DNA from: a virus
Direction: 5' to 3' (one strand)
IMG/VR virus record: IMGVR_UViG_3300029908_000007
Location: 64,001-128,000 of that record
Length of the DNA: 64,000 nucleotides
Shown: positions 1 through 64,000 of the stretch, one piece after another
Numbering within the stretch: position 1 is the stretch's first letter
Layout of the letters: each line of letters begins with the position of its first letter
Notes under the pieces: model-generated
Databases searched by the model: none
What the model was told of the DNA's origin: nothing
Seen by the model: only the letters and a program-made list of their open reading frames with translations
Made by a program: the position numbers and the translations under genes

Positions 1-2
1 TT

Positions 3-476
3 GGTGACAAAAATGGTAATTATTCCGAGGTCTTCAGAAGTGTTATCCTGGGTAGAGCCACCGGTAATCTGATTAAACTCTACTCCGAAACCAGCCTTCA
101 TTTCTACCCCAGCGACCGCAGGATCCTATATAAAGCCAACTCGATTCGTAGTAGGAAGGGAATCAGCGATGTCCAAGAATTGGCTGAAGCCATCAATGAA
201 AGTTTTGTCGCCGACGCCGCTGAAGGCCTTAACGTTCCAAAGAACAAGATCAAGGCTGCGGAATTACAGGAACTTTTAAACGCAGCTTCCATTGTTTCTG
301 TGGAACAGACCATTAACGAAGAAAACTTCAGCGCCTACGATCTCACTCCCGATAACAGTGCCAATGCCGAAGAAGCCATGCTTCACAAAGAAATGAACGC
401 AAACGTCAAAAACTTAATCGATCAGCTCCCTCCTTTACATCAAAAAGTACTAAAACTCAGAGGCGTCACTTTTTAG
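3..476 (+). CDS. Sigma-70-family RNA polymerase sigma factor, 5'-partial; ends after region 4.1
   Basis: Frame is open from nt 3 (GDKNGNYSEVFRSVILGRATGNLIKLYSETSLHFYPSD..., region 2.3/2.4-like). Then 'VQELAEAIN' (3.1-like), 'SIVSVEQ' (3.2-like) and 'LIDQLPPLHQKVLKLRG' (4.1-like), followed by a stop. Confidence 0.65.
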   Translation, partial: GDKNGNYSEVFRSVILGRATGNLIKLYSETSLHFYPSDRRILYKANSIRSRKGISDVQELAEAINESFVADAAEGLNVPKNKIKAAELQELLNAASIVSVEQTINEENFSAYDLTPDNSANAEEAMLHKEMNANVKNLIDQLPPLHQKVLKLRGVTF

Positions 477-505
477 TTGACAAAGGCGCAGCGGCCTGGT
501 AGAGT
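477..505 (+). promoter_or_regulatory. Sigma70-type promoter TTGACA-17-TAGAGT
   Basis: Consensus -35 with 17-nt spacer, followed by AGGAG RBS and ATG at 524. Confidence 0.7.
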
Positions 506-523
506 ATCTGACAGGAGATCTAT

Positions 524-703
524 ATGAGCAAAGAAAAACTAATCAGTGCCACTAAATACGTGGAATCACTTAAGAATAAGCTTGCCGATGGCGTTCCCGC
601 CAAACATCGAACTCGTGCTGCCCAATACAAAGCTTTTTTGGAAAAGGAATTGAAGGCCGCTAGTACGAAGATTGAAAATCTTAAGATAACCGTTACCAAA
701 TAG
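524..703 (+). CDS. Small basic hypothetical protein (59 aa, not in ORF track)
   Basis: MSKEKLISATKYVESLKNKLADGVPAKH...TVTK*; AGGAG RBS; fills the gap between neighbours. Confidence 0.75.
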   Translation: MSKEKLISATKYVESLKNKLADGVPAKHRTRAAQYKAFLEKELKAASTKIENLKITVTK

Positions 704-710
704 GAGAGCT

Positions 711-1034
711 ATGCTAGACAAACCCACTTCTTTTAATGGTAAACTCGTATTAGAGGTTTATGTCCACACAGAAGTTCGTAGCAATACGACCAAGGGTTGG
801 ACTGGCGTTGTTCAAAAGAATAACTTAAAAGGGCTCAAAGTCTTGGTTGACGCCAATCTCCCAAATGGAAGTTCGGTTTCCGCTGGCTCTGTGGCTTGGA
901 TTAAAGAAGATCTTTTGCACTCATCTCCTTGGGCCAAAGATGTGCGTAAATGCGATTTCATCCCTGGTGAATTCATTTTGGTTAACATGAACGAAGTGGA
1001 ATTTGTGAGTCCTCCCGAAGGGACTGTTGCTTGA
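711..1034 (+). CDS. GroES/Cpn10-like co-chaperonin (putative)
   Basis: 107 aa; 'FNGKLVLE...TTKGW...LKVL...VSAGSVAWIK...GEFILVNMNEVEFV' follows the GroES strand pattern. Confidence 0.5.
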   Translation: MLDKPTSFNGKLVLEVYVHTEVRSNTTKGWTGVVQKNNLKGLKVLVDANLPNGSSVSAGSVAWIKEDLLHSSPWAKDVRKCDFIPGEFILVNMNEVEFVSPPEGTVA

Positions 1035-1225
1035 GAGTTGGAAGATATTTCCGAATAGGGCGCCTTGCAATCGTAGTAGGACCTTATGCTGCTTGGGGTT
1101 CTATAGAAGGCTCCTGCGGTTGTAAGATCTGGGGATTGGGGCGCTTCGAAATCACATGGTTTGACAAAACCTGTAAATGCCGAGCTTGTGGTAGCCATAT
1201 ATGCAAATGTAAGGATGCGGTATGA
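1031..1225 (+). CDS. Small Cys-rich hypothetical protein
   Basis: Overlaps both neighbours by 4 nt; CxC and CxxC pairs. Confidence 0.5.
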   Translation: MRVGRYFRIGRLAIVVGPYAAWGSIEGSCGCKIWGLGRFEITWFDKTCKCRACGSHICKCKDAV

Positions 1226-2193
1226 CGGTACTTTATTTGGGAGATCCTCACGTAACCGTTTCCAACCTAGCAGAATCCGAAAGACTTCTAGTTTATGTCG
1301 AATCTTTGGGGTCTTCTGACCTTACTTTGGTTATCTTAGGTGATCTTACGCATACTCATGCCAACGTGAGAGTTGAGGTCCTGGAATTTTGGAATCGATG
1401 GTTTGCAAAATTAAATGACCTATTTAAGAAAGTTATCGTATTAGTCGGGAATCATGATCAAATCGGCGATTATAAATCTAATTCCCATTCATTAAGTGTT
1501 TTTAATGGAATATACGAAAAAGTTTTGATAGTATCATCGCCAATAAATCTCGGCATTTTTGGTTATATTCCCTATATTCACGACAAAAAACTGTTTACAG
1601 TACAAGCTAACAAACTGTGCTCTAATGGCGCTAAAGTAATTGTCGCCCACGCCGAACTGGATGGAGCTAAATACGAAAGTGGAATGCCCGTCGTAGACGG
1701 CGTTAAATATCAAGACATCAACGCTTCATTAATTATTTCGGGCCATTATCATTCCAGGCAACGTTTTGGAAATGTGATTTATCCCGGAACAGCCCGTTGG
1801 TTAACCGCAGCCGACAAAAACGAACCTAAGGCCCTTTGGTTCGTGAACTTTGACGATGAAGGCAAAATCCTCTCCGAACAATTCCTTGACACCTCCCATG
1901 TCTGCGTTCCCATCTATGCCTACCAATACAAAGAAGGCGAAGCCGAACCCGCTATTCCGGAAGGTAGCCGCGCATCTGTAGAACTTGTTGGCTCTTCTAT
2001 TTGGGTTTCTCAACAGAAAGCCAAATTCAAAGGCAAAGCCTCGGTCAGTTCTAAGATCACAGATAAAGCCCGTCCCGAGAACCGCAAGACCGGGAATAGT
2101 CTCGCACATTTTGTTACCAATGTGTTCGAGGTTTCTGGCGGCCTAAAGAAAGAAAAGATGATCGACTTTATGAAGGAACTTGGAGTGTTATGA
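1222..2193 (+). CDS. SbcD/Mre11-like (T4 gp47-like) nuclease
   Basis: Metallophosphoesterase motifs GDPH, LGD, GNHD, AH, GHYH; YPG; near an SbcC gene. Confidence 0.9.
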   Translation: MTVLYLGDPHVTVSNLAESERLLVYVESLGSSDLTLVILGDLTHTHANVRVEVLEFWNRWFAKLNDLFKKVIVLVGNHDQIGDYKSNSHSLSVFNGIYEKVLIVSSPINLGIFGYIPYIHDKKLFTVQANKLCSNGAKVIVAHAELDGAKYESGMPVVDGVKYQDINASLIISGHYHSRQRFGNVIYPGTARWLTAADKNEPKALWFVNFDDEGKILSEQFLDTSHVCVPIYAYQYKEGEAEPAIPEGSRASVELVGSSIWVSQQKAKFKGKASVSSKITDKARPENRKTGNSLAHFVTNVFEVSGGLKKEKMIDFMKELGVL

Positions 2194-2546
2194 GCGAAGA
2201 TATTTTAAAGCAACTCAAAGATATGGCCCAGATGTCTGCTATTACCGGAAAAATCTCTACGGTTCAGGAACGCAATCTAAAAATGTACCCACTTGTATTT
2301 TTTGATGGTGTGGAGCGGGTTGAAATCAACTACGATCTATCCCCCATCAGATCCTCCGAAAACGGCAGCGATTTGGTTGCAGCCAAGTCATTTGTGGCCT
2401 ATGACATCAAAACCGATGGTAGAGAAGTTATGAATTTAAATAGACGATGTGCTGCCATTGACAGAGCCGTTGCTACCCTGCTTTGGTCTGGGATCCACGT
2501 AGAAGTATTCGTTGATGGTGTTCAAAAATATGGAGGCGCTAAATGA
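2190..2546 (+). CDS. Hypothetical protein
   Basis: ATGA-coupled ORF within the operon. Confidence 0.75.
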   Translation: MSEDILKQLKDMAQMSAITGKISTVQERNLKMYPLVFFDGVERVEINYDLSPIRSSENGSDLVAAKSFVAYDIKTDGREVMNLNRRCAAIDRAVATLLWSGIHVEVFVDGVQKYGGAK

Positions 2547-3274
2547 GCTACGAAGGAACCCTGACCGTCCTCAAAGATGGCAAAACCACCGATCTCACTC
2601 CCAAAGAGCTTCAACAAATCGAAAAATTTAAAGAAGCCGGTTTGCCAGGCATAACTACTGTTTCTGACGTTGGAATGACCAAAGCCTTGGATCTCTATTT
2701 AGGTGGTAAGACCTACCACGAAATCTCTAAAATTCTTAGCATGAAAAAAGACGCGCTTTTGTATTTCGCCCAAAAATTCAATTGGTATGGAACCAAGATG
2801 GAACAATTGGAGATCTTAGACGCCAACCTTAAAGAACGCATTTTACACGCCAATCTCGTAAATCAAGACTTTGTATTACAAATCCAACAGTTCTTCTTAC
2901 ATAAAATCGGTAGGAAGATTAACCGCTACTTAGCTACTGGAGATGAAACAATTGCCGCAAAAATCGATTCTAAGGATATCGACAGATATCAAAAGGCTGT
3001 GGAATTATTAGATAAACTGACTACCGACAAGAAACTGAATCCCCGAAATCCATCGGTAGGTTTTAACCTCGGAGAAGGCGGCGTTGACGTTAAACGCGTT
3101 GGTGAGAACGAAATCACCATTACCCCTAGGAATAAGACTGTTGGTGAAATGCTCAATGAATTAGCCAACACAAAACGCAAAGAAGAAGCTCCCAAAGATA
3201 GTTATGATATAGTAATGGAAGAGTCTAAAAACGAAGAAACAGAACAGAAAGAAGAGAAAGAAGATGAAGAATAA
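2543..3274 (+). CDS. HTH protein, terminase-small-subunit-like N-terminal domain
   Basis: 'ALDLYLGGKTYHEISKILSMKKDALLYFAQKFNW' HTH pattern; helical middle region; acidic tail. Confidence 0.45.
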   Translation: MSYEGTLTVLKDGKTTDLTPKELQQIEKFKEAGLPGITTVSDVGMTKALDLYLGGKTYHEISKILSMKKDALLYFAQKFNWYGTKMEQLEILDANLKERILHANLVNQDFVLQIQQFFLHKIGRKINRYLATGDETIAAKIDSKDIDRYQKAVELLDKLTTDKKLNPRNPSVGFNLGEGGVDVKRVGENEITITPRNKTVGEMLNELANTKRKEEAPKDSYDIVMEESKNEETEQKEEKEDEE

Positions 3275-4241
3275 AATGACCAGGGCAATTGAAAGCCGCT
3301 TAGCACCTATTTTTAAGAAAATCGAGTCCAGTCTCGGGGTAAAATCCAAGATCGCCCTTGGTTTGACAGCCCTATTGGCTATTGCCATCGCAATTGGCTC
3401 TAATATGCAACCCAATGATGTGACGGCTAGCAGTGTTGCAATTACTAATATCGCTGAAAACAGCGGTGGAACTGGGATTGTGCTTAGTTCCAGCGAGACA
3501 TCGAGCACGATTCTCACCAACTCCCATGTCTGTCACGTCGTCGAACACGGCGGTAAAGTTACTGGCAAGAATGGTCAATTTCTGGTCGCAACCTATAAGC
3601 ATTCCCAAGCCCACGATCTTTGCCTGATCACTGTAGATGGCAACCTCAAAGCTTTCACTAAGATCTCCAATCGCGCCCCTGTGCCATTTTACGAACCCGC
3701 TACGGTCAGCGGACATCCAGCTCTCTACCCCAACGTTATCACCAATGGTCATTTCAGTGGTCGCCGAACCATTGCTGTTATGAAGGGCATTAAGCCCTGC
3801 ACCGAGGAGCAAGCCAACGGACCCGCAGCTCTGTTATGCGCTTTGGTGGGTGGGATTCCTCAAATCGTTCAATACGACGCCACTTTAGTAACTGCAACAA
3901 TTATGCCAGGAAGTAGCGGTTCAGGAGTTTATAATGGAGACAAAGATCTCTCAGCTGTGGTTTTTGCTGGCAGCGGAGACATCGGCTACGGATGGACAGT
4001 TCCCTATGAATCAATGCGCAATTTCTTGGATCTCGAAGCTCGCACCCTAGAAGCGATTCGCCCAGACAATGCCGTTGATTTCTTGGGTCAGTTCGGTAAA
4101 AGGGACGCAGCCAATGAGAACAACTTGATTAAAAAACTTAAGGAAACCTGCGCTGGCGAAAATCGTGCCAAACTCCTTGAAACTTGTAATCTCGTTGATC
4201 AAGATCTTGTTGCCGACTCAAGCATGATTTGGTTCAAATAA
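3264..4241 (+). CDS. Membrane-anchored trypsin-like (S1) serine protease
   Basis: N-terminal TM helix; GTG, LTNSHV (His), HDLC (Asp), PGSSGS (Ser). Confidence 0.85.
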   Translation: MKNKMTRAIESRLAPIFKKIESSLGVKSKIALGLTALLAIAIAIGSNMQPNDVTASSVAITNIAENSGGTGIVLSSSETSSTILTNSHVCHVVEHGGKVTGKNGQFLVATYKHSQAHDLCLITVDGNLKAFTKISNRAPVPFYEPATVSGHPALYPNVITNGHFSGRRTIAVMKGIKPCTEEQANGPAALLCALVGGIPQIVQYDATLVTATIMPGSSGSGVYNGDKDLSAVVFAGSGDIGYGWTVPYESMRNFLDLEARTLEAIRPDNAVDFLGQFGKRDAANENNLIKKLKETCAGENRAKLLETCNLVDQDLVADSSMIWFK

Positions 4242-4489
4242 TGCCCTTGTTCTTCTATCTCTGTTCTTGTGGTCTGTCTTCTTCCAAGTTCTTCCGGGTG
4301 GTGGCTTCGGCCCCACTCGGAATTACTTGTAAGTGTGGACTGGAGATGAAGAAACAACTCAAGGGACCTAGCAACAATAGTGTAATTATTGTGGATAATG
4401 GAATTCAATCAAAAGCCACGGAAGTCGATCTCGCCGTAGTTGCCTCGAACGAGGAAAATAGTACCAAAGATTTTAGAGAAAAACCTTGA
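4241..4489 (+). CDS. FmdB-like zinc-ribbon protein
   Basis: MPLFFYLCSCG...CKCGLEMKKQL; TAATG coupling supports a start at 4241. Confidence 0.65.
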   Translation: MPLFFYLCSCGLSSSKFFRVVASAPLGITCKCGLEMKKQLKGPSNNSVIIVDNGIQSKATEVDLAVVASNEENSTKDFREKP

Positions 4490-4514
4490 CTTTTTAAAGT
4501 CCCTCTGATATCCT
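4486..4514 (+). promoter_or_regulatory. Promoter TTGACT-17-TATCCT (leaderless geometry)
   Basis: -10 ends 7 nt before the ATG at 4522; no RBS. Confidence 0.6.
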
Positions 4515-4521
4515 GTAATCG

Positions 4522-6693
4522 ATGCTAAAACTCAAAAAACTTACATTTTCTAATATAGGCCGTTTCACAGACGAGCAAAACGTTGACTTCACTAAACTCG
4601 GCTCCCTCGTGCAAGTAGACGCACAAAACAATAATACCGGTGGCAGCTCAGGTTCTGGGAAAAGTACCATTTTTAATGGGCTAGATTGGCTTCTCGGTCT
4701 ATCCGACATCAGCACTTCTACTTTACAATCTCGTCTAACCAAAAGTCATATCTCGGTTTCCGGTGAGTTCGATTGGGATGGGAAATCCGTTACAATAACT
4801 AGAAATCGAAAACTATCTATCGTCATAGATGGCAACGAAACGACAGGCTCTAGTAAGATCAGCGAAGAGAAGCTCGATGAGATCCTGGGAATGCCCAGGA
4901 ACCTATTCCGGCCTCTCCTTCATAAGCGCCAGGGAGAAACTGGCTTCTTTTTGGGCCTAACCCCGGCTAAGATGAATGATTTCCTAGTTGATACCTTAGG
5001 TCTGTCCCAAATCCGCTCTAAAGTCGACGTAATCGACGGCAAGACCAAAGAATTGGGTCTGGCAAAGATAGGTGCGCAAACCGGCCTTGCAGTCGCCCAG
5101 GCCAGTCTAGAGGCTAATAAACGGGCCTTAGAGGCAGTAGGAGACGAACCCGTGACTAGCGTACACCAGGACCTCGTAGAAGGCTGGAAGCTGCGCTGTG
5201 TAGCCGCTAATACCGACCTAATGACCGCCAAAGACCGGCAGGCCATTGAGAAGTCTCAATTGGAAACCAAAAAGCCAAAACTAGTCATTAATCCTTTTTC
5301 AGCAGCGGCTTTAGAAGCAAACCAAATGCGAGAAAAAGAACTCAACAGATTGATTAACGAATCTCTCTATCAGGAAAGAGATCGTCAGACTCTTGTAAAT
5401 AAGGAGATCTCCAAGCTAAAACTGGACCTATCTACCCAGGTCGCGACCATCAATGCCAGGACTAGTAAAGAAGTCGCCATTCTTAACGCTAAACTGTCGG
5501 AGACCGCTATGGCCATCCGTCTTGGAGCGATGTCTAAAGAGGAGGCCATTAAAATTGCCTCTAAAATTAAGACCGTAAGAGCTGGAACCTGCTATACCTG
5601 TAATCAAGTATGGGTTTCTGCTTCAGAAGAAGAGAGGTTATTGGCTAGTCTCGGCGAGCACAAGGCTAAGATAATCTCCGCAAAAGATGCGGAGAATAAT
5701 GCTATTGAACTCCGCACCGCAATTGCCTATATCCAGGATAGTTCCAGTAAAGATATCGAAGGCCTTAATAAGGATTATTCACTTAATATTCAGGGATTGA
5801 CGGAACAAGCCAAACCACGAATTCCTGCCGAGATCCCCGGTCTAAGAGCTGATTTGGCCAACATCATTGATTTGATCCAGAAAGAAAAAGTCAAGGAAGC
5901 CGCTCATAACGAAGAACAGAACAAGACCAACAATCAGACCATGTCTGCTTTCTTCGCCGACCAAAAAGTTTTGGCCGCTAGACATCAAGAAGAACTCCAA
6001 GTTGTTAATAAAGAACTTGAAGAAGCTCGAAGTCAGTGTGAACGGCTTAGCTCCGAACTCAGGAATCACGAAACCAATCTGGCCAAACATAAACAGGTTC
6101 TGAAGAGTCTGACGGATGCCCAAAACGAACAGACCTCAAAAGTAGAACAAATGACCCTAAAAGTAGGTCAAGTCGAAGAGAAGCTAGTCATGGCCGAGGA
6201 AGTCAAGCGCTGTCTTAAATCCTATCTGAGTTGCAGTTTTGATGATGCCTTGGATAGTATCAGCGATTCCGCGACGGCCATCCTACGGGCGGTTCCAACT
6301 ATGGCAAACGCAACTATCCGTTTGGAAGGAACAAAGGAAACCGGCGCAGGAGCCATCAAAGATCAAATCAATGCCTGTATTGATAACGATGGAGAAATTG
6401 GAATTCCTATCAAAAGTCTTTCCGGTGGCGAGCGCTCAGCCGTAGATCTGGCCATCGATCTCGCTGTAGGCAATTTGATTCAAGAAAAAGCCAATAAAGG
6501 AATCGATGTCATGATCCTAGATGAGCCCTTTAATGGATTTGACAGCATTGGTATCGAGCATTCCCTTGAAATGATTAGGACTTTTGCCGTCGACAAGAAG
6601 ATCTTGATCGTCGAACACGATGGCGTCGCAAAAGAGTTTATTCAGGACCGCATTACCGTAGTCCGCGACGGAGAAATTAGTAGTGTAAAATAG
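4522..6693 (+). CDS. SbcC/Rad50-like (T4 gp46-like) ATPase
   Basis: Walker A GSSGSGKST, coiled coils, Zn hook CYTC, signature LSGGE, Walker B ILDEP, H-loop VEHD. Confidence 0.93.
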   Translation: MLKLKKLTFSNIGRFTDEQNVDFTKLGSLVQVDAQNNNTGGSSGSGKSTIFNGLDWLLGLSDISTSTLQSRLTKSHISVSGEFDWDGKSVTITRNRKLSIVIDGNETTGSSKISEEKLDEILGMPRNLFRPLLHKRQGETGFFLGLTPAKMNDFLVDTLGLSQIRSKVDVIDGKTKELGLAKIGAQTGLAVAQASLEANKRALEAVGDEPVTSVHQDLVEGWKLRCVAANTDLMTAKDRQAIEKSQLETKKPKLVINPFSAAALEANQMREKELNRLINESLYQERDRQTLVNKEISKLKLDLSTQVATINARTSKEVAILNAKLSETAMAIRLGAMSKEEAIKIASKIKTVRAGTCYTCNQVWVSASEEERLLASLGEHKAKIISAKDAENNAIELRTAIAYIQDSSSKDIEGLNKDYSLNIQGLTEQAKPRIPAEIPGLRADLANIIDLIQKEKVKEAAHNEEQNKTNNQTMSAFFADQKVLAARHQEELQVVNKELEEARSQCERLSSELRNHETNLAKHKQVLKSLTDAQNEQTSKVEQMTLKVGQVEEKLVMAEEVKRCLKSYLSCSFDDALDSISDSATAILRAVPTMANATIRLEGTKETGAGAIKDQINACIDNDGEIGIPIKSLSGGERSAVDLAIDLAVGNLIQEKANKGIDVMILDEPFNGFDSIGIEHSLEMIRTFAVDKKILIVEHDGVAKEFIQDRITVVRDGEISSVK

Positions 6694-6696
6694 TTC

Positions 6697-6725
6697 TTGA
6701 CTTTAGGGAGGGCTTGTTGTAGATT
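6697..6725 (+). promoter_or_regulatory. Promoter TTGACT-17-TAGATT
   Basis: Intergenic; precedes AGGAG RBS and a small-gene cluster. Confidence 0.65.
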
Positions 6726-6742
6726 AGCTGGCAGGAGACGAT

Positions 6743-6949
6743 ATGGAACGACAATGTCAATGCTCATGCAATTGTAGTGTTTGGACGACAAATAGCAACA
6801 GTATTTGTGGTTATTGCGATGATTGTTATAAGAAAAACTCTCGAACTTTCTCAGAGCAAATGAAAGAAGCATCGCTGACAATGGAAGCCAGAATTGAAGG
6901 TCTAGAAGCCGCCGTAAAACGTCTTAACCGAGAACTGGGGCTAAAATGA
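6743..6949 (+). CDS. Cys-rich plus coiled-coil hypothetical protein
   Basis: RBS AGGAG; CxCxCxC...CxxCxxC. Confidence 0.65.
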   Translation: MERQCQCSCNCSVWTTNSNSICGYCDDCYKKNSRTFSEQMKEASLTMEARIEGLEAAVKRLNRELGLK

Positions 6950-7353
6950 TTCTACTTGAACTTACAACTAAAGAAGCCGAATTCATTAGGGAAGTCATTG
7001 CTTTGGAGAAAAACTCTGTGACTAATTCCAAATTGGAATGGGCAGAAAAGGAAAGAAAAACAGGTATTTGTAATTCTTTTTTAGCTAAAGTAGATCACGC
7101 TTCGGAGCCACAAAAAGATGTTATGATTACCGCCAACGATCTCTTTCTCCTGATCTCCCAGGCCAAACGGGAATATCTGAGTTTAAATAGCGGATTGCAT
7201 ATTTCCGGCATAGAGGTTGACAAAAAAGACCTCCCACATATTAGTGTGACCAACGCCTTATTGTTGTTTTTGAATGGGGAAAACTTACTGAAAAAAATGG
7301 TAAGATTTGATATAACCGACCAAAGCGGTCAATACGAGGAGCTAGAAGAATAA
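6946..7353 (+). CDS. Hypothetical protein
   Basis: ATGA-coupled ORF. Confidence 0.7.
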   Translation: MILLELTTKEAEFIREVIALEKNSVTNSKLEWAEKERKTGICNSFLAKVDHASEPQKDVMITANDLFLLISQAKREYLSLNSGLHISGIEVDKKDLPHISVTNALLLFLNGENLLKKMVRFDITDQSGQYEELEE

Positions 7354-7354
7354 T

Positions 7355-7567
7355 ATGTTTGATACACATAAACTGAATGAAGCCGGATTTGCAGCGGTCA
7401 AAACGCTAAAAACGAATATGGCCGCAGCTGTCCAAGAAGCACTTTCCCTTATGCCAGAAGGTCGAGAAAGGTCTATTTTTGTAACCAAGATCGAAGAAGC
7501 AATGTTTTTTGGAACCAAAGCCGTTGCTTCCGATCGCAACTTTCACACAGAAGTAGTTAAATATTAA
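7355..7567 (+). CDS. Acb2/Tad1-like helical-hairpin protein (candidate immune-signal sponge)
   Basis: 'F.tH.L....V..lK......PEGRERSIFVTKIEEAMFFGTKAVA' resembles the R-E-x3-TK(L/I)EEA hairpin of Tad1/Acb2-related proteins. Confidence 0.55.
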   Translation: MFDTHKLNEAGFAAVKTLKTNMAAAVQEALSLMPEGRERSIFVTKIEEAMFFGTKAVASDRNFHTEVVKY

Positions 7568-7577
7568 GGAGAATAAT

Positions 7578-7778
7578 ATGGAAAGACAGAAAGAATTATT
7601 TTTAGTTTGGCAAGGTGGAGCAGACGAACAGTTTTATAATCAATACGAGTCATTGGTAGATGCTGTTAGCTCAGAAGAAGAAGGTACTGAAATTTTTGAA
7701 GCAAAACTCACTTCTCTTGGTAGTTATAGGCTAGTGACTAAGATGATAAAAGAAAAGAAATCAAAGAAGGCAGAATAA
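7578..7778 (+). CDS. Hypothetical protein
   Basis: AAGGAG RBS. Confidence 0.7.
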   Translation: MERQKELFLVWQGGADEQFYNQYESLVDAVSSEEEGTEIFEAKLTSLGSYRLVTKMIKEKKSKKAE

Positions 7779-7779
7779 C

Positions 7780-8082
7780 ATGGCAAAATTCAAAAAAGAA
7801 CCCCTCACAGAACTACAGAAAATTGCAAAGAAAATCGGACCCGATGCCGAAGACGTTCTAGCCGAACTCGAAGCCATGGATGTGCCCGGTCTTAACAAAC
7901 GCATTGCTCAGGCAAACCAGGCAATATCTGATACAAAGGAAGAACTGGATAACAATCCCGCCTATCAGCAAGTTCTGGCCGATAAGAAACTGCTCGGCAG
8001 CGGTTTCAAAGAAGTGAAAGCGCGGCAGAACGCGATTATTGCTATCTCGGTTCAACTCAGGAAGGACAAGGGAGAAGCATGA
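7780..8082 (+). CDS. Coiled-coil hypothetical protein
   Basis: Operon packing; heptad pattern. Confidence 0.7.
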   Translation: MAKFKKEPLTELQKIAKKIGPDAEDVLAELEAMDVPGLNKRIAQANQAISDTKEELDNNPAYQQVLADKKLLGSGFKEVKARQNAIIAISVQLRKDKGEA

Positions 8083-8408
8083 AAACCGCAGTCGAATCTA
8101 ATGCAGAGACATTGGTGAGTAGAGGAGAGCGATTTAGTCTAGAAACCCTTATGTCTATTATAGAAGATAGTGTATGTAGATCTGTAGACGATGGCGAATT
8201 TGAAACTACTGTTGGTACATATAATTTTATCGCTTCTGATGTAGCTCTGGCTCAAAAAATACTAAAGAATTTGGGATACGATGTTGGAGATGGTGGTGAT
8301 TATCTAAGAATAAACTGGTCGAGCCGCACAGTTCCGAAATCCCAATCCTGTGGACCCAGCTTCTGTGAAGACTGTAATTGTGGTAAGAAAGAGCAAGTTG
8401 AATGCTGA
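8079..8408 (+). CDS. Hypothetical protein
   Basis: GGAG RBS; ATGA overlap. Confidence 0.65.
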   Translation: MKTAVESNAETLVSRGERFSLETLMSIIEDSVCRSVDDGEFETTVGTYNFIASDVALAQKILKNLGYDVGDGGDYLRINWSSRTVPKSQSCGPSFCEDCNCGKKEQVEC

Positions 8409-9063
8409 ACGCGTGCTAGCCCTAGACGTCAGTACGAAAACGGGATGGGCGGCTGCGATCAGCTCCTCTCAGGGCATTGAGTTATTGGACTACGGAACCA
8501 TTCCACAGATTCATAAACCCGATGGTGACTATCCTGGCGTCTACGTTGACTGGTCAATACTGTGTTTCAAAGAGATCAAAAAAATGATAGATAAGCTCAA
8601 ACCCCAAGTTTTAGTGATAGAAGAGACAAGTAAGGGTAGTAAGAACGCCATGAGCCAAAAGGTCCTTGAGTACATTCATTACAATTTGGCCTCCTATATT
8701 AAGGAATCTGGGATTAGGTCTGTCTATGTCCTAACAGAACAGTGGCGCCGTGAACTTGGGTGCGTTATGAACGACGCCGAAAAAGCAAAAAATAAGCAGG
8801 TCAGAGATTACAAGAAAAAGAACAAAACCAGCATATCTTATGATATAAACGGGAAACGTAATGGGTTGGTTGGCCGAAAACACGTGAATATTCGTAGGGT
8901 GAGCGAGATCTTTGCGGGACAACTAAAAGCTCCATTAAAACGCAAGGATGAAGATTTGGCTGATGGGCTCGGACTTTTAGCCTGTTACCACAACCGCAGA
9001 CTTAAAACCAACGGGAATATCCCCGAAATGACAGTCGAAGAGATTATTAAGGACAACCAATGA
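8398..9063 (+). CDS. RuvC-like Holliday junction resolvase
   Basis: VLALDVSTKTGWA, LVIEE, W-R/K helix, DEDLADGLGL; likely TTG start at 8398. Confidence 0.8.
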   Translation: MNAERVLALDVSTKTGWAAAISSSQGIELLDYGTIPQIHKPDGDYPGVYVDWSILCFKEIKKMIDKLKPQVLVIEETSKGSKNAMSQKVLEYIHYNLASYIKESGIRSVYVLTEQWRRELGCVMNDAEKAKNKQVRDYKKKNKTSISYDINGKRNGLVGRKHVNIRRVSEIFAGQLKAPLKRKDEDLADGLGLLACYHNRRLKTNGNIPEMTVEEIIKDNQ

Positions 9064-9071
9064 TTTTTCCC

Positions 9072-9100
9072 TTGACAAGTTCCCAAAACAGTGTTATATT
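9072..9100 (+). promoter_or_regulatory. Promoter TTGACA-17-TATATT with extended -10
   Basis: Near-consensus and intergenic, followed by AGGAG. Confidence 0.75.
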
Positions 9101-9119
9101 TACCCCAGGAGCATAAACT

Positions 9120-10049
9120 ATGGCTAAAAATATTTGGGACGACGAACCCTTTCGTGATGGAGCGCCCACACTTCAAAACGGCGAGTGGCAGGATCAAGAA
9201 ACCTACACCCCGGCTCCTGATAATGTAATCAGGGAAGCTCGCGCTATTCAGGCCAAAACTCAGGAAGAATACGATGTTGAAGAACTTACAGATCAAGTAG
9301 CCGAAGATGGCGAGAACGAAGACGAAGATTTCACAGAAATGCTATCCGATGCCAGACTTCGCCTAGAGCAGGGTAAGCTATACGAGATGATCATCAAGCA
9401 CGATCTATTTAAGGATGTAGAAGCCGATCCCCGTGCTGTTAAAATCGTTACCAAACAAATGCAGAAAATAGCCAAAGAACTCATGGAAACCATGCTTGGT
9501 ATGCGTCAAACCGTTCAAGCCGCGCCTTCCATGATTAGTTCTCCCTTCAATAGCCTTGAAGTCGACATTCTAAAGAAACTAGCCAGTGCTGCCTCCAAAG
9601 GCGCCACAGAGACCGAAGAAGCCCAGGATGAGATGCCGGAACCCGCCGCATCTCCCAAGAGGAAGACACTTAATACCATTGGAAGCAGCCGACCTCAGCC
9701 TAAGCCCGCTCCTAGACCAATTGCTAAGAAACCCGAGCCCCTTAAGCGTCAGGCTAAGCCAAAGCTAGAATTACCACCTGAGTTTGAGCCCGATTATGTT
9801 CCCCTGGATAAGCCTATCCATAAGATGAGCGCCCAGGAACTTGCAGAACGTGACAAACAAGCCTTGGATCGCCAAAGAGGTCGTAAATCCGCGCCTCCTC
9901 CTGACAAAGCCCCTATGCCGGATTACCAAACCCAGGAAATGCTAGCAATGTCGCAGGCTTCTAGGGCAACTGGCGGAGTAGGTGGAATGACCGGCCTAAA
10001 TGGAAAGTTGTCACAGCTAATTATAGCTGGCGCAATCAAGAAAGTATAA
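9120..10049 (+). CDS. Hypothetical protein (acidic N-terminus, Pro/Lys-rich linker)
   Basis: Long ORF with RBS. Confidence 0.8.
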   Translation: MAKNIWDDEPFRDGAPTLQNGEWQDQETYTPAPDNVIREARAIQAKTQEEYDVEELTDQVAEDGENEDEDFTEMLSDARLRLEQGKLYEMIIKHDLFKDVEADPRAVKIVTKQMQKIAKELMETMLGMRQTVQAAPSMISSPFNSLEVDILKKLASAASKGATETEEAQDEMPEPAASPKRKTLNTIGSSRPQPKPAPRPIAKKPEPLKRQAKPKLELPPEFEPDYVPLDKPIHKMSAQELAERDKQALDRQRGRKSAPPPDKAPMPDYQTQEMLAMSQASRATGGVGGMTGLNGKLSQLIIAGAIKKV

Positions 10050-10065
10050 AGTATAAAGTAGAAAT

Positions 10066-10299
10066 ATGGCTAAGAAAAAATTTAAAGTCAGTCCCGATGG
10101 TGTTCCACACAAACCCACTTGTGATTGTTTTCAATGTTTTCCCGAAGAATCAGAATTAGAAACAAAAACTAATAAAGCTCTTGAACTCGCTGAAGCCAAT
10201 GCTAAGGCTATTCAAGAACTCGAAGTTAAAATTCAAAAAACTTTTTTAGAGTACAGTCACACGCTGGCAACTCTAAAAGACCGCAACCGTCTGCGATAA
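10066..10299 (+). CDS. Hypothetical protein (HxxxCxCxxC plus coiled coil)
   Basis: ORF within the operon. Confidence 0.6.
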   Translation: MAKKKFKVSPDGVPHKPTCDCFQCFPEESELETKTNKALELAEANAKAIQELEVKIQKTFLEYSHTLATLKDRNRLR

Positions 10300-10322
10300 T
10301 AACCACAAACAAGGAGAAACGA

Positions 10323-10982
10323 ATGTCTGAAGAAAATAAGAAAACCGCCACAGAACGACTGGAAGACCTGGAAGGAGCGATGTCCCAAGTAGGCCAAGCG
10401 CTTTCCTCACTGGATCCCCTAATTAGGGACCTCGGTGGAGTCAAGGAAGCTCTTAAGCTTCTCAATAATAAATTGGATGCAGTTGTCAAGGCGATCTCTG
10501 CTGGAAGTCCTTTGACCGATGAAACCCTAAACAAGCTCATGACAGCCGCAAATGCCGAAGAACTTGCTGCCAAAGTAGCAGCCATGGTTGCTCAGGGATT
10601 GCTCGTTGCTTCTGACACGGTAACCAATGATAGCTTTGTGGTTATCAACGAAGCCGATGCCGCTGGCACTGTTGTAAACCCACGTATGCAGTTCTTGGTT
10701 TCCGCACTTCAGATCGAAGAAGTTCGCACCAAGCTCGGCGGCTCCAAGGTTGGTGACAACATTCCTGTAGGAGATAAAGGTGCTTCTATCAACGTGCTGG
10801 AATCGTATACGATCGCGATTCCAAAGGCTCCAGAAGCCGCTGCTCCTGGCGAAGACGCCAATGAAGCCGGTCCCGCCGCAACTCCAGCTGCTGAAGCCGT
10901 TCCTGCTCCCGCTGCAACGGACGCCGCACCAGCTACTACCGATGCAGCTCCAGCAACCGATTCAACAGCTGCAAGCGCTTAA
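10323..10982 (+). CDS. Coiled coil plus FKBP/GreA-C-like domain, Ala/Pro/Thr tail
   Basis: AAGGAG RBS; 'DTVTNDSFVVI...KLGGSKVGDNIPV...INVLE' pattern. Confidence 0.45.
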   Translation: MSEENKKTATERLEDLEGAMSQVGQALSSLDPLIRDLGGVKEALKLLNNKLDAVVKAISAGSPLTDETLNKLMTAANAEELAAKVAAMVAQGLLVASDTVTNDSFVVINEADAAGTVVNPRMQFLVSALQIEEVRTKLGGSKVGDNIPVGDKGASINVLESYTIAIPKAPEAAAPGEDANEAGPAATPAAEAVPAPAATDAAPATTDAAPATDSTAASA

Positions 10983-10990
10983 GGAATACG

Positions 10991-12601
10991 ATGACGCGTA
11001 GAAGACATACCCTAGCTAGAGAAAAAAGAACCGAGTTGACCCCAACAGGTGTCGAAATTCTCAACGCGTATTTATCTATTATTGAAGATAGTGGTAAGTA
11101 CCCTAGCAGACCAGAAATGAACCTGCTAGGGTACAACAGGGACGCCATAAGAGATAATTTTGGATCATTGGAGTCTTTAAAGGAATACGTAGTCAAAAAC
11201 TATCCCGAAGTAGTTGAAAACATTACCGAAGAAAAAATCAAGAATAGTAACAGTGCTCAGGATCTAGCCAAGCTTATCAAAAATCACAAGAGATTTGTAG
11301 TTACTACTGCCATTAATGGCGCACCTGTTCGTGAGGGCTTTTTAAAGAACTTAAGAGTTTACTGTAAAAAGATGAAGGCGTTGCTTTTGATCTTGCCCGC
11401 TGGGAACGAAGTAACGGATATGGACGCCGATCTCGCGGACGATGCCTGGGTTTTTGATAAAACCTATCTGAATTCAAATATCTATATCAGTGCTATCAAA
11501 GTTCCTCCCAGGAGCGTCAATCCCCTCACTTCCTTGGGTAGAATTGGACAAAGAAATGGCAGTACTATAATCGCCAGCCCAAAACAGTTCATGGAACCCG
11601 TTGCAGTTGGTGATAGCAAGATGCCACACATTATGATGTCTACAGGCGCTATCACCGAGCCCCGCTATCAGAAGAAGGGCGTTTATGACAAAAACGGCCT
11701 AATCGCCCTACACGACCATGTTTTGGGCGCCGTTGTGGTAGAAATTGAAGACGATAAATTCTACCACTTTACTCAGATTCAAGCCGAAGAATCTGGGGCT
11801 TTTGTAGAACGATGTTTGTATGTCAAGAACGGCAAGATTGGCAAGCTCAACCCATCCCACATGGTTGTTGGAGACCGCCACGTAACGGAAACCGATCCAA
11901 CCGCTGCCAAAGCCTGGGATGAGATCTCCGAATTCTGTGGTTATCCGACTTTGGTAGAACACGACTTCCTTTCTGGGGTTTTCGGCAACCATCACGAAGA
12001 ACATAATCAAATCATTAGAGCGGCTTTGTCGGCCATGAATAAGTTGAACATGGAAGAAGAATTTAGAGCTTGCGGTAAGGAAATTGACAGGCTCACAGAA
12101 AAACAAGATATGATTATGGTGGCCTCAAACCATCACGATTTTGTCAACAAGTATATTACATATGGAACCTATCACAAGGATCCACAAAATCTGGATTTTG
12201 CTTCTAAGCTGATTTCTCCAATGATTCGAGGCGAAGACCCGGTTCGTTACGCCCTAGAAAAATTGATTGGACTTAAAAGACCGCATAGAGTAAAATGGCT
12301 AAAGAGAGATGAAAGCTACAATGTTGCTGGAATCGAACTAGGTGCCCACGGAGATAAGGGCGCCAATGGATCCAAGGGATCTCCAAATACCTTGGAAAAA
12401 GGGTACGGGAATTGTGTCGTCGGACACAGCCACACACCCAAGATTATAAGAGGATTCTGGCAAGTGGGAACTAGTACTTATTTAAAGCTGCCCTATACTC
12501 AGGGAACTTCGAGTTGGTGTCATACCGTCTGTTTGGTATACGATAACGGGGCTAGGCAGCAAATTTTCTCAATCGGCGGACGCTGGAGACTTAATGGGTA
12601 A
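10991..12601 (+). CDS. Large calcineurin-like metallophosphoesterase with N-terminal HTH-like region
   Basis: GDRH, HD, SNHH, HGD, GHSH motifs in the C-terminal half. Confidence 0.75.
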   Translation: MTRRRHTLAREKRTELTPTGVEILNAYLSIIEDSGKYPSRPEMNLLGYNRDAIRDNFGSLESLKEYVVKNYPEVVENITEEKIKNSNSAQDLAKLIKNHKRFVVTTAINGAPVREGFLKNLRVYCKKMKALLLILPAGNEVTDMDADLADDAWVFDKTYLNSNIYISAIKVPPRSVNPLTSLGRIGQRNGSTIIASPKQFMEPVAVGDSKMPHIMMSTGAITEPRYQKKGVYDKNGLIALHDHVLGAVVVEIEDDKFYHFTQIQAEESGAFVERCLYVKNGKIGKLNPSHMVVGDRHVTETDPTAAKAWDEISEFCGYPTLVEHDFLSGVFGNHHEEHNQIIRAALSAMNKLNMEEEFRACGKEIDRLTEKQDMIMVASNHHDFVNKYITYGTYHKDPQNLDFASKLISPMIRGEDPVRYALEKLIGLKRPHRVKWLKRDESYNVAGIELGAHGDKGANGSKGSPNTLEKGYGNCVVGHSHTPKIIRGFWQVGTSTYLKLPYTQGTSSWCHTVCLVYDNGARQQIFSIGGRWRLNG

Positions 12602-12977
12602 AACCGAAGATCTTGCAAAGCTAGGTGTTGCAGCAAAAGATATCGAACAAAGAATGACATCCATTAAAGCTAATATGGATACTATTAAAAAAGAACTCGA
12701 TTTTTTAACTACGGTAGAAGAACAGCTAGATAGCAATGTAAAGTATCTCAAAAAGGTAAAGATCGTCGCACTAGCCAGTGAATACAAAAAAGCCAGAGAA
12801 GACCTCAAAAAGACTAAGACTCGCTTGGGCCAGATCAAAGGCGACTTAGGCAATAATGAAAGAGCATATAAAGAGCTGGAAGCAATGCTCAAAAAGAACA
12901 AGGAGGTCTATGATAAACTCTCAAAAACAAGTGATAACAACGTATTACAAGGGAAGTTTGGCCGACGCAATGGTTAA
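12594..12977 (+). CDS. Coiled-coil hypothetical protein
   Basis: Continuous heptads. Confidence 0.7.
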   Translation: MGKTEDLAKLGVAAKDIEQRMTSIKANMDTIKKELDFLTTVEEQLDSNVKYLKKVKIVALASEYKKAREDLKKTKTRLGQIKGDLGNNERAYKELEAMLKKNKEVYDKLSKTSDNNVLQGKFGRRNG

Positions 12978-13179
12978 AGAATTGATGATGAAAAGAGTTA
13001 TGGAAGAACCCGACTTCGTTAAATGCTCGAAGTATGGGAATTCATTGGTTAAATATCTTTCCGGCAATAGCGGTGAGATCAAGGATAAGACCATTGCTAG
13101 ATTACTAATGATCGCCGAAGACGACGTCGAAAGAATTTATCAAGAAGCTGTTGACATTTTAAGACGCGGTGTGGTATAG
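12970..13179 (+). CDS. Stand-alone sigma-region-4.2-like HTH protein (69 aa)
   Basis: 'IKDKTIARLLMIAEDDVERIYQEAVDILR' matches the sigma 4.2 pattern (xxEIAxxLxIsxxxVxxIxxxAlxKLR). Confidence 0.55.
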   Translation: MVKELMMKRVMEEPDFVKCSKYGNSLVKYLSGNSGEIKDKTIARLLMIAEDDVERIYQEAVDILRRGVV

Positions 13180-13180
13180 T
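13151..13180 (+). promoter_or_regulatory. Promoter TTGACA-18-TATAGT with extended -10 (leaderless geometry)
   Basis: -10 ends 6 nt before the ATG at 13187. Confidence 0.7.
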
Positions 13181-13186
13181 TGGCGT

Positions 13187-13834
13187 ATGAAGATCGAGAT
13201 CTACGCAGATGGGTCGGGGCAGACTAGTAACACCGATGGCGGATACGGCTGGGTAATGGTTGTAGACGGAGTCGTTCATTCCGAGGGCTCTGGACATGTC
13301 TCAAATGCCACAAACAACGATATGGAGTTGGAAGGCGCAATACAGGGACTATCGGCTGTAGGTAGACTGGCTTGGCCTCCTCTAAAGATTCTGGGCAATT
13401 TTGAGGCTGTGGAAATTGTACCACCAGAAGTTACATTGATAAGCGACAGTCAAATCGTTCTCGGCTGGGCTTCTGGAGCCTACCAATTCAAACAGCTCAA
13501 CAAGATAGATAAATATAATCAGCTGGTAACCTTAATGTCCAGGTTAGGAGCCAAAACCCGTTGGGTCCGTGGCCATAGCGGTGATATTCATAATTCCAGG
13601 TGTGATCAGCTCGCTAGTAACGCACGTAAAGGCGTAACTACGAATTGTCTTGACAAACTTACTCCAAAGATGGATACTCGTATCGGAACCAAAAAGGCTG
13701 GAACGGCCTCGGTTTGGCACAAGGACGTGCTTTACGTTATGGACTTTGAAAACATGGTCATGGAGAAATACGATCGCGAAGCCCATGGAAAACGGGGCTC
13801 TATGATTGAGATACGCGAGGAGAAGAGTAGATGA
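13187..13834 (+). CDS. rnhA: Ribonuclease HI
   Basis: IYADGS, TNNDMEL, SDSQ, WVRGHSG, NSRCDQLA. Confidence 0.92.
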   Translation: MKIEIYADGSGQTSNTDGGYGWVMVVDGVVHSEGSGHVSNATNNDMELEGAIQGLSAVGRLAWPPLKILGNFEAVEIVPPEVTLISDSQIVLGWASGAYQFKQLNKIDKYNQLVTLMSRLGAKTRWVRGHSGDIHNSRCDQLASNARKGVTTNCLDKLTPKMDTRIGTKKAGTASVWHKDVLYVMDFENMVMEKYDREAHGKRGSMIEIREEKSR

Positions 13835-14010
13835 AACACTTGGATGAAGAAGTTAACTTTGTAAAATGTGAACACAACAATCTCAGTACCAATTGTAATG
13901 TTTGTTTTGTGCCAGTTTTTGATTCTTTTATGGAATTCGCTCGGGATATGTATAAAGAACAGAACGAAGAACCACACATCCATTCCCTTGAATTTCTGAG
14001 GAATACATGA
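13831..14010 (+). CDS. Small hypothetical protein (59 aa, not in ORF track)
   Basis: MKHLDEEVNFVKCEHNNLSTNCNVCF...; ATGA overlaps at both ends. Confidence 0.6.
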   Translation: MKHLDEEVNFVKCEHNNLSTNCNVCFVPVFDSFMEFARDMYKEQNEEPHIHSLEFLRNT

Positions 14011-14642
14011 GTAATTTTCTACTTGCTTTTGACACAGAAACCGGAGGACTATCCCCCAAAGCAGCCGACGTACTGACAGCCTACTTCGCTATCGTCGACG
14101 AAGATTTTAAGATCCTCGACGAACTAGACCTAAAGCTAAAGCCTGACAATGGTCGTTTACCCATCGCCGAGGATGGCGCGTTAAAAGTTAATAAGATCAA
14201 TATCCACGCTCATCTCGAAGATCCCGAAACTATCACATACTCCGAAGCCAAAACCAAATTAGTAGCCATGATACGAAAATACTTGAAGAAGACAGGAAGG
14301 CACTCCAATATCCGCCCCCTTGGCTACAACGTCCCCTTTGATATCGGTTTCATACAAGAATATGTCTTGTTCCCCGATGAATGGCAGTCTCTTATTAACT
14401 ACAATACCGTGGATCCCAAGGTTGTCGTTAATTTTCTGAAAGACGCGGGTTGGTTTCCTGCGGACCTAGGAACTCTCATCAGCGTAGTTAAGCATTTTAA
14501 TATTTCCATGGGTTTGGCTCATACCGCAAAAGCCGACGCGTTGGCTACTGTAGAAGTCTATAAGAAGTTATTGGAATTGATGGATTCCAAAAAAGATGGT
14601 GGCGGTGGATTGGACCTTTTGAGTCTTTTGGAGGCGGAATGA
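14007..14642 (+). CDS. DEDDh 3'-5' exonuclease (DnaQ/epsilon-like)
   Basis: FDTETGGL, GYNVPFD, HTAKADA. Confidence 0.9.
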   Translation: MSNFLLAFDTETGGLSPKAADVLTAYFAIVDEDFKILDELDLKLKPDNGRLPIAEDGALKVNKINIHAHLEDPETITYSEAKTKLVAMIRKYLKKTGRHSNIRPLGYNVPFDIGFIQEYVLFPDEWQSLINYNTVDPKVVVNFLKDAGWFPADLGTLISVVKHFNISMGLAHTAKADALATVEVYKKLLELMDSKKDGGGGLDLLSLLEAE

Positions 14643-14890
14643 GAAAGGTATTTTGTCGCCTTATTGTTGTAGATTTATGTTTGTCGTTCGCAAAATTAGA
14701 TGGTGACAAACTGTCTCTGATTAGAATACCACTAGTCGCAAATCAGATTTTGGGCGCTTTAGCGTTTTATGATGAGTTGATAGGCTTTGAAGAAATGCCT
14801 ATAGTAGAATTTGTCGAACTTTGTAAAAAACAAGCAACAGAAGAAGAAGTTAAAAAATTCGAAAAATCATTTGGGGAAATTTATTCATGA
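14639..14890 (+). CDS. Hypothetical protein
   Basis: ATGA-coupled ORF. Confidence 0.6.
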   Translation: MRKVFCRLIVVDLCLSFAKLDGDKLSLIRIPLVANQILGALAFYDELIGFEEMPIVEFVELCKKQATEEEVKKFEKSFGEIYS

Positions 14891-15156
14891 AAGCCTGGTT
14901 TGAATGGTGCCATATGTTTCCTGGCGACTATCCGGTTAAATTCGGAATTGACTGGTATGTTCACGCCAAACCCGTAAAAATGTTTAAACCATGGCGGGGG
15001 CTTACGATTACTTTTTATTTATTCAAACGCTTGGTTAATCTAAACATAGTCATGGACTACGAAGCCTACCAGGCTAGGATGAACTATAGACACGATCCCA
15101 ACGCTGCAATTAAAAGATTACGAGAAAGAAAAGCTGCTAGGGAGAATAAGCAATGA
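14887..15156 (+). CDS. Hypothetical protein
   Basis: ATGA-coupled ORF. Confidence 0.6.
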   Translation: MKAWFEWCHMFPGDYPVKFGIDWYVHAKPVKMFKPWRGLTITFYLFKRLVNLNIVMDYEAYQARMNYRHDPNAAIKRLRERKAARENKQ

Positions 15157-15917
15157 TGAAAAAGGGAACTATTTGTAAGAAGTACACTCAAGAGGAAAAG
15201 AATTTTATAATAGAAAATTATAAAACCATGACGAGTCTCGACATATCCAAGATTATCGATAGAACCAAAGCTTCAGTTATCGTAATGGCTGGCAAATTGG
15301 GACTTGGAGAATCATCCAAAGATCTTATATCAGGTCAAAAATTTAACAGACTTACGATTATAAAAAAAACAGATAAAAGAACAAAATGTAGAGCAATTAT
15401 ATATGAATGCTTATGCATTTGTGGAAATATAACCTATGTACCAAGAAATACTATAACAAGTGGTCATACAAAAAGTTGTGGATGTTTACAAATCGAAAAA
15501 ATTTCAGAATCTCTGCTTTTGTCTCCCGGAAAAGCTACAATAAATCAGCTATATTATTGCTGCAAAGGCGACGCTCAAAAAAGAGGTATCGATTTTTTGT
15601 TAACTATGGAACAACATGCAGAAATAGTTTCTCATGATTGCAATTATTGTGGAGAACCTCCTCGTAAAGCAAACTATCTTATCAAAAAAGACGGCAATCT
15701 AAAAAAAGTAAAACATATCGCAACAAAATCTTGCATTGACAATTCTTGGGCAGTCGCCAACACGGTTGACAGGATAGATAGCAATAAGGCATACACATTA
15801 GACAATTGCGTAGCGGCTTGCTGGCCCTGCAATCAAATGAAAATGATATCTTCTGTGAATGATTTTATATCTCAAACCTATAAAATTGTAGCTTTCCAAG
15901 AAAGTAAGAAAAAATGA
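15153..15917 (+). CDS. HNH-type homing endonuclease (putative)
   Basis: GQKFNRLT, CLCICG, KSCGC, CNYCG, DRIDSNKAYTLDNCVAACWPCNQMK; AT-rich. Confidence 0.8.
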   Translation: MMKKGTICKKYTQEEKNFIIENYKTMTSLDISKIIDRTKASVIVMAGKLGLGESSKDLISGQKFNRLTIIKKTDKRTKCRAIIYECLCICGNITYVPRNTITSGHTKSCGCLQIEKISESLLLSPGKATINQLYYCCKGDAQKRGIDFLLTMEQHAEIVSHDCNYCGEPPRKANYLIKKDGNLKKVKHIATKSCIDNSWAVANTVDRIDSNKAYTLDNCVAACWPCNQMKMISSVNDFISQTYKIVAFQESKKK

Positions 15918-18900
15918 CTTTCGTATCCACTCATACACACACAGAGTCCTTCCTAACAGCCTCTAAGCTATCTTCGTTCATTTCTAGAGCAAAAGATTTG
16001 GGCCGTACTCATTTCGTACAAATAGATCAGGGTAATCTATCGAACGCTCTCAAAGCTCACGGACAGGCTAAAAAAGCTGGGCTCAAATCAATTCTAGGAA
16101 TTGAAGTGTTTTTTAAAGACTCTTCGTGCCCAGTAATTAGTGGAACAAAAACGGATAGATGTAGGTATTTTAATCTGTCTATATATGCGCTGGATCAGTC
16201 AGCGTATCAGGAAATAGTGCGATTGGTATCAAAATTTGACAGACCCGTTATCGACATTAGAGAAGAATCCCAATCTCTTTGGCAATGGTCGGATTTGGAA
16301 CACATCAGTAAATTTAACGTAAACGTAGTTCTATCCGGAGTTCATTGTATTGTCGGCAAACCAGCATTAGATAATAGACCAGATTTGGCCGAAGGCGTAT
16401 TTTTAAAGCTCAATACGCTATTTAAGAATAGGCTGTACGCGGCAATGCTTTGCACGGAATGGTCCAAGAAATACGCCCAAATAGTTCAAATAACGTATAG
16501 AGATGGAACCACGGATTGCTTAATGGACACCGATTCTGTAGCCACAGATCGAGCCCGCCGCATTAAGGCTATAGAGTTAGTGGATAACAATCGGCACGCT
16601 GTGATCAAAAACAAGATCTCTGGCGGAATCTATTCAGAAGTAGAAAAAGAAATAGAAAAAGTGATACTAAAAAAGGGATTTCTTCCTCTTCCTGTAGACG
16701 CAGCTTTAGTCGTAAACAGAACGCTTAAGAGTCTTGCCGAGAAATATGGAATCCCTGTTCTCGCTACGGATCACGCATTTTATGCCGAAGCCTCAGACCG
16801 TATCGTTCAAGATCTAATTCTAGAGGGTAAGACTAGGATTAAGTCTAGTTTGCACATGAGATCCCAAGAAGAGGTTCTGGACTACCTAACAAAAATAATG
16901 GAGTTATCTCCATCAGATGCCAATAAAATTATAAACAATAGCGCCCAATGGGCATCACTATTTGATACATTTGATCTCAAGTATGATTGGCACTTAGCCT
17001 CTACTAACGGACAAGACCCTCTCAAGATGTGTATGGCCGCGATCCAGAAAAATGGGCGTATGAAATGGGACGATAAGGCGTATACAGAAAGGCTAAAAGA
17101 AGAATGGGCGGTCCTTGTTAAGAATGGCAAAAAGAATATGCTCCCCTATTTTTTTCCAATCGAAGATATCGTAGAATTTTATAAAAACAGTGGATATTTA
17201 ACCGGACCTGGTCGCGGATCTGCTGCAGGTTCCTTATTGGCGTACCTGCTATGTATTACGCACGTTAACCCTCTTAAGCACGGACTCTCGTTTTCCAGAT
17301 TTTATTCTATGACTCGTATTGAAAACAATCAGGTCGCGGACATAGATTTGGACCTTGGAGATCGCGTACCATTAGTTGGGGAAGACGGGAAGTCTGGGTA
17401 CCTATACTCGCGCTGGGGGAACTGCGCTGCTCAGATTGGGACCAAAGCTATGATTCGTCTCAAGAGCGCGATAAAAGATGTTAATCGCTATCTGAACGGT
17501 TCGGTTGAACGATCTATCTTAACTCTAACCGAAGGATTACCAGCCGCTCCTCAAGGAGTATCGGACCACAATTTTATTTGGGGATACGAAGACGATGATG
17601 GCAACCATGTTCCGGGCTTGATAGAACAATCAAAAGAACTCCGAGCATATATGAAAGAAAAGCCAAGGGAGTGGGAAATTGTCAGCAAGACAGTCGGCGT
17701 TACCAGGAGCTGGTCAAAACACGCCAGCGGATTTTGTATTTCAGATATTCCCATTAGAGATATGGTACCACTAAGAGATGGGGTTATTACTCAATATGAG
17801 GCAAAGCAGGTGGAGGAAAGTGGGGCGTTGAAATATGACTTCCTTGTAGTTCACAACATTAAAGATATTCAAGTCTGTTTAGAACTTATTAATAAAAAGA
17901 ATAATGAAAAACATGAAACCGGATACTTTACCCATAATGGAGTCAAGACATTTGTTTGGGATCTTACGGAAGATTTGGAAGCGTTTAAATCCGTTTGGAG
18001 CGGTGACACTAACACAATTTTTCAGCTCAACACAAAATCTATGACACCTTTTGTAAAAGATATTTTACCTCAATCTATTGAAGATCTTTCTACAATACTT
18101 AGCTTGGTCCGACCTGGCCCACTCGATTTCGTTTCCGAAGATACCGGCAGAAACATGGCCGAAGAATTTGTTCACCGCAAAAACTGCGGTTCCTATAATG
18201 ATATTGAAATCTTAAATAAACTAATTCCTGAAACATATTCAGTCCTTGTCTACCAAGAACAGGTAACGAAGATCGCAAAAGAGCTTGCCGGATTTTCTGG
18301 GACAGAAGCTGAGATCTTAAGAGAAAATATCGGTAAAAAGAAAGCCGTAGAACTTGCTAAACAAAAACCTAAGTTTGTCGAAGGCGCTTCCAAGCATATT
18401 TCCAAAGAAGAGGCCGAACTTTTATGGGATCGAATCGAAACATTTGGCCGCTACTCCTTCAATAAAAGTCACGGAATTTCCTACAGTTATATCACTTATG
18501 CGTGCATGTTTTTGCGCCACAATTACCGTCTTGAGTGGTACGCGGCGATTTTAAGCAATGCTAGCGAGCAAGAAATTACAGGCAAGTTATGGCCTACGGT
18601 AAAAAACCTAATCGCTCCTCCGGACATCAATCTCTCAAATGAAATGATGGCCGTAGATTACGCGAATAAAAATATCCGATCTAAGCTTGGCATTATCCGT
18701 GGCATGGGCGACATTACCCTAGAGCCAATCATCGCGAACAGACCATACCGTGATATTCAAGACTTCGTCGACAAAGACGTCGCAGGACCCAGCTTAGCCC
18801 ACAAACTCATCCACGTCGGCATTATGGACTCCTTATTCGAACCCGGAATGTCCTTGGTTGAAAAACTCAAAGCCTACGAAGACGCCGCTGAAATTAAGAA

Positions 18901-19468
18901 GTTTAGAGACAAAAAAGCAGAGGCTGATAAGAAGTTCAAGAATATGAGAGCGTTACAGCCTAAAGAAGGTGTTGTTCCCTCCCAGTATCTCAATTTGTCG
19001 CCTCTCAAAGACATCGCTATGAAAAAAGCCGTACTCCCAACGCTCCCCGTAGATCTTCACGGACTGGGCTTAAAATATAGCCGCTGTTTGGATCCCTACA
19101 CTACCAATAGCAAAGTCACCGATCCCGTCACCAATAAGTCGACGTTCTTGGTGGATGGCAACGTAATCAAGCGTATCGACGCTCTGGAGGGCTTCCAGGT
19201 CGAAAAAGACATATACGCCGCTGCTACCTGCTATATCATCGATGCCAAGGAATTCAGCTATGCCAAGGGCGCTAAGACGGCTTTAAAGCTCACCTTTGAC
19301 ACCGGCGACGGCAACATCATGGAAAAAGTGCTATGGCCGGATTATAATACCGGGATTCTGGAATACCCAAAGGAAGTAAAACGGGGCAGTATATGTACGT
19401 TATTCATGAAGAAACGTCAGGACAAGAGCGGTGAGATGTCGGTGTTCTCAATTGTAGTAGAAGGCTAA
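15914..19468 (+). CDS. dnaE: DNA polymerase III alpha subunit (family C)
   Basis: PHP domain (HTHT), GRGSAAGSL, DIDLD, KHASG, KYDFL, YQEQ, YSFNKSH. Confidence 0.95.
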   Translation: MTFVSTHTHTESFLTASKLSSFISRAKDLGRTHFVQIDQGNLSNALKAHGQAKKAGLKSILGIEVFFKDSSCPVISGTKTDRCRYFNLSIYALDQSAYQEIVRLVSKFDRPVIDIREESQSLWQWSDLEHISKFNVNVVLSGVHCIVGKPALDNRPDLAEGVFLKLNTLFKNRLYAAMLCTEWSKKYAQIVQITYRDGTTDCLMDTDSVATDRARRIKAIELVDNNRHAVIKNKISGGIYSEVEKEIEKVILKKGFLPLPVDAALVVNRTLKSLAEKYGIPVLATDHAFYAEASDRIVQDLILEGKTRIKSSLHMRSQEEVLDYLTKIMELSPSDANKIINNSAQWASLFDTFDLKYDWHLASTNGQDPLKMCMAAIQKNGRMKWDDKAYTERLKEEWAVLVKNGKKNMLPYFFPIEDIVEFYKNSGYLTGPGRGSAAGSLLAYLLCITHVNPLKHGLSFSRFYSMTRIENNQVADIDLDLGDRVPLVGEDGKSGYLYSRWGNCAAQIGTKAMIRLKSAIKDVNRYLNGSVERSILTLTEGLPAAPQGVSDHNFIWGYEDDDGNHVPGLIEQSKELRAYMKEKPREWEIVSKTVGVTRSWSKHASGFCISDIPIRDMVPLRDGVITQYEAKQVEESGALKYDFLVVHNIKDIQVCLELINKKNNEKHETGYFTHNGVKTFVWDLTEDLEAFKSVWSGDTNTIFQLNTKSMTPFVKDILPQSIEDLSTILSLVRPGPLDFVSEDTGRNMAEEFVHRKNCGSYNDIEILNKLIPETYSVLVYQEQVTKIAKELAGFSGTEAEILRENIGKKKAVELAKQKPKFVEGASKHISKEEAELLWDRIETFGRYSFNKSHGISYSYITYACMFLRHNYRLEWYAAILSNASEQEITGKLWPTVKNLIAPPDINLSNEMMAVDYANKNIRSKLGIIRGMGDITLEPIIANRPYRDIQDFVDKDVAGPSLAHKLIHVGIMDSLFEPGMSLVEKLKAYEDAAEIKKFRDKKAEADKKFKNMRALQPKEGVVPSQYLNLSPLKDIAMKKAVLPTLPVDLHGLGLKYSRCLDPYTTNSKVTDPVTNKSTFLVDGNVIKRIDALEGFQVEKDIYAAATCYIIDAKEFSYAKGAKTALKLTFDTGDGNIMEKVLWPDYNTGILEYPKEVKRGSICTLFMKKRQDKSGEMSVFSIVVEG

Positions 19469-19476
19469 CTTTTCTC

Positions 19477-19505
19477 TTGACATTTTTAAAACGATTTAGT
19501 ATATT
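19477..19505 (+). promoter_or_regulatory. Promoter TTGACA-17-TATATT (leaderless geometry)
   Basis: -10 ends 6 nt before the ATG at 19512; no RBS. Confidence 0.75.
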
Positions 19506-19511
19506 ACCGAT

Positions 19512-20231
19512 ATGAAGCGTTTGGTTTACCCCCTACTCGTATGGCTTTTGGTCTCAACCCTGGTATACGCCAGGACCCACCACAAGCCCGGTAAGACGCT
19601 TCGTATTGCCGTAATCGACACCGGATTGGATCTCAACGATCCCCGCCTCAGCAACCATCTCTGCAGAACCGGTCACAAAGATTTCACCGGTGAAGGCCTG
19701 GTTGATTTGAACGGACACGGCACACATATCGCCGGTCTTATAGAAAAATATGCGGGTGAGGGAAACTACTGTCTTGTGATATATAAGTACTTTGCAACCG
19801 GTGACAAAGCCAAATACAATGCCAGGCATGAAGTCGACGCTATAGCCGAAGCCGTTAAAAATCACGTCGACGTTGTTAATATTTCCAGCGGTGGACCGGA
19901 GTTTGTAAAAAGAGAGTATGATTTAATCAGGTTTCATCCAAGAACCACCTTTGTTTTGGCAGCTGGAAACGAAGGACACGATCTAGACAGAGATTGTAAC
20001 TACTATCCGGCTTGCTACCTGCTCGGTAACGAAAAAATTGTCGGAAATGTCACAGAAACCGGAGCCATGGTTACATCTTCTAATTACGGCAACGTGCTTT
20101 CAGCGGTAGAAGTTGGGGACAATGTTTTGTCAACAGCACCTAACGGTGGTATGACACACAGCACTGGAACCAGCCAAGCCACAGCAATTAGAACCGGCAA
20201 GCTTATAAAGGAAATGTTAGATGCAAAATAA
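19512..20231 (+). CDS. Secreted subtilisin-like (S8) serine protease
   Basis: Signal peptide; IAVIDTG, HGTHIAG, AAGN, GTSQA. Confidence 0.9.
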   Translation: MKRLVYPLLVWLLVSTLVYARTHHKPGKTLRIAVIDTGLDLNDPRLSNHLCRTGHKDFTGEGLVDLNGHGTHIAGLIEKYAGEGNYCLVIYKYFATGDKAKYNARHEVDAIAEAVKNHVDVVNISSGGPEFVKREYDLIRFHPRTTFVLAAGNEGHDLDRDCNYYPACYLLGNEKIVGNVTETGAMVTSSNYGNVLSAVEVGDNVLSTAPNGGMTHSTGTSQATAIRTGKLIKEMLDAK

Positions 20232-20463
20232 CGTCTTTCAAAACAGAGTGGTCAAAACCAAAAAATTAGGCAAGGATGCTTTAATGCAGGTTAGCATAAA
20301 TGAAATCGCTAAGCGGATTTTTGTTGACTTTTCATCCGTAGATGGTAGGATTAAGATTCAGAAGAGTTTTCAAGACACTTTTGAGGGTAAGAAACTAGCT
20401 AAGGAATTTGAAAAAAGATTTAAAAATCTAAATGAAATTAAGGGTTATTTAGGTATTAAATGA
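20221..20463 (+). CDS. Hypothetical protein
   Basis: AAGGA RBS; operon packing. Confidence 0.65.
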   Translation: MQNNVFQNRVVKTKKLGKDALMQVSINEIAKRIFVDFSSVDGRIKIQKSFQDTFEGKKLAKEFEKRFKNLNEIKGYLGIK

Positions 20464-20822
20464 AGAAGATTAAAACCAAACCCAGAGAAGTAGAGGTTTA
20501 TCTGGATGGTACTGATTGGCGGTATGAAATCGGTCATGCCGCTGATGGTAATCGTGTCTATCCCAGCGTCGATTGTCTTAAAGAAGAAAATAAGTGCTGG
20601 GATGAGTGTGGGATAGTTAAATGTAAGCTGGTTTTTATGGAAACCGTGATTCCGGAAGTCGATCCTAAAGATTGGAAAAACACCACTCCTATGGTGGAAT
20701 GCGATGTAGATAGGGACCGCTTAGCAGCCGCAGAAAGACACTTAGGATATCTCGAAGAAAAAGTGATGAAACAGCTGAATAAGGTTATTCAGTTAAAAGC
20801 AAATATAAAGGGGAAGAAATAA
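20460..20822 (+). CDS. Hypothetical protein
   Basis: ATGA-coupled ORF. Confidence 0.7.
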   Translation: MKKIKTKPREVEVYLDGTDWRYEIGHAADGNRVYPSVDCLKEENKCWDECGIVKCKLVFMETVIPEVDPKDWKNTTPMVECDVDRDRLAAAERHLGYLEEKVMKQLNKVIQLKANIKGKK

Positions 20823-21601
20823 TGTCGTTATCAAGTATTCTAGAACAAATCAAGACGGTTAAACCAATTGCAGAGATGGATATCCTCGTAGGACCCAGAG
20901 AAACGTATGCGGGACGAGAAGGTATGCAACGCAATGCCAAAGAAGAATTTAAGACGCTAAAAGAACAGTATACCAACGAACTCCGCCAAACCGCAGCCTT
21001 CATCCTGATATCGGGCTCCGGCAAGGAAACCTTTCAAACCCTAGCTACTACTGAGTTCAACTGCTTTTCAGCGGACAGCGAGGGCTTCTATAAGGCATTG
21101 GCTGATCGCATCCCCGCCGAACTCTACGCTAATAAGACGCCAGCGGGCAATCTGTTCGATGTCATGGGGCGACACCTTGAAGACATGGCCAATGATCTCG
21201 GGATTATCGGATATCCTCAACTGATCTTTAAACAACAATATCAACGCGCTATCGATGGAAAAGCTGACTTTGTGAAGCTGATTAAGCAAGCCATTAATGA
21301 ACAAGTGGGTTCGGAAATCGTGGGTATCTATACTGCTAAAGTTTTGACCGATGAAGCCATTTCTAAAAACCATGGTCTTTCTATTACTCCAGTTGTCATG
21401 ACTACCGATGACGAAGCCTTGGCTTTAGATCTCAACGAAACACTATATCGCGCTGGTTCCCGAGCTTTCTTGGTGGCTGCTGGGAAGGGCGCCAAGAGCA
21501 TTCGAGCCGTGGAAGGTGCATTTGCTATCAAAGAAGTCGATGCCGATAGTGTAAAAAATGTCTTGACAAATATAAGCAAGATGTGTAAGAATATACGATG
21601 A
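20822..21601 (+). CDS. Hypothetical protein with a degenerate P-loop-like segment
   Basis: 'ILISGSGKETF'; no other NTPase motifs recognised. Confidence 0.6.
   Translation: MSLSSILEQIKTVKPIAEMDILVGPRETYAGREGMQRNAKEEFKTLKEQYTNELRQTAAFILISGSGKETFQTLATTEFNCFSADSEGFYKALADRIPAELYANKTPAGNLFDVMGRHLEDMANDLGIIGYPQLIFKQQYQRAIDGKADFVKLIKQAINEQVGSEIVGIYTAKVLTDEAISKNHGLSITPVVMTTDDEALALDLNETLYRAGSRAFLVAAGKGAKSIRAVEGAFAIKEVDADSVKNVLTNISKMCKNIR
21563..21592 (+). promoter_or_regulatory. Possible promoter TTGACA...TGT-AAGAAT upstream of the SSB gene
   Basis: Perfect -35; weak -10. Confidence 0.45.
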
Positions 21602-21645
21602 GAGATGAAATAGAAAGAATTGCTAAAATTAAAAAGGAAAGAAAT

Positions 21646-22716
21646 ATGAAAATTAATAACGGACGAAATAGTGCAAGTAGTAATTTTACCCAAGCAAAAA
21701 CGGTTAAGCTGAAGGACGGCGACCAAATCTATCGCATTTTGCCAGCAATTGGCGATCTCGCAGATGCCAATATTTGGCACGTATTTTATGGCGTTCATTG
21801 GGGCTATAAGACTACGGATGGTAAAAAGAAGCCCTTCGCCAGTCCCGAGAAGAAGGACCATAAGGTCAAACCTGCGGTTGTTGTAATTCCTGATGCAGCC
21901 AAAGATCGTTTGAATATGCTCAAGGGCAAGCTCGAAGAAGCTAAGAAAAGCGGGAACCAAGCTATTATTAATAAGCTCCAACCGTTGGTTGGTTTTGGAA
22001 AAGACACTGTTTATAATCTGGATAGCAATCATCACATGAATGCCATCGATGCCAGCGGCAACATTGTGGTTCTTAAGATTAAACATAAATGCTTCGTTCA
22101 ATTGGAAGCCTTAATCAAGAAGCTCGAAGCCAGCGGAACCTATCCCCTCAGTCTCGATGATGGCCGATACTTCGTGTTTACTCGTACCGGCATGGGTAAC
22201 GATACCGGATTTGCGGTGAACGTGCTTCAAGAAGACGTCGAAGTCCAGGGTTATGGTAAGATGAAGCGCGACGTAAGTCATGTTGTTACTCACGAAATCA
22301 TTAGCCGCTTAAGTAAAGAAGCTGGTAAGCTCGACCAACTGTTCGTAAAACCTACCGCTGACCAAGTCGCACGTATCGTGGAAACCTCGAATCTTGATAC
22401 CGGCGTTTCTCCTTACATGGACGAATTGTTCTCTAAGGCCGCTCCCGCAGCTGCCGACAACAGCGAAGGCAATGACGACGGAGACTATGTTCCCGAAAAA
22501 GCTCCTGTACCGGTTGCTGCGGCACCAGCACCAGCTCCGGTAATTACGCCGGTATCGGCTCCTGTGGCTGCCGCTCCCCAGGCTACTGTGAGCCCGATTA
22601 AACCGGCTCCAGCAGCAGTTAAACTAGGGGTTGTCTTACCAAAGACCAACAAGGTCTCTATTGAAGACATGAGCCAGGAAGATTTCTTGGCCGGACTTGA
22701 AAACGGAACTTTGTAA
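21646..22716 (+). CDS. Single-stranded DNA-binding protein (T4 gp32-like)
   Basis: 'KLKDGDQIYRILP...HWG' N-terminus, 'GRYFVFTRTG', Pro/Ala linker, acidic-hydrophobic tail EDMSQEDFLAGL; alternative start at 21598. Confidence 0.75.
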   Translation: MKINNGRNSASSNFTQAKTVKLKDGDQIYRILPAIGDLADANIWHVFYGVHWGYKTTDGKKKPFASPEKKDHKVKPAVVVIPDAAKDRLNMLKGKLEEAKKSGNQAIINKLQPLVGFGKDTVYNLDSNHHMNAIDASGNIVVLKIKHKCFVQLEALIKKLEASGTYPLSLDDGRYFVFTRTGMGNDTGFAVNVLQEDVEVQGYGKMKRDVSHVVTHEIISRLSKEAGKLDQLFVKPTADQVARIVETSNLDTGVSPYMDELFSKAAPAAADNSEGNDDGDYVPEKAPVPVAAAPAPAPVITPVSAPVAAAPQATVSPIKPAPAAVKLGVVLPKTNKVSIEDMSQEDFLAGLENGTL

Positions 22717-22723
22717 TAGTTAA

Positions 22724-22819
22724 TGGGGTCACGAGTAGGCAGTTTAAATGGGGTTTTACCGTCCAGCGGGTAGTGAATTGTACAATAGCGAACCCGGTAG
22801 CCAATGGTGTCCCGGCCCA
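22724..22819 (+). ncRNA. Candidate structured intergenic RNA (unassigned)
   Basis: GC-rich gap with nested stems TGGG/CCCA, GGC/GCC, TGG-GGT/ACC-CCA, CGGGT/ACCCG and palindrome ATTGTACAAT. Confidence 0.35.
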
Positions 22820-22867
22820 CAATTTAAGGTAAAAAATGGTGTCCCGGCCCACAATTTAAGGTAAAAA
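22804..22867 (+). repeat. Perfect 32-bp tandem duplication (2 copies)
   Basis: ATGGTGTCCCGGCCCACAATTTAAGGTAAAAA at 22804-22835 and 22836-22867, followed by the ATG at 22868. Confidence 0.95.
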
Positions 22868-23392
22868 ATGAGCGACTTAGTAACAAATGAACAAGCGATA
22901 GTGCTCCCAGCCTTTGGTAAAACACCCCAGCTGAGACTAGAGATGTCGGTTATAAGGGAAGCAGAACGACGGCTAATCGAAGCTAAAACAGTGTCTCCGG
23001 TGACTTACGCTGATTTGAGTCATACCTACAATGAAAGCTATCGCGTGCTTAAACAACACCTGTCCAGTTTAGGTTTCCATCTGATGGCGACTGATAAAGC
23101 CCTTGAGGAAGCCAAGGCCGAAGTAATCCTGGGAAGCTATGCGGAATTTCTTGTAGATAAACCCAAGAGTACGGGTAGTGCGGATCTCAGGAATGCTTTT
23201 CTTATCAAGGATCCCGCCTATAATGCTGCTTTGGACCGTATCAATCAACTCAAGGCGTTGATCTCCAACTTTGAGGGCAAGGTTAAAGTCTTAGAAAACG
23301 TGGTTTCTTATATGAAACAAGAGATGTACTTGGTCAGCAGGTCGGGATTAAGTGGTAAAAATTTACATGTAACGAGTGGAGAAGGAAATTGA
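22868..23392 (+). CDS. UvsY-like recombination mediator (putative)
   Basis: All-helical; 'AFLIKDPAY..ALDRINQLK' pattern; lies between SSB and RecA. Confidence 0.5.
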   Translation: MSDLVTNEQAIVLPAFGKTPQLRLEMSVIREAERRLIEAKTVSPVTYADLSHTYNESYRVLKQHLSSLGFHLMATDKALEEAKAEVILGSYAEFLVDKPKSTGSADLRNAFLIKDPAYNAALDRINQLKALISNFEGKVKVLENVVSYMKQEMYLVSRSGLSGKNLHVTSGEGN

Positions 23393-23393
23393 A

Positions 23394-24443
23394 ATGGCTA
23401 ATAAATGGTTAAAAGAATTAAGGGCTTACGACGATACCGTAAAATACGACTACGACAGTTTTGCGCCAGAAAATTGTCTTTACACACCAAGTCCTTATTT
23501 CAATTGGATCTTCGCTAATAAAGCAAACGGCGCACCAAAGAACAGCTCCATTCTTTTCTTCTCCGAACCCAAGGCTGGTAAGTCTCTATCGATTTACGCT
23601 ATTATCAAAGAAATGCAGGCTCGTGACCCCGAAGGCATTAGTATCTATTTCAATACCGAGTGTCGTGGTCAGCTTCAGTTCGAAGCAATTCCTGGAATCG
23701 ATCAAGACCGTTCTATTATTTACGACACCAATCAAGCTACGGAGATCTTCGATCGTATAGAAAACGATATCAAAGCCATGGTACAGGACGGCATGCCACT
23801 CAGAATTATCGCCATCGATTCCTTGAATGGTATTATGGGGACCAAGCGCGGCGATACAGACTCTGTAGCCAATCATTTGATGGGTGATCAAGCGCTTACG
23901 CTTAAGAATGGTCTAAGTAAGCTAATCCCTTTCTGTAAGCGCAATGGTATTCTTCTTATTGGGACTGCGCAAATGGCTGCCAATCTAGATGCGGGCTCCT
24001 ACGGACCCAAGGAAAAAATGAGCGCGTCGTGGTATACCAAACATGCTTTTGAGTACTATATTTCCTTGAAACGCGCAGGCGCCGCAGAAGATAAACAGGA
24101 TATCGCCGGTAAGACTTTCGAAGAAGACGAATTTAAAGATGCCCGTGGAAACAAACTTCTAAACGCCCACAAAGTATATGTCAAAATGGAGCAATCCTCG
24201 ATCGGGCAAGCCGGTCGGGCAGGTGTTTTTACTTTGAGTTACGACCAGGGAATCATCAATCAAAACGAAGAAATTTTCTGGCTTGGCAAAAATCTAGGTA
24301 TTATTACAACTCCAAATAACAGAACCTACACTTTCGCCGGACAATCATTCAATGGTAAAAAGGAATGCGCTAATGCTATCAAGGATGACCCCAAACTTGC
24401 TGCCGCTATCTTAGAAGAAGTTCGTAGGCTCGACAATAAGTGA
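23394..24443 (+). CDS. recA: RecA/UvsX-like recombinase
   Basis: SEPKAGKS Walker A, FNTE, IAIDSL, GDQA. Confidence 0.88.
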   Translation: MANKWLKELRAYDDTVKYDYDSFAPENCLYTPSPYFNWIFANKANGAPKNSSILFFSEPKAGKSLSIYAIIKEMQARDPEGISIYFNTECRGQLQFEAIPGIDQDRSIIYDTNQATEIFDRIENDIKAMVQDGMPLRIIAIDSLNGIMGTKRGDTDSVANHLMGDQALTLKNGLSKLIPFCKRNGILLIGTAQMAANLDAGSYGPKEKMSASWYTKHAFEYYISLKRAGAAEDKQDIAGKTFEEDEFKDARGNKLLNAHKVYVKMEQSSIGQAGRAGVFTLSYDQGIINQNEEIFWLGKNLGIITTPNNRTYTFAGQSFNGKKECANAIKDDPKLAAAILEEVRRLDNK

Positions 24444-25345
24444 TACCAAAGGCACAAATGAAATTACCCGACATTCATAAGCGGATTTCGCATAAAAACG
24501 AGTTCGAACTCTGTTTTCTTAGACATCAATACCTGCGTCGTATAAAGCATAACGCCACCAGAGAGGAAATGGAGCCATATCTTAAGATCGTCGATAACTT
24601 CGGGAAGAACACTTATTATACTTACAAAAATCTATTTCTTTTGGTTGGCATGGACTTCGAAGACGTACTCAACATTACCCAGGTATATCTCGCCACTTAT
24701 ATTGGATTATTCGCCTTAGAAAGAAATCCGGATAAGCTCAGAGAATTTAAAGCGGCTTTCAAAAATCGAAACAGTATTCGTTGCTCAAAAGAAAATATTT
24801 TGGATAAGAATAAGGCAAACTTCACCTGCTTCCTTAAGCAACGCCTGCAAGACTTGGTCCGCGTCTGCCGTCAAAAAGCCAAGAATATTAAGGGGATTGT
24901 CGCCGAAGAATTTTTGGTCTTTACGGGAACCAAAGCCCCTCCAGTTGACATCGAAGAGCTGTTGGAAAGCCACGACAGGTACGGCTATCGCCCACTGGAC
25001 ACCAACGTGTTCAAAACCATTAAGAAGAAAATTATGGGCCAGGAAGGTCCGGTATACACATTTAATAAAAACTGGTATGTTTGTGTGCCAATTCGAAAAA
25101 AGGCCTTGACCTTAACCGACTTCGTGTGTAATAATTATGATCCAAGGGAGAACCTTTGCAACATGACACCCGAAGAGTACCTGGACGTAAAAGATGAAGC
25201 CGTGCGGTCTCGCGAATTCCAAGAGTCTTCCGCAGAAGATAAAGCCGAAGTCATCAGAACGTTTTTAGTTAAAAACGAAGAAAATCCAGAGTTTGAAGAA
25301 GAAGTTCGGATTGCTCAAAAGTTTCTCAAGAATTTAGGGGTTTAG
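24440..25345 (+). CDS. Divergent sigma-factor-like protein (putative)
   Basis: 'YLKIVDNFGK...GMDFEDVLNITQVYL' (region 2.1/2.2-like) and 'ANFTCFLKQRLQDLVR' (2.3/2.4-like). Confidence 0.4.
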   Translation: MIPKAQMKLPDIHKRISHKNEFELCFLRHQYLRRIKHNATREEMEPYLKIVDNFGKNTYYTYKNLFLLVGMDFEDVLNITQVYLATYIGLFALERNPDKLREFKAAFKNRNSIRCSKENILDKNKANFTCFLKQRLQDLVRVCRQKAKNIKGIVAEEFLVFTGTKAPPVDIEELLESHDRYGYRPLDTNVFKTIKKKIMGQEGPVYTFNKNWYVCVPIRKKALTLTDFVCNNYDPRENLCNMTPEEYLDVKDEAVRSREFQESSAEDKAEVIRTFLVKNEENPEFEEEVRIAQKFLKNLGV

Positions 25346-25927
25346 ATGGAAGCCAATGTAAGTTTCGAAGAAGTCGTCCGTGCATGGCTACTTGAGTACG
25401 ACGACCGCTTGCCAAATGACAAAAAAGATCGTATAGAAGCGTTTATAGTGCTTTTGGGCAACCTTGCCGAGTACGGTTTTAAAAAAGAAGACATCACTAA
25501 TACCAGAAAAGAAAAGATCGTTCGCAGCTGTGTCAATCCCAATCACCATAAGAGCAAATTGAAGATATGGGTTTCCATGGTAGTCCAGGCTTTTGAAGCC
25601 GCAGTCCTTATTTACTACGGCACGGTTAAGATCAAAAAAGACGTCGTGACCCCAGAAATGGCAGCTAAGATCGACTCCATCGGTCAGAAAGCCGAAGAAG
25701 GTAGGGAACTTAGAAGCCCTTCAGCTAGTCACGACGACAACCACGACCCCGACGCTCCCTTAAACCTAGAAGGCGATCCTATTGACATCGACATAGCCGT
25801 AAGACAGGCTGTTAGGAATCCCGGAGACGCGCCGGAATTTGAGATCACCGACGCCATGCTAGACGGGATGGACGGTCCTGAGATCGTCTGGGACGCTGAT
25901 TTTAACAAGAAACTGGGCATCGAATGA
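25346..25927 (+). CDS. Hypothetical protein (acidic C-terminus)
   Basis: Operon packing directly before the helicase. Confidence 0.75.
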   Translation: MEANVSFEEVVRAWLLEYDDRLPNDKKDRIEAFIVLLGNLAEYGFKKEDITNTRKEKIVRSCVNPNHHKSKLKIWVSMVVQAFEAAVLIYYGTVKIKKDVVTPEMAAKIDSIGQKAEEGRELRSPSASHDDNHDPDAPLNLEGDPIDIDIAVRQAVRNPGDAPEFEITDAMLDGMDGPEIVWDADFNKKLGIE

Positions 25928-27078
25928 GCGAAGCCGTTAAAAAGTTCCAAGAAGCGCTGGAAAAAGATCAAGCGTATGAAAAGGAACTCAATAAAAAGAA
26001 AAAAGAAGTCCAAGAAAAGCGACTTCTGGTGGATGAGTTCAAGCTCACCAATGAATTGGAGCGCATTACTCAAAACAAATCCGACATGGCTAAAGCTAAG
26101 AATGTCAACGTCGGTATTATGAGTGAAGAAGAAATCGCTGACACGCAGGCCAAAAATAGAGCCTATTTAGAGGGCGCTAAAAACGGCATGTTATTTTTAA
26201 ATGAAAGTTTTAGGAAGTACATCCCGCTATGGGCTGGTAATATCGTTTTAATCGGTGCCAGAACCGGTTCTGGTAAGAGTAGTGCGGCTGCTAATCTGAT
26301 CCTAACAACTATGACGCAAAAGCATCCGGAAACCGGAGAGAATCGTAAAATATTAACTATTAGCTGTGAAGAAACCCCTCTACAAGTCTATAACCGTCTA
26401 ACCTGTTTGGTTAAGGGCTACGACTACAGCGATCAAGACACCTATACCGATCAGCAAAAACAGGATCTTGTGGATTTCAGTGGTAAATGGCCAAGGCTCG
26501 GTATCAGCGTCATCGGAGAGGATGGTAGAGGTCGTACCGACAGCGTGGAAGGTATTCGTAGTATTTTTGAAGCTCTGGTCTCTAGCGGAACCCAATACGA
26601 TTTAATTATCATCGACTACATTCAGAAAATCATCAATAGTAAAAGCAATCCCAGCGCAAAACCTTACGATGTCCTTAAAGAAGTGATGAGCGTTCTTGAC
26701 CATTACAAAAACATATATCCGGCTTGTATAGTTGTGATGAGTCAGCTGAGTTCTCAGAAATCCGGCGATCCCGAAAACGAACTAGATTTTCAAGACCGCC
26801 TGAGAGGATCCAGAGATATTATCACACCGTGTACAGTGGCCATGGAAATGGTTCCCGACTTTCAAAAACTCAAGACTCGTTGGCATATCAGAAAAAACAG
26901 ATATAAGGGTAGTGTTGTTGGCGGTTACATTGATACCGCCTACGATAAAGGCCGTTTTAAGCCCCTAACCCCAGCATGGGAAAAGATGGTGGCTGAGAGA
27001 AATGAAGCCAAAGAACGTGCCGATAGTGTTGGTAAATACGAAAACAAAAAGGGAGATGAAAATGGACAGAAAAACTAG
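25924..27078 (+). CDS. DnaB-like (SF4) replicative helicase
   Basis: GARTGSGKS, ISCEE, IIIDYIQ, MSQL, LRGSRDI, KNR. Confidence 0.9.
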   Translation: MSEAVKKFQEALEKDQAYEKELNKKKKEVQEKRLLVDEFKLTNELERITQNKSDMAKAKNVNVGIMSEEEIADTQAKNRAYLEGAKNGMLFLNESFRKYIPLWAGNIVLIGARTGSGKSSAAANLILTTMTQKHPETGENRKILTISCEETPLQVYNRLTCLVKGYDYSDQDTYTDQQKQDLVDFSGKWPRLGISVIGEDGRGRTDSVEGIRSIFEALVSSGTQYDLIIIDYIQKIINSKSNPSAKPYDVLKEVMSVLDHYKNIYPACIVVMSQLSSQKSGDPENELDFQDRLRGSRDIITPCTVAMEMVPDFQKLKTRWHIRKNRYKGSVVGGYIDTAYDKGRFKPLTPAWEKMVAERNEAKERADSVGKYENKKGDENGQKN

Positions 27079-27436
27079 GGAAGAATTGAGTCAGTTGTCA
27101 ACGCAGGTATTTGGTAGCAGTTCGAAATGGCAGAAATTTGTCGAAGACGGCGAAATGGTGCCAGTTATGGAAACCGTCAAAGTTTTAGACGGCGCCACCA
27201 AGGAAACCAAAGAAGAACAACGCCAGGTCATGCACATGGGCAAGAATGGTGCCGAAGTACCAAAATTTGAGATCAAACACTACACCGCTGAAACCATTCG
27301 AGAACGGATGATTACGATTAAGACCCAAAAAAAACAGGTCCAGGCTCTGATTGAGAAATTACAAAAAGAAGAAGCTGATAAGAAAGCCGCTATCGAAGCC
27401 GTAACCGCTCAATCCGGCAGTGCAAATATCGCTTGA
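27062..27436 (+). CDS. Hypothetical protein
   Basis: GGAG RBS. Confidence 0.7.
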   Translation: MDRKTREELSQLSTQVFGSSSKWQKFVEDGEMVPVMETVKVLDGATKETKEEQRQVMHMGKNGAEVPKFEIKHYTAETIRERMITIKTQKKQVQALIEKLQKEEADKKAAIEAVTAQSGSANIA

Positions 27437-27461
27437 CTTTTACATACAGTGGGTTTAGGAT
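27433..27461 (+). promoter_or_regulatory. Promoter TTGACT-17-TAGGAT (leaderless geometry)
   Basis: -10 ends 6 nt before the ATG at 27468. Confidence 0.6.
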
Positions 27462-27467
27462 GGGATT

Positions 27468-28328
27468 ATGAAGGATTTGAAATCCCTCCTAGTACTACTA
27501 TTTAACGAAGGCGAAGAATGTTGTCCGGCTCCAGGACCTCAAGCGTACCATTCAATTACTTTGCCAACTATGTTGTCAGGCGAATTCACATTGGTTAGTA
27601 ATAATCCCAATGTTCCCATAAAAATAGTTGGGTCTGAAACCCTTACTCACTTGGCCATCAACCCCGTCAAAGGACCTAGAAACGATGACAACGTAACCGC
27701 ATACCGTACTTTTATGTGGGAAATCGATGTCGGCAAACTCAGCGCTCAACTAGAATACTTTAAGAAAATAGGTATGCCCTATAGTGCTGCCATTTATAGT
27801 GGTGGCAAATCTATACATTTCTTAACAGTTCTGGACCAAGACATAGATAAGAAGAGTTACCACTATTTTTACGCTTGGGCTCTTAAGGTGTTGACATTAT
27901 GTGACGATAGCTGCAAGAATCCAACCAGGTGTGTTAGGATTCCCGGAGCCATCAGGCCGGATACGGGTAAGAAGCAGAGATTGGTAGAACTACATGGTAG
28001 GGTTAGATTTGAGGATTTCCAAACTTGGTTTGAAGCTCACGAGGATTCTAGACCCCAGATCCGTGAGAAAAGAAAAAGCTTGACAGGCGATGGGGACTAT
28101 GATAAGTTATCAGGGTGGGCGAAAAAGCAGTTAAAAGATGGAATCGATTTTAGTAAAGGTAGGAATAGAACATGGTTCGCTCTGTTTGTAGATCTGGCTC
28201 AGAGCGGTTATACTGAGGAAGAAGCGGAAGGGATTTTGCGACCCTACTATCAGGAAGAACACGATTTTAAGGAACGCGAGTGGCTGGCCTGTATAAAGAG
28301 TGGTTTTAAATACGCGGAAGGAAAATGA
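27468..28328 (+). CDS. AEP-superfamily (RepB-like) primase with PriCT-like C-terminus
   Basis: WEID, YSGGKSIH, NPTRCVRIPG, GRNRTWF. Confidence 0.75.
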   Translation: MKDLKSLLVLLFNEGEECCPAPGPQAYHSITLPTMLSGEFTLVSNNPNVPIKIVGSETLTHLAINPVKGPRNDDNVTAYRTFMWEIDVGKLSAQLEYFKKIGMPYSAAIYSGGKSIHFLTVLDQDIDKKSYHYFYAWALKVLTLCDDSCKNPTRCVRIPGAIRPDTGKKQRLVELHGRVRFEDFQTWFEAHEDSRPQIREKRKSLTGDGDYDKLSGWAKKQLKDGIDFSKGRNRTWFALFVDLAQSGYTEEEAEGILRPYYQEEHDFKEREWLACIKSGFKYAEGK

Positions 28329-28868
28329 ATGATAAGGGATAAAGAACTCGAAAGACTAATAAGTTACGCCAAGGGCTTAGGTCTTAAGGTTACTTTTTCC
28401 AATAAAGACTATGGAGCTTCCGCCCTTTGGTCTCTGGATAATTCTGAAATTACAATTTGTAAAAATAAAAATAAATCAAAAATAGAGACAATTCTTAGCA
28501 TAATCCACGAGTTAGGACATTCTTTACACAATACCCATGAGCAGAATCGAAAAATTGACACAAAACTAGAAGAGGCCTTGAACCATATCGAGGACGCCGA
28601 AGAATTTAATATAGAGTCTAAAAAGAGACAGCGCAAGATCAGTTTGGATTGCGAAATCGCGGGAACCAAATACTGGCATGTGATTTACAAAGACACAAAT
28701 ATGAATTTCCCTATTTGGAGACTCGAAGCCGCTATGGAATTTGATCTCTACCAATATGAGTATTTTTACGAAAACGATCGCTGGCCCTCTTTTAAAGAAA
28801 AGTCTAAAAAGAAAAAAGAGATCAAAAAAAAACACAGAGGTAGGCTAGTCAGGGTAAAGAAGGATTAA
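28329..28868 (+). CDS. ImmA/IrrE-like HExxH metallopeptidase
   Basis: IIHELGH with a downstream CE; AT-rich. Confidence 0.65.
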   Translation: MIRDKELERLISYAKGLGLKVTFSNKDYGASALWSLDNSEITICKNKNKSKIETILSIIHELGHSLHNTHEQNRKIDTKLEEALNHIEDAEEFNIESKKRQRKISLDCEIAGTKYWHVIYKDTNMNFPIWRLEAAMEFDLYQYEYFYENDRWPSFKEKSKKKKEIKKKHRGRLVRVKKD

Positions 28869-29323
28869 TGGATTTATCAGCCTATACCTTAATGCCTGAG
28901 CCTAACAGCACGTACCTCTACAACACCCATACCATACCGGTCCAGGAACCCCTGAGCGGCTCTACGATGGGCCTAATGATGCTTCTATCTAGTCTACAGT
29001 ACCAAGCCCCCTATGTTCCGAGTCAATACCAGCAGGCGGCTAGTCAGGCAGGGAAGGCGGCCTTTATAGACGTAGGGGGACAAGCAACTCAAGATCAAGC
29101 CAATGCGGCTATAGGCAAGATGGGTAAACAAGCTTCAGATACGGCTTTAGGGATCGTCCATTCGATAGGGATCACCGATACAGAGCTTGGAGCTAGCTAT
29201 ATGGTCTATAAAGTCTTAAACGATCGTAAAATCGATCTGAGTATGATTAAAATAGGTGGGGTACGATTTAACTTGACATTGGATCCACAAGATGTTAGCG
29301 TCGGTCTTAACTATGGCTGGTGA
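28868..29323 (+). CDS. Hypothetical protein
   Basis: TAATG coupling. Confidence 0.65.
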   Translation: MDLSAYTLMPEPNSTYLYNTHTIPVQEPLSGSTMGLMMLLSSLQYQAPYVPSQYQQAASQAGKAAFIDVGGQATQDQANAAIGKMGKQASDTALGIVHSIGITDTELGASYMVYKVLNDRKIDLSMIKIGGVRFNLTLDPQDVSVGLNYGW

Positions 29324-29969
29324 AGAAAAGACTGACAGTATGGTAGTCGAAGAGAAAGCGGTGGCTGAAGAGCCTAAGATCGCTCGATTTACCGAGTTCG
29401 AAACTAAATATAGTTCGGACATCGCCATGCTATCTGCTTTTAAGGCCATCGTGGAAGTTCTGCCTGGTCTATTAGAATTCACTTATGCTGAAGGTCCGGA
29501 TACTTATTTGACAAAACCAGACGGATCTTTTGGCCGGTATCGGGCTGCCAAATATCCCCACGGAACCCAATATGCGCAGTGGACGCTAAAATTCAAACCA
29601 GTGGGAGCCAAAAACAACATCTCTAGATTAGAATACAACTGGCGTGTGGATGGAACTCCGGCCCAGGAGATCCTAGATGGCGCGGAGGCTATGGGGTTTT
29701 CGTTCAATTTTAAAATAAATAAGGGGTGCCACATCTACCGATTCCCAGAATGTACACTCGTTTTTTATTCTGTAAAAGAAGAAGGTAAGACCGAAGAAGA
29801 CTATTTCATAGAGATCGAAATAACAGAACAGACTGTCCATGAGCTTACCGAAGAACAAGCCTGGGAAATCATTAGAAAATATGAGAAGATCTTAGAACCA
29901 GTTGGGGTTAATGCGCAGAAGCGAATGCGTAGAAGTCTGTTCGAGATGTATAGGAAAGATCTCAAATGA
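29313..29969 (+). CDS. CYTH-domain (triphosphate tunnel) enzyme
   Basis: EFETKY (ExExK), DTY, RYR, TLK, RLE, FIEIE. Confidence 0.8.
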   Translation: MAGEEKTDSMVVEEKAVAEEPKIARFTEFETKYSSDIAMLSAFKAIVEVLPGLLEFTYAEGPDTYLTKPDGSFGRYRAAKYPHGTQYAQWTLKFKPVGAKNNISRLEYNWRVDGTPAQEILDGAEAMGFSFNFKINKGCHIYRFPECTLVFYSVKEEGKTEEDYFIEIEITEQTVHELTEEQAWEIIRKYEKILEPVGVNAQKRMRRSLFEMYRKDLK

Positions 29970-30505
29970 AAGAGATTCAACTAACACAGGGAAAAGTAGC
30001 GCTAGTAGACGATGAGGATTATGAAGAACTCTCCAAGATGAGTTGGCATGCTTGGTATAATAAAAATAATAATAGTTTTTACACTCATCATTCTGTCTAC
30101 AACGGTAGCGGCAAAAATCCAAGTGTAATCAGAATGCATCGTCACATTTTAGGAATAAAAGATAATAAAGTACACGTAGACCACATAAATGGAAATACTT
30201 TAGACAATAGAAGATGCAATCTAAGGCCGGTAAATAGATCCCAAAATACTACAAATGCAACTAAAGTCAGAAGAGACAATAAATCTGGGTTTAGAGGTGT
30301 GGGGGAATATTTTTACACTGGTGTCAAAAAATGGACAGCTAAGTTAAAAAAAGATGGGAAGGTTATTAGATTGGGATACTTCGACTCCCCAGAAGAAGCT
30401 GCACGCGCTTTCGACAAAGCAGCAAAAGAGCTATATGGAGAATATTGCGGCAAACTTAATTTTGAAGAGGTTCATAAAAACTTGGAACATAAAAAGGAGA
30501 CCTAA
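29966..30505 (+). CDS. HNH-AP2 homing endonuclease
   Basis: MHR, VDHINGNTLDNRRCNLR, SGFRGV, LGYF.SPEEAARAFD. Confidence 0.92.
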   Translation: MKEIQLTQGKVALVDDEDYEELSKMSWHAWYNKNNNSFYTHHSVYNGSGKNPSVIRMHRHILGIKDNKVHVDHINGNTLDNRRCNLRPVNRSQNTTNATKVRRDNKSGFRGVGEYFYTGVKKWTAKLKKDGKVIRLGYFDSPEEAARAFDKAAKELYGEYCGKLNFEEVHKNLEHKKET

Positions 30506-30506
30506 T

Positions 30507-30773
30507 ACGCCATACATCAAAACCGAAGAAAGAAACAAGTGGAAAAATGGAATCGCAGAACTGGTAATGGCTATGCATGATCACGGAATCACGCCAGGCG
30601 ACCTTAATTATATTTACACCAAACTTGCCCATCATTACATTCAGCGTAAGGGACTTAATTATACCCATTTGAACGACATCGTAGGTGTTTTTGAATCAGC
30701 GAAGGCTGAATTCCAACGACGTGTCGTGAATCCCTACGAAATTTCGAAGATTGAAGAAAATGGTGATTTGTGA
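30507..30773 (+). CDS. Conserved phage protein (PYIK...GDLNY...EFxRR...PYE type), apparent ACG start
   Basis: AAGGAG + 7 nt + ACG CCA TAC ATC AAA; helical protein ending KIEENGDL. Confidence 0.65.
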   Translation, partial: TPYIKTEERNKWKNGIAELVMAMHDHGITPGDLNYIYTKLAHHYIQRKGLNYTHLNDIVGVFESAKAEFQRRVVNPYEISKIEENGDL

Positions 30774-31048
30774 CCGATTCCCCAACCGATATCTATGCTA
30801 TTAGTGCTAGAGTTATGAATGCCGCTAGGATGGCCGTTGGAGCCAACCTAACGCCTGCTGGGACAATGGTTTGCAACACTTTTTCTACAACGCTCAAAGA
30901 GTTTTATGATTTCGCCGAGAACCTAGAAGATGCTATGATTAGGAAGGATCTAAAAAATCTAATCAAAGCCCAAGAAGAAGCGCCAGCCAGACCTATAGTA
31001 GCTTTATGCGCTGGTATGAAAAAGAAATCTAGTGAAGATTCCCAATAG
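30770..31048 (+). CDS. Hypothetical protein
   Basis: GTGA overlap; last gene of the + arm. Confidence 0.6.
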   Translation: MTDSPTDIYAISARVMNAARMAVGANLTPAGTMVCNTFSTTLKEFYDFAENLEDAMIRKDLKNLIKAQEEAPARPIVALCAGMKKKSSEDSQ

Positions 31049-31139
31049 CCCTGGCTATGTCTAAGATTCCGATGCCTACGACATACATAACAAAAAGAAG
31101 CATCCCCACTAAAATAGCAGCGGTAAGGCTATTTTTCAT
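31029..31139 (-). CDS. 36-aa single-TM protein (not in ORF track)
   Basis: MKNSLTAAILVGMLLFVMYVVGIGILDIARAIGNLH*; TAATG-coupled to the C1q fragment. Confidence 0.55.
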   Translation of the reverse strand: MKNSLTAAILVGMLLFVMYVVGIGILDIARAIGNLH

Positions 31140-31549
31140 TAATTTCCAATTCTTTCGAAACTCATGTAATTGTCAGAAGTAGAAGCTCCAGTAGTTTGCC
31201 CTACACCACTTATACTAAATGCCCCGACGAAGTTCAAAGTATCCCCAGCATTACATTGGATGATTATAGATCCTCCCAATCGTACAGATACAGAGGAGCT
31301 GGAAACTCCTACATGAGTATCCAATTCAGTATCTACTCCTCCATTGCGGTACACAGAGAGGGTTGATTGAGAACCAGGTATATCTGTTACGTTGAATATG
31401 AAGTTAGCCGTTGCCCTATATTTACCGCTCACTGGAACAGTGTATAATCCCGTTGAAGTATTATATGCGTTGTGGGTATCAAACACTTTCGTAGGCAAAA
31501 TAACTGTTGATCCAGCTGGTGGAAAAGTTACTCCAGAAGCACTGGTAGA
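31139..31549 (-). pseudogene. Start-less orphan C1q-like tail-fibre tip module (136 codons)
   Basis: Open frame STSASGVTFPPAGSTVILPTKVFDTHNAYNTSTGLYTVPVSGKY...ERIGN*; paralogous to the C-terminus of 31986-34436; bounded upstream by TGA; no ATG near the start and no clear RBS. Confidence 0.65.
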
Positions 31550-31776
31550 TCAGGCATTCCTGGAGCCATAAGAGGGGCAGCTTCAGGATTTGGTGAGTTG
31601 GGCATTGCTACATTTGCGTTGTGGATTTTTGGCATTGCAATTTTTGGCGCCCCGCCTGCTAAATTGTGGGGTACACTACCGGCAAGTTTCGGCGCAGTTA
31701 CGTTAGAATCAAGGGTACGCGTAGCCATTCGGCTTTTTAGGGCATTTAGGATATTGCCAAATTGATTATTTGCCAT
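31528..31776 (-). CDS. Small Pro/Ala-rich hypothetical protein
   Basis: Starts 1 nt after the upstream stop; 3' end overlaps the orphan C1q frame. Confidence 0.6.
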   Translation of the reverse strand: MANNQFGNILNALKSRMATRTLDSNVTAPKLAGSVPHNLAGGAPKIAMPKIHNANVAMPNSPNPEAAPLMAPGMPDLPVLLE

Positions 31777-31777
31777 A

Positions 31778-31954
31778 TTATTTTTTCTTTTCCTTCAACC
31801 ACTCTTTAACAGAAATCTTCTTTTTGGCTGCGCCCTGCATTGCTCGCTCTCCAAATTTATGACGACCTATGGCAGCCGCCGCAGCATTGGCCCCTTCTTT
31901 GCTATACCCACTCTTTTTTCTAATCGCTGCTGCTAATTTCTTAAATGCACTCAT
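31778..31954 (-). CDS. Small, very basic protein (58 aa)
   Basis: GGAG RBS; MSAFKKLAAAIRKKSGYSKEGANAAAAAIGRHKFG... Confidence 0.7.
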   Translation of the reverse strand: MSAFKKLAAAIRKKSGYSKEGANAAAAAIGRHKFGERAMQGAAKKKISVKEWLKEKKK

Positions 31955-31985
31955 TAAATCTCCATTTTCTGTGGCGTAACGCCGC

Positions 31986-34436
31986 TTAATTTCCCACTCT
32001 GACAATACCGAAATATGTCGCACTTTGTCCGCCAGTGATGGAATGTCCTGTAGCCGTATTCAAATTAAGCCCAAAGGTAACGCTATCTCCAGCGTTTAAG
32101 GCTAAGAGACAATCAACCTGTCCAGACACATTAGCCGTTCCAGCAGCAATTGTCCCGTCAGCATCCGAGGATTTTATAGGAGTGCCGTTTACGCGTACTT
32201 GTGTTTGAACGTCATAGGCGTTAGAAGCGCCGATAGAATAAGAAACACAGACGCTAACCGAGTATTTACCGCTTACGGGAGCAACATAGGCATTAGAGGC
32301 AAATGCGTTGTGGCTGTCAAACTCCTTTGTATCGAAACAAGTGATTTGCTGTGCTCCAGTTGAAATGCTTTGCCCAGCACTTGAGTAATAGGCAGCATTC
32401 ACGCTTTCCGTTGCCGTAACAACAGCGGGACCGGAGAGACGCTCAATAATGAGCGTGCAAGTGCTCGAATTCGTGATAACGCCGCCGCCATATGTTTGGG
32501 CATTGTCGGTATAAAGTCCCAAAGTATCTCCGGCAGAACACAATAGCGTGGTGGAACCAGAAGTCCCTATAGAAGTCCCAGGGAGTGCAGTTAGCGCTTT
32601 AAAGTTGGAACCGTTTTTGTAAATATGAAGACTCGCTGTTCCGGTACTTGAAAATGAAATACCAGAAATACGGTAATATCCGCTTACAGGAACAGTGTAT
32701 AAATTGGTGGATGTAGAAAAACCAGCATGGGTATCATAATCCACAGTGTTGTATGGAATTACGCTGTTTGTTCCAACAGCAGTATTTGTTGATAAATGAG
32801 TACCCATGGCAACAACCCTAGTATCGGTGTCCGCACTAGCCGAGGTATTCGAAGACCAGCCGTTAATGGGAACACAATAGGTAAGGCTTACAAAAACGTT
32901 ATTGAGGAGTGTTGCTCCGGTAGCGGAATTTAGGCCGCCAGAACCTGAAGCCTGAACGCCGATATCTAGGATTGTGGGGTTCGAAGTAGCATTGGGCGTA
33001 ATTACATAGAAAGACGCCGCAGTACTTCCGCTCTGCGCCATAGTACCAACAATACTAGAAGCTGACGGAAACAATGAAGAATTTATTGAGACGTTTTGAT
33101 TACCGCCGTTATACCCAATACTGACAGAAAGCGCTGAGGCTGTAGTAGTTCCTGCCTGAAAACTAACTTCTCCTAAAAGATAGGCCCCCTGTCTAGAAGA
33201 GGTTGCAACAAGATTGGATACCGTACCAAAACCTGTAACAGTTGGGGTATACGCAACGGGGTCACTCATCGCAGGGGCCATGGGCGCGATTTGGGGACCT
33301 ACGCTGAAGTCGTCCATATACAAACTGTAACCAGCGGTAGCGCTATTAAGGGTGACGATGGCCAACTGATATTGAGTGCTATTGCTTGTGGTTTGGAATG
33401 TTGCGGTTGATTTACCCACACCGCTGCTTTGATTGATGTTAAAAACACCAGCGGGTTGAATCCAAGCGGCATTAGTTACGTCGTAGACGTAAATAGCAAA
33501 AGTATTAGAACTGTTACCAGGAATAATTGCAGGAGAACCTGTAACCAATTTATAATCAAAACTAATTTGCATTACTTTAGCTTGATCTGAGCTATCAATG
33601 TTAAAAACACTGCTAATTAACGTGTCCCCCTGAGATGCGGGTCCTGTAGAACTAAAATCAACAGAATAGTTTCCTGAGAGAGTCCCAGAAGACTCTAGGA
33701 AAATCTGAGCCAAAAATGGGGCTGTGCTTTTAGAAGATGTGAAAGCAATAGTGCTGCTCCCACTTCCAGTTGATTTGGTAAGAGTTCCGGAAGATGCTGG
33801 AGCCCCCGTACCAGTGGCTACCGCTAAAGTTGCGGTTGAGTTGCCCAGAAATGTGAAGGTGTGTCCATTATTGGTGTAAGTATCACCAGTTACTGCATTT
33901 CCACTTGTAATTACAAAGACGTATTCTACATTGGTAAAACCAACTCCGGGCGTCGTTACAGTTACGGGAATAGTTCCAGAAGTGGTGAGATTGATTGTTT
34001 CCCAGCCTGTAAGGGAACCCAATTCAAAGTTGCCGTTGCCGTTATTGGTACCATTTGAAGTGGTTATGGCAGAAAGATAATTTTTAGAACCCCCACCGCC
34101 AACTCCAGAACTACCTGCTTGAACCGCCCATGTGCCTGCGGACGTACCGTTTGCGACTAGCTTAATCGTTAAAGATCCGCCTGGGGAAACCGTGGGGTTT
34201 GGAAGGAAGGAAGCACCACCGTTGTATTCAATCGTAAGAGCGCCGGTAGATCCGTTATAAATTTCAAACCACTGACCGTCTACCATCGTGGTTGCATCGG
34301 GAAGAACGATGGTTTGACCGGAGGAACCCGTAAAGTATTGAATTTGTTTACTAGTATTGACAAGGGTTGTGGTGCCGCCCGCTGTGGCAGTACTAGCTTC
34401 TTGCATTACAACTTGGCCGAATTGAAACAGTCCCAT
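31986..34436 (-). CDS. Tail fibre / receptor-binding protein with two tandem C-terminal C1q-like domains
   Basis: Ser/Thr/Gly-rich; two 'DTH/DSH...Y(T/V)xPVSGxY...NG...AGD' units. Confidence 0.8.
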   Translation of the reverse strand: MGLFQFGQVVMQEASTATAGGTTTLVNTSKQIQYFTGSSGQTIVLPDATTMVDGQWFEIYNGSTGALTIEYNGGASFLPNPTVSPGGSLTIKLVANGTSAGTWAVQAGSSGVGGGGSKNYLSAITTSNGTNNGNGNFELGSLTGWETINLTTSGTIPVTVTTPGVGFTNVEYVFVITSGNAVTGDTYTNNGHTFTFLGNSTATLAVATGTGAPASSGTLTKSTGSGSSTIAFTSSKSTAPFLAQIFLESSGTLSGNYSVDFSSTGPASQGDTLISSVFNIDSSDQAKVMQISFDYKLVTGSPAIIPGNSSNTFAIYVYDVTNAAWIQPAGVFNINQSSGVGKSTATFQTTSNSTQYQLAIVTLNSATAGYSLYMDDFSVGPQIAPMAPAMSDPVAYTPTVTGFGTVSNLVATSSRQGAYLLGEVSFQAGTTTASALSVSIGYNGGNQNVSINSSLFPSASSIVGTMAQSGSTAASFYVITPNATSNPTILDIGVQASGSGGLNSATGATLLNNVFVSLTYCVPINGWSSNTSASADTDTRVVAMGTHLSTNTAVGTNSVIPYNTVDYDTHAGFSTSTNLYTVPVSGYYRISGISFSSTGTASLHIYKNGSNFKALTALPGTSIGTSGSTTLLCSAGDTLGLYTDNAQTYGGGVITNSSTCTLIIERLSGPAVVTATESVNAAYYSSAGQSISTGAQQITCFDTKEFDSHNAFASNAYVAPVSGKYSVSVCVSYSIGASNAYDVQTQVRVNGTPIKSSDADGTIAAGTANVSGQVDCLLALNAGDSVTFGLNLNTATGHSITGGQSATYFGIVRVGN

Positions 34437-34463
34437 TGAAACTCCTTTAAACTCTATCTATCA

Positions 34464-34478
34464 TAAAGATTGCGATTT
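34464..34478 (-). promoter_or_regulatory. Candidate late-promoter motif AAATCGCAATCTTTA
   Basis: Same 15-mer as 55674-55688; upstream of the fibre gene RBS. Confidence 0.65.
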
Positions 34479-35528
34479 CTACTGGTAAGCCGCTAATTGC
34501 CATGCCAGCCTATAATTTGAGGATCCAGTTGGTACATTCCAGTTCACCGTAAAAGTCGATATAGTTTTTGCGGTGATTGTAACTGGTTGAAATTGTGGAG
34601 AAATATCTGTATAATTGGTAAGCTCTGCTATGACCACGTAATTTGTAGATAATAGCGCTAAGGGGAAGGTAATAGTGATCGATGTTTGACCCGATCCTAC
34701 AATTGATTCCCCGGATTGTTCCGAAAGTCCTGGCGAAATCGCGTAGTCCAGGTAATAATTCCCGTCCGGAATAAGTTGATTCCATTCAAAAGTCGCGGTA
34801 GTCGTGGTTTTATTTGTAACAGTAAGTGGGAAAAATTCAGGATTGGGATCGGTTGAATTATAAATACCGCCCAAGATAACATAGGAACTACTACTTTGTG
34901 GACTCAAAAATGTAACTACTTGACTGGTTGTTCCCATAGTTAGTGGAACTTCCTGCGCGGTTCCTCCGCCGCTTCCCGAGCCCGAACCAGATCCATAAAA
35001 CATGGTGATCGCGCTTTGAACAACGTTTTGGATGGTACCACCCATATTGTGAAGCGTGACATACCCAAAAGGTTGGGTTTGTGATTGTGGGGCTGGAACC
35101 AGAGCGTCGGCTAATACCGCATTTGGGGTACCGATAACTACGGCGATATCATTGCTTTCATCGATAGCTAATAGAATTTGAACGTAATCTCCGGAAGGTA
35201 AAGTGAGTGGGATTGATCCTCCCGTAGAGGTGACAATATTTCCACCAGATGAAGCGGGGAAGGTCACGGTTCCACCCGTAAAGACCGGAACTACGGTACC
35301 TAAAAAAGAAGCCGATTTATTTCTGCCTGAGACGGAATTTGCAACTAGAGAAGGACCGATATTGACTACAAGAGAGGGACTAGACGTGGCGTCAATTTTA
35401 AATGGAGGGGTTAGATCTTGATCAATAGAAGATAGTAAAACGTCAAGAGTATTTCCTGAAACCCAAGGAAATAGTTCTTGTAAGATGCCACGATACTCGC
35501 TTTGTCTAGAATCTATGGGTTTATACAT
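34479..35528 (-). CDS. Tail fibre-associated protein with two C-terminal beta-sandwich repeats
   Basis: Two 'TF...YV....N.TD..P.F.P.T.T.KT...F..W' units. Confidence 0.7.
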   Translation of the reverse strand: MYKPIDSRQSEYRGILQELFPWVSGNTLDVLLSSIDQDLTPPFKIDATSSPSLVVNIGPSLVANSVSGRNKSASFLGTVVPVFTGGTVTFPASSGGNIVTSTGGSIPLTLPSGDYVQILLAIDESNDIAVVIGTPNAVLADALVPAPQSQTQPFGYVTLHNMGGTIQNVVQSAITMFYGSGSGSGSGGGTAQEVPLTMGTTSQVVTFLSPQSSSSYVILGGIYNSTDPNPEFFPLTVTNKTTTTATFEWNQLIPDGNYYLDYAISPGLSEQSGESIVGSGQTSITITFPLALLSTNYVVIAELTNYTDISPQFQPVTITAKTISTFTVNWNVPTGSSNYRLAWQLAAYQ

Positions 35529-35549
35529 ATCAATCTCTATATATCATAA

Positions 35550-36314
35550 CTAGTTGTTTGCAATAGCGTGCCAGACCAAAGAATAGTTTGCTGTTGCGGT
35601 CGGACTATTCCATTTAACCGTAAAGCCCGTGGTACTAAAAGCAGTAATTTCAATAGGTTGAAACTGAGTGTTGGTGTCAGTGGTGTTAATGAAATTACAT
35701 GTGATGGCATAACTTGTATTAGCAAAAGCCGTGCTGTAAGTAACGGAAACCGTGGTAACACCGCTGCCAATGGCCTGTGTTCCCGATCTATAAGTAATAG
35801 CGGTTGCATTGGTTGCACTATATGCGGCATCCCATGCAGCTGCGGTATTAACTGACGTCGAGGTACAAGTAAATATACACTGAGTTCCAGCCGCCATCAC
35901 TTGAACGCTAGCACTTGTAGAAGTCTGAACAGTTACTGAGCCCGTGGAACGATTCATTATCTGATAGGCTTGACCCACAACTAAAGTTGAGGTACTTGGC
36001 AAAGTAACGGTTTGTGTTGTGGTTCCTGTGAATTGCTGATAATATGTACTTGATACCGATAAAGTCGTAGTACTGGCAGCGGTAGCAGTAGTTGTAAAGC
36101 CCTCACTTATATTATTGATCTGTGTATTAGCGTTGGTATCCCTAAACATTACCGTAGAAGCCGTAGGAGCTGCTACAAGACTTACCGCACTAGGTGTGGT
36201 GGAGCTGCCACTGATATTAGCTAAGACCGTGGCAGTGGCGATCGACGGCAAATCCGTCAACGCCATCGCCGTGCCTCTTAGTGCTCCACTTACTGGTTTT
36301 GTAAAATTTGACAT
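35550..36314 (-). CDS. Tail fibre-associated mosaic protein
   Basis: Shares modules with both 31986-34436 and 34479-35528. Confidence 0.7.
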   Translation of the reverse strand: MSNFTKPVSGALRGTAMALTDLPSIATATVLANISGSSTTPSAVSLVAAPTASTVMFRDTNANTQINNISEGFTTTATAASTTTLSVSSTYYQQFTGTTTQTVTLPSTSTLVVGQAYQIMNRSTGSVTVQTSTSASVQVMAAGTQCIFTCTSTSVNTAAAWDAAYSATNATAITYRSGTQAIGSGVTTVSVTYSTAFANTSYAITCNFINTTDTNTQFQPIEITAFSTTGFTVKWNSPTATANYSLVWHAIANN

Positions 36315-36339
36315 CCTTACTTTCTATATCATGAACCTA

Positions 36340-38712
36340 TTAGTTGACTCCGACTACTTGCGCGTCAACCCAGATATTGTTAGCATCTTTTACTTGACCC
36401 ACTCTTACGATAGCCAGTCCCGAAGACGATGGCGCCGTTGAAGTACAAGCACCGGAGCTACCTAAGTAAAGTGGCGCTCCCGTGGTGAATCCATGGCTTG
36501 GTACATTGATGATACCAAATTCGGTTACGGTTACCGACTGACCTTGAGAAACACCGGAACCAGGATAGGCCAAACCGATAACGTAAAAATTGTCTGTTGT
36601 AGCAGCGTTGTTGTCGGCTTTCCACATTCTGCCCACGGTCGAACCGCCATCGGTTGACAACGCGTATCTCAAAGCGTACAGCGTAGAAGCGGTAAGCGAT
36701 TGATCCGAGGTTTCCGTCGTGGTTGTAGCAGTGCTAACTGTTGAGGGCGTCGCCCATGCCGCAGTGCCTCCGGAGACCGTCAATACCTGTCCCGTAGACC
36801 CAATTGCAAGATTGGTTGCGGAATTGCTGCCGTTGCCAACGATCAAATCGCCAGTCGCTGTGATTGGAGATAATGCGTTAAAAGCCGCTGATTTTGTTGT
36901 CTGACCGGTGCCGCCGTTTGCTATTGCAATTGTAGTTCCAGTCCATGTACCAGACGTAATAGTTCCAACCGAGGTCAGACTGGAACTTACTACCGTACTG
37001 TTCAGCGTGGTTCCAGAAAGCGTTCCGGCTGGAGCCACAACTGCGTTTCCGGTAATGGAAGTTACCAAACCTTTTGCATTAATAGTAACAGCTGGAATGC
37101 TGGTAGAAGAACCCGTGGTACCAGCGGTAGCAACTGTTGCCAATGTAAGAACGGATCCAGAAGTTGTGGCGTCGCCGCTTAGAGCAGCAGCTGCAGTAAC
37201 CAACCCTTTTCCGTTTACAGTTACTGAAGCAAATGTTCCCGTATTAGAATTTACAGTTGCAAGAGTAAGAGCTGCAGAGCCCGGTCCGGAAGCCGTTGCG
37301 TCCCCGGTCAATGCTGTGATATAGTTTCCAGCGGCTTGTTTTCCGTTGAAAGTATTCCAGTCCGTTGAAGACAGATATCCGTTTGTAGAGGTATTTGACT
37401 GAGTAATGCTAACGGTGTTTCCAGATAACGACAGGGGAGCGTTGAAAGTATAAGACGTAGGTCCTGCGAACTCCGTAAACATTGGAGTAGAAGAAGATCC
37501 GAATACATGATTTGCTACAAAAGCGCTGTCAGCGTATACGGTACCATTTAAAATTAACCACGCATCGCCTATTGCGGTAGGTAGTCCGTTTGAAGTCAGG
37601 ACATAAGCGGTACCAATCCCACTTGCGGTGTATTCACCGCTTGTAGTTGCTACGGTTTGGTTTCCGAGAATAACTAAATCACCGTTCTGAACCGAATATC
37701 CGTCGATGGTAAGAGTTGCCCCACCAGTCAAAGGTACGTTGCTAGCAGCGTAGGCTTTAGCCGGACCTTGCCATGTTAATCCACTAATCGCGGCATCAAC
37801 ATATCCTTTTGTAGCCGCATCTGTTGAGGTGGAAGGAGCTGCAAGACCGTTAATCTGATTGCTTCCCATGTTCAGGGCTTGTGCTTGCGTACCCAACGAA
37901 GTCAGGGAAGATGCGGTAACCGTAGAATTCAGAGTGGTTCCAGAAAGTGTGCCAGCAGGTGCTACAACCGCGTTACCAGTAACAGAGGTTACCAATCCCT
38001 TAACGTTGATGGTGATAGAAGGAATGCTAGTAGAAGAACCTGTGGTTCCAGCAGTTGCGACAGTTGCGAGTGTCAAAGCACCGGAACTTGCAATAGTTGC
38101 ATCACCGGACATCGCAACAGCTGCGGGCTGATTTGAACCGTTTCCAACATAGATATCGTTAGTCGCCAAAGGTAACATTTGGGCGGCTGTAATCGTGCCA
38201 GACAACTGAGAGGTCGGAAGACTTAATGCGGAAAGCGTGGTTAGCGTAGAATTAGAACTTGCTGTAATATTAGAGGCAGTTCCCGTAATGCTCCCGCTCG
38301 GGATTACATAATCGGTTCCAGCAACAGCGGCACTGATTGCGGTTCCATTACCCTTTAAAAGTCCGGTAATAGTTGTGGTTAGAGTTAGAGCAGGAGTAGA
38401 TCCTCCAGAAGAAGTCCCCGCAAATCCGTTGGCAGTATTTACGGAAACCGATGTAACGCTACCAGAAGCAGAAGCGATCCAACTCAGATTACCGCTGCCA
38501 TCATTTGCCAAAACGTAGTTTGATCCACCGGCTTGCGCGGCAGGCCAAACAACGGAATACGTCGTGGTCGTGGAATGCGCGGCTTGTGTAAAAGATCCGC
38601 CGCCAGTTGCGGCATTGATCTGAAGACCTTGTACGCTAAGAGTGTTAGTTGAAAGATCAACTGTTCTTGGTACGGCGGAGATAAGTTCTAAAATTTTGCT
38701 ATAAGTTGCCAT
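36340..38712 (-). CDS. Long tail fibre shaft protein
   Basis: DAATKGYVD motif, GGTG repeats, internal 63-aa duplication. Confidence 0.8.
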   Translation of the reverse strand: MATYSKILELISAVPRTVDLSTNTLSVQGLQINAATGGGSFTQAAHSTTTTYSVVWPAAQAGGSNYVLANDGSGNLSWIASASGSVTSVSVNTANGFAGTSSGGSTPALTLTTTITGLLKGNGTAISAAVAGTDYVIPSGSITGTASNITASSNSTLTTLSALSLPTSQLSGTITAAQMLPLATNDIYVGNGSNQPAAVAMSGDATIASSGALTLATVATAGTTGSSTSIPSITINVKGLVTSVTGNAVVAPAGTLSGTTLNSTVTASSLTSLGTQAQALNMGSNQINGLAAPSTSTDAATKGYVDAAISGLTWQGPAKAYAASNVPLTGGATLTIDGYSVQNGDLVILGNQTVATTSGEYTASGIGTAYVLTSNGLPTAIGDAWLILNGTVYADSAFVANHVFGSSSTPMFTEFAGPTSYTFNAPLSLSGNTVSITQSNTSTNGYLSSTDWNTFNGKQAAGNYITALTGDATASGPGSAALTLATVNSNTGTFASVTVNGKGLVTAAAALSGDATTSGSVLTLATVATAGTTGSSTSIPAVTINAKGLVTSITGNAVVAPAGTLSGTTLNSTVVSSSLTSVGTITSGTWTGTTIAIANGGTGQTTKSAAFNALSPITATGDLIVGNGSNSATNLAIGSTGQVLTVSGGTAAWATPSTVSTATTTTETSDQSLTASTLYALRYALSTDGGSTVGRMWKADNNAATTDNFYVIGLAYPGSGVSQGQSVTVTEFGIINVPSHGFTTGAPLYLGSSGACTSTAPSSSGLAIVRVGQVKDANNIWVDAQVVGVN
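36961..38076 (-). repeat. 63-codon internal duplication (36961-37149 and 37888-38076)
   Basis: LTLATVATAGTTGSSTSIP..TIN.KGLVTS.TGNAVVAPAGTLSGTTLNSTV..SSLTS.GT occurs twice, with synonymous DNA divergence. Confidence 0.9.
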
Positions 38713-38725
38713 GATTTACTCCTAA

Positions 38726-39181
38726 TTAAAGTTGACCGATTAGTTGTGGAATTATTACCAAATCTTGCTGTAAACTGTTTGTTTCGTTTTGCACAATTAT
38801 TCCCACGTAATAGACGAAGTCGCCGGGACCAAAACCTGTAACACCGTCATCAGGGCGCGTGTTCTGGATGGTACCACTCAGACCAATCCAAATAGCCTGT
38901 CCTATCGCAAATCCGTAGGTAAGAGAAAGATTTAAAAGTCTGCCGTTGCTGATCACTGGCCCGTTGGCATTACCGGGAATTCTGAACTGAGCAATGCCAA
39001 CAAATGCGCTAACCGAAGCCTGCGAGGTGACATCGGTGGGCGCGATCATGTCTTGTGTGCCAGTAGAGCTGACAGGGGTTCCTTGAGGAATTGCGGTACC
39101 ACTATTATTGGTATAGTTAGACACAATTCCAGTGGAACTTGCGGTACTTTGCTGACTAAAGAAAAATGGACTATAAGTCAA
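38726..39181 (-). CDS. Virion structural protein, paralogous to the C-terminal domain of 36340-38712
   Basis: GFAIGQAIWIGLSG vs GFTTGAPLYLGSSG. Confidence 0.65.
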   Translation of the reverse strand: MTYSPFFFSQQSTASSTGIVSNYTNNSGTAIPQGTPVSSTGTQDMIAPTDVTSQASVSAFVGIAQFRIPGNANGPVISNGRLLNLSLTYGFAIGQAIWIGLSGTIQNTRPDDGVTGFGPGDFVYYVGIIVQNETNSLQQDLVIIPQLIGQL

Positions 39182-39196
39182 AGTTAGCTCCCAAAG

Positions 39197-42169
39197 TTAT
39201 AAAATATACCAAGCTGATCCCGAACTGACCACGGTTACGGTTTGCCATTGCGAAGACAATAGAAAAGTATTGCTGCCATCTATCAATTCCGACCCATTGG
39301 CCATAATCGTTAAAACATTTGCGCTGGAATCGATCTTCTTCATAAAAAAGATTCTTCCAACACCAGTGGCTGCGGTTGGAAGAGATAGTGTAAATGCTCC
39401 ACCGGTGCAATCGCCTAAAATTACAAAGTCTGTAGACATTAGGGTATATGGACCGGTTTTCGTAGAAACTGATACCGCGTTTCCAAATGCGTTGGTTCCA
39501 GCAGGCCCTGCGGGACCAGTAGGACCAGTAGGACCTTCGGGTCCGATTTCGCCCAGACTCCCACCATTACCGGCAAAACGAAACTGAAGTTCGTCGCCAA
39601 CAACTAATCCGCCACCGGGAAAACTAACGATTTGAATTTCATTACTAGGAGCGCCAGAGGCCCCGACTTCAGCATAGGCTCCGCTTTCAACGTCTAAAAA
39701 CTGACCATTAAGAAGAACTTGTAGTGTTCCTTTGCCCACGGTATAATATTGCGTTGCGTTGGCTTCTCTGCTATTATTTGGAAGATGAATGAAACCGCCA
39801 TTGGCAACGGGTCCGTTTATAGAGACCGGAGAATTTAAAGAAGGAGGATATGTTCCACCGGAAGCGACGACATCAACGGTCTCATCGTATGTTGGGGAAT
39901 CCAATGAACTTAGAATGATTCCAACGTCTTCATCAAGTTTTTTAATACCCAATGTTAGATTATCGCCGTCTTGAATAGCAAAGTTTCCACTACCAGTTCC
40001 GGCCTGTGTGGCAGAAATTGCAAACGGAGCACCCACATTAACGTTAGCCGGTGAATTGGTAAGACCGGCGCTGTTATTGGTAACGGTAATAACATTACTA
40101 ATTGCGGTTGCGGTGAAATCTTTTCTGCTTGTGGAATTGAGAAGAGTGGTCAACGTAGTTGCGGTTTGAGCAGCGGTTTGTCCAGTGGTTACAATCCATT
40201 CCAAAGAAATCGCATTTGCGATTGGCATTGGATCCACGCCGGTTCCATCTTTGTTTACCCAAACATAGTACTGTATAAGACTAACGGAAGGAAAAATTTC
40301 AAAATACTGATTAGAAGCCATCGAAGCCGCGCTACCGGTTGTAATGCTAACGATCTGTGGAAGAACTAAAGGTCCTCCGCCTTCCCACATTTGATATGTA
40401 GAAACATAGGCTGGAGCGGTGGCGCTTTCAATTGGGCTACCGGTGTAGGTAAGTAGGTTTTGAATTTGAGGACCACTGACGTTTTCGCTGACGCCATATG
40501 ATAAATCCATTCCTAACCAACGAATATAAACTCTAGGTAAGGCGCCGCCGTCATCGTTTCTAGCTAGCAACCACCAAGTATTCGATGCAATCGGTACGCT
40601 TGCACGTGGTACGATTTGAATATCTCTGGAATTACCACTAACACCGGGTAATGTATATTCTCCCCAAGCATATTGAGAAGCCGCTCCGCTAGCCCCCGTA
40701 GAAGTTCCACCATAAGTAGAAGTCAATGTGACTTGTGAAACAGAATTAACTGTCAAAATCTGATAATAGGCGGCATGACTTGCTGAAGCTATTTTGATCC
40801 AATCACCAGCAAGTACAGCGGACGTCCAGGCCACACTGCCTACGGAACTAACTACAGCAGAAGCATTGGTCCAAATAAGATCTGGGGAGATTGCGGCGTC
40901 GCGAGTAAGTTCTAAATAAGCGACTTCACCATCGGTCAGAGTTACTGTGCTACCCGTAGGATTTGCTTGGATCTGATATTCTAAATTAGAACCTATTACT
41001 TTAAAATTTAAAACGTTGGACCAATTAATTTGGCCCGGTTGCGTTGCCACAGGATTTGTAAATGAAACCGTGGTTCCAGTTACAGTATCTGAGGCTTCGT
41101 TGGACATGACAACCGTGGAACCACTAATAGAAAGAACCGTGGTGCCAGCGATAAAAGCTTCGCCACTGATATACTGACCACTGGCTATTCCTGTTGTGGA
41201 AGCCAGACTGGTAATTTGGTTGCTGCCTAGGGTAACGTTACCGGTAGTCGTGAGAATTGGTGTGGTATCGGGAATCACACCGTGACTGATGTTACCATTA
41301 CTGGTTAAGATGGTATTAACAGCGTCTTCTCTAAGTTGAGGTACACTGCCACCCGGACTTGGACCGGTCCCAAAAAACGAATACCAATAGGGTCCGCCGC
41401 CTAAATCTAGGAAGCCCGACATCACAGCGTTCATCCAATCCTTGAGATCGGTGATGGCTTTGTCTCCACCGTAAAACGGATTGCTGCCGTTTGTGGTAGT
41501 TACTGGTGGATTTTCTGAAGTCCCTTCCGGCCAACTATAGACATTGAACGGATTAGGATTGGCGCCGCCTGTTCCTAAGCGAAACAGTAGGGGCCTGGAA
41601 TCTGTTATGGAAACCACGTTGTTGCCGCTATCGGTAAGAATTACGGCAATGGGAAGAATGTTGGAAGCCCAAACCGTAGATGTGATTACGAATTCGTAGT
41701 TTAGGATGATCGCTGCGGGATCAATTGTGGAATCTTGTTGGCTCGTTGAAGGATCCCAAAGCGCACGTTGTACGTCGGTTGTGGGATCTTGGAAGCGATA
41801 GTAATCGATGCCAACATAGTTATTGGTGCCTGGAACGAAGGCGCCGCTGACATTTGACACAATCGCAGCATTTAGGGTAACAGCGGGGGTTCCAGCTGGA
41901 ACCAAATATATGGTACCTGACTGAGACGCGGTGACGTGCATGAGGGCGCCAGCGCTAACGATTACCTGTAGGTTTGAGGCGGCGCCACCGATGGGGTTGG
42001 TGGCCATGTTTAACGCGAAGCCGTTGATGATATAGGGGTTACCGGCTCCGGTCACGAATGCTTCAAAAGACGTGTCAAAGTCAGCACTTACAGCGGATTC
42101 AACAGCCTTTAGATCAGGCACGTCAACTCTCATCTGACTTAAATAATTTTCGCGGCGCTGAATAGCCAT
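39197..42169 (-). CDS. Baseplate-proximal tail fibre protein with a short collagen-like segment
   Basis: Start corrected to the ATG at 42169 (GAGG RBS); ITDSRPLLFRLG; GEIGPEGPTGPTGPAGPAG. Confidence 0.75.
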   Translation of the reverse strand: MAIQRRENYLSQMRVDVPDLKAVESAVSADFDTSFEAFVTGAGNPYIINGFALNMATNPIGGAASNLQVIVSAGALMHVTASQSGTIYLVPAGTPAVTLNAAIVSNVSGAFVPGTNNYVGIDYYRFQDPTTDVQRALWDPSTSQQDSTIDPAAIILNYEFVITSTVWASNILPIAVILTDSGNNVVSITDSRPLLFRLGTGGANPNPFNVYSWPEGTSENPPVTTTNGSNPFYGGDKAITDLKDWMNAVMSGFLDLGGGPYWYSFFGTGPSPGGSVPQLREDAVNTILTSNGNISHGVIPDTTPILTTTGNVTLGSNQITSLASTTGIASGQYISGEAFIAGTTVLSISGSTVVMSNEASDTVTGTTVSFTNPVATQPGQINWSNVLNFKVIGSNLEYQIQANPTGSTVTLTDGEVAYLELTRDAAISPDLIWTNASAVVSSVGSVAWTSAVLAGDWIKIASASHAAYYQILTVNSVSQVTLTSTYGGTSTGASGAASQYAWGEYTLPGVSGNSRDIQIVPRASVPIASNTWWLLARNDDGGALPRVYIRWLGMDLSYGVSENVSGPQIQNLLTYTGSPIESATAPAYVSTYQMWEGGGPLVLPQIVSITTGSAASMASNQYFEIFPSVSLIQYYVWVNKDGTGVDPMPIANAISLEWIVTTGQTAAQTATTLTTLLNSTSRKDFTATAISNVITVTNNSAGLTNSPANVNVGAPFAISATQAGTGSGNFAIQDGDNLTLGIKKLDEDVGIILSSLDSPTYDETVDVVASGGTYPPSLNSPVSINGPVANGGFIHLPNNSREANATQYYTVGKGTLQVLLNGQFLDVESGAYAEVGASGAPSNEIQIVSFPGGGLVVGDELQFRFAGNGGSLGEIGPEGPTGPTGPAGPAGTNAFGNAVSVSTKTGPYTLMSTDFVILGDCTGGAFTLSLPTAATGVGRIFFMKKIDSSANVLTIMANGSELIDGSNTFLLSSQWQTVTVVSSGSAWYIL

Positions 42170-42196
42170 TAAATGCCCTCTGGAATGGATCCTAGG

Positions 42197-42204
42197 TAAA
42201 GATT
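42197..42204 (-). promoter_or_regulatory. Candidate late-promoter motif AATCTTTA
   Basis: Intergenic, 27 nt upstream of the ATG at 42169. Confidence 0.6.
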
Positions 42205-42235
42205 GTTGTTTAACTGACACCCCTATTATATCATA

Positions 42236-42265
42236 TTGACATCGCAATCTTTACTGTGATATAGT
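42236..42265 (+). promoter_or_regulatory. Promoter TTGACA-18-TATAGT with ATCGCAATCTTTA embedded
   Basis: Consensus elements; late-like motif at 42241-42253. Confidence 0.65.
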
Positions 42266-42270
42266 CTAAA

Positions 42271-42672
42271 GTGAAGAGGTGCGCTACAGTGGGAAAAAGT
42301 AAGCGAACAGATAGATCGTTCACTAGAGAGCAGCGATTATCTAAAGAAAACAGGCAGTTAAAGAAAGAGTTGGCTCACCTAAGAAAACAGATAGCCCGTC
42401 TGGATCTGGATCGGTTCGAGACTCTCAGACAAATGGTAGCCGACCATGAGGAAAGCAAGCGTTTTGAAGAAAGTGCTGTAGAAGCCAACTCAAATATAGA
42501 GGCTTTGAAGCGTGATTGGGCATGTCATGAATGCGACAACGGTTTTTTAGAGATTGTTTTGTATTCAAAGATGGGGACTACGCAATACTACAGGAAATGC
42601 AATAACTGCACCAATCGTACCAAGGGTAAGCGTTACGAAGAAACTGTGAAGGGAATCCTAAAGAATGATTGA
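42271..42672 (+). CDS. Coiled-coil plus zinc-ribbon protein
   Basis: CHEC...CNNC; alternative GTG start at 42289. Confidence 0.7.
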   Translation: MKRCATVGKSKRTDRSFTREQRLSKENRQLKKELAHLRKQIARLDLDRFETLRQMVADHEESKRFEESAVEANSNIEALKRDWACHECDNGFLEIVLYSKMGTTQYYRKCNNCTNRTKGKRYEETVKGILKND

Positions 42673-42892
42673 AGGCGACGTTGTTATTTGTGCCACTTCT
42701 CAGGCCGGTAGTATTGTTCAAATCGATGGCAAAAATGTTTGGGTATTGTTAAGAAATCACGATATTTGGACTGGCCTCTTAAGTCAAACCTACAAACCGC
42801 AATCCAAAGAACATCTGGATGCCTGTCCCATAGATGTCGCCAGGGTAGAGGCTAAACGCACAATCCGTGAAGACAGCGGATACGAAGACTAA
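42665..42892 (+). CDS. Small SH3/KOW-like hypothetical protein
   Basis: 'GDVV.....AGSIVQIDGKNVWV' beta pattern. Confidence 0.55.
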   Translation: MIEGDVVICATSQAGSIVQIDGKNVWVLLRNHDIWTGLLSQTYKPQSKEHLDACPIDVARVEAKRTIREDSGYED

Positions 42893-43641
42893 TCCACCCA
42901 CCACTTCGAATATGGGTTATTATTTAGCCCTTGCGGACTGTAATAAATCGAAGTCACAGACTTCATGGGATCCGCGCCATAGTATTTCTTCAATCTCCAA
43001 AACCAAACCTTACTTGCTAACCAACACCATAGACTAGTCTTTTTTAGGTTATTTTGAATCGTCCAGGTAAGCTGTCTGGTATTGGTATCCATGACGTTTT
43101 CCGACATATTGGAAATCGCGATGGCTAGCGCGGAAAAAACGAACAATGGATGACACATCCAGCGAATCCAGCAATGCAAGGGATTGATTAGAGATGGAAA
43201 TGCCGCCGAAATCATCGCGGTAAGAAGTGCGGGTTGTCTGATTAAAAAAGCCTGCCATTGCCACTTGCCGGGCTGCGGATTATAGAAAGAGCCTTTATAT
43301 TTGATACAACCCCAAAGTAATTTACGGGGGATTTCCGTGTTTCCCAATTCAATGCATGCGCTTACTGTGCCATAATAGTCATCTGGGCCATTGAGTCCGT
43401 CATTTTGTCCAACAGGAACTCTATTGAGTAGGTTGGAACCAATACACTGATTGATTTTGGCGGCGTAGTCTATTTTGTCTTGATCGGTAAGTTGTCCGTT
43501 TTTGTTTAATAATATATAATAGATGGAAGTAAAAAGATTTCCATTGTCAGAGCCGCTTTGTCCGGGTTGCCACGTACCTGGATTTGGGGTGTTTAAATTG
43601 TTTCCATCAATGTACGTGGAAAAATCCTGTCTTATCGTCAT
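42889..43641 (-). CDS. Hypothetical Trp-rich protein
   Basis: 250-aa ORF; DNG and PDDYYG motifs. Confidence 0.75.
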   Translation of the reverse strand: MTIRQDFSTYIDGNNLNTPNPGTWQPGQSGSDNGNLFTSIYYILLNKNGQLTDQDKIDYAAKINQCIGSNLLNRVPVGQNDGLNGPDDYYGTVSACIELGNTEIPRKLLWGCIKYKGSFYNPQPGKWQWQAFLIRQPALLTAMISAAFPSLINPLHCWIRWMCHPLFVFSALAIAISNMSENVMDTNTRQLTWTIQNNLKKTSLWCWLASKVWFWRLKKYYGADPMKSVTSIYYSPQGLNNNPYSKWWVD

Positions 43642-43646
43642 ATTAG

Positions 43647-43654
43647 TAAAGATT
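43647..43654 (-). promoter_or_regulatory. Candidate late-promoter motif AATCTTTA (leaderless geometry)
   Basis: 5 nt before the ATG at 43641. Confidence 0.6.
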
Positions 43655-43710
43655 GTTTTTAGCTTGACTTCTGCCGCAATACCATATAGGGTATTTGGTG
43701 GAGGATAGCT

Positions 43711-44142
43711 ATGACCTATCTACAAATCATAACTGCTGCTGCCAAAGCAGCTAAGGTGAGCGCAATACTTCTGTATTCGATCTGTTCTCACGAGAGTCGC
43801 AATTTCGAACTCGACTATTCTCTATATGACTCCGGATCTCCGAGTTATAGTGTTTGCCAAATAAAAGAAACCACAGCAATTCAGATGGGATGGCAAGGAA
43901 AAAATCCCATGGAACTTCGAGATCCCCATGTTGGCATTAAATTTGCAGCGCTTTATCTGAGATATCAGCAAGACCGCTATGGCTCGGGGGATTGGGTTAA
44001 GTTGGCAAGCGCTTACAATGCGGGAAGCTATTCCGAAGGTAGAGTTAGAGGATGTCCCAAAAATCTAGGCTATATTAAATTGGTAAAGGAAAAGCTGCCC
44101 AAGAACCTAAGATATAAACTTAGCTGCGGTCCAAGGCCATAA
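43711..44142 (+). CDS. Soluble lytic transglycosylase (SLT) domain protein
   Basis: HES, VCQI, AYNAG; GGAGG RBS; TTGACT-17-TAGGGT at 43664-43692. Confidence 0.85.
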   Translation: MTYLQIITAAAKAAKVSAILLYSICSHESRNFELDYSLYDSGSPSYSVCQIKETTAIQMGWQGKNPMELRDPHVGIKFAALYLRYQQDRYGSGDWVKLASAYNAGSYSEGRVRGCPKNLGYIKLVKEKLPKNLRYKLSCGPRP

Positions 44143-44545
44143 GAGGAATCATTCCTTTAAAGGAAAAGTTCAGTTTATATGTGCCGGTAGCAGGGATGGA
44201 ATGATTTTCACTAACTACTTTACACTGAGGAATAAAGAGAATATCTTCAGAAGTAGAGCGATCCGTAACTCTCAAACTCACATAAGGATTTGCAGAAACA
44301 TCGGTGAATAGTGGACGCAAGTTTTTAGCCTGAAGTCCACCTGAGTTTTTGATGCGAAATCCGCTTACGTTTCCGCTCACCGTTACTTTTCCACCTGCGA
44401 TTTCTTGGCTATAGGCGCTGTCAATTCCGAAAATCTCCTCTTCGCCGTAATCGATGCCAAAACTAACATCGGCAACTTCTTTATAAAGTTGATTATTCCA
44501 AAAAATCGTGATTTGCGCTCCGGTGATTACAACTGGTAGTGACAT
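44120..44545 (-). CDS. Tail-tube-like / tube initiator protein
   Basis: Tube-fold pattern (V.F.IDYG...IFG...QEIA.G.VTVSG); end of the baseplate operon. Confidence 0.6.
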   Translation of the reverse strand: MSLPVVITGAQITIFWNNQLYKEVADVSFGIDYGEEEIFGIDSAYSQEIAGGKVTVSGNVSGFRIKNSGGLQAKNLRPLFTDVSANPYVSLRVTDRSTSEDILFIPQCKVVSENHSIPATGTYKLNFSFKGMIPLMALDRS

Positions 44546-44546
44546 A

Positions 44547-46481
44547 TTAAGTTCCCGTCAAATCATTGGTTGGATATATTACCGTAGTGGGGTTTGGACC
44601 GTATACATAAGCGATCTCTGAATTAGGAGTTCCCGCTTTTCCCAATCCGATGTCGTTTGGATATAGGATTACGAAATTTATTGCGATTCCGGCTGCCACC
44701 ACTTGTTCGATCAGGCTTTGACAATAAACTCGTCCACCAACGATATCTGTGATAAATCCTTGATAGTCGCTACCATTAGTAGCTGGAACTACCGGTGATT
44801 TAGTGGGTACTACGCGGATTTCCTGGCCAGCGGGATGATCATACTGCAAACTGTTAACCGGTGAAAGCAAAATGCTCGTACTAGAAGGAACTGCGATTAT
44901 GTTTGCCAATTCCTGTGTGGGACCGCCGTAGTCAAAAACTACATAACCGGTTCCGTTTGGAAAACCCGCACTGTCTTCGACAAGTACTACATCTCCTGTT
45001 GAAGCATTCACGTCTTGCGTTAAAATCGAATGCTCAGCTCCTACAGTGAAGGGTTGCGTGGTGTCGTAGCTGTATGGACCATATTGATTGGGCTCCAGCG
45101 AAATATTACTAGCTTGCATTAGATCAGGCACAATACTCGCAGAGCCAGTATAGGTCAAAACCAAGGTATTGGATAAACTGTTGTTGTAAATCAATACCAC
45201 ATTGTTGCTATTTATGATGGCTTGCAAACCAGCATTTAAAGCATTGATGGCATCAACCATGTTGGTAACGGTTTCTAGAATGGTTCCACCAATAACAAAA
45301 TCGACTCCGGCTGTAAAATTGAGCGACGTAGTGATTTGAAACGTATCGCCGGGATTGGGCTGAGCATTGAAAGTGTAGTTCCCACGCGGTGGATCATGAA
45401 GGAACATGGCTCCGATTCTGTTTCTAACTATGACTTGTGTAGTGGCTGGAATAAAGATTTGTAACACATTGGTTCTGGTCTGATAGAGTGCGGCGTAATA
45501 GCCTTTGGTCTGAATGGTTTGCTTTGCGGGATAAAAGAATAGAACAGCGGTGTCCGAACCCTGCGTTACGATCCCCGTGGAACCAATGGGATTGTAGACA
45601 TCGAAATATGAGCTGCCAACTAATCCACCCACGGTATCTATGATAGTAAAGGTGCCGATATTTGTGGAGCTAGTAAAACCTCCGCCGTAGATATTAACGT
45701 AATCGCCGGGTGAAAGCTTACCAAGATTTGGATTGGCTCCGCCCGACCATGTAAAACGAATTCTTCCATCACTCTGTACACTAAGCGTCCATTGAGTCGA
45801 TGCGTTTCCACCGGCGCCCACGCTTTCGGGGAACAGTAGGACATTTTGTGCTCTGCCACCCATAACTGTAACTGATGACCGAGGACCTATAGTATTACTA
45901 ACAAGTTCGACATAGTTTCCCAACCCATTATTTTTAACCGCAGCCAGACCTGATAATCCCTGACTGTTGAGGTAGGCAACTACGGCATCTGCGATTTCAA
46001 CTGCTAAGGCAGCGTGAATGTTGGTAAAATTTGCTGCTAGAAAAGGAATGGTTACTGGAGTGGCGCCGTCAAAACTTACAATCAAGGTGTCGCCATCTGC
46101 TAAATTATAAGGCTCTACCGCAGTTGCGGAATCCGTGGCTTTACAGAATTCGTCGCTAAAAATGATATCAAGCAAGTTGTTGATAAGATCCCTAACTTGT
46201 TTTCTGTTCTTGACTTCTAAACCGATGGCGCGAAAGGCGCCATCACTGATTCCGATTTGTGCTGGCCTTGTGATGCCATAACTTGAAAGCAAAAGGTCAA
46301 TGTATTGTGCAGAAGCTGTGGTAATGAACAAATTCTGATTGACGGCGTAAACCGAATTCACTAAGTATGAAGTCGCTGTCGCCAAGGAATACAAAACGGC
46401 GTCAACATTTTTCCCTTTGATAGTAGGATTGAGATAACCTCTTAGTCTTTTGTACTCGCTCTGCGTTGTCGCTATAGCCAT
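44547..46481 (-). CDS. Baseplate wedge subunit (gp7/I-like)
   Basis: 'LFITTASAQYIDLL...GITRP...SDGAFR'; C-terminal 'VAAGI'. Confidence 0.7.
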   Translation of the reverse strand: MAIATTQSEYKRLRGYLNPTIKGKNVDAVLYSLATATSYLVNSVYAVNQNLFITTASAQYIDLLLSSYGITRPAQIGISDGAFRAIGLEVKNRKQVRDLINNLLDIIFSDEFCKATDSATAVEPYNLADGDTLIVSFDGATPVTIPFLAANFTNIHAALAVEIADAVVAYLNSQGLSGLAAVKNNGLGNYVELVSNTIGPRSSVTVMGGRAQNVLLFPESVGAGGNASTQWTLSVQSDGRIRFTWSGGANPNLGKLSPGDYVNIYGGGFTSSTNIGTFTIIDTVGGLVGSSYFDVYNPIGSTGIVTQGSDTAVLFFYPAKQTIQTKGYYAALYQTRTNVLQIFIPATTQVIVRNRIGAMFLHDPPRGNYTFNAQPNPGDTFQITTSLNFTAGVDFVIGGTILETVTNMVDAINALNAGLQAIINSNNVVLIYNNSLSNTLVLTYTGSASIVPDLMQASNISLEPNQYGPYSYDTTQPFTVGAEHSILTQDVNASTGDVVLVEDSAGFPNGTGYVVFDYGGPTQELANIIAVPSSTSILLSPVNSLQYDHPAGQEIRVVPTKSPVVPATNGSDYQGFITDIVGGRVYCQSLIEQVVAAGIAINFVILYPNDIGLGKAGTPNSEIAYVYGPNPTTVIYPTNDLTGT

Positions 46482-46482
46482 A

Positions 46483-49400
46483 TTAACTTCCGATCACCGA
46501 AACCGAAACATTTGATGGATCTAGGATAAAGGTTTGTTCGGATTGCTGCACTGCGATCAGATCATCTGTAGGAGAATACAGAGGGCTCGAAATAACTACT
46601 GAAGTTACACCAGGTACGACCATACAAACCGCTACTATGGAGCCCAATGCTATGCTCTGTCCAACTTTATTGCTATTAACTAAAGCCGCTACATTACTCT
46701 GGATCTGCTGACTCACCGCACTAAATGGAGCACCTGTTTGTAATCTGACTCCAATTGCCAAACTAACTACCAATGCCAAAGGCTCTCTAATAAAAATATC
46801 AGCGCCCGCCGCAGAAATTCCAGGATATTCACTCGAATCCGTAGGATCACCGTAGATCACACGATTTGCTTGTTGAATCAGTCCAGTATTATACTTGTAG
46901 CCATCTAGTCCTTGAGAAACCGATGTTCCAAAGTTAAGTTTGTTTAAAGCCGTAACTTCTACACCAGCGCTTTGATTGATCTTCTCATATTGTAAATACG
47001 TATCAAATAAGATCTGATTCAAGTTAGTGGTACCGGGTTGTAATGCTACCAAATAGACATGCTTGTATCCTGTATATGCGGTTCCTTCTTCGATGTAGAA
47101 AGACGACAGCAATCCGTTTAGATTGATGCTATTGATTGTGTACGAGGAAAATGTAATCGTGGTATCGCCGGTGCCCGAGATCTTAGTAAGAGTTCCAGAT
47201 GACAACGGATTGCTTGTGCCGGTAGCGAGTAATGTAGTTCCGCCAGAAATAGTCGATCCCACAGTAAAAACTCCACCATTGTTGGAGTACGTGGCTCCAA
47301 CGGTAGCGTTGGCCGAACTTACCGAGAACACATAGGTAGTAGTCAATACTCCGGTTACTACTATTTCCGTGGGACTAGGAACTGAATAAACAGGATAGGT
47401 ACCAGCATTTGTGGTTCCAAACGCATTGCTGGAAATCACCAAATCATCACCGGGGATCGTGGCTTCGTATTCGTAAAACTTCAAACTACTGCCAGTCAAT
47501 ACTTGTTCTTCTTCTACGTAGTCGGTGTTCTTAATCCAAAAACTATCGTTGAATGTTCTAATAACCCTATAGGTTCCCTGATTTGGGGCACTAAATGGTG
47601 CTCCAACGATCACAGAATCGCCCTCCATGACACCGGTTGTAGCGGTGAAAGTACCCGTAGTATACGTATCGCTGGCTTCAACAGCGGCATTAGGGTTGGT
47701 TACTTGCAATACACTAGAACTTACACCAGAAACTACGAAAGTACCATTATTCGCACTATTCGTTAGACCCGATACAGTTACCAAATCTCCAATACTTAAT
47801 CCACTAAAAGTTGCTGCACCGCTTGTAATAGTATATTGACCTATTCCCGTACTTGGAACCGCAACACTTAGATTTCCGCCACCGGATTCGTTAAAATTCA
47901 CTGAGAACGTCAGATACTGTGGACTTCCCGTGCTGCCGACATAACTAAAACAAACCAAATCACCCTGCGCTTCGACTCTGAAAGTTAGTCCACTCAATCC
48001 ACTTATAATTCTAGGTGCGCCGAAGAAACGCTCACTTAAGGTTTGACCAGTTAAACTCACCGTACTCAAACCTGCAGAAGGCTGATTTGGGGTAATGGTA
48101 ACATCGGTGCCGGGTCCAAACTGTGTTTGTTTCTGTTGTGTGTTAGCTGCTTGTAGGTAAAACCATTGTCCGCTGATTACATTAGCAGATGCTATAGAAG
48201 ACGCAGAAATCGCGCAATACGTGTTGTCAATGTCTAGTCCGGAATTTATGACTGGGAATGAATAACCGTTTGCCGCACCTCCTACGATTTCAACGTAACC
48301 CTGACTTCCATAGGTTTCCGACGACACTTCGAGTTGCGAATCTCTATTTGCGGTATTAATCAAACTAGCCGTACTGATGCCACTTACTGCCAACGTGTTT
48401 ATGAATAGGTTGACTTGATCAATGGTGGTTGGAACGAAAAGCAGGGTTTCTCCGTTATTAAAAGCGTAACCTACATCGGTTGGGAGTGCTAAGGCGTTCT
48501 TCAATACAAATTGTGGAGAGCCCGATACATTACTAGAGAGCAACCAGTTGATGCCATCCAGAAGTTGGGTGCTGGCATTGGCAGTAATAATCCCTGTTCC
48601 AGGAGTGCCGCCGCTGCCATCATTTACAACGGTAGCGGATACGTAGGCGGATAGATTGGCGTTGACGTAAGCCGCAACCGCAGTTGCCGTTGTCGCAGGA
48701 GGAACGGTGATGGCGACATTAATCGTATTAGTAATAGTAACACTATTATTAAGCGCAGGTGCGCTAGGCGAATATACATAGCTAACCACGATTTCCTGAC
48801 CCGTGGCACCCCACGCCGTAGCTCTATAAAGAATCGAGCTTTGCGGCGTCGTGCTGCTCAAAGTCTTTTTGGCTTGCATCAGTACTTTATAGTTGTTGAA
48901 AGCAAAATTAGCACCGAAAGAAGTTACAAAACTTCCGGTAGGTGCGAGATCGGTGTCGTAGGCGTTAAAGTTATTAGAGTTGGGACTATAGCTGGTATTG
49001 GTAAGCGCGTGACGATAAAGCGGAATCTGGAAGGTATTGTTTACGGGATTATTGTCAATAATAGCAACTAAACTATCTTTGTTACCAAAAGAAAGCGGGG
49101 CCGACGTGAAGAATCTATCATTGGTTCTGATACGTCTAACATCGGGATCTTTGGTGATTCCAACCGTGGTACCAGAAACCGTGGTTTCCTGCACGACTTC
49201 ATTGACGGGTTGCTCGTCGTCGATACCGCCATAAGGATTTAAGAAGGTAATGATCTCATCGTCATCCCTACCAGCGAGAGTGATGTCGGAAACAAAAGAA
49301 GTAAGAAAAGTATCTGGTGGCTCCGCATAGGTGTCGCTGGCTACTTTGCTGTGAAAGAACGAAGGCAAGTAATTGCTAACGGTATCCTGATAGGCTATGA

Positions 49401-51963
49401 TGGGATAGCTGCTTTCGCTACTTTGTCCCGCAGAAAAGTTGAGATCTTGTCCGATTGCGTCAAAAGTTACAACGGTAACGTATCCATTAGTATTGAGTGT
49501 CTTTGAGGTAATGGTGAGGTATTCTTCAACGATTACGCCAAAAATGAGAGAATCCGTCTGTGCTTGTAGAAATAATACCAAAGCATCCAGTGTTTGTAAA
49601 CCCGTAGGTGTATTAAACTTCTGAGGTGCGTCTTTCATGTTAGCCACTACGAAGCCAGCTTTGTAGATGACATTGGCTTGTGGAACCACTGCGGCGGCTT
49701 CTGCAGAAGTAACTAAGATATTGAGCGTATCGTTGGTAAGCGTGGTCGTAGTTATGGAATGAACTCTGCCTTCTAATCTATTGGCGGCATTAAGTTCTGC
49801 GGACCAAATAATGACGTAATCGCCGGGTACGACATCGGAGAATGCGAACAACGTATTTGATTTGTAACTCACCAAACTGCCGCTAACCGAAACCGTCAAA
49901 AACGAACCAGCTGTGACCCCGGTATGTATAGTGGTTGCGGGTTCGTCGATGGCGATCCAAATATAACCTTCGGATGGAAATGTAATAGATGCGCCGCTGA
50001 TGACGGCACTTGTTATGACCGCTCTTGTGCTTTCAATACCGGCTTCCAAATCTTCGCCTTCAACAAGCGGTGTTGCGAGTTCAAATTGGGCGGTATTTCT
50101 ATCCAATGTATAACCAGCTGCAGCGCCTTGGGAAGTCAGACCTTCGCTTACGCTAAACATGCTCTTGGTAACCAAGGTTGAGCTTGGATTGATTACGATC
50201 TGCGCTCTAGGATTTGCTCCTAAATTGCTGGTAAGTTCGAGTTGAGAACCAGAAACCGTCGCAGTGATACCCGTTACTTTATTGTTAATTACAAGTGCCC
50301 AGGAAGCCAAAGAGTTGGTTGCATTTACGGTGTTGTAAAGCCCGGTTGCGATAAAATCTGCGTTTAAGAATGTATATGTGTTTTGAGCGGTACCGTCGAC
50401 GCCTATGATTAAAGTGTCGCCGTTGCTAATACTACTAGACCAACTACCTTGTTGTTCTGAAAATACTGAAGCCGTATTACCGTCTTCGAGGAGGAGTACT
50501 CCGTCTCTGTAAAGTCTGAGCGTTTCGTTTAGAGTAGTAGGGAAACCCATGTATAGATTGGCGTTGACAAGATTAGGCGAAGAAGGAACTGTGACTTGGA
50601 TGCTTTCGTTGGCTTCTTTGATGGCTCTGATAACAACGTAGGTGCCGCCACCAGCGGTCGTGGCTTCGAAATTAACCAGGGTATCGGCGTTGATGCTAGC
50701 GCAGATTTCATAAGCGGTAGCGGCGCCTGGAGCTTGAAAATCCGAGGTCTGGAAAGCATGTTGAGTTGTAACTCCGCCTACGGTAACCGCTAATACGTAA
50801 CCACCGTAAATAGCGAAGGGGCTGGCGTCTGTGGACTGCAAGAAGGCTTTTGCTACTGGAGCCTGGGTTCCACCGGTTGCGAGTTGAAAGAATTGTTCGC
50901 CGCCGATTGCGGAATCAATAATATGTTCGATCGCTACTCCGGCTGTCTTTGCCTCATACGGACGTCCTCCACCGGTTGAGATATAAACCGTGGAACTGCC
51001 GTCGAGATTGTTAACCAAGGAGTCCGAAGTAATTGTGCCGGCTTCCGTAGTAGAACTTACACCAATCAAGGAGTTCTTGATAGCTGTCGGAGTGCCCAAT
51101 CCTATTGAACTAAAGAAATTTTGAATCGCGGTACGGATTTCGTCGTCGGTCTCGGGATCGGTTCCACCGCTGGTGGGGACAGGATTTGAAACCGTGGCTC
51201 CAGAAAAGGGTGGGCTTGCGAATTGACTAATAGCGGCTGCGGGAACATCTCCTGCGGAACCCGGAAGCTGAGCGGTTACAGGAATATTGGAAACTGAGGT
51301 AGCACCGTCTAGAATGATGCCTTGTTGGGTAACAGTGTATTGTTGAGCTGCTACCAATCCATTAGAAGGTGCGGTTACGATAGTATTGATTGGAACCGTG
51401 CGAACCCCGCCTTGACTAAGAATAATGCTTTCATTCAGGTTGTGGAATTTGGTGGTGGGGCTTGTGAGATTGAACTGAAAGTAATTCCCAACAGCTACAA
51501 TAGAAGAATAACCAATCGGCCCCTCGCTATTGTTCGTCCCACGACCGAGATAAACGGATCCCGAAGATGGAAAACCGGTGTTAGAACTAGCGTAAATAAT
51601 TACGGAACCCGCATTTGTAGCAGCAGCCCCAGGATACACGCTGGTTGAAACCATGGTAAAACTGGTATCAGTAACTGTTACATAACCCGTGGAAACCTGT
51701 GATGGCGTTAATTCGATATTAAATTCAGCAGCCATGGCCTGCAAACTGCTCCCAGTAGCATATTGTAGGGAACTGTTAAGAATGGTTTGGAAAACATCAC
51801 CAGAAGCGCGGGAAACCGCCAAAGCCATGGTTTGAAAGAGGCTCAGACTAGCAGAACCTACGGACACGCTGGGGATCCCAGTAGCCGCTGCAAACTGATT
51901 AAGCATCGCCCCGAGGGTTTCTTGATATGACTGGGGTTGTGGAAGATTAGGTGTAGTCGCCAT
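46483..51963 (-). CDS. Large baseplate J-like (gp6) wedge protein, 1826 aa
   Basis: ATG..L, PG..G.V, GGTDPETDDEIR, GTPTAI; J-like C-terminus. Confidence 0.85.
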   Translation of the reverse strand: MATTPNLPQPQSYQETLGAMLNQFAAATGIPSVSVGSASLSLFQTMALAVSRASGDVFQTILNSSLQYATGSSLQAMAAEFNIELTPSQVSTGYVTVTDTSFTMVSTSVYPGAAATNAGSVIIYASSNTGFPSSGSVYLGRGTNNSEGPIGYSSIVAVGNYFQFNLTSPTTKFHNLNESIILSQGGVRTVPINTIVTAPSNGLVAAQQYTVTQQGIILDGATSVSNIPVTAQLPGSAGDVPAAAISQFASPPFSGATVSNPVPTSGGTDPETDDEIRTAIQNFFSSIGLGTPTAIKNSLIGVSSTTEAGTITSDSLVNNLDGSSTVYISTGGGRPYEAKTAGVAIEHIIDSAIGGEQFFQLATGGTQAPVAKAFLQSTDASPFAIYGGYVLAVTVGGVTTQHAFQTSDFQAPGAATAYEICASINADTLVNFEATTAGGGTYVVIRAIKEANESIQVTVPSSPNLVNANLYMGFPTTLNETLRLYRDGVLLLEDGNTASVFSEQQGSWSSSISNGDTLIIGVDGTAQNTYTFLNADFIATGLYNTVNATNSLASWALVINNKVTGITATVSGSQLELTSNLGANPRAQIVINPSSTLVTKSMFSVSEGLTSQGAAAGYTLDRNTAQFELATPLVEGEDLEAGIESTRAVITSAVISGASITFPSEGYIWIAIDEPATTIHTGVTAGSFLTVSVSGSLVSYKSNTLFAFSDVVPGDYVIIWSAELNAANRLEGRVHSITTTTLTNDTLNILVTSAEAAAVVPQANVIYKAGFVVANMKDAPQKFNTPTGLQTLDALVLFLQAQTDSLIFGVIVEEYLTITSKTLNTNGYVTVVTFDAIGQDLNFSAGQSSESSYPIIAYQDTVSNYLPSFFHSKVASDTYAEPPDTFLTSFVSDITLAGRDDDEIITFLNPYGGIDDEQPVNEVVQETTVSGTTVGITKDPDVRRIRTNDRFFTSAPLSFGNKDSLVAIIDNNPVNNTFQIPLYRHALTNTSYSPNSNNFNAYDTDLAPTGSFVTSFGANFAFNNYKVLMQAKKTLSSTTPQSSILYRATAWGATGQEIVVSYVYSPSAPALNNSVTITNTINVAITVPPATTATAVAAYVNANLSAYVSATVVNDGSGGTPGTGIITANASTQLLDGINWLLSSNVSGSPQFVLKNALALPTDVGYAFNNGETLLFVPTTIDQVNLFINTLAVSGISTASLINTANRDSQLEVSSETYGSQGYVEIVGGAANGYSFPVINSGLDIDNTYCAISASSIASANVISGQWFYLQAANTQQKQTQFGPGTDVTITPNQPSAGLSTVSLTGQTLSERFFGAPRIISGLSGLTFRVEAQGDLVCFSYVGSTGSPQYLTFSVNFNESGGGNLSVAVPSTGIGQYTITSGAATFSGLSIGDLVTVSGLTNSANNGTFVVSGVSSSVLQVTNPNAAVEASDTYTTGTFTATTGVMEGDSVIVGAPFSAPNQGTYRVIRTFNDSFWIKNTDYVEEEQVLTGSSLKFYEYEATIPGDDLVISSNAFGTTNAGTYPVYSVPSPTEIVVTGVLTTTYVFSVSSANATVGATYSNNGGVFTVGSTISGGTTLLATGTSNPLSSGTLTKISGTGDTTITFSSYTINSINLNGLLSSFYIEEGTAYTGYKHVYLVALQPGTTNLNQILFDTYLQYEKINQSAGVEVTALNKLNFGTSVSQGLDGYKYNTGLIQQANRVIYGDPTDSSEYPGISAAGADIFIREPLALVVSLAIGVRLQTGAPFSAVSQQIQSNVAALVNSNKVGQSIALGSIVAVCMVVPGVTSVVISSPLYSPTDDLIAVQQSEQTFILDPSNVSVSVIGS

Positions 51964-51964
51964 T

Positions 51965-52972
51965 TTATAGAATTCCCATTTCTTTTAGCTTTTTCTGATT
52001 CCAAAGTTCTGAATTGGGATACTCTGACTTAAGCCAATCCCATTTGATCTGGGCATCGGGTCTCATCCAACCCTTAATTTCTACCCAAACGTTTAAATCG
52101 GACAAATACAGATCTGGTCGATAGGTCTTGCCATCGGGCATTTTAAAAGTCTTGGGTTGCCAGTCGAAGTTGATCTGGTTAGCATTGAGATAGTCTACGG
52201 TTTTAGCTTCATATGAGCCTACGCAAACTAGCTCTTCATTGGTTTTCCAATGGAATTTGATGGAGGCTCTATTAGCGGACCTAGCAATTTTAAGCGCTAT
52301 TCCTGGATCTTGAATGGCGTACTCGAAACCATATCTAAGTAATGAAGTCTGTCTGACTTTTTCCCTTACTTCCGGAGATTTGCTGGGATGGTCAACCCCA
52401 CGATTCTTAAGATTCGTTTTCTTTTTCTTCTCTTTTACGGAATCTGCCTGAGAAAGATTTTTTACTCCGTATTTTTCTTCTATTGTTTTATTACGTTTAG
52501 TCTTAGCTTCGGCATTCTGAGAAGCGTGTTCTACTCCATATTTTTTTAAACTAATTCTTTTCTTCTTTTCTTCTTTATCACCGGGATGAGAATCACCTCT
52601 CACATAAACATGGTTCGGATAGGCAAAAAATTCTCCAATTCCCTTTTGAAAAAATCTACAGACTGTATGAGTATCCACGTAAGTACTTTCATCTACGGTC
52701 ACTAAATTCCCATGAATGCGAACGAGTCTTTCTTTAAATTCTTCTAATGTAAGAGACTGTTCTTTCGCTCTTCTTTTGATTCCTACATCGGGATGGGTTT
52801 TTCCCTGAAACACAAAGGTGGGTTTAACCCACCATTCTCTGTCGTAGTCCTTGTGAATAAATTTTGCCTTTATTTGACTTCCGCGATAGGTCTCCACACA
52901 AAGGGTAAGAGAATCCCCATGTAATTTTTTAATCTTATCTAACACCTCTTTTAATGTCATCTTCTTTGGCAT
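51965..52972 (-). CDS. PD-(D/E)xK-type homing endonuclease with KYG repeats
   Basis: KKYGV / EKYGV / RYGF repeats; YRPDLYL...WVEIKGW. Confidence 0.8.
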   Translation of the reverse strand: MPKKMTLKEVLDKIKKLHGDSLTLCVETYRGSQIKAKFIHKDYDREWWVKPTFVFQGKTHPDVGIKRRAKEQSLTLEEFKERLVRIHGNLVTVDESTYVDTHTVCRFFQKGIGEFFAYPNHVYVRGDSHPGDKEEKKKRISLKKYGVEHASQNAEAKTKRNKTIEEKYGVKNLSQADSVKEKKKKTNLKNRGVDHPSKSPEVREKVRQTSLLRYGFEYAIQDPGIALKIARSANRASIKFHWKTNEELVCVGSYEAKTVDYLNANQINFDWQPKTFKMPDGKTYRPDLYLSDLNVWVEIKGWMRPDAQIKWDWLKSEYPNSELWNQKKLKEMGIL

Positions 52973-53014
52973 ATATCCTTTTATATCACATCTTTAAAAA
53001 TTTGTTAAGTAGAT

Positions 53015-55660
53015 TCATGAAGCTAGCTCAAAACTTAATGGTAAGGTGCCGCTATTCCCTGGTAACGCTACTGCCAAGTTTATTGACAACTTTGGTGGCG
53101 CCGCTGTAATTTGAAGACTTGTTACACTTGCAAATCGTGGATCTTGAGTAACTTGTTGATTTATTTGCTGATAAAGCTGTTGAATATTCAAGTCTGCAAT
53201 ACTTGTACCAGGACTCACACCGCACCCGTAGTTGGGGTCCAATAGTGAGGTATTCAGAACAGTTGAAAACAGTATCCATAAGGCCTGGATAAGATTTGTT
53301 AATCCAAACGCGATCATACAATTTCCGTATTGGTCGAAGGCTAAATCGGAACCATTCAGCAAAATATCCACTCCCGACAATCCGGTCAACGGATCGTTCT
53401 GCGCGAGACCGGGAGGAATGATGTTTGCCTGTCCTGGGTAAGTCGGGGCTGGTAGATCGGAAGGAATAAATATCTTCTGTTGCGAATTTACCGTATTCGG
53501 TAAATATGCCTGTACGGTAGCATTATCGCTTGTAATAAAATTACCAAGATTTGGTTCGCCATTTAAGGTCAAAAGATAGCTATTGGCATTAGGCAAGGTC
53601 GTGATATTTGTAATCTGTCTTGAGACAGGTATTTGTGTAAGACTTACTAAAGTGACGGTTTGCCCAATGAACAAATTTTGATTGCTAGAAACTACTACCT
53701 GTCTTCCAATAGCGTTACTTAGCAATGGTAATAAAAAGGGAGTGTTTGAAATGTATGGCTCTTCCAAATTATTCAAAGTTGCGATTTCAATCCACCTATT
53801 TGGATCTCCGAGGTATCGTGCGGCGATTTGTTCGATGCTTGCGTTAAAAGGAACCGGTACGTAGACCTTGCTGTTGGGGATGTTAAACGGAATGCCCGAT
53901 GCATTGGCTAGGCCCGCAACATAATTCATAGAGCTGACGACGTTGAGATCGGTTACCTGCGTGGAAGCCGTGAGATAGTTGATACCACTTACGAATTCGT
54001 ATAGTGTCTCCAAAATATCGAACTCCGGAATTTGCATCGGTTGAATTCTAGAAGGAGGAGGTGTGAGATTAAACAAAGTGTTGTAAGTCGTATCTCCGGC
54101 GCCGAAATAATCTGCTAATTGAATGGCGAGATTTAAAATCATACTCTGGTTTTTTTTGAGCTGGGCTACGGTCAGCGTGGTATTTGACAATATACTGTTT
54201 AGCTTCGCCTGTTGTGCGGAATTCAGACTTAACTGATTAGTGGGTACCTGATCTAAGAGATCGACATTTGCGTTGGGATTATTAAGAACCGCTGCGGCAT
54301 TACTGGTCTGTTGTGCGTTTTGTGCGGCCACGCCTAATTGACCACCGGATACCGAAGTCTGGGTTAGCCCGTTATTCTTATTGTTGTTGGCGACCAATGC
54401 TGCGATTGCCGCCGCACCTGCTGCGGTTGTGACCGCTGCCGCTATTGCCGCAGAATTTATAGAAGCGTACTGCGCTATTGCGGAATTAAAATCCTGTGCT
54501 ATGGCTTGTGGCATATCGGAAGCCGTGGTTCCAACGCCAAGCAGATCTTTTACAAATAACGCGGTTTGACTGAGCACGCTGAACACGCCGTTAACGTCTG
54601 AGGTCACCGCACCAATCAATGCAATAGCCGAACTGCAGGTAAGCCGGGCTTCGGTGATGCTGTTTAGAATCTTCTGTAAGATACCCGGCGTGATGGTATA
54701 TGCTTGTGCTTGATTTACAGGTTGAGGAATTTCGCTGAGATCGATACGGCGCCAACCCTTGAACTGGAGTTGGTACATTATTTCCATCGGCTTGTTTACG
54801 CTTTGCTGCCAGGTAAACGCCAGCGGGGTTACAACGTAGGATTGGTTTTGTTTGGGTATGTCAAACACCAATCGCCAGCCCGCGTTTTTGGGGTTCTTCT
54901 TGGCTTCAGCGTATTGTTCCAAAAATTGTTGCAAATAAAGAGCTTGATAATAGCCCGTAGTCTCTCCACCGGCTCCGCCTGGATCCGTGGGACCGATTGT
55001 GACGGGTTTGCTATTCGGGCTATTCGTGGTGAATGTTTTAACCGTAGCAGCTGCTTGGTTGATAAGGCTAGTCGCCGCCGATAGGGTTCCACCGAATACG
55101 GATTGAATTGTGGAAGGGCTCTGAGGTGGTTTGGTCACACTTCCTCGTTGAGGCCAAACGCCCATGGTGCCAGACGCGCTGATCATTTTAAACTTAACAC
55201 CGTTGTGCTCTTCCAAAACACCTCTTAAAGTAGCCGAGGTATTGATAGCGTATTGGTCGACAATGCTAAGTTGTTGTGGAGTAATAGGTAGATTTAAAAG
55301 CCAACTATTGTTTACGGGTGTGAAAATCAGTGTAGAAGAGCCCTGTTGTTGACCTGCTACAAGCTGAACAGAGAATTGGGAGGTCGCCGTCCCTACGATT
55401 GTGTTATTCTTTGAGGTGTCAACTACAAGTAATCTATAGGGAAAAAGCTGATTCCAGCGTTCGGCTTGAATCGTTATAGGAGCATAAAATGGACTAACAG
55501 ATGGGGTCTGACCATTGGCATTCCACGGTAGAAGGCCTGGAGTTGCGGCATTGGCGGCGGTACCAGAAGATAGGCCAAAAGCTGCTAGAGCGGAGTTGCT
55601 CAGACTACTAATAGCGTCGCCTACGCCTAAATTGCCGGTGCCGTTGTCAAAAACTCCCAT
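53015..55660 (-). CDS. Baseplate protein: tube-initiator-like + LysM + gp25-like fusion
   Basis: LPITPQQLSI; SIEQIAARYLGDPNRWIEIATLNNL (LysM-like); DPNYGCG...QDPRF (gp25-like). Confidence 0.75.
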   Translation of the reverse strand: MGVFDNGTGNLGVGDAISSLSNSALAAFGLSSGTAANAATPGLLPWNANGQTPSVSPFYAPITIQAERWNQLFPYRLLVVDTSKNNTIVGTATSQFSVQLVAGQQQGSSTLIFTPVNNSWLLNLPITPQQLSIVDQYAINTSATLRGVLEEHNGVKFKMISASGTMGVWPQRGSVTKPPQSPSTIQSVFGGTLSAATSLINQAAATVKTFTTNSPNSKPVTIGPTDPGGAGGETTGYYQALYLQQFLEQYAEAKKNPKNAGWRLVFDIPKQNQSYVVTPLAFTWQQSVNKPMEIMYQLQFKGWRRIDLSEIPQPVNQAQAYTITPGILQKILNSITEARLTCSSAIALIGAVTSDVNGVFSVLSQTALFVKDLLGVGTTASDMPQAIAQDFNSAIAQYASINSAAIAAAVTTAAGAAAIAALVANNNKNNGLTQTSVSGGQLGVAAQNAQQTSNAAAVLNNPNANVDLLDQVPTNQLSLNSAQQAKLNSILSNTTLTVAQLKKNQSMILNLAIQLADYFGAGDTTYNTLFNLTPPPSRIQPMQIPEFDILETLYEFVSGINYLTASTQVTDLNVVSSMNYVAGLANASGIPFNIPNSKVYVPVPFNASIEQIAARYLGDPNRWIEIATLNNLEEPYISNTPFLLPLLSNAIGRQVVVSSNQNLFIGQTVTLVSLTQIPVSRQITNITTLPNANSYLLTLNGEPNLGNFITSDNATVQAYLPNTVNSQQKIFIPSDLPAPTYPGQANIIPPGLAQNDPLTGLSGVDILLNGSDLAFDQYGNCMIAFGLTNLIQALWILFSTVLNTSLLDPNYGCGVSPGTSIADLNIQQLYQQINQQVTQDPRFASVTSLQITAAPPKLSINLAVALPGNSGTLPLSFELAS

Positions 55661-55673
55661 TTAACCCTCAATG

Positions 55674-55714
55674 TAAAGATTGCGATTTTCGGTCTTATGA
55701 TATACTATATCATA
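55674..55714. promoter_or_regulatory. Bidirectional control region: late motif (55674-55688, -) plus 9-1-9 palindrome TATGATATA-C-TATATCATA (55696-55714)
   Basis: Directly visible between two divergent genes. Confidence 0.7.
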
Positions 55715-56289
55715 TGAGCCCTATTTTTAGAATGTTTGCCCTTGTTTTTGTTGCTGTTTTGGTTAATTTCAGTTGCCAAAGCTGTTCTTCTATTGGTATA
55801 AAACCATTCCCCGAGTATAAAGGCGTAGATCCTAGAGCTGAGAGCATTGTCAAAGAATATAAAGAATTGGCTAGAATTCAAGGAATCGTCTTTAAAAACG
55901 AGGTAACTGTTGGATTTAAAACGATAAATCGTGGAACAGTGATTGGCATTTGTACCAGAGCGCCGTTTTGGCATGAAGTGGATTTGGATCTTGATTTCTG
56001 GAATCAAGCCACACAAACATCGAGGCTGGCCCTGGTCTTGCATGAATTATCACATTGTTACTGCGAACGCGGACATGATTGGGGCAATGCACACGATTAC
56101 CCCGAAACTTCCAGCGAAAGGCTCAAAGAGATCTTGGATTCGTTGGCGGAAGGCAAAGTACCTCCTGGACGGTACGATGACAACTGTCCTCAGAGTTTGA
56201 TGTTTCCAGAAATTTTAACCGATGGTTGCGTTAAAGCTCACTATGGCGATTTTTCGAAAGAGCTATTCCAAAGATGTGTGCCATACTAA
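55714..56289 (+). CDS. Exported matrixin-like zinc metalloprotease
   Basis: Signal/lipoprotein-like N-terminus; GIC, HELSHCYCERGH, Met-turn SLMFP. Confidence 0.8.
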   Translation: MSPIFRMFALVFVAVLVNFSCQSCSSIGIKPFPEYKGVDPRAESIVKEYKELARIQGIVFKNEVTVGFKTINRGTVIGICTRAPFWHEVDLDLDFWNQATQTSRLALVLHELSHCYCERGHDWGNAHDYPETSSERLKEILDSLAEGKVPPGRYDDNCPQSLMFPEILTDGCVKAHYGDFSKELFQRCVPY

Positions 56290-56290
56290 T

Positions 56291-56659
56291 ATGCTTGACA
56301 GCGCCCAAATAAAAAATATCACGTATCTTTATACTAAGTTCATGGAAAGCGAAGAACTGGGCTGGAGTGATGTCGACGATTGTCTTGAATTGCTCCAATT
56401 TTTGGATGATTTTCAGCTTTGCAGAGAATGCGATGTTCTTTATTCGCACCACAAGTACAAAAACATGGGCTGCGAATTCGATCATAAACCTGGTTCGGTT
56501 TGTATTGTTAAAAATATTTTAGAAGCCGTGGATGCTATTTTGGAACTTTATAAAGAGACAAACAGCCTTCATGTTAAAAATCGTTACGTACTCTCGCACT
56601 ATCTAGCATTAGCCCAAGTTGGTAAGATTATAGAATTGCCAAGTTCTGAAGTTTATTGA
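56291..56659 (+). CDS. Hypothetical protein with Cys/His cluster
   Basis: ATG 1 nt after the upstream stop; CREC...HH...C..DH....C. Confidence 0.65.
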   Translation: MLDSAQIKNITYLYTKFMESEELGWSDVDDCLELLQFLDDFQLCRECDVLYSHHKYKNMGCEFDHKPGSVCIVKNILEAVDAILELYKETNSLHVKNRYVLSHYLALAQVGKIIELPSSEVY

Positions 56660-56916
56660 ACCCTGAGTGGTAGAATTTGAAGACTAGATAGGCAATTCAT
56701 GGCTGCGTTATATTGTTTTTCATTGCCTTCGTCTAGGGTGCGCAGGATATTGCTCATTAGAATGTCGTAGTACTTTTCAGCTTCCTGACGGGAGAAAGCA
56801 AAATCGCCGTCCTTCTGGTAAAAATCGCTGCCAATTTGTATAACGTAGGTATTAGCTTCGGCTCTGAAGATCTGTTCCTTGGTAATTCCTGCGAACGGTC
56901 TCTTCTTCTTGCTCAT
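56653..56916 (-). CDS. Hypothetical protein
   Basis: ATGA-coupled to the CPBP gene. Confidence 0.65.
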   Translation of the reverse strand: MSKKKRPFAGITKEQIFRAEANTYVIQIGSDFYQKDGDFAFSRQEAEKYYDILMSNILRTLDEGNEKQYNAAMNCLSSLQILPLRVQ

Positions 56917-57455
56917 AAATGTCCCACAGCCGCCCTTACCGTCATGATGGTCGCGAAGTCATAGAGCATGTGTCCCAACATAAGAGTTGTAACACCATTC
57001 TTTTCAATGAACCTAACAGCGTAGGGGATATAAAAAGAAATCATAGCCGCAGCAAACACGCCTTGGTAAGTGTGTCCCGTGAAGAAGGAGAGCATAACAA
57101 AAGCTAATAATAGCATGTGGACAGGCCACATCCACTTACTGGTTCCCAGCATGCGTTTCAATAGAACTAAGGGAAAACTATAGCATAAGTCTTCCCACCC
57201 GACAAACGCGGTTCCACCAATCGGTAACATGTAGGCGGTTTGCGCTTGTTCTAATCCGATTCCTTGCGAGAAAGCGGTTTTGATCATAAAATATCTAACT
57301 ACTGACATGCAGGCCATGAACAAAACCCATTTACCAAAAACTTTAGGTTTGAAAGATAGCAGATTTTTATATTCGGATTTCCAAACACAGTAAAAGGTAA
57401 AAACGCCTAAGCACCAATATGGAAGCATACGAGTGGCAAATTCTAAAAAGCTCAT
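56913..57455 (-). CDS. CPBP (CAAX/Abi) intramembrane metalloprotease-like protein
   Basis: Multi-TM; WED, F..GH, GHMLYD. Confidence 0.7.
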   Translation of the reverse strand: MSFLEFATRMLPYWCLGVFTFYCVWKSEYKNLLSFKPKVFGKWVLFMACMSVVRYFMIKTAFSQGIGLEQAQTAYMLPIGGTAFVGWEDLCYSFPLVLLKRMLGTSKWMWPVHMLLLAFVMLSFFTGHTYQGVFAAAMISFYIPYAVRFIEKNGVTTLMLGHMLYDFATIMTVRAAVGHL

Positions 57456-57468
57456 AGTTACCTCAAGT

Positions 57469-57476
57469 TAAAGATT
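57469..57476 (-). promoter_or_regulatory. Candidate late-promoter motif AATCTTTA
   Basis: In a 22-nt gap, 13 nt before the ATG at 57455, with GAGGT RBS. Confidence 0.6.
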
Positions 57477-57477
57477 C

Positions 57478-57738
57478 TTACGAAATAGTTCCAGTTCCCA
57501 CACCAGTGCCCGCGCTAGGAGTTCCTGGAGGTGACGTAACTGGGATAGTTACCACGTCTGCAGTAGTTACTAACGCGTTGCTTACAAAAAATGGAATAAT
57601 GGCATTTGCGATTCCCAAAGATAGGGCCGGTATATAATTGGGAGTACTTACGGATCCACCGAATTGGGCTTCAATAGCTGCGGTGATCGCTGCGGTTAAT
57701 GCACTTTGTAATACCGTTTCTTGTCCTGTTATTGGCAT
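57478..57738 (-). CDS. Small baseplate spike-associated protein
   Basis: Follows the spike gene; ends GTGVGTGTIS. Confidence 0.55.
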   Translation of the reverse strand: MPITGQETVLQSALTAAITAAIEAQFGGSVSTPNYIPALSLGIANAIIPFFVSNALVTTADVVTIPVTSPPGTPSAGTGVGTGTIS

Positions 57739-57746
57739 AATATCTC

Positions 57747-58682
57747 CTATTTTGTAAATACGTGTGTGCTTAACGACGGATCCATTGGAACCAAGGGAGG
57801 GCCGGTTGGAACCGCGAGATCGCCGATATGAGTGTGAGCATTGTACAATGTAGCAAAAGTATTTCCTTTGATTACGGCTTCAACCGCACCTACTCCTAAA
57901 TCGATATTGCTTCCGTCTATAGTCGTGAGACCTTCGGCGATAATATCCGTGGTCCCCGTAGTTTGGATACTAGTATTTCCCTGATTTATAACATTAATAT
58001 TTCCAGTCGCCGTTACCGTCACGTCTCCACTTTTAGCCATCGTAAACGTAGCCGTGCTGTGGGCAACACTAAAGCTTCCATCGGTTGAAATCTGGACAAC
58101 TGTATTGCCTTGGCTGGGGTCAACCGGCGTTCCGTCACTATTTGTGGCGCCTTTAAAAGTTAAGGCCGTAGAACCGTCTGGGTTGACTGCGACATTGACA
58201 CCGTTATACTCGCCCTGCAAACGAGGTTGAGTATCTACAAGAGTGGTCGATCGATCGGGATTAGGAAATCCTCCAATGATCATGGCTTTATTAGAAGTGC
58301 CATCCAAACAAAGAAGTAGAACAATACTACCATTTTGTCCACTAAATCTAACCGCCTCACCTGTATAGGTCTGTTGGGTTTTGGCTCTAAAGTTCATTTC
58401 GAAAAAATCGGCGACGCCACCAAAGGAATCATTGGCCAAACATTTTTTATACCTAATAGTCGTGGCTCCGCGATCCTCATCCTGCTGGGTTGTGACTACA
58501 TCGTACTCGGTCGACAATTTGGTTCTATTTTCTGGATCACTTATTGGATAAGATGCAACCACAACTCCAGCCCTGAGTGCTGTGTCTTTATAGCTCTTAT
58601 TGAATCCAGCCATTTGAGAACTGACGGAATCGCCCAACAAACCGGAAGGAAGTACGGCGCCATTTTCTAAGTAGTTGCTCAT
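57747..58682 (-). CDS. Baseplate central spike (gpV/gp5-like)
   Basis: OB-fold-like N-terminus, beta-helix repeats, HTH metal-binding apex 'NAHTHIG'. Confidence 0.85.
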   Translation of the reverse strand: MSNYLENGAVLPSGLLGDSVSSQMAGFNKSYKDTALRAGVVVASYPISDPENRTKLSTEYDVVTTQQDEDRGATTIRYKKCLANDSFGGVADFFEMNFRAKTQQTYTGEAVRFSGQNGSIVLLLCLDGTSNKAMIIGGFPNPDRSTTLVDTQPRLQGEYNGVNVAVNPDGSTALTFKGATNSDGTPVDPSQGNTVVQISTDGSFSVAHSTATFTMAKSGDVTVTATGNINVINQGNTSIQTTGTTDIIAEGLTTIDGSNIDLGVGAVEAVIKGNTFATLYNAHTHIGDLAVPTGPPLVPMDPSLSTHVFTK

Positions 58683-60553
58683 GTGTTGGTATTCTCCCCG
58701 CCGCCAGTGCGTTGAGGGCTGTTAATAGAAGTGCCTGTATTGGGTTGAGGAAATCCGGTTCCACCACCATGCGGGGTATCTGGATTAGAAGGAGCGCTTC
58801 TGTAAACCGTGTCTTGGCTTTCTGATACTCCGGGAAGAATTTGATTATGTTTGTAATCGTTTTGTCGCAAAGCGTAGGCATCGGAGAATGTCATTTCCGC
58901 GTATTTTAAGCCTTGTTTGCTGGAACCAATGCTTATGCCGTGACTAACACTTAGTGTGGTTACAAATTTCTTCCTACCATCTGCGGGTGATATCGCACAG
59001 GTATGTGAGATCTGTTCTATGTGATACACGACTCCGTTGAACTGTAGATTATCTCCTACTGCGATGGGATCTACGATGCCCACGCATTCTATGGTTCCGT
59101 TCATTTTTAACTGGCCGCCGATAAGAGCATCTCCCAATATCTTGGCCCAATAAACGCTTTTATAATCGGTCTTATTGGCATAATTAACGGGTTCGTCGAA
59201 AAGGGAAGTGACTACATAAGGTCGGAGCCCGCTTCTCTTGACATCATCGACGTCGTAAAGATAGTTCTTTTGTGCGGTTTCAGAAGAAAGATCGTAGCCT
59301 TCTGGACCCAATGTAGACCTACCGAAGTACTGAACAAAATTAATTCTAGCAGATTCGTCTCTACCTAGATCAAAATTATAAACTATGGCAGGATCTATCT
59401 TCCATCTTGGGATGTTCATAAATCTAGTAACTTGAAAACCACCTACGGCAAAATCATCATTCGTGAAAGGTATTTGTCTGAAAACCACGGTTGGCATGAC
59501 ATCACCATCTGGGGAGAGCCTAAAACAGGTATATAGTTCGTTGATTGGAGCATTGGAGAATTGATTAAGGATTGACCAAACCTGAACCTGATTCCAATAT
59601 TCTGGTTTGGTTACGGTTTCACCCTGGCATTTATTGCTGGTAACGAAAAATCTTCCATCGTCTTGCGAAATCGTTGGGTTGAGACCGCTGGCAGCGTCTT
59701 GACTAGCATTGGCGTTATAACTCTGTATACCAAAAAGATAGTTGTACACGTCTTTAGCCGCAACGGCTTCCGGCACATTCAATAGTTTCCCCAAAAGACC
59801 GGGAATAAAAAATAGTGTGTTTGGACTTTTAACTATGCCTTTTACAAATCTTCCATTGTCGCCTATCCCATTTCCAACTAGAACTTCTATCAAGAACTGC
59901 ATTATGTCCTGAACGTTAGTAAGTCCTTTATTGGTTACCATGAGCGCCCAGGCAGAGGCTAGGTTGGTAAACCATAGATTGACGTTATTTTGTTCGGATT
60001 GATCGACGAGATTTTGATTAAAGTAAATGGTATTATTGAATTCCGTGAAAGCAAAACCCGTAATTCTATATACCAGCGATTTAGTTCCTTTTTCCTGATC
60101 AATAATAGCCAATGATTCTCTGACCCCTTGTACTTTGAAAACACCCTTAAATCCGTCATTGGCTCCATTGATGGGTAAACTATTTCTGGCGTTGTCGGCA
60201 ACACGTCGGGCTTCGGATTCCCAGTTCAACATATTTACTATTACGAAATCACCGGGCGCGATTTCGGTTTCATAATTTACGTCGGTCATAAGAAGAGTGG
60301 CCGACATAGAGGGAGTAAGAACGCCTTTATTAACATTGGCGGAAACCTGAATACAGTCGTTTTCAACTACTAACGGTTTAGGTCTCACCGTGGTATAGTT
60401 GACTCCATTGCTTGGAGTCGTCCTAAGCGTATCTCTTTGTTGCCAGCTTACGAAAGTTAGGACCCAGGTAGGACTGCTTTGATTTACAAAACCTTCTCCT
60501 TGGCCGTTACCATGTACGGTTAGGGGATATGTGTAGGCGTTGGTATTCGCCAT
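58679..60553 (-). CDS. Baseplate hub (gp27-like)
   Basis: Lies between TMP and spike; NELY, VFRQIPF, VKRSGLRP, YHIEQISH. Confidence 0.7.
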   Translation of the reverse strand: MANTNAYTYPLTVHGNGQGEGFVNQSSPTWVLTFVSWQQRDTLRTTPSNGVNYTTVRPKPLVVENDCIQVSANVNKGVLTPSMSATLLMTDVNYETEIAPGDFVIVNMLNWESEARRVADNARNSLPINGANDGFKGVFKVQGVRESLAIIDQEKGTKSLVYRITGFAFTEFNNTIYFNQNLVDQSEQNNVNLWFTNLASAWALMVTNKGLTNVQDIMQFLIEVLVGNGIGDNGRFVKGIVKSPNTLFFIPGLLGKLLNVPEAVAAKDVYNYLFGIQSYNANASQDAASGLNPTISQDDGRFFVTSNKCQGETVTKPEYWNQVQVWSILNQFSNAPINELYTCFRLSPDGDVMPTVVFRQIPFTNDDFAVGGFQVTRFMNIPRWKIDPAIVYNFDLGRDESARINFVQYFGRSTLGPEGYDLSSETAQKNYLYDVDDVKRSGLRPYVVTSLFDEPVNYANKTDYKSVYWAKILGDALIGGQLKMNGTIECVGIVDPIAVGDNLQFNGVVYHIEQISHTCAISPADGRKKFVTTLSVSHGISIGSSKQGLKYAEMTFSDAYALRQNDYKHNQILPGVSESQDTVYRSAPSNPDTPHGGGTGFPQPNTGTSINSPQRTGGGENTNT

Positions 60554-62739
60554 TATCTACCGCCCTGAGGTTGTCTGCTTCTAGACGTGGGATGAAAAAA
60601 AGATCCCTCTTCTTTTTTGACCGGAGTTCTTCCAACTATATCTAGGTTTTCTTTTACAGCTTTATTGAACTTATCTAATCCATCAGCGGCTGGGACTATC
60701 ACATCTTTCAGTCCTCTAAAACTTTCCAATATAGCTTTGGAATCCGCTGCCAAAGCTTTGACCATTTCGTCTTCCGCTCTTCCGGTTTCACCGGGACCTT
60801 CCAACTTTTTCTTTGCCATTTCTTCGAACATATCTGTTCGACCAGCTCCTGCGGGCTGAGTTGTGCCCTTAATAAAAGCTTCCATTTGTTTGCGATTTTT
60901 AGCCATTTCAGGGTATTCTATAGCAGTTACTTTAAACAATTCTTGTTCTTGCTGATTGATTTGGCCACCGACTTCTCCCATTCCTTTAGCACTTAGTGGT
61001 CCCATCATCTGCGCTCTTTTTGCGGCAAGACTCTTAGTTAGTACATCGCCTTGAGGCAAGCGATGAATTGCTCCAGCACCGGCTTTTTGTAATCTACCTA
61101 CAAGATCTTCTGGAGATTTGCCATATTTACGGGATAACTCTTGTACTATGGGATGATCGGCAGATAATTGATCGGCGGGAATCGTAGAAAGCGAAGCTCT
61201 GTCCATTGGGGACATACCTCCAATTACGGAATCCTGAAGCATGCCAGCGGCACGCATGACGCCTTGAGGTCCGGTGTTGGCCGATGTTATCTGATTGAAC
61301 GCCTGATAAGCACCTTGGGCGCCTTGAATGCCTCTGGTAGTGGGTTCCGCCATGAAACCGCCGAAGCGCTTTACAATGTTCTCGATATCTGCTTGATTAC
61401 CGGTTTCACTTCTAGAAATTACCTGAGCCGTGGCGTCTAGGAATTTGCGATTCTCTTCTCTGAATTCGCTGCCATCTAAACCCAGTCTATTGCCTTCGGC
61501 GATCATTTTGACAAATGCCTGAGTAGAAGCTTGTGAACTTCCCAGGGTTTGGGAAAGATTTCCCAGGATTCCACCGGCATTGGTGATATCCATGTTTCTT
61601 GCCGCTTGTAAGCCTGTGACAGAACCTCTGCCCATTCTAGTAGATCCGCCAGCTCCTATGATCTGGCCCGACATCTGGGCCGCCATGTCATCAGTAAATC
61701 CAGCACCAACCGCTCGTTCTCTGAATCCTCCGGGGCCGTGAAAAGTGCTGTAATCCAAACCGAGTTGTCGTTGTGTGGAAAGATAGCCTCCAGCGGCTCC
61801 TCTAAACTGTTCTTGAGCCCTCAATTTCTTGAGCCCTTCGGGACTGGATTTAAGTGCTTCGTATTGTTTGGCTTGTTCTTCTTCGAATTCCTGTCGTAGC
61901 TCCGCCTGGACCATATCCTTTTGGCCTTGATTTCCGAACACACCCATAAGTGATTGTCTTGGCCTGAGAATCGCGGCTAGCGGATTATTCAGCCTACCTT
62001 CCATGCGCTCACCGGCGACGCCATGAGCTTTAGCTCTTTCACCCCTAAACATAAACTCTTCCATTGACTTGCCAGCGTAGAGTGCGTTGAACTGGGCTCC
62101 AGGGGCTCCGGCTTGAGCTATGGAAGCCGATAAGAGTTCTGTGGCTCTACCACCGGATTCCGCGAAAGATCTGCGAATGTTTTCGATCATCAAGGCGACA
62201 CCGGTGATGGCCGCTGCGGCGCCGGTTACAACGGCTGCGGTTCCTGTTATCGAAGAAGTGAGAGAAGAAAGAGCCGCAGTAGAACTACCTTGATTCCCAG
62301 GAGCTGGGCCGCCGGTTAGATTTCCACGGTTAACCAACGTATGTAGTTCGCCCGTGGTTCTAAGTTCTTGCTTCTTTAATTCGTTAAGCCTTTCCTGAAT
62401 CTGAAACTTTCTTTGTTCGCTTGCTAATCCGCTGGCTTGTTCTTTATTTAGGTCGCCTTGAAGTTTTTTTATGACTTCCATCTTGCGACGGGTTTCTTCG
62501 AAAATCTTATCGGATTGCTGTTTTGCTTTGTTTTGCTCTTGCTGGACCTGGCCCGAAGAAGGCGCTCCTGGAAGGCCTCCTAGACCCATGGCACGCATTT
62601 TCTGGTCGATCTGGCGCTGCTGCTGGAGAAGATTGGCGGGATTATTCAGCTGATTGAGCTGTTCTTGCATCCTTTTGACGGCGCTTTGAAAAGCTTTATC
62701 ATCCAGATCAAGACTGATTTTTAGTTTTTTCTCTGCCAT
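60553..62739 (-). CDS. Tape-measure-like protein
   Basis: Ala/Gly/Gln-rich and helical; 'KLKISLDLD' N-terminus; upstream of the hub. Confidence 0.65.
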   Translation of the reverse strand: MAEKKLKISLDLDDKAFQSAVKRMQEQLNQLNNPANLLQQQRQIDQKMRAMGLGGLPGAPSSGQVQQEQNKAKQQSDKIFEETRRKMEVIKKLQGDLNKEQASGLASEQRKFQIQERLNELKKQELRTTGELHTLVNRGNLTGGPAPGNQGSSTAALSSLTSSITGTAAVVTGAAAAITGVALMIENIRRSFAESGGRATELLSASIAQAGAPGAQFNALYAGKSMEEFMFRGERAKAHGVAGERMEGRLNNPLAAILRPRQSLMGVFGNQGQKDMVQAELRQEFEEEQAKQYEALKSSPEGLKKLRAQEQFRGAAGGYLSTQRQLGLDYSTFHGPGGFRERAVGAGFTDDMAAQMSGQIIGAGGSTRMGRGSVTGLQAARNMDITNAGGILGNLSQTLGSSQASTQAFVKMIAEGNRLGLDGSEFREENRKFLDATAQVISRSETGNQADIENIVKRFGGFMAEPTTRGIQGAQGAYQAFNQITSANTGPQGVMRAAGMLQDSVIGGMSPMDRASLSTIPADQLSADHPIVQELSRKYGKSPEDLVGRLQKAGAGAIHRLPQGDVLTKSLAAKRAQMMGPLSAKGMGEVGGQINQQEQELFKVTAIEYPEMAKNRKQMEAFIKGTTQPAGAGRTDMFEEMAKKKLEGPGETGRAEDEMVKALAADSKAILESFRGLKDVIVPAADGLDKFNKAVKENLDIVGRTPVKKEEGSFFHPTSRSRQPQGGR

Positions 62740-62757
62740 TTCAATACCTTAGCGGTT

Positions 62758-62827
62758 TGGTCTTTAAATACTAAAAGACCATATAGGTAAAGATTCCAAT
62801 CTTTGACCCTACCCCGGCGTTATATCA
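62758..62827 (-). promoter_or_regulatory. TGATATA (62821-62827), AATCTTTA (62788-62795) and an 8-bp leader hairpin (62758-62781)
   Basis: TGGTCTTT-N8-AAAGACCA inverted repeat between the motif and the ATG at 62739. Confidence 0.6.
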
Positions 62828-62840
62828 TAAATGGATGGAA

Positions 62841-63017
62841 TTACTGTGAAAACAATAGCTTAATAGGCCCCGCTATGGCCGCAAACAACGTGACGTAGAT
62901 GAGATAGAACTGAAAGGGGCTAAAACCCCTTTCCTTAAAAGACATGAATAGAAGGATGGGCCCAAACACCACCAGCATATCTAGCCAAGCTCTCAGATAG
63001 GCCTTGACATATTTCAA
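62841..63017 (-). CDS. 58-aa two-TM membrane protein (not in ORF track)
   Basis: TTG start after GGAG; MKYVKAYLRAWLDMLVVFGPILLFMSFKERGFSPFQFYLIYVTLFAAIAGPIKLLFSQ*. Confidence 0.55.
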   Translation of the reverse strand: MKYVKAYLRAWLDMLVVFGPILLFMSFKERGFSPFQFYLIYVTLFAAIAGPIKLLFSQ

Positions 63018-63206
63018 TTACTTGGTCTCCCCTAATTGCTTTACCAGCTTTGCTTTCTGGCCCACAAATACCTGGTCGAGATCGCTGCCGTCGCCTTTGA
63101 TATTGCGTTCGGTGTATGAAATTAGTTTCTTAATGTACAGGCGTTCCGAGCTTTCTTTTTTCATTTTCTTCGCTTTCTTTTTGCTACCGGTCTGTTTTTT
63201 TGCCAT
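63018..63206 (-). CDS. Small basic hypothetical protein
   Basis: AGGAG RBS located inside the upstream endonuclease gene. Confidence 0.55.
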   Translation of the reverse strand: MAKKQTGSKKKAKKMKKESSERLYIKKLISYTERNIKGDGSDLDQVFVGQKAKLVKQLGETK

Positions 63207-64000
63207 GTTGTATCAGTGCTCCTATTGTTATTTAGGTATTCTATAGCTTTTAACATTAAGTCTTGTGAATCGCTAAAATGTCCTAAACCTCTATTGCATT
63301 TGTCACACAGAAGGCCTCTGATTAAACCAGTCTTATGGTCGTGGTCTACAGACATACGCTTTTTAAAATCTTTTTGGTCTATTTTACATATAGCGCATTT
63401 TCCATCCTGTTGTCTCAAAAAATCTTCAAAATCTTCTAAATTTATTCCATAAGTAGATCTCAATTGACTATTTTTATATTGATGGGGTTTCTTTTTCCTT
63501 CTTTCATTATCTTGCATTCTTACTCTCTCTATATTGTTCTTTTTCCAGTTATCCGGGGTTCCCAACTGACAATCTATACAAAAAGGTCTAGCGCCATCTT
63601 TAGTTCTTTTACTCGGATAAAATTCTGATAATTTTTTAGTTATTTTACATTTAAAGCAATTTTTAAGTCCTTCTAAAAAAAGAGGATTGTGGGGATGTTT
63701 GAAGCTTTTACCGAAAGGATTTTTAGAACGCATTAAGGTTTTGTCCATATGCGCCGTAGCCTCTTCTAGCCATCCATTTCTGCCAGCGATAACTGGAGCA
63801 GATGGGGACTCTCTTTCCCAATCAGACGGTCTGTCAAATCTTTTAGCGTCTTCCATTATTTTTTCTTTAATCCAATATCCATTGGGTTTCTTTTTGGGTT
63901 TCATATGCGCTGTCAGTTCTGGTAACCACCCATTTATTCTGGATTTATCGTAAGCGTGTTTAGACTCCAACTTCCAGGCGCTCTTAGAATTAAATCTCAG
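63161..64000 (-). CDS. Endonuclease VII-family homing endonuclease, 5'-partial
   Basis: CAIC, VDHDHKTG.IRGLLCDKCNRGLG; frame open to the window end; N-terminal W...GWL repeats. Confidence 0.88.
   Translation of the reverse strand: MRFNSKSAWKLESKHAYDKSRINGWLPELTAHMKPKKKPNGYWIKEKIMEDAKRFDRPSDWERESPSAPVIAGRNGWLEEATAHMDKTLMRSKNPFGKSFKHPHNPLFLEGLKNCFKCKITKKLSEFYPSKRTKDGARPFCIDCQLGTPDNWKKNNIERVRMQDNERRKKKPHQYKNSQLRSTYGINLEDFEDFLRQQDGKCAICKIDQKDFKKRMSVDHDHKTGLIRGLLCDKCNRGLGHFSDSQDLMLKAIEYLNNNRSTDTTWQKNRPVAKRKRRK

Follow-up and report, generated by a model that had tools for sequence, protein, structure and literature searches.

We found that the genome of a large uncultured phage from IMG/VR (record IMGVR_UViG_3300029908_000007) encodes a primary-type sigma-70-family protein that lacks region 4.2, and that a separate small gene on the same strand encodes a region-4.2-like helix-turn-helix (HTH). 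We analyzed a stretch of 64,000 nucleotides of this record (positions 64,001 to 128,000; hereafter the window), the relevant features of which are listed in Table 1. Since a separate gene encodes an acidic copy of the missing piece, the functional sigma probably consists of two polypeptides, and we give about an even chance to a two-polypeptide sigma factor that is cut between regions 4.1 and 4.2.

Table 1. Features of the window, in window coordinates.
Feature	Position	Strand	Length	Remarks
Sigma gene, C-terminal part	1..476	+	157 codons	End of region 2, region 3, 3.2 linker, region 4.1; without region 4.2
Sigma-70-type promoter-like site	477..505	+		TTGACA-17-TAGAGT with TG extension; begins at first base after sigma stop; consensus match only
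Coiled-coil ORF	12594..12977	+	127 aa	Stop overlaps small-gene start by 8 nt
Small sigma-region-4.2-like gene	12970..13179	+	69 aa	Stand-alone; database form P0121 is 73 aa from TTG at 12958
Sigma-70-type promoter-like site	13151..13180	+		TTGACA-18-TATAGT with TG extension; overlaps small-gene end
AATCTTTA, intergenic copy	34464..34471	-		28 nt before a gene on the minus strand; candidate -35-less phage promoter
AATCTTTA, further copy	42246..42253	+		
AATCTTTA, further copy	43647..43654	-		
AATCTTTA, further copy	55674..55681	-		
AATCTTTA, further copy	57469..57476	-		
AATCTTTA, further copy	62788..62795	-		

The reading frame at the left end of the window (3-476) is genuine, although the edge of the window interrupts it. 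The complete gene (L001:921-1976; genome positions 63421-64476) starts 580 nt before the window and encodes 351 aa, and the protein has an established domain content of regions 1.2, 2 and 3, the 3.2 linker and region 4.1. It matches phrog_351 (E 1.9e-9) and, in PDB profile searches, SigA regions 2-3, with residues 136-211 lying on SigA region 2 (E 2e-6); its region 2 also aligns with RpoD 374-420 (hhalign). In total, 24 NCBIfam sigma models match at E<=1 (best 3e-10). Specifically, the matches to the RpoS and SigBFG models begin at residue 144, in region 2, and those to RpoD_Cterm, cyanoRpoD and FliA_WhiG cover residues 261-347, which correspond to regions 3 and 4.1. The protein stays below every curated Pfam and NCBIfam cut-off (best NCBIfam score 39.7 bits, cut-off 384), and a Pfam scan for sigma regions 2, 3 and 4 returned no sigma match at E<=1; judged by E-value only, it appears to be a divergent member of the sigma-70 family. 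Its AF2 model (pLDDT 79) is placed by Foldseek on full-length Thermus SigA, and has helices at 230-296, 316-334 and 338-346, the last two of which end the model. Region order and fold thus agree with those of RpoD/SigA and FliA/WhiG up to region 4.1, where the motif reads L-P-x-x-x-R-K-V-L-R-L-K-G compared to the canonical L-x-x-R-E-x-x-V-L-x-L-R-F-G. Unlike in these proteins, region 4.2 is not on the same chain, and in the profile alignment the W-W pair of SigA region 2.3 stands opposite V-F, with the preceding Y invariant. A six-frame search of the whole phage genome with Pfam Sigma70_r2 and Sigma70_r4 gave no matches, because both proteins are too divergent, and revealed no second, complete sigma.

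The sigma ends with ...LPPLHQKVLKLRGVTF followed by TAG, 3-5 residues past region 4.1, and leaves the final 36-50 positions of every NCBIfam sigma model unmatched, which bears out the original prediction that it stops just after region 4.1. The same end point recurs in the Myxococcus phage Mx1 and in every one of the 51 complete homologues from IMG/VR (32-72% identity). Specifically, the stop lies 0-9 residues after ...RKVLRLKG(I/V)xx in 16 out of 16 aligned homologues (including Mx1) and at 51 out of 51 complete IMG/VR loci. Homologues that normally keep region 4.2 had been named as evidence that would count against a split; none of the 51 keeps it. Reading through the stop adds 16 codons only, and neither of the other two frames past it encodes an HTH, ruling out read-through or frameshift.

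The small ORF (12970-13179) is also genuine, its ATG overlapping the stop of the upstream frame, and its product is one member of a large stand-alone protein family (~65-100 aa), in which the C-terminal half is a region-4.2-type HTH. The claim that this ORF is mostly 4.2-like stands for residues 33-65 (37-69 of P0121), which form a 4.2-like HTH with an acidic recognition helix, and not for residues 1-32, which form a segment specific to this family; the N-terminal half bears a conserved D-F-I...K..N-S-L motif. This half has no similarity to sigma region 4.1 when the small family is compared with the sigma family (hhalign). The split model leaves this extra conserved half unexplained. The window's own small protein has no Pfam match at E<=1, no NCBIfam match and nothing useful in a search of PDB sequences, and its sigma assignment therefore rests on its relatives, the signal having come only from these and from the family profile. 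Pfam Sigma70_r4 (PF04545) is matched at E<=1 by 19 out of 100 relatives, one of which, P0159, scores 25.6 bits (cut-off 24.1) over model positions 17-50 only. Sigma70_r4 matches in the small family all begin at a model position of at least 17, leaving the 4.1 helix (positions 1-16) unmatched. A match to an unrelated HTH family had been flagged as a possible counterargument; the family matches sigma region 4 instead. Viral proteins of 69-79 aa make up the nearest ESM Atlas clusters, with Sigma70_r4 in 63-83% of them, and Sigma70_r4 also accounts for 4 out of 10 rows of Atlas fold matches. Since the Atlas fold matches cover residues 8-73, the small protein may be a whole sigma-4-like domain and not a clean complement. 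An AF2 model of the small protein alone (7 sequences) has low confidence (pLDDT 61); its best VIA-align matches are FF domains and homeodomains (Z<=6), with SigI6 domain 4 at Z 4, and are uninformative either way. We found no IMG/VR relatives of the distant family members P0159 and P0202.

As the original prediction noted, the recognition helix is acidic, and across 100 relatives we found its start to be conserved as E/E/E/V/E (alignment columns 54-58, with column charges of -0.4 to -0.85). In sigma-70, R584, R586 and R588 contact DNA, and glutamates occupy the matching positions in the small family, which has a median pI of 5.2. This makes DNA reading by the small protein unlikely.

The two pieces complement each other exactly, as shown by five curated sigma models, on which the 351-aa sigma ends at positions 125-199 and P0159 begins 1-3 positions later and continues to within one position of the model end. 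The last sigma position and the first P0159 position are 129 and 132 for TIGR02937 (165 positions), 186 and 189 for FliA_WhiG (224 positions), 190 and 193 for SigBFG (227 positions), 199 and 202 for NF005413 (241 positions), and 125 and 126 for TIGR02985 (162 positions). Similarly, residues 21-198 of E. coli FliA align to the sigma and residues 201-238 to the window's small protein. The cut falls between regions 4.1 and 4.2.

Co-occurrence of the two genes, which had been suggested as a check, is strict: each of the 19 long related genomes carries exactly one sigma and one small gene, and in 18 of them the small gene lies 10-15 kb downstream of the sigma on the same strand. The two genes are 12.5 kb apart here and are never adjacent or fused, and the best 150 out of 268 representative clusters contained no fused form. 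This co-occurrence was seen in syntenic relatives only, in which the same would be expected of any pair of core genes. A divergent contig (L083) carries the small gene, and no sigma was found within 10 kb on either side of it. The pairing of the small gene with the coiled-coil ORF is kept in every context examined; this ORF has weak N-terminal matches to DksA/GreA amid dozens of generic coiled-coil matches. Hundreds of Mx1 relatives make a primary-type sigma truncated in the same way. In the collection searched, no cultured phage other than Mx1 (OR576727.2) has both genes. Its sigma (WNM70309, 335 aa) is 32% identical to ours and has the same end point, and its 80-aa small-gene homologue lies in the same synteny. 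This small ORF is unannotated in OR576727.2, making the pair easily overlooked, and the text of the Mx1 genome announcement does not mention the sigma (PMC10720576).

We also modeled the two proteins together with ESMFold2, using sigma residues 298-351 and the small-protein alignment. The pair was graded as 'weak support', scoring 0.57 in three runs (0.56-0.58), and the best of three controls scored 0.00. The runs share at least 86% of contacts, with a partner pLDDT of at least 77. In the calibration of this score, the mark was reached by 58 out of 80 solved complexes and 2 out of 110 mismatched pairs, with scores of at most 0.60 for just 7 of the 80 solved complexes plus both passing mismatches, and the pass may reflect likeness to solved sigma-4 structures. 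From this model and the strict co-occurrence in syntenic relatives, we infer that the two proteins could act jointly and bind the RNA polymerase flap.

We propose the following mechanism. A phage RNA polymerase was looked for and none was found, so the 351-aa sigma would bind host core RNA polymerase, and its divergent region 2 would read a short -10-type element. The 69-aa protein would supply the missing 4.2 HTH behind its conserved N-terminal segment (~32-35 residues) and pack against the orphan 4.1 helices, and together these may occupy the tip of the beta-flap, the usual seat of sigma domain 4. Because its recognition helix is charge-reversed and probably reads no -35 box, the holoenzyme would use -35-less promoters. 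The candidate promoter is the AATCTTTA motif before virion genes. This motif, which the original prediction had picked out, proved to be real: 21 out of 29 genomic copies are intergenic, while intergenic DNA makes up 6.6% of the genome. The motif is ~25-fold over-represented in intergenic DNA and points at virion-gene blocks. We found no conserved upstream element or -35 partner of AATCTTTA, and no enrichment of the exact motif in more distant relatives. Both the sigma and the small gene lie in an early/middle plus-strand block with host-type TTGACA/TATAAT promoters, and the two-piece factor would thus switch on late genes. The promoter predicted after the sigma stop is likewise present as a consensus match (Table 1). 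We put at a little below even the more extensive proposal that a primary-type sigma was split inside domain 4 and that the 4.2 module lost DNA reading and gained an N-terminal docking segment. Domain 4 would then be only flap-binding or regulatory, perhaps as a landing pad for a phage activator, and Mx1-like phages, a very large group with a global distribution, would rely on the pair as their standard means of late transcription.

Alternatively, the small protein might be a free sigma-4 mimic that binds the host beta-flap or domain 4 of the host sigma and blocks -35-dependent host transcription, with the truncated sigma acting alone. Such a block has a precedent in T4 gp33 or AsiA. A stand-alone, sigma-4.2-like protein with an acidic helix that is unlikely to bind DNA would suit this role, as would the distance between the two genes and the fold matches, which span most of the small protein as expected for a self-sufficient domain. 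Moreover, gp33 sits on the flap as a sigma-4 mimic and represses basal transcription (PMC2988020). However, the two well-conserved 4.1 helices of the sigma and its invariant terminal K..L.L.G would have no obvious fold or role if unpartnered, and we consider this explanation unlikely, at perhaps one chance in a few. It is improbable that the small protein is an ordinary DNA-binding HTH regulator (LuxR/GerE or sigma-4 type) with no part in the function of the sigma, alongside a -10-only sigma with a vestigial 4.1. The best PDB profile match of the small family is indeed the DNA-binding domain of NarL (E 0.06), and 5 out of 100 relatives touch Pfam GerE, but LuxR models score below sigma models in P0159 (14.8 versus 25.6 bits), and the conserved glutamates at the DNA-contact positions of sigma-70 and the low family pI also argue against such a regulator. 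Lastly, the idea that the truncation is an artefact of assembly error, pseudogenization or translational recoding by which region 4.2 would be restored, for which we found no favourable evidence, is already refuted by the same end in 51 out of 51 independent metagenomic loci and in cultured Mx1, and by the lack of an HTH in any frame downstream of the stop.

Two-subunit sigmas are known already, namely T4 gp55/gp33, SigO-RsoA and Tn916 Sig7-8. In T4 late transcription, gp33 is a flap-binding co-activator and gp45 is the clamp. The original prediction invoked this T4 logic, which stands as a functional analogy only: in both systems a phage sigma that lacks a -35 reader is accompanied by a separate small protein, proposed here to sit at the sigma-domain-4 site, and the two genes are far apart in the genome. 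The short -35-less late promoter motif of T4 may have a counterpart in AATCTTTA. The analogy does not appear to extend to the proteins themselves. Whereas gp55 is a minimal sigma-2-like protein, the sigma described here is far larger, and its model matches full-length SigA and not a minimal sigma in Foldseek. Likewise, gp33 is not a sigma-4 homologue, whereas the small protein appears to be one by sequence, and neither the gp33 nor the gp55 family is among the matches listed in Pfam and PHROG scans. We also saw no tail that would bind a clamp such as gp45. The pair of gp55 and gp33 has itself been termed a 'split sigma' (PMC2988020). In SigO-RsoA of Bacillus subtilis and Sig7-Sig8 of Tn916, sigma functions are likewise split over two RNA polymerase-associated polypeptides (bioRxiv 10.64898/2026.10.01.756105). 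In contrast to the pair described here, those are group-4-like sigmas that are cut between regions 2 and 4, are encoded by neighbouring genes and have a region 4 that reads the -35 box. The literature searched contained these known split sigmas, and neither a cut between regions 4.1 and 4.2 nor anything on this protein family.

Sigma domain 4 has two functions, holding sigma on the beta-flap and recognizing the -35 box. A natural system that divides this domain and dispenses with its DNA-reading chemistry would uncouple anchoring from -35 reading, and could show what region 4.2 contributes beyond -35 recognition. If true, our proposal would place alongside T4 gp55/gp33 and SigO-RsoA a third, independent route to a sigma made of two pieces. 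Mx1 and Myxococcus xanthus provide a culturable system for this idea, which, if true, would account for how late genes are controlled in a large group of uncultured phages of 150-175 kb.

The original prediction held that the sigma-like gene at the window's start ends before region 4.2, the helix-turn-helix that reads the -35 box, and this proved correct. The frame is cut by the window start (the window spans bases 64001-128000 of a virus record of 162,308 bp, whose completeness is put at 98%); the whole gene, on locus L001, which reaches further upstream, runs for 351 codons from ATG to TAG. The protein ends in L-P-P-L-H-Q-K-V-L-K-L-R-G-V-T-F, which follows the canonical region 4.1 pattern L-x-x-R-E-x-x-V-L-x-L-R-F-G. 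All 16 aligned sigma proteins, including that of Myxococcus phage Mx1 (OR576727.2), share this end column, and the reading frames of all 51 complete IMG/VR sigma loci (identity 32-72%) end 0-9 residues past ...KG(I/V)xx. Thus, homologues do not normally keep region 4.2, and truncation before it is near certain. Stop-codon read-through as a way to regain region 4.2 was ruled out, with 16 codons followed by another stop; no helix-turn-helix is encoded past the stop in the other two frames.

A Pfam search with the 351-aa protein returned no match. PHROG 351 ('RNA polymerase sigma factor') matched it at E 1.9e-9, as did 24 NCBIfam sigma models at E<=1 (best 3e-10; all far under full-length cut-offs). 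Against the PDB, a 16-sequence sigma profile matched SigA/RpoD chains over regions 2-3 (E 2e-6) and FliA over profile positions 147-340. The AF2 model (pLDDT 79) comprises an N-terminal helical part, the helices of domains 2 and 3, a low-confidence linker (297-315), and two final helices (316-334 and 338-346), and Foldseek superposes it on full-length Thermus SigA (probability 1.0). When aligned by profile to SigA, the Y of the region 2.3 motif Y-x-x-W-W is invariant in the sigma family and V-F stands opposite W-W, which would fit a non-standard -10 specificity. There are ~480 database homologues (the best 120 have 302-355 aa). Mx1 is the one related phage of the collection that has been cultured, and its 'putative RNA polymerase sigma factor' (335 aa) shares 32% identity across 96% of the length. 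A helicase gene lies directly 5' of the sigma gene, and the order helicase-sigma-phosphoesterase is common to the phage and Mx1. The genes that closely follow sigma encode a metallophosphoesterase (323 aa) and an SMC/SbcC-like ATPase (723 aa), which are likely to form an SbcCD-type nuclease pair; their order recurs in Mx1 and metagenomic contig L081 (Pfam Metallophos, SbcC_Walker_B).

A separate 69-aa protein had been predicted to be sigma-4.2-like, and its relatives bear this out. An exhaustive profile search yielded 268 clusters (50% identity). Stand-alone proteins of ~60-100 aa make up almost all of them, with no sigma fusion among the best 150 of the 268. The window's protein itself has no Pfam match; among 100 relatives, 19 match Sigma70_r4, five GerE and four PhyR_sigma-like. 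The distant relative P0159 exceeds the Sigma70_r4 gathering score (25.6 versus 24.1 bits), with the match confined to model positions 17-50, the helix-turn-helix part. In the ESM Atlas, the nearest clusters consist of viral proteins of 69-79 aa, with Sigma70_r4 in 63-83% of members, and Sigma70_r4 clusters account for four of ten fold rows. When sigma and P0159 were each aligned to curated whole-sigma NCBIfam models, P0159 began where sigma ended: at 132 after 129 in TIGR02937 (length 165), 189 after 186 in FliA_WhiG (224), 193 after 190 in SigBFG (227), 202 after 199 in NF005413 FliA (241), and 126 after 125 in TIGR02985 (162), reaching <=1 position from the model end in all five. On E. coli FliA, sigma covers 21-198 and the window's small protein (37-73 of its 73-aa database form) covers 201-238. 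This complementarity, seen at the level of alignment, is the clearest result suggesting that the small protein corresponds to the part that sigma lacks, and we consider it very probably 4.2-like in nature.

Whether the two proteins act together as a two-piece sigma is, in our estimate, evenly balanced. In all 19 long sigma-carrying IMG/VR genomes the small gene has a single strong match (E 1e-22 to 1e-32); in 18 of them it is on sigma's strand, 10-15 kb further downstream. Mx1 encodes an 80-aa homologue, absent from its GenBank annotation, at the corresponding place, between a hypothetical coiled-coil gene and dnaE. This co-occurrence is weak evidence of joint action because all these genomes are syntenic relatives. 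A complex prediction for the pair gave 'weak support'. Without a partner, it is hard to see how sigma's two 4.1 helices and invariant terminal residues would fold. The small protein's first half (D-F-I...K..N-S-L; D19 and S29 99% conserved) is conserved as strongly as its helix-turn-helix and is left unexplained by the split model. Since no similarity of this half to region 4.1 could be detected and the atlas fold matches cover residues 8-73, the small protein may be a whole small sigma-4-like domain, not a clean complement; on its own it gave a poor model (pLDDT 61), with uninformative PDB fold matches. The main rival explanation, that it acts alone as a flap or sigma-4 decoy, seems to us rather improbable.

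The predicted acidic recognition helix recurs across 100 relatives: it starts E-E-E-V-E (column charges -0.39, -0.57, -0.85, 0 and -0.45) and retains the hydrophobic pattern and closing K-L-R, with a family median pI of 5.2. The matching sigma-70 positions, R584-E585-R586-I587-R588, make contact with the -35 box. Given this charge reversal, the small protein is unlikely to read a -35 element. The small gene begins within the last 8 nt of a coiled-coil ORF of 127 aa. This ORF precedes the small gene in all contexts seen (Mx1 and contigs L077, L078, L081 and L083) and may be a third partner; among many generic coiled-coil matches it has weak ones to DksA-like_N (E 0.004) and GreA_N (E 0.11). On L083 (Logan SRR25158356, 44.8 kb), a divergent homologue of the small protein, P0202, has rearranged surroundings: a GroEL-like gene upstream, dnaE directly downstream, and no sigma gene within the 10 kb examined on either side.

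Three near-consensus host-type promoter-like sites are spaced along the plus-strand block of replication/repair genes that includes both genes. The element AATCTTTA occurs 29 times genome-wide (12.7 expected); 21 copies fall in the intergenic 6.6% of the genome, where each faces a gene at a distance of 3-126 nt, and all are confined to virion-gene blocks. No position from -45 to -12 upstream is conserved, so AATCTTTA has no -35 partner. It is a candidate late promoter. Enrichment is similar in two close relatives and absent from more distant ones. Two copies lie between the two hexamers of a TTGACA...TATAGT-type site. A search for a phage RNA polymerase detected none. In T4, host sigma reads early genes and a short -10-only element drives late genes; the layout here is similar, with host-type sites in the early/middle block and AATCTTTA at virion genes, for which the phage sigma is at most a candidate reader.

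Coordinates of genes and promoter-like elements (window positions unless stated)
Feature	Position	Strand	Remark
Sigma gene, C-terminal part	3-476	+	
Near-consensus sigma-70-type promoter-like site, TG extension	477-505	+	begins at end of sigma gene
Metallophosphoesterase	1222-2193	+	
SMC/SbcC-like ATPase	4522-6693	+	
Near-consensus sigma-70-type promoter-like site, TG extension	9072-9100	+	
Coiled-coil ORF	12594-12977	+	
Small gene	12970-13179	+	
Near-consensus sigma-70-type promoter-like site, TG extension	13151-13180	+	begins inside end of small gene
AATCTTTA copies	34464, 42246, 43647, 55674, 57469, 62788		
Mx1 small-protein homologue	L003:3013-3255	-	~157455-157697 of OR576727.2

Our literature search found no paper on this sigma/small-protein family, and the sigma goes unmentioned in the text of the Mx1 genome announcement. 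For T4, gp33 has been termed a flap-bound 'sigma-4 mimic', and gp55 with gp33 a 'split sigma' (PMC2988020); other two-piece sigmas are SPO1 gp33/gp34, SigO-RsoA and Tn916 Sig7-Sig8 (bioRxiv 10.64898/2026.10.01.756105), and one has been proposed for Francisella MtvS1/MtvS2 (PMC13627669). None of these five combines a primary-type sigma that is divided between 4.1 and 4.2 with a separately encoded protein that is a true 4.2 homologue yet acidic. Two-piece sigmas as such are thus already known, and the phage pair would be a variation on them.

Follow-up and report, generated by a model that had tools for sequence, protein, structure and literature searches.

Introduction

Mosaic tail fibre genes are well known from P2, P1, Mu, lambdoid and T-even phages, and Haggard-Ljungquist et al. 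and Sandmeier et al., both in 1992, reportedly described horizontal exchange of distal fibre parts together with the accessory genes downstream. Two other arrangements place alternative surface domains close to an expressed gene, namely the invertible tail fibre segments (Mu G, P1 C and p15B Min) and the silent-cassette gene conversion systems exemplified by pilE/pilS of Neisseria and vlsE of Borrelia. C1q-like putative receptor-binding proteins are found in environmental phages, including those of marine metaviromic islands (PMC3909814) and cryoconite phage pan-genomes (PMC7468147), where C1q-like domains at or beside the tail fibres form a hypervariable, often replaced part of conserved genomes.

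Here we analyse a window of 64,000 nucleotides (positions 64,001 to 128,000 of IMG/VR record IMGVR_UViG_3300029908_000007) in which the gene for a fibre with two tandem C1q-like domains, D1 and D2, is followed by two small genes and a further C1q-like domain that lacks a start codon, hereafter the orphan. We consider it likely that the orphan once formed the last C1q knob of this fibre and was cut off when a foreign block recombined into the gene. On this reading the locus would resemble the classic mosaics in that a distal receptor-binding module and small downstream genes crossed between backbones, with a breakpoint in a conserved linker and leftover sequence recording the event. It would differ from them in that the exchanged unit is a single C1q knob of a tandem-C1q fibre in an uncultured bog phage of 162 kb, the passenger genes belong to no known chaperone family, and the replaced tip is complete rather than a fragment, with the junction placed within a few bases. 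The C1q variants described in environmental phages are allelic variants of expressed genes, whereas here the replaced variant would have been retained downstream without a start.

A start-less C1q-like domain downstream of the fibre gene

Examination of the orphan (Table 1) confirmed the uninterrupted C1q frame of the preliminary description, and its other statements on the sequence also hold: the FDTHNA, PVSGKY, NG and NAGD anchors are all present, the frame ends in ERIGN where the fibre ends in VRVGN, and its phase is −1 relative to the 82-aa ORF (31776-31528), which it overlaps by 22 nt. The hexamer GAATGC occurs both in the fibre linker (32400-32395) and at the putative right-hand junction (31559-31554), a spacing of 841 nt, and each of the two C1q frames reads it as AAT GCx. 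A TGA (31552-31550) directly precedes the orphan in frame, and the first potential starts are TTG 31498 and then GTG 31486. Recoding of this stop codon was rejected, as several further stops lie upstream of it in the same frame.

Table 1. Features of the fibre locus, numbered from the first nucleotide of the window.
Feature	Coordinates	Strand	Remarks
Tail fibre gene, 816 aa	31986..34436	(-)	ORF; two C1q-like domains by HMM
Fibre D1	residues ~540-680, 32819-32397	(-)	C1q-like
Fibre D2	residues 681-816, 32396-31989	(-)	C1q-like; carries the fibre stop
Putative imported block	31552..32400	(-)	Linker from GAATGC, D2 and stop, 58-aa gene, 5' three-quarters of the 108/109-aa gene
58-aa gene	31778..31954	(-)	ATG 31954, GGAG Shine-Dalgarno; no assigned function
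82-aa ORF	31528..31776	(-)	3'-truncated copy of the 108/109-aa gene; residues 1-75 homologous
Putative right-hand recombination junction	31550..31559	(-)	GAATGCCT (passenger gene) then GA; TGA formed across the junction
Orphan terminal-type C1q/TNF jelly-roll domain	31139..31549	(-)	136 codons and TAA; first start at codon 18; no Shine-Dalgarno
Convergent 92-aa gene, end of fibre arm	30770..31048	(+)	Homologue is the 84-aa gene of L042

Sequence comparisons placed the orphan in the tandem-C1q tail fibre family. It retains 7/7 invariant and 8/8 near-invariant columns of a 39-sequence family alignment, and matches PHROG 15750 (5.6e-11) and PHROG 746 (minor tail, 3.8e-9); its score against the Pfam C1q model PF00386 (20.5 bits, E 6e-4) lies under the gathering cut-off of 23.7, which many full-length relatives pass. 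The best relative, P0137, is 52% identical (E 1e-30), and most of the top matches are terminal domains from long fibres that finish in R[IV]GN; the orphan has this signature followed by a stop, whereas internal domains run on into RLSGP and a linker. The orphan resembles D1 and D2 of the fibre only modestly (37% to D1, E 2e-11; 26% to D2), and these two are the only matches to the orphan genome-wide (25-41% protein identity), with no other repeat. An AF2 model of the orphan gave a confident full-domain fold (pLDDT 87.4, pTM 0.82), and Foldseek matched it in the PDB to C1QL1, the C1q head, collagen X/VIII NC1 and EDA/TNF (prob 1.00; TM 0.63-0.74 over 126-139 columns), so that in the predicted structure the orphan is one complete C1q/TNF-type jelly-roll with a ten-strand fold superposable on gC1q.

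The open frame begins at position 2 of the domain profile, without a start codon, N-terminal shaft or anchor of its own, and among ~40 C1q domains in the fetched loci the orphan alone is start-less from the domain boundary in an otherwise unbroken contig. Two candidates for further stand-alone or start-less copies, P0006 and P0004, proved to be C-terminal domains of longer fibres; behind their first reading lay an open frame running to the contig end (L023) and a frameshift-ridden contig (L021). The L021 relative also carries 38-nt perfect inverted repeats around the distal part of its fibre.

No signs of decay were found in the orphan, as judged from its 136 open codons, 15/15 conserved positions, a coding-frame score of 0.34 compared to a genome mean of 0.31, and the confident fold. 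The intact frame, with its conserved residues and normal coding signature, would suit a working gene whose C1q-like product of 115-119 aa, starting at TTG 31498 or GTG 31486, would serve in the virion or as an accessory protein; ribosomes might re-initiate there after terminating on the 82-aa ORF, whose stop lies 30 nt upstream. Gene callers in several databases annotate the orphan from these TTG/GTG starts, and small stand-alone C1q proteins of 155-197 aa occur in other phages (L008-L017, L022 and L066). We nevertheless regard such a gene as unlikely. Either start would lose the first 17-21 residues, including predicted N-terminal strands at 8-9 and 14-15, and all stand-alone C1q homologues carry a 23-70-residue extension ahead of the domain. 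An SD-like motif precedes each of the fibre, 58-aa and 82-aa genes, and none was found upstream of TTG 31498 or GTG 31486. A frame opening exactly at profile position 2 is what is expected of a severed domain, and the 115-119-aa database calls are probably not real proteins.

Homology and synteny of the intervening block

The fibre belongs to a tandem-C1q family (PHROG 15750/746-like) comprising 444 or more fibres and 2,580 detectable members. In the stop-to-stop frame, HMM searches placed its two domains at 554-674 and 690-823, and an identity profile showed the N-terminal ~120 aa to be like those of syntenic relatives. The best homologue of the fibre is that of L038, a phage with a different backbone (45% over residues 103-816). 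D2 is most similar to the terminal domain of the L038 fibre (50% identity, 130 bits, compared to 64 bits for the next best of 223 hits), whereas the best relatives of D1 are proteins other than the L038 fibre, a difference in nearest relatives suggesting that the left breakpoint probably lies in the D1-D2 linker.

Both small genes have homologues directly 3' of the fibre in L038. The 58-aa gene is 68% identical to a 56-aa gene of L038, and the C-terminal KKKxSVKEWL of its product is common to the L038 and L069 proteins. The homologue of the 82-aa ORF is 109 aa long in L038 and 108 aa in L069, and in both phages it stands in conserved synteny with downstream genes of 95/106 aa and 453/511 aa, indicating that it belongs to that backbone. 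The 82-aa product is 58% identical to the L038 109-aa protein and 72-73% identical to P0136 (108 aa), both of which extend ~30 residues beyond an APGMP motif, so that the 82-aa ORF lacks ~30 C-terminal codons. A blastn alignment of the 82-aa gene with the L069 gene covers 146 nt at 77% and breaks off exactly at 31552, which is the T of the TGA, and the last 7 residues of the ORF (DLPVLLE) are an out-of-frame reading of the old fibre sequence. Equating DLPVLLE with PNLQALL of the 108/109-aa proteins, through an internal deletion between APGM repeats, was disfavoured because the blastn alignment ends at 31552. Likewise, the S-R-N-A read in the orphan frame before the TGA might be taken for a trace of the fibre's ESVNA linker, an origin rejected as the main reading since its bases are fully explained by synonymous-only differences from the APGMP of L038/L069 and the nucleotide homology reaches 31552; the GAATGC microhomology is its sole remaining possible link to the fibre linker.

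GC content and codon usage did not distinguish the block from resident DNA. No relatives were retrieved in scans of viral contigs with the 82-aa ORF and neighbouring helicase as patterns, a scan of metagenome contigs with the 82-aa family alignment gave no match, and megablast against cultured phages gave no close relative.

The truncation also bears on the suggestion of the preliminary description that the orphan is fused to the 82-aa ORF by a frameshift. Were ribosomes to shift into the −1 frame as they finish the 82-aa ORF, or transcription to slip there, the product would be a short fibre of ~211 aa, similar in size to small stand-alone C1q proteins of other phages, and the orphan does lie in the −1 frame with a 22-nt overlap. 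However, the overlap (GATCTACCAGTGCTTCTGGAGTAA) contains neither an X XXY YYZ slippery heptamer nor a homopolymer run, no Rfam element or significant structure was found nearby, and the homologues of the 82-aa ORF stand alone as 108/109-aa proteins, never with a C1q domain; the overlap arose by truncation. Fusion thus appears highly improbable. An intron or structured RNA was rejected as well, since Rfam gave no match and the fold of the 3' flank was not significant (z = -0.3).

Comparison of the locus across related phages, as the preliminary description had proposed, showed that the orphan stops where the fibres of syntenic relatives stop. The arm closes with the fibre gene in L039 and L042/L041, with 94-117 nt between its R[IV]GN terminus and the convergent genes; in L042 the 84-aa homologue of the 30770-31048 gene is found 94 nt beyond the fibre stop. 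In the window, 90 nt separate the orphan end from this convergent gene, and the orphan occupies the place taken in the L039 and L042 fibres by the terminal C1q domain, which directly adjoins the convergent arm. The orphan is 33-39% identical to the terminal domains of these syntenic relatives, not clearly closer than to other family members, and neither the fibre family search nor 1.84 billion representatives yielded a relative whose D1-orphan fibre is uninterrupted. A further relative, of 168.8 kb (L040), was represented by DNA from IMG/VR.

Bog metagenomes that contain this phage include JGI samples 3300029922, 3300030044, 3300030508 and 3300030049 and the runs behind ENA assemblies ERZ27248809 to ERZ27250120. 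Fourteen independent metagenome contigs span the locus at 99.8-100% identity with 0 gaps and the same junction, ruling out the assembly error that had been named as a possible refutation. The only polymorphisms among them are three clustered SNPs inside the orphan, all in one contig, of which two are conservative nonsynonymous changes and one is synonymous.

Proposed replacement of the fibre tip

Of the options put forward in the preliminary description, the homology of the block to L038, the truncation of the 82-aa ORF, the end-point at 31552 and the synteny support a tip replacement that left a scar and brought in two small genes. We propose that the incoming block came from a phage of another backbone, of the L038/L069 type, and consisted of the inter-domain linker, D2 with its stop, the 58-aa gene and the first ~75 codons of the 108/109-aa gene. 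The left crossover would probably have fallen in the conserved D1-D2 linker (SGPAVVTATESVNA), and that on the right would have been illegitimate, probably mediated by the microhomology GAATGC(C), read as GGA ATG CCT in the passenger gene and as xxG AAT GCx in the resident linker. Such a junction would have removed the last ~30 codons of the passenger gene and joined a donor T to a resident GA, creating TGA in the frame of the old domain.

An insertion junction at this position would leave the old domain without a start codon and ribosome-binding site, and the old knob would most likely persist in the late fibre operon as a 3' stretch that is not translated. Scans with consensus promoters and terminators gave no hits above shuffled expectation. 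The lack of decay suggests either that the swap was recent or that the domain retains some use; were the swap old, the intactness of the orphan would point to selection. Relatives of the block in the sampled data reach only 45-73% protein identity, indicating that the real donor is unsampled and that the event is not datable.

Comparison with silent-cassette and invertible systems

The orphan might instead be a dormant spare tip, with rare deletion of an 838-nt block between AGTGCT repeats in the two linker copies (32381-32376 and 31543-31538) fusing D1 to the old knob. Because AGT GCT is in codon phase in both frames, deletion there would give an in-frame D1-orphan fibre, and the orphan is intact and in the same orientation as the fibre. 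The confinement of the three locus SNPs to the orphan is also consistent with reuse, in which case both the intact frame and these polymorphisms would reflect selection rather than youth. Several observations make such a deletion quite improbable, and equally so the return to the previous host receptor, without a dedicated enzyme, that it would bring about. The longest exact match between orphan and fibre is 11 nt, at conserved motifs, in line with a protein identity of 26-37%, and no extended repeat is better than one of 57 nt at 70%; deletion through the GAATGC repeat would read directly into the TGA. All 14 contigs have the same arrangement with no recombinant fibre, and one insertion fully accounts for the anatomy of the junction. 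If the orphan were reused, it would offer an enzyme-free route to host-range switching, and nothing found here supports that.

A silent donor for RecA-mediated switching, as suggested previously, likewise received no positive support. The orphan resembles the pilS and vlsE cassettes as a promoter-less, start-less variable surface domain near an expressed gene and in the same orientation, but here there is a single cassette with at most 11 nt of exact flanking identity, and neither recombinants nor supporting machinery were found. No recombinant or near-identical copy of the orphan was found in the 14 contigs or among 1.84 billion representatives, and no fibre above 45% identity or orphan-like domain above 52% was found elsewhere in the fibre family search or among the same representatives. 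Pfam searches of the 98%-complete genome detected no resolvase or invertase (PF00239), reverse transcriptase (PF00078) or RecA-family protein. As in Mu G, P1 C and p15B Min, an alternative fibre C-terminus is encoded beside the fibre gene, but the copy is direct rather than inverted, there is no invertase, and no significant inverted repeats were found at the locus. A diversity-generating retroelement target would require a reverse transcriptase and a template repeat, neither of which was found here.

Implications for tail fibre evolution

Replacement of the fibre tip, the reading we favour, makes the swap a clear example of ordinary tail fibre mosaicism, well documented in this phage. For annotation, the 82-aa ORF is best described as a truncated passenger. 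The locus shows a single C1q domain with its downstream genes as the unit of exchange in a very large family of environmental fibres, and it suggests how such blocks are joined, through a conserved linker at one end and 6-7 nt of microhomology at the other. It thus provides a near base-resolved record of a change of phage receptor-binding tip in which the previous knob was left intact.

A whole terminal-type C1q domain behind the fibre

In the source genome, a 98%-complete, 162,308-bp IMG/VR phage record of which the window forms bases 64001-128000, the late minus-strand arm of fibre genes stops at ~31139 and faces a plus-strand replication arm ending at 31048 (Table). The orphan frame in the -1 phase of the 82-aa ORF, noticed in the preliminary description, was borne out: it has 136 sense codons, is closed upstream by TGA 31552-31550, overlaps the 82-aa ORF by 22 nt and has its first ATG, GTG or TTG, a TTG, at codon 18. 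An HNH/AP2-type homing-endonuclease gene lies ~0.6 kb from the fibre-arm end. The 139-aa ORF 3′ of it overlaps the endonuclease gene by 150 nt; in place of this ORF, other gene callers predict a 68-aa DUF6899 protein, which makes the shorter start likelier. In the syntenic relative L039, a replicative AAA/DnaB-like gene (L039:6128-8209) has Hint and LAGLIDADG matches, representing an intein that is not obvious in the window's copy of the arm.

Features at and near the end of the fibre arm, in window coordinates
Feature	Coordinates	Strand	Remarks
Tail fibre, 816 aa	34436-31986	-	End of fibre arm
Small gene, 58 aa	31778-31954	-	Start ATG 31954; GGAG Shine-Dalgarno; L038 homologue begins at same residues
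82-aa ORF	31776-31528	-	End of fibre arm
Orphan frame	31549-31139	-	End of fibre arm
139-aa ORF	30354-30773		3′ of homing-endonuclease gene
Homing-endonuclease gene	29966-30505		HNH/AP2 type

The orphan matched the first C1q-like domain of the fibre (D1) at 37% (E 2e-11) and the second (D2) at 26%; Pfam C1q scored 20.5 bits, below cut-off, and PHROG 15750 and PHROG 746 (minor tail) matched at 5.6e-11 and 3.8e-9. An AlphaFold2 model from an alignment of 39 sequences (pLDDT 87.4, pTM 0.82) superposed in Foldseek on C1QL1, the C1q head, collagen X NC1 and TNF-family structures (prob 1.00, TM 0.63-0.74). All invariant and near-invariant columns of the family alignment are retained, and the codon-frame score is 0.34 compared to a genome mean of 0.31 (sd 0.13), the other two frames being strongly negative.

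Environmental phages are known to carry C1q-like domains as hypervariable modules with a putative role in receptor binding (PMC3909814; PMC7468147). An exhaustive HMMER search returned 2,580 proteins (E <= 1e-3), nearly all fibres of 600-2,000 aa with at least two C1q stretches. Closest to the orphan, at 52% identity, is the domain that ends a 791-aa fibre on a siphovirus-like contig. Internal domains run on into RLSGP and a linker, whereas terminal domains end in R[IV]GN*; since the latter make up the majority of its top matches, the orphan is a knob of terminal type that retains its natural stop. Across all loci retrieved, a profile scan placed the other C1q domains in ORFs with a start codon well upstream, namely long fibres or else stand-alone proteins of 155-197 aa in which 23-70 N-terminal residues precede the domain, and only the orphan occupies an open frame beginning at profile position 2. 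The exception to the upstream start, L021, is broken by frameshifts throughout. This 2.7-kb JGI contig carries a homologous distal fibre part between 38-nt perfect inverted repeats (7-44 and 2676-2713), both of which encode AKVNPFPPIDET when read in a fibre-like frame. The arrangement looks like an invertible fibre segment comparable to Mu G / P1 C, or else like an artefact of assembly across a repeat of this sort. Other arrangements include a 2,213-codon frame with nine tandem C1q-like domains on a 110-kb IMG/VR phage contig (L006:2848-9486) and two adjacent stand-alone genes of about 160-190 aa on each of L009 and L010.

Position of the orphan and origin of the preceding block

In the relatives L039 (63 kb) and L042/L041 (150.8 kb, recovered from the same bog samples), the arm closes with the fibre gene, whose R[IV]GN* stop lies 94-117 nt ahead of convergent genes, the first of which in L042 is a homologue of window 30770-31048. 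In the window, 90 nt separate this gene from the orphan stop, and thus the orphan stands at the site of the ancestral fibre end. In a 168.8-kb relative (L040), an unrelated 280-aa gene sits in between.

The top homologue of the window fibre is P0016 (45% identity, residues 103-816) on L038, a contig whose structural backbone differs from the window's and includes an SU10-type adaptor. Directly 3′ of the L038 fibre come two small genes, the first of 56 aa and sharing 68% identity with the 58-aa gene, the second of 109 aa and matching residues 3-76 of the 82-aa ORF at 58%; a second homologue of this ORF, P0136 (108 aa; contigs L069/L070), shows 72-73% identity across the first 75 residues. Past the motif APGMP these homologues extend ~30 residues, whereas the 82-aa ORF has seven unrelated residues and a stop. 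Because conserved 95/106-aa and 453/511-aa genes come next in L038 and L069, the 108/109-aa gene is native to that backbone, which makes the window copy a truncated, derived form. Nucleotide identity to L069 (77% over 146 nt) stops exactly at 31552, the T of the TGA. Fusion of the 82-aa ORF to the orphan by frameshifting, proposed in the preliminary description, is most improbable given that no slippery site is present and that the homologues are stand-alone proteins.

D2 is 50% identical to the L038 terminal domain (130 bits; runner-up among 223 matches, 64 bits), while the nearest relatives of D1 are proteins other than the L038 fibre and the N-terminal ~120 residues are closer to syntenic relatives than to L038. 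The left breakpoint therefore lies most simply at the D1-D2 linker, near-identical in window and L038 (SGPAV[VI]TATESVNAAYY). The recurrence of the block in L038, the shortened 82-aa ORF and the limit of L069 identity favour the earlier proposal of a tip-replacement scar with two imported small genes. The GAATGC reported as shared was also confirmed, in the fibre linker (32400-32395) and as a second copy at 31559-31554.

We propose that two crossovers brought in a block that starts at the linker, takes in D2 and the 58-aa gene, and ends inside the 108/109-aa gene. The first would have been homologous, within the conserved linker, and the second illegitimate, pairing passenger GGA ATG CCT with resident linker xxG AAT GCx through the common GAATGC(C). 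The junction would have created the TGA from a donor T and resident GA, and DLPVLLE* would result from reading the resident's following 21 bases in the frame of the passenger gene.

The true start of the 58-aa gene is ATG 31954. Its protein (L038 homologue, L038:4714-4884) has a C-terminal motif, KKK[MI]SVK[ED]WL, in common with a far longer, Gly/Ser-rich protein that occupies the corresponding position in L069 (L069:3-449). This points to a small docking motif carried by proteins that are not otherwise related; there is no Pfam family match.

Population variation, expression and reuse

Fourteen independently assembled contigs (JGI bog samples and ENA MEGAHIT assemblies) span the locus at 99.8-100% identity with zero gaps, so the frame offset of the orphan is real and not an assembly error. 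The fibre-to-orphan stretch has only three SNPs, all in contig L024 and within 16 nt inside the orphan (31264-31279; L to V, one synonymous, I to L). They are the sole differences between L024 and the window across 1,395 nt, match neither D1 nor D2, and could stem from a single multi-nucleotide event or from recombination over a small patch.

No convincing terminator lies between the 82-aa ORF and the orphan, whereas 3′ of the orphan there is a weak hairpin with a U-tract; the orphan is therefore probably transcribed as a 3′ trailer. Its undecayed domain would fit independent translation, which we consider unlikely: neither TTG 31498 nor GTG 31486 follows a Shine-Dalgarno-like motif of the sort present ahead of the fibre, 58-aa and 82-aa genes, and in the predicted model either start would lose N-terminal strands. 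Recombinational reuse of the orphan as a fibre tip appears less likely still. AGTGCT is in phase in both frames, and a deletion at this 6-bp microhomology would yield an in-frame D1-orphan fibre, but exact orphan-fibre matches reach at most 11 nt, a deletion at GAATGC would run into the TGA, and no recombinant occurs among the sampled sequences. A Pfam search of the phage found no resolvase or RT, in keeping with the initial reading, and no RecA; with such short matches, the silent donor for RecA-mediated switching suggested there is not supported.

Horizontal exchange of distal fibre parts together with downstream genes is classical in P2, P1, Mu, lambda and T-even phages. On present evidence the window locus is of the same kind and involves no new mechanism, but it is unusually legible, in that the replaced tip is whole and the junction is fixed to within a few bases.

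Follow-up and report, generated by a model that had tools for sequence, protein, structure and literature searches.

The octamer AATCTTTA recurs in short gaps between the genes of this viral DNA, which raises the question of what it does there and which factor reads it. An earlier note had listed seven such sites in the window (the whole stretch of 64,000 nucleotides that was analysed) and had taken them for a late promoter that consists of a -10 box only, read by a phage sigma factor lacking region 4.2. All seven are real, in position as well as in strand, and lie in intergenic gaps that are themselves rare. They are given below with the elements around them and with the window copies inside genes; Mx1 stands for Myxococcus phage Mx1 (OR576727.2), the only cultured relative in the phage collection.

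34464..34471, minus strand: AATCTTTA box, 27 nt before the ATG of gene 31986-34436 (816 aa; C1q-like, fibre-type domain by domain hits); predicted transcription start near 34459
42197..42204, minus strand: AATCTTTA box, 27 nt before the ATG (42169) of gene 39197-42169 (990 aa; homolog of the Mx1 gene adjoining the baseplate block)
42225-42233, minus strand: TGATATAAT, 20 nt upstream of the box at 42197
42246..42253, plus strand: AATCTTTA box, facing the divergent gene 42271-42672
42236 to 42265: sigma70-type promoter around the box at 42246, TTGACA (42236) ... TG-A-TATAGT (to 42265), 18-nt spacer
43647..43654, minus strand: AATCTTTA box, 5 nt before the ATG (43641) of gene 42889-43641
55674..55681, minus strand: AATCTTTA box, 13 nt before the ATG of the baseplate assembly gene 53015-55660
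55698-55712: palindromic TGATATAgTATATCA element upstream of the box at 55674, serving the divergent gene 55714-56289
57469..57476, minus strand: AATCTTTA box, right behind the preceding gene's stop codon; ATG of gene 56913-57455 is 13 nt downstream
62788..62795, minus strand: AATCTTTA box, forming part of the palindrome AAAGATTggAATCTTT; ATG of gene 60553-62739 is 48 nt downstream
62821, minus strand: TGATATAAC, near the box at 62788
62933-62912, minus strand: 9-bp hairpin, further upstream of the box at 62788
13383..13390, minus strand: AATCTTTA copy within a plus-strand gene, antisense
20666-20673, minus strand: AATCTTTA copy within coding sequence
45452-45459, minus strand: AATCTTTA copy, sense, 900 nt into gene 44547-46481

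By raw number the octamer is only modestly overrepresented in the window, with 10 copies against 4.67 +/- 2.0 expected, or about twice expectation, and 2 of 100 shuffles reach it. Non-coding DNA makes up about 4% of the window, yet it holds 7 of the 10 copies (P ~3e-7), and every one of these seven aims at a start codon 5-48 nt downstream. Across the genome of 162,308 bp, AATCTTTA ranks first of all 8-mers by intergenic enrichment: 21 of its 29 copies fall in the 7.7% of the DNA that is intergenic (binomial p=1e-17), and none of the 24 single-mismatch variants tested genome-wide came close to this. The eight coding copies in the genome do not exceed compositional expectation, so the copies at 13383, 20666 and 45452 are judged to be chance occurrences. 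In the relative G001 the octamer is again the top intergenic 8-mer (20/32 copies; p=1e-14), and it is enriched between genes in G005 as well (13/32 copies; p=1e-7). We found no literature on the motif.

How far the element extends beyond eight letters can be judged from the same relatives. The 15-mer AAATCGCAATCTTTA common to the sites at 34464 and 55674 is real, as is the 13-mer at 42241-42253, and exact copies of the 13-mer number four in this genome, one in G001 and none in three other relatives. By these counts the ATCGC extension is specific to this genome, and the extended form ATCGCAATCTTTA that had been put forward does not hold generally. The core form in relatives G002 and G004 is gCAATCTT[TA][AT], and the general consensus across genomes is just (g)C AATCTTTA.

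The box has a direction, and it is conserved with particular genes. In co-directional gaps, five genomes carry 43 sense and 4 antisense copies (p=3e-9), with 11 and 0, respectively, in this genome. Orthologs of motif genes keep a box far more often than those of other genes: 14/16 versus 4/84 in G001 (p=8e-12), 7/12 versus 1/62 in G004 and 6/13 versus 5/65 in G002. This regulon is conserved at 33-74% protein identity, while the flanks have diverged. Specifically, G001 orthologs carry the box 29 nt upstream of the counterpart of gene 31986-34436, 4 nt ahead of the ATG for gene 42889-43641, and at 14 nt for gene 56913-57455; orthologs of gene 60553-62739 keep it at 47 nt in G001 and 54 nt in G004, and those of gene 42271-42672 keep an upstream box in both. 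Among homologs of the baseplate gene in 28 IMG/VR relatives, about 19 have the exact box, between flanks that have diverged and at 5 to >50 nt from the ATG; another 5 carry AATCTTAT. The motif persists in phages with a GC content of 0.33 to 0.51, which makes a phage-borne reader likely.

Where the box sits relative to start codons is characteristic of a -10 element. Its distance to the start codon is bimodal, with 9 sites at 4 nt and 3 at 5 nt followed by a broad spread from 12 nt upward; no site has a distance of 0-3 or 8-11 nt, and sites with the start codon 4-5 nt after the octamer have no Shine-Dalgarno sequence. Counted from AATCTT, the start codon peak lies at 6-7 nt, the same as for canonical TTGACW-N16-18-TAnnnT hexamers in the same genomes, and this leaderless peak stands out against all intergenic positions (P=3.5e-7). 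The fifth nucleotide after the box, the predicted +1, is a purine at 70 of 88 sites and C at only one; the four preceding positions are 41-48% purine. In the 88 pooled sites there is no -35 box, nor information at any position upstream of -18. When AATCTT is set at -12 to -7, A(-11), C(-9) and T(-7) never vary, -6/-5 loosens to W W in G002 and G004, and there is no TG at -15/-14 (T(-15) at 8/88 sites, G(-14) at 30/88). Enrichment, orientation, conservation of the regulon, the lack of upstream information, the leaderless geometry and the purine at +1 all point to a -10-type promoter, and we consider it very probable that AATCTTTA is such an element. Sequence statistics show that the motif is functional, has an orientation, is conserved and occupies the place of a -10 box.

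Individual sites in the window illustrate this geometry. The box at 43647, 5 nt from its ATG without a Shine-Dalgarno sequence, predicts a leaderless mRNA, and the TGATATAAT element 20 nt upstream of the box at 42197 suggests tandem promoters. The box at 42246 lies inside the spacer of a sigma70-type promoter, so that the two are nested or overlapping, and that at 57469 is best read as an internal, operon-splitting promoter.

The genes behind the box encode baseplate, fibre-like, endolysin and prohead-protease-like proteins; homing or HNH endonucleases are among them too, as are small unknown genes that lie outside the virion block. In the replication block (window 1-31 kb) there is no intergenic AATCTTTA, as the earlier note had seen; TTGAC[AT]-type promoters are found there instead, with seven forward-strand and one reverse-strand intergenic TTGAC[AT]-N16-18-TAnnnT sites. 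That note had also expected a genome-wide search to show enrichment, with hits before genes such as the portal. The enrichment was borne out; the portal hit was not, since portal and terminase carry a different box, TGATATA. This second most enriched intergenic motif (13/21 copies), which has the same leaderless geometry, also stands directly upstream of GroEL and a sigma gene. Of the proposed late promoter, then, the single -10-type box without a -35 is strongly supported in silico, while the late timing of the AATCTTTA genes is suggested by gene content only. A large group of uncultured Mx1-related phages would appear to use the box for tail, baseplate, lysis and other genes.

The sigma gene behind a TGATATA box is also the candidate for the reader:

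genome 63421-64476 (L041:921-1976), plus strand: candidate reader gene, 351-aa sigma70-family protein; its 3' part is window 1..476

The protein has region 1.2-like, 2, 3 and 4.1 segments and ends in ...KLRGVTF, before the helix-turn-helix of region 4.2. It matches the RpoD, SigA and FliA models, the RpoD and SigA matches being weak, together with phrog_351. Its aligned -10-reading helix is without the Trp-Trp/Gln of primary sigmas, in a region 2.4 alignment of low confidence, and reads FRSVxxGR in all AATCTT genomes versus FGAV in Mx1. A truncated sigma occurs in all 8 of the searched genomes that are at least 79% complete or hold that region. No multisubunit phage RNA polymerase was matched, and no large open reading frame gave a polymerase hit. 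The phage sigma without region 4.2 that had been postulated thus exists; what ties it to the box is co-occurrence, motif and sigma never being found apart in the clade. On this evidence we lean slightly toward the 351-aa sigma as the reader of AATCTTTA. The loss of region 4.2 would classically predict use of TGn-extended -10 promoters, which fits TGATATA at least as well.

In our main reading, to which we give a probability of roughly 0.7, a class of phage-specific promoters has AATCTTTA as its sole recognition element and the 351-aa sigma as its probable reader. AATCTT would occupy the -10 hexamer position (-12 to -7), with TA at -6/-5, a weak C at -13 and no -35, and its A(-11) and T(-7) would be the two bases that sigma70-family factors flip out of the helix. 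Transcription would start at the fifth (sometimes the sixth) nucleotide past the octamer. At about 15% of sites, window 43647 among them, the start codon would be at +1 and the mRNA leaderless; the remaining sites would have a leader of at least 12 nt with a Shine-Dalgarno sequence. Host core RNA polymerase would probably be directed to the box by the 351-aa sigma, predicted to retain regions 1.2 to 4.1 without the -35-reading region 4.2. The TGATATA of the sigma gene is of the extended -10 type and is expected to be readable by the host primary sigma, and the likely cascade would run from host sigma to phage sigma to the AATCTTTA genes, that is, tail, baseplate, fibre, lysis and some head genes along with mobile endonucleases. 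What we infer in this scheme is where transcription actually starts, when it does so and which factor reads the box. The odds are about even for the broader proposal that a clade-wide primary-like sigma, having lost its -35-reading domain, reads a new 8-nt code for a conserved morphogenesis and lysis regulon, with the mRNA starting on the ATG itself at about one promoter in seven, and that this system follows the phages across hosts with DNA of 33 to 51% GC, the code having changed in the Mx1 branch. The new code may perhaps be read via sigma region 2 and the region 1.2-like segment.

The alternative that survives best, although we think it unlikely, keeps the box as a promoter and changes its reader: the 351-aa sigma would read the TGATATA(AT) extended -10 class, and another phage factor would read AATCTTTA, for instance the unassigned 301-aa protein (window 24440-25345) or one that redirects the host sigma. 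Sigma70 without region 4.2 is still able to use TGn-extended -10 promoters (TGnTATAAT), the rank and leaderless geometry of TGATATA are in keeping with this assignment, and a pairwise alignment retains a His at the region 3.0 position. Yet the sigma gene lies behind a TGATATA box and would have to make itself, and any host primary sigma can already use TGnTATAAT well. The missing Trp-Trp/Gln residues are those that read TATAAT, and the 301-aa protein has no sigma family match in Pfam, NCBIfam or PHROGs.

It is decidedly unlikely that AATCTTTA is instead the site of a phage DNA-binding regulator, either a repressor with its operator or a MotA-box-like activator near -30. The octamer is extremely strict, tolerating no mismatch, and stricter than most promoters read by sigma factors; we also take the box to resemble the T4 MotA box (..TGCTTTA). 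Furthermore, copies in sigma70-type promoter spacers (genome 25587, 53165 and 106246), inverted pairs (window 42197/42246, genome 53165/53186) and the palindrome at window 62788 amount to an operator-like arrangement. But the strand bias of 43 to 4 and the want of dyad symmetry in the box speak against an operator, most copies have no sigma70-type promoter nearby, and no conserved TAnnnT follows 11-13 bp downstream. In addition, 12 start codons lie 4-5 nt past the box, such that a transcription start about 25 nt downstream would fall within genes, and the distance distribution equals that of true -10 hexamers.

An action in the RNA is less probable still. In that case the box would work in the 5' leader, as a translational enhancer like the T7 gene-10 epsilon (UUAACUUUA), which it resembles, or as an RNase or regulator site; it would then be expected always in sense and just upstream of start codons, as it is, often directly before the Shine-Dalgarno sequence. 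The distance to the ATG, however, varies from 4 to >100 nt and differs among orthologs (5 versus 13 nt for the baseplate gene), and the empty 8-11 nt zone with its -10 hexamer-like geometry is unexpected for an RNA element, as is a purine peak exactly at the fifth nucleotide past the box. The copy at genome 25587 follows directly on a terminator (hairpin plus T-run) and sits in a promoter spacer: the nearby promoter would not transcribe it, and read-through transcription cannot reach it. Finally, chance or a compositional artefact of AT-rich intergenic DNA, which would fit the raw window count and the shuffles that reach it, is refuted by the first rank among all 8-mers, by one-mismatch neighbours of similar composition that are not comparably enriched, and by the conserved, strand-biased placement before orthologs.

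If the promoter reading is right, the motif would map out at once the transcription units of hundreds of uncultured phages of ~130-175 kb, most of whose genes are unannotated. It would predict genes that are co-regulated with tail and lysis functions and would flag true, often leaderless, start codons. The truncated sigma and its 8-bp promoter would make a compact candidate orthogonal pair, and a further natural case of -35-independent initiation, with a C at -9 unlike TATAAT.

Several known systems offer comparisons. A T4 MotA-box middle promoter, with its box near -30 and a -10 some 11-13 bp on, was rejected because there is no downstream TAnnnT and start codons are too close, and a T7 epsilon-like translational enhancer because the start-codon distance (4 to >100 nt) is not constrained. 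The truncated sigma has an ortholog in Mx1 (32% identity), where it bears the annotation 'putative RNA polymerase sigma factor'; the two phages also have helicase, portal, terminase, capsid, baseplate and polymerase genes in common, with neighbours such as the helicase-sigma pair in the same order. In contrast, Mx1 has AATCTTTA just once in 169,621 bp (GC 0.555), and the word enriched between its genes is GGATCT, which falls mostly within TTGAC-type promoter spacers. Extended -10 promoters (TG at -15/-14 plus TATAAT) resemble the AATCTTTA sites in being independent of a -35, with contacts by sigma regions 2 and 3 only. The AATCTTTA sites were nonetheless placed outside that class, having no TG at -15/-14 and a non-canonical hexamer, whereas the separate TGATATA class of this genome does fit it.

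The late promoters of T4, TATAAATA, are read by gp55 with gp33 and the gp45 clamp. In both systems the promoter is one very strict 8-bp box at the -10 position and lacks a -35; both would rely on phage-encoded specificity on host core RNA polymerase (through the candidate sigma here), and both serve virion and lysis genes. They differ in that the box sequences are unrelated (AATCTTTA versus TATAAATA), that gp55 is a minimal sigma while the candidate here is primary-like with regions 1.2-like to 4.1, that no gp33-like or clamp dependence is known here, and that many targets here are leaderless. A gp55-type system was accordingly rejected on the box and on a sigma that matches RpoD/SigA/FliA models plus phrog_351 and spans regions 2 to 4.1. 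The middle and late promoters of phiEco32, read by gp36, have the consensus AATGTA centred at -11.5 (PMC12276001). They too are single-element promoters for a phage sigma (the candidate, in our case) on host core RNA polymerase, both cores start with AAT, and early genes are left to host sigma70. The core here is AATCTT(TA), which differs from AATGTA at 2/6 positions, its calibrated position is -12 to -5, and the phage is a ~160-kb myovirus-type relative of Mx1 rather than a 77-kb podovirus. A gp36-type promoter was set apart by its consensus and placement (PMC12276001). By analogy, the AATCTTTA promoters would form a class comparable to the T4 late and phiEco32 gp36 promoters.

Our analysis supports the proposal that AATCTTTA, an octamer made up of the core AATCTT and a following TA, is a real, conserved, and phage-specific promoter element of the -10 type, a reading carried by enrichment, strand bias, orthologs, and spacing. 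Judged from sequence, we place high confidence in a promoter function and moderate confidence in the identity of its reader and in its timing.

The whole virus record, of which the window covers bases 64001-128000, is 162,308 bp long with 44% GC, and a crude, greedy ORF map divided it into 233 genes (93% coding). The first 31 kb of the window carry replication genes on the forward strand (DNA polymerase III alpha and an SbcC-like protein, with helicases just upstream), while the rest holds tail and baseplate genes, mainly on the reverse strand. The sole cultured relative that we found is Myxococcus phage Mx1 (OR576727.2), whose homologs in the reverse-strand block include a baseplate assembly protein, a baseplate J-like protein, and a kelch-repeat protein; a search of cultured phages for DNA similarity to the structural region gave no match. 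Both contig ends, which lie outside the window, carry arrays of a 24-bp tandem repeat (genome 1-100 and 162080-162308) in which units such as CTGGCTCGAATCGCACGCCCTAAC and CTGGCTCGAACCATACGCCGTAAC alternate. These arrays may be a terminal repeat or the mark of an assembly wrap-around.

With 10 copies, the octamer occurs in the window at only about twice the expected frequency. Three copies are intragenic, and the other seven fall within the non-coding ~4% of the window (P ~3e-7). Seven sites had been named in the earlier note, and all of them lie in intergenic gaps in sense orientation, with a start codon 5-48 nt downstream. The 15-mer and 13-mer said to be shared among sites are both real, but their ATCGC extension is specific to the study genome. 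When every 8-mer of the whole genome was scored for intergenic enrichment on the ORF map, AATCTTTA led the ranking, with 21 of its 29 copies in the intergenic 7.7% of the DNA (p=1e-17), ahead of words from the contig-end repeats and then (A)TGATATA. None of its 24 one-mismatch variants was comparably enriched, and a chance origin of the pattern was rejected. Also rejected as a promoter was the enriched family of CTGGCTCG and related words, which is the 24-bp repeat itself. Aligned sites share only a tendency towards C just before the octamer and a weak A-richness farther upstream, with no -35-like block. Generic searches of window 31-64 kb for sigma70 promoters and for terminators stayed at chance level. 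As had been claimed, replication genes have no intergenic copy upstream; they have TTGAC[AT]-N16-18-TAnnnT sites instead, the spacer of which often begins TTTTAAAA.

The regulon is conserved among relatives. A protein search with a baseplate gene returned 28 IMG/VR loci at 33-74% identity, and the exact octamer stood upstream of the baseplate homolog in ~19 of them (AATCTTAT in 5), even with unalignable flanks and a distance to the ATG that ranged from 5 nt to >50 nt. We then took four large relatives (G001, G002, G004, and G005) as complete records. The octamer was again the top 8-mer in G001 and was enriched in G005, while G002 and G004 have the core gCAATCTT followed by two A/T bases. In three of these genomes, ortholog mapping compared genes that carry the box in the study genome with all others.

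Retention of the box upstream of orthologs
G001: motif genes 14/16, other genes 4/84; Fisher p 8e-12
G004: motif genes 7/12, other genes 1/62; Fisher p 3e-6
G002: motif genes 6/13, other genes 5/65; Fisher p 2e-3

Conservation in G001 extends to six of the window's seven sites; the remaining one (42197) fell outside the score, as the ORF map placed a TTG start upstream of its box. Mx1 has the octamer only once. What Mx1 has instead is cGGATCT at a roughly fixed place within the spacers of many TTGAC-type promoters (e.g., TTGACgtctgacgcGGATCTgcTAGAGT), which belong to a small-gene block that is probably early. In Mx1 this word may be the equivalent of the box, or else the site of a regulator.

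The genes behind the box include the baseplate and fibre-like genes of the window, the endolysin gene, one gene whose product has a prohead-protease-like domain, two genes for homing or HNH endonucleases, and several small uncharacterised genes. The box also stands before the operon with the sheath homolog and before the gene ahead of the portal gene; the portal gene itself sits behind TGATATA. Given these gene classes, "late" would be a reasonable label.

The position of the box relative to genes is what points to a -10 element. Between co-directional genes, sense copies outnumber antisense ones by 43 to 4 (p=3e-9). Across 88 intergenic sites in five genomes (the study genome and the four relatives), the distance from octamer to start codon is bimodal: 4 nt (9 sites) or 5 nt (3 sites), all without a Shine-Dalgarno sequence, and then widely scattered values of 12 nt or more, where GGAG or GAGG is usually present. 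Distances of 0-3 nt and 8-11 nt are empty. In the same genomes, TTGACW-N16-18-TAnnnT promoters peak at 6 nt (8 sites) and 7 nt (2 sites) between hexamer end and ATG, with 9-13 nt empty, and the profile of AATCTT matches it (6 nt, 9 sites; 7 nt, 3 sites; 10-13 nt empty; P=3.5e-7 with all intergenic positions as the null). At the fifth base past the octamer, 70 of 88 sites have a purine and a single site has C, compared with 41-48% purine at the four preceding bases. Orientation, spacing, and purine peak together place AATCTT at -12 to -7, TA at -6/-5, and the predicted transcription start at the fifth nucleotide after the box. This register puts the invariant A at -11 and the invariant T at -7, exactly the two positions conserved in all -10 elements (established structural knowledge, summarised in PMC12276001).

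Other arrangements of the core were also apparent. Window 62788-62805 is a perfect palindrome, AAAGATT-gg-AATCTTT, through which the opposite strand carries the one-mismatch copy AATCTTTG, and inverted pairs of boxes flank or interleave divergent promoter regions (window 42197/42246 and genome 53165/53186). Inside the coding regions of the five genomes, AATCTT-type words are twice as frequent antisense as sense (81 versus 42), an imbalance that may stem from codon usage or from the avoidance of spurious sense promoters inside genes.

A second class of intergenic motif, TGATATA(AT), usually has no -35 and looks like a TGn-extended -10 box. Besides further sites genome-wide, it occurs in the window as follows.

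35540, reverse strand: TGATATA(AT) box
36325, reverse strand: TGATATA(AT) box
42225-42233, reverse strand: TGATATA(AT) box
42257, forward strand: TGATATA(AT) box
52982, reverse strand: TGATATA(AT) box
55698, forward strand, and 55706, reverse strand: TGATATA(AT) boxes
62821, reverse strand: TGATATA(AT) box

At divergent junctions it often forms a palindrome (TGATATAgTATATCA at 55698-55712), and it lies directly upstream of the genes for portal, terminase, GroEL, and sigma and of several window genes. At some genes it is in tandem with AATCTTTA (window 42197, 55674, and 62788), sometimes upstream of it. Its frequent position 7-11 nt before ATG implies leaderless mRNAs. Leaderless start codons follow all three promoter classes in the five genomes, and leaders of ~3 to 7 nt form a clean empty zone; hosts must be able to translate leaderless mRNAs efficiently. 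Genes for homing or HNH endonucleases interrupt the series of virion genes at window 51965-52972 (-), genome 24173-25570 (-), and genome 48876-50210 (+). Each has its own promoter box, which is either TGATATA or the pair TTGACA and AATCTTTA just behind a terminator. These genes look like self-contained mobile cassettes on the phage's promoter code.

The earlier note had proposed a phage sigma factor lacking region 4.2 as the reader of AATCTTTA, and the sequence data are compatible with this. The genome has no match to a multisubunit RNA polymerase and no large ORF resembling an RNA polymerase. It does encode a 351-aa sigma70-family protein, the gene of which (genome 63421-64476) begins just upstream of the window and runs into it (window 1-476, +). 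This divergent protein was detected by NCBIfam, PHROGs, and PDB searches and was not matched in a six-frame search with Sigma70_r2. Its matches to RpoD, SigA, and FliA models are weak but consistent over regions 2 and 3-4.1, and it terminates where region 4.2 would start. Ten orthologs, including that of Mx1, all end at the same point and have in common a YFRE segment similar to region 1.2. In a low-confidence pairwise alignment, neither the Trp-Trp nor the Gln of primary sigmas is present in the helix with which those sigmas read -12/-11; this helix is FRSVxxGR in all AATCTT genomes versus FGAV in Mx1. Two further ORFs considered as candidate sigma pieces, one of 107 aa (12856-13179) and one of 301 aa (24440-25345), had no Pfam, NCBIfam, or PHROGs match.

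Lacking region 4.2, the same sigma might equally read the TGATATA class. Sigma and motif are both present in every sufficiently complete relative, and the two records with no sigma match are only 32-38% complete; the two are never apart in the sampled clade, and their co-occurrence does not discriminate for or against this reader. TGATATA directly upstream of the sigma gene would suit a cascade in which the host sigma is followed by the phage sigma. A role of the box at the RNA level is less probable, because the copy at genome 25587 follows a terminator-like hairpin and T-run and lies within the spacer of a TTGACA-N17-TATGCT promoter. Readings as a MotA-box-like site or an epsilon-like enhancer were rejected, as were nick, pac, or primase-type sites, since boxes follow gene orientation on both strands.

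In the literature, AATCTTTA turned up only in primers and at unrelated sites, and no paper among those searched gave the motif a promoter role. The logic of the system is the same as that of T4 late promoters and of phiEco32 gp36 promoters, the latter with AATGTA centred at -11.5 (PMC12276001), but the sequence differs from both. Its own features are a primary-like, truncated sigma as the candidate reader and frequent, predicted leaderless output.
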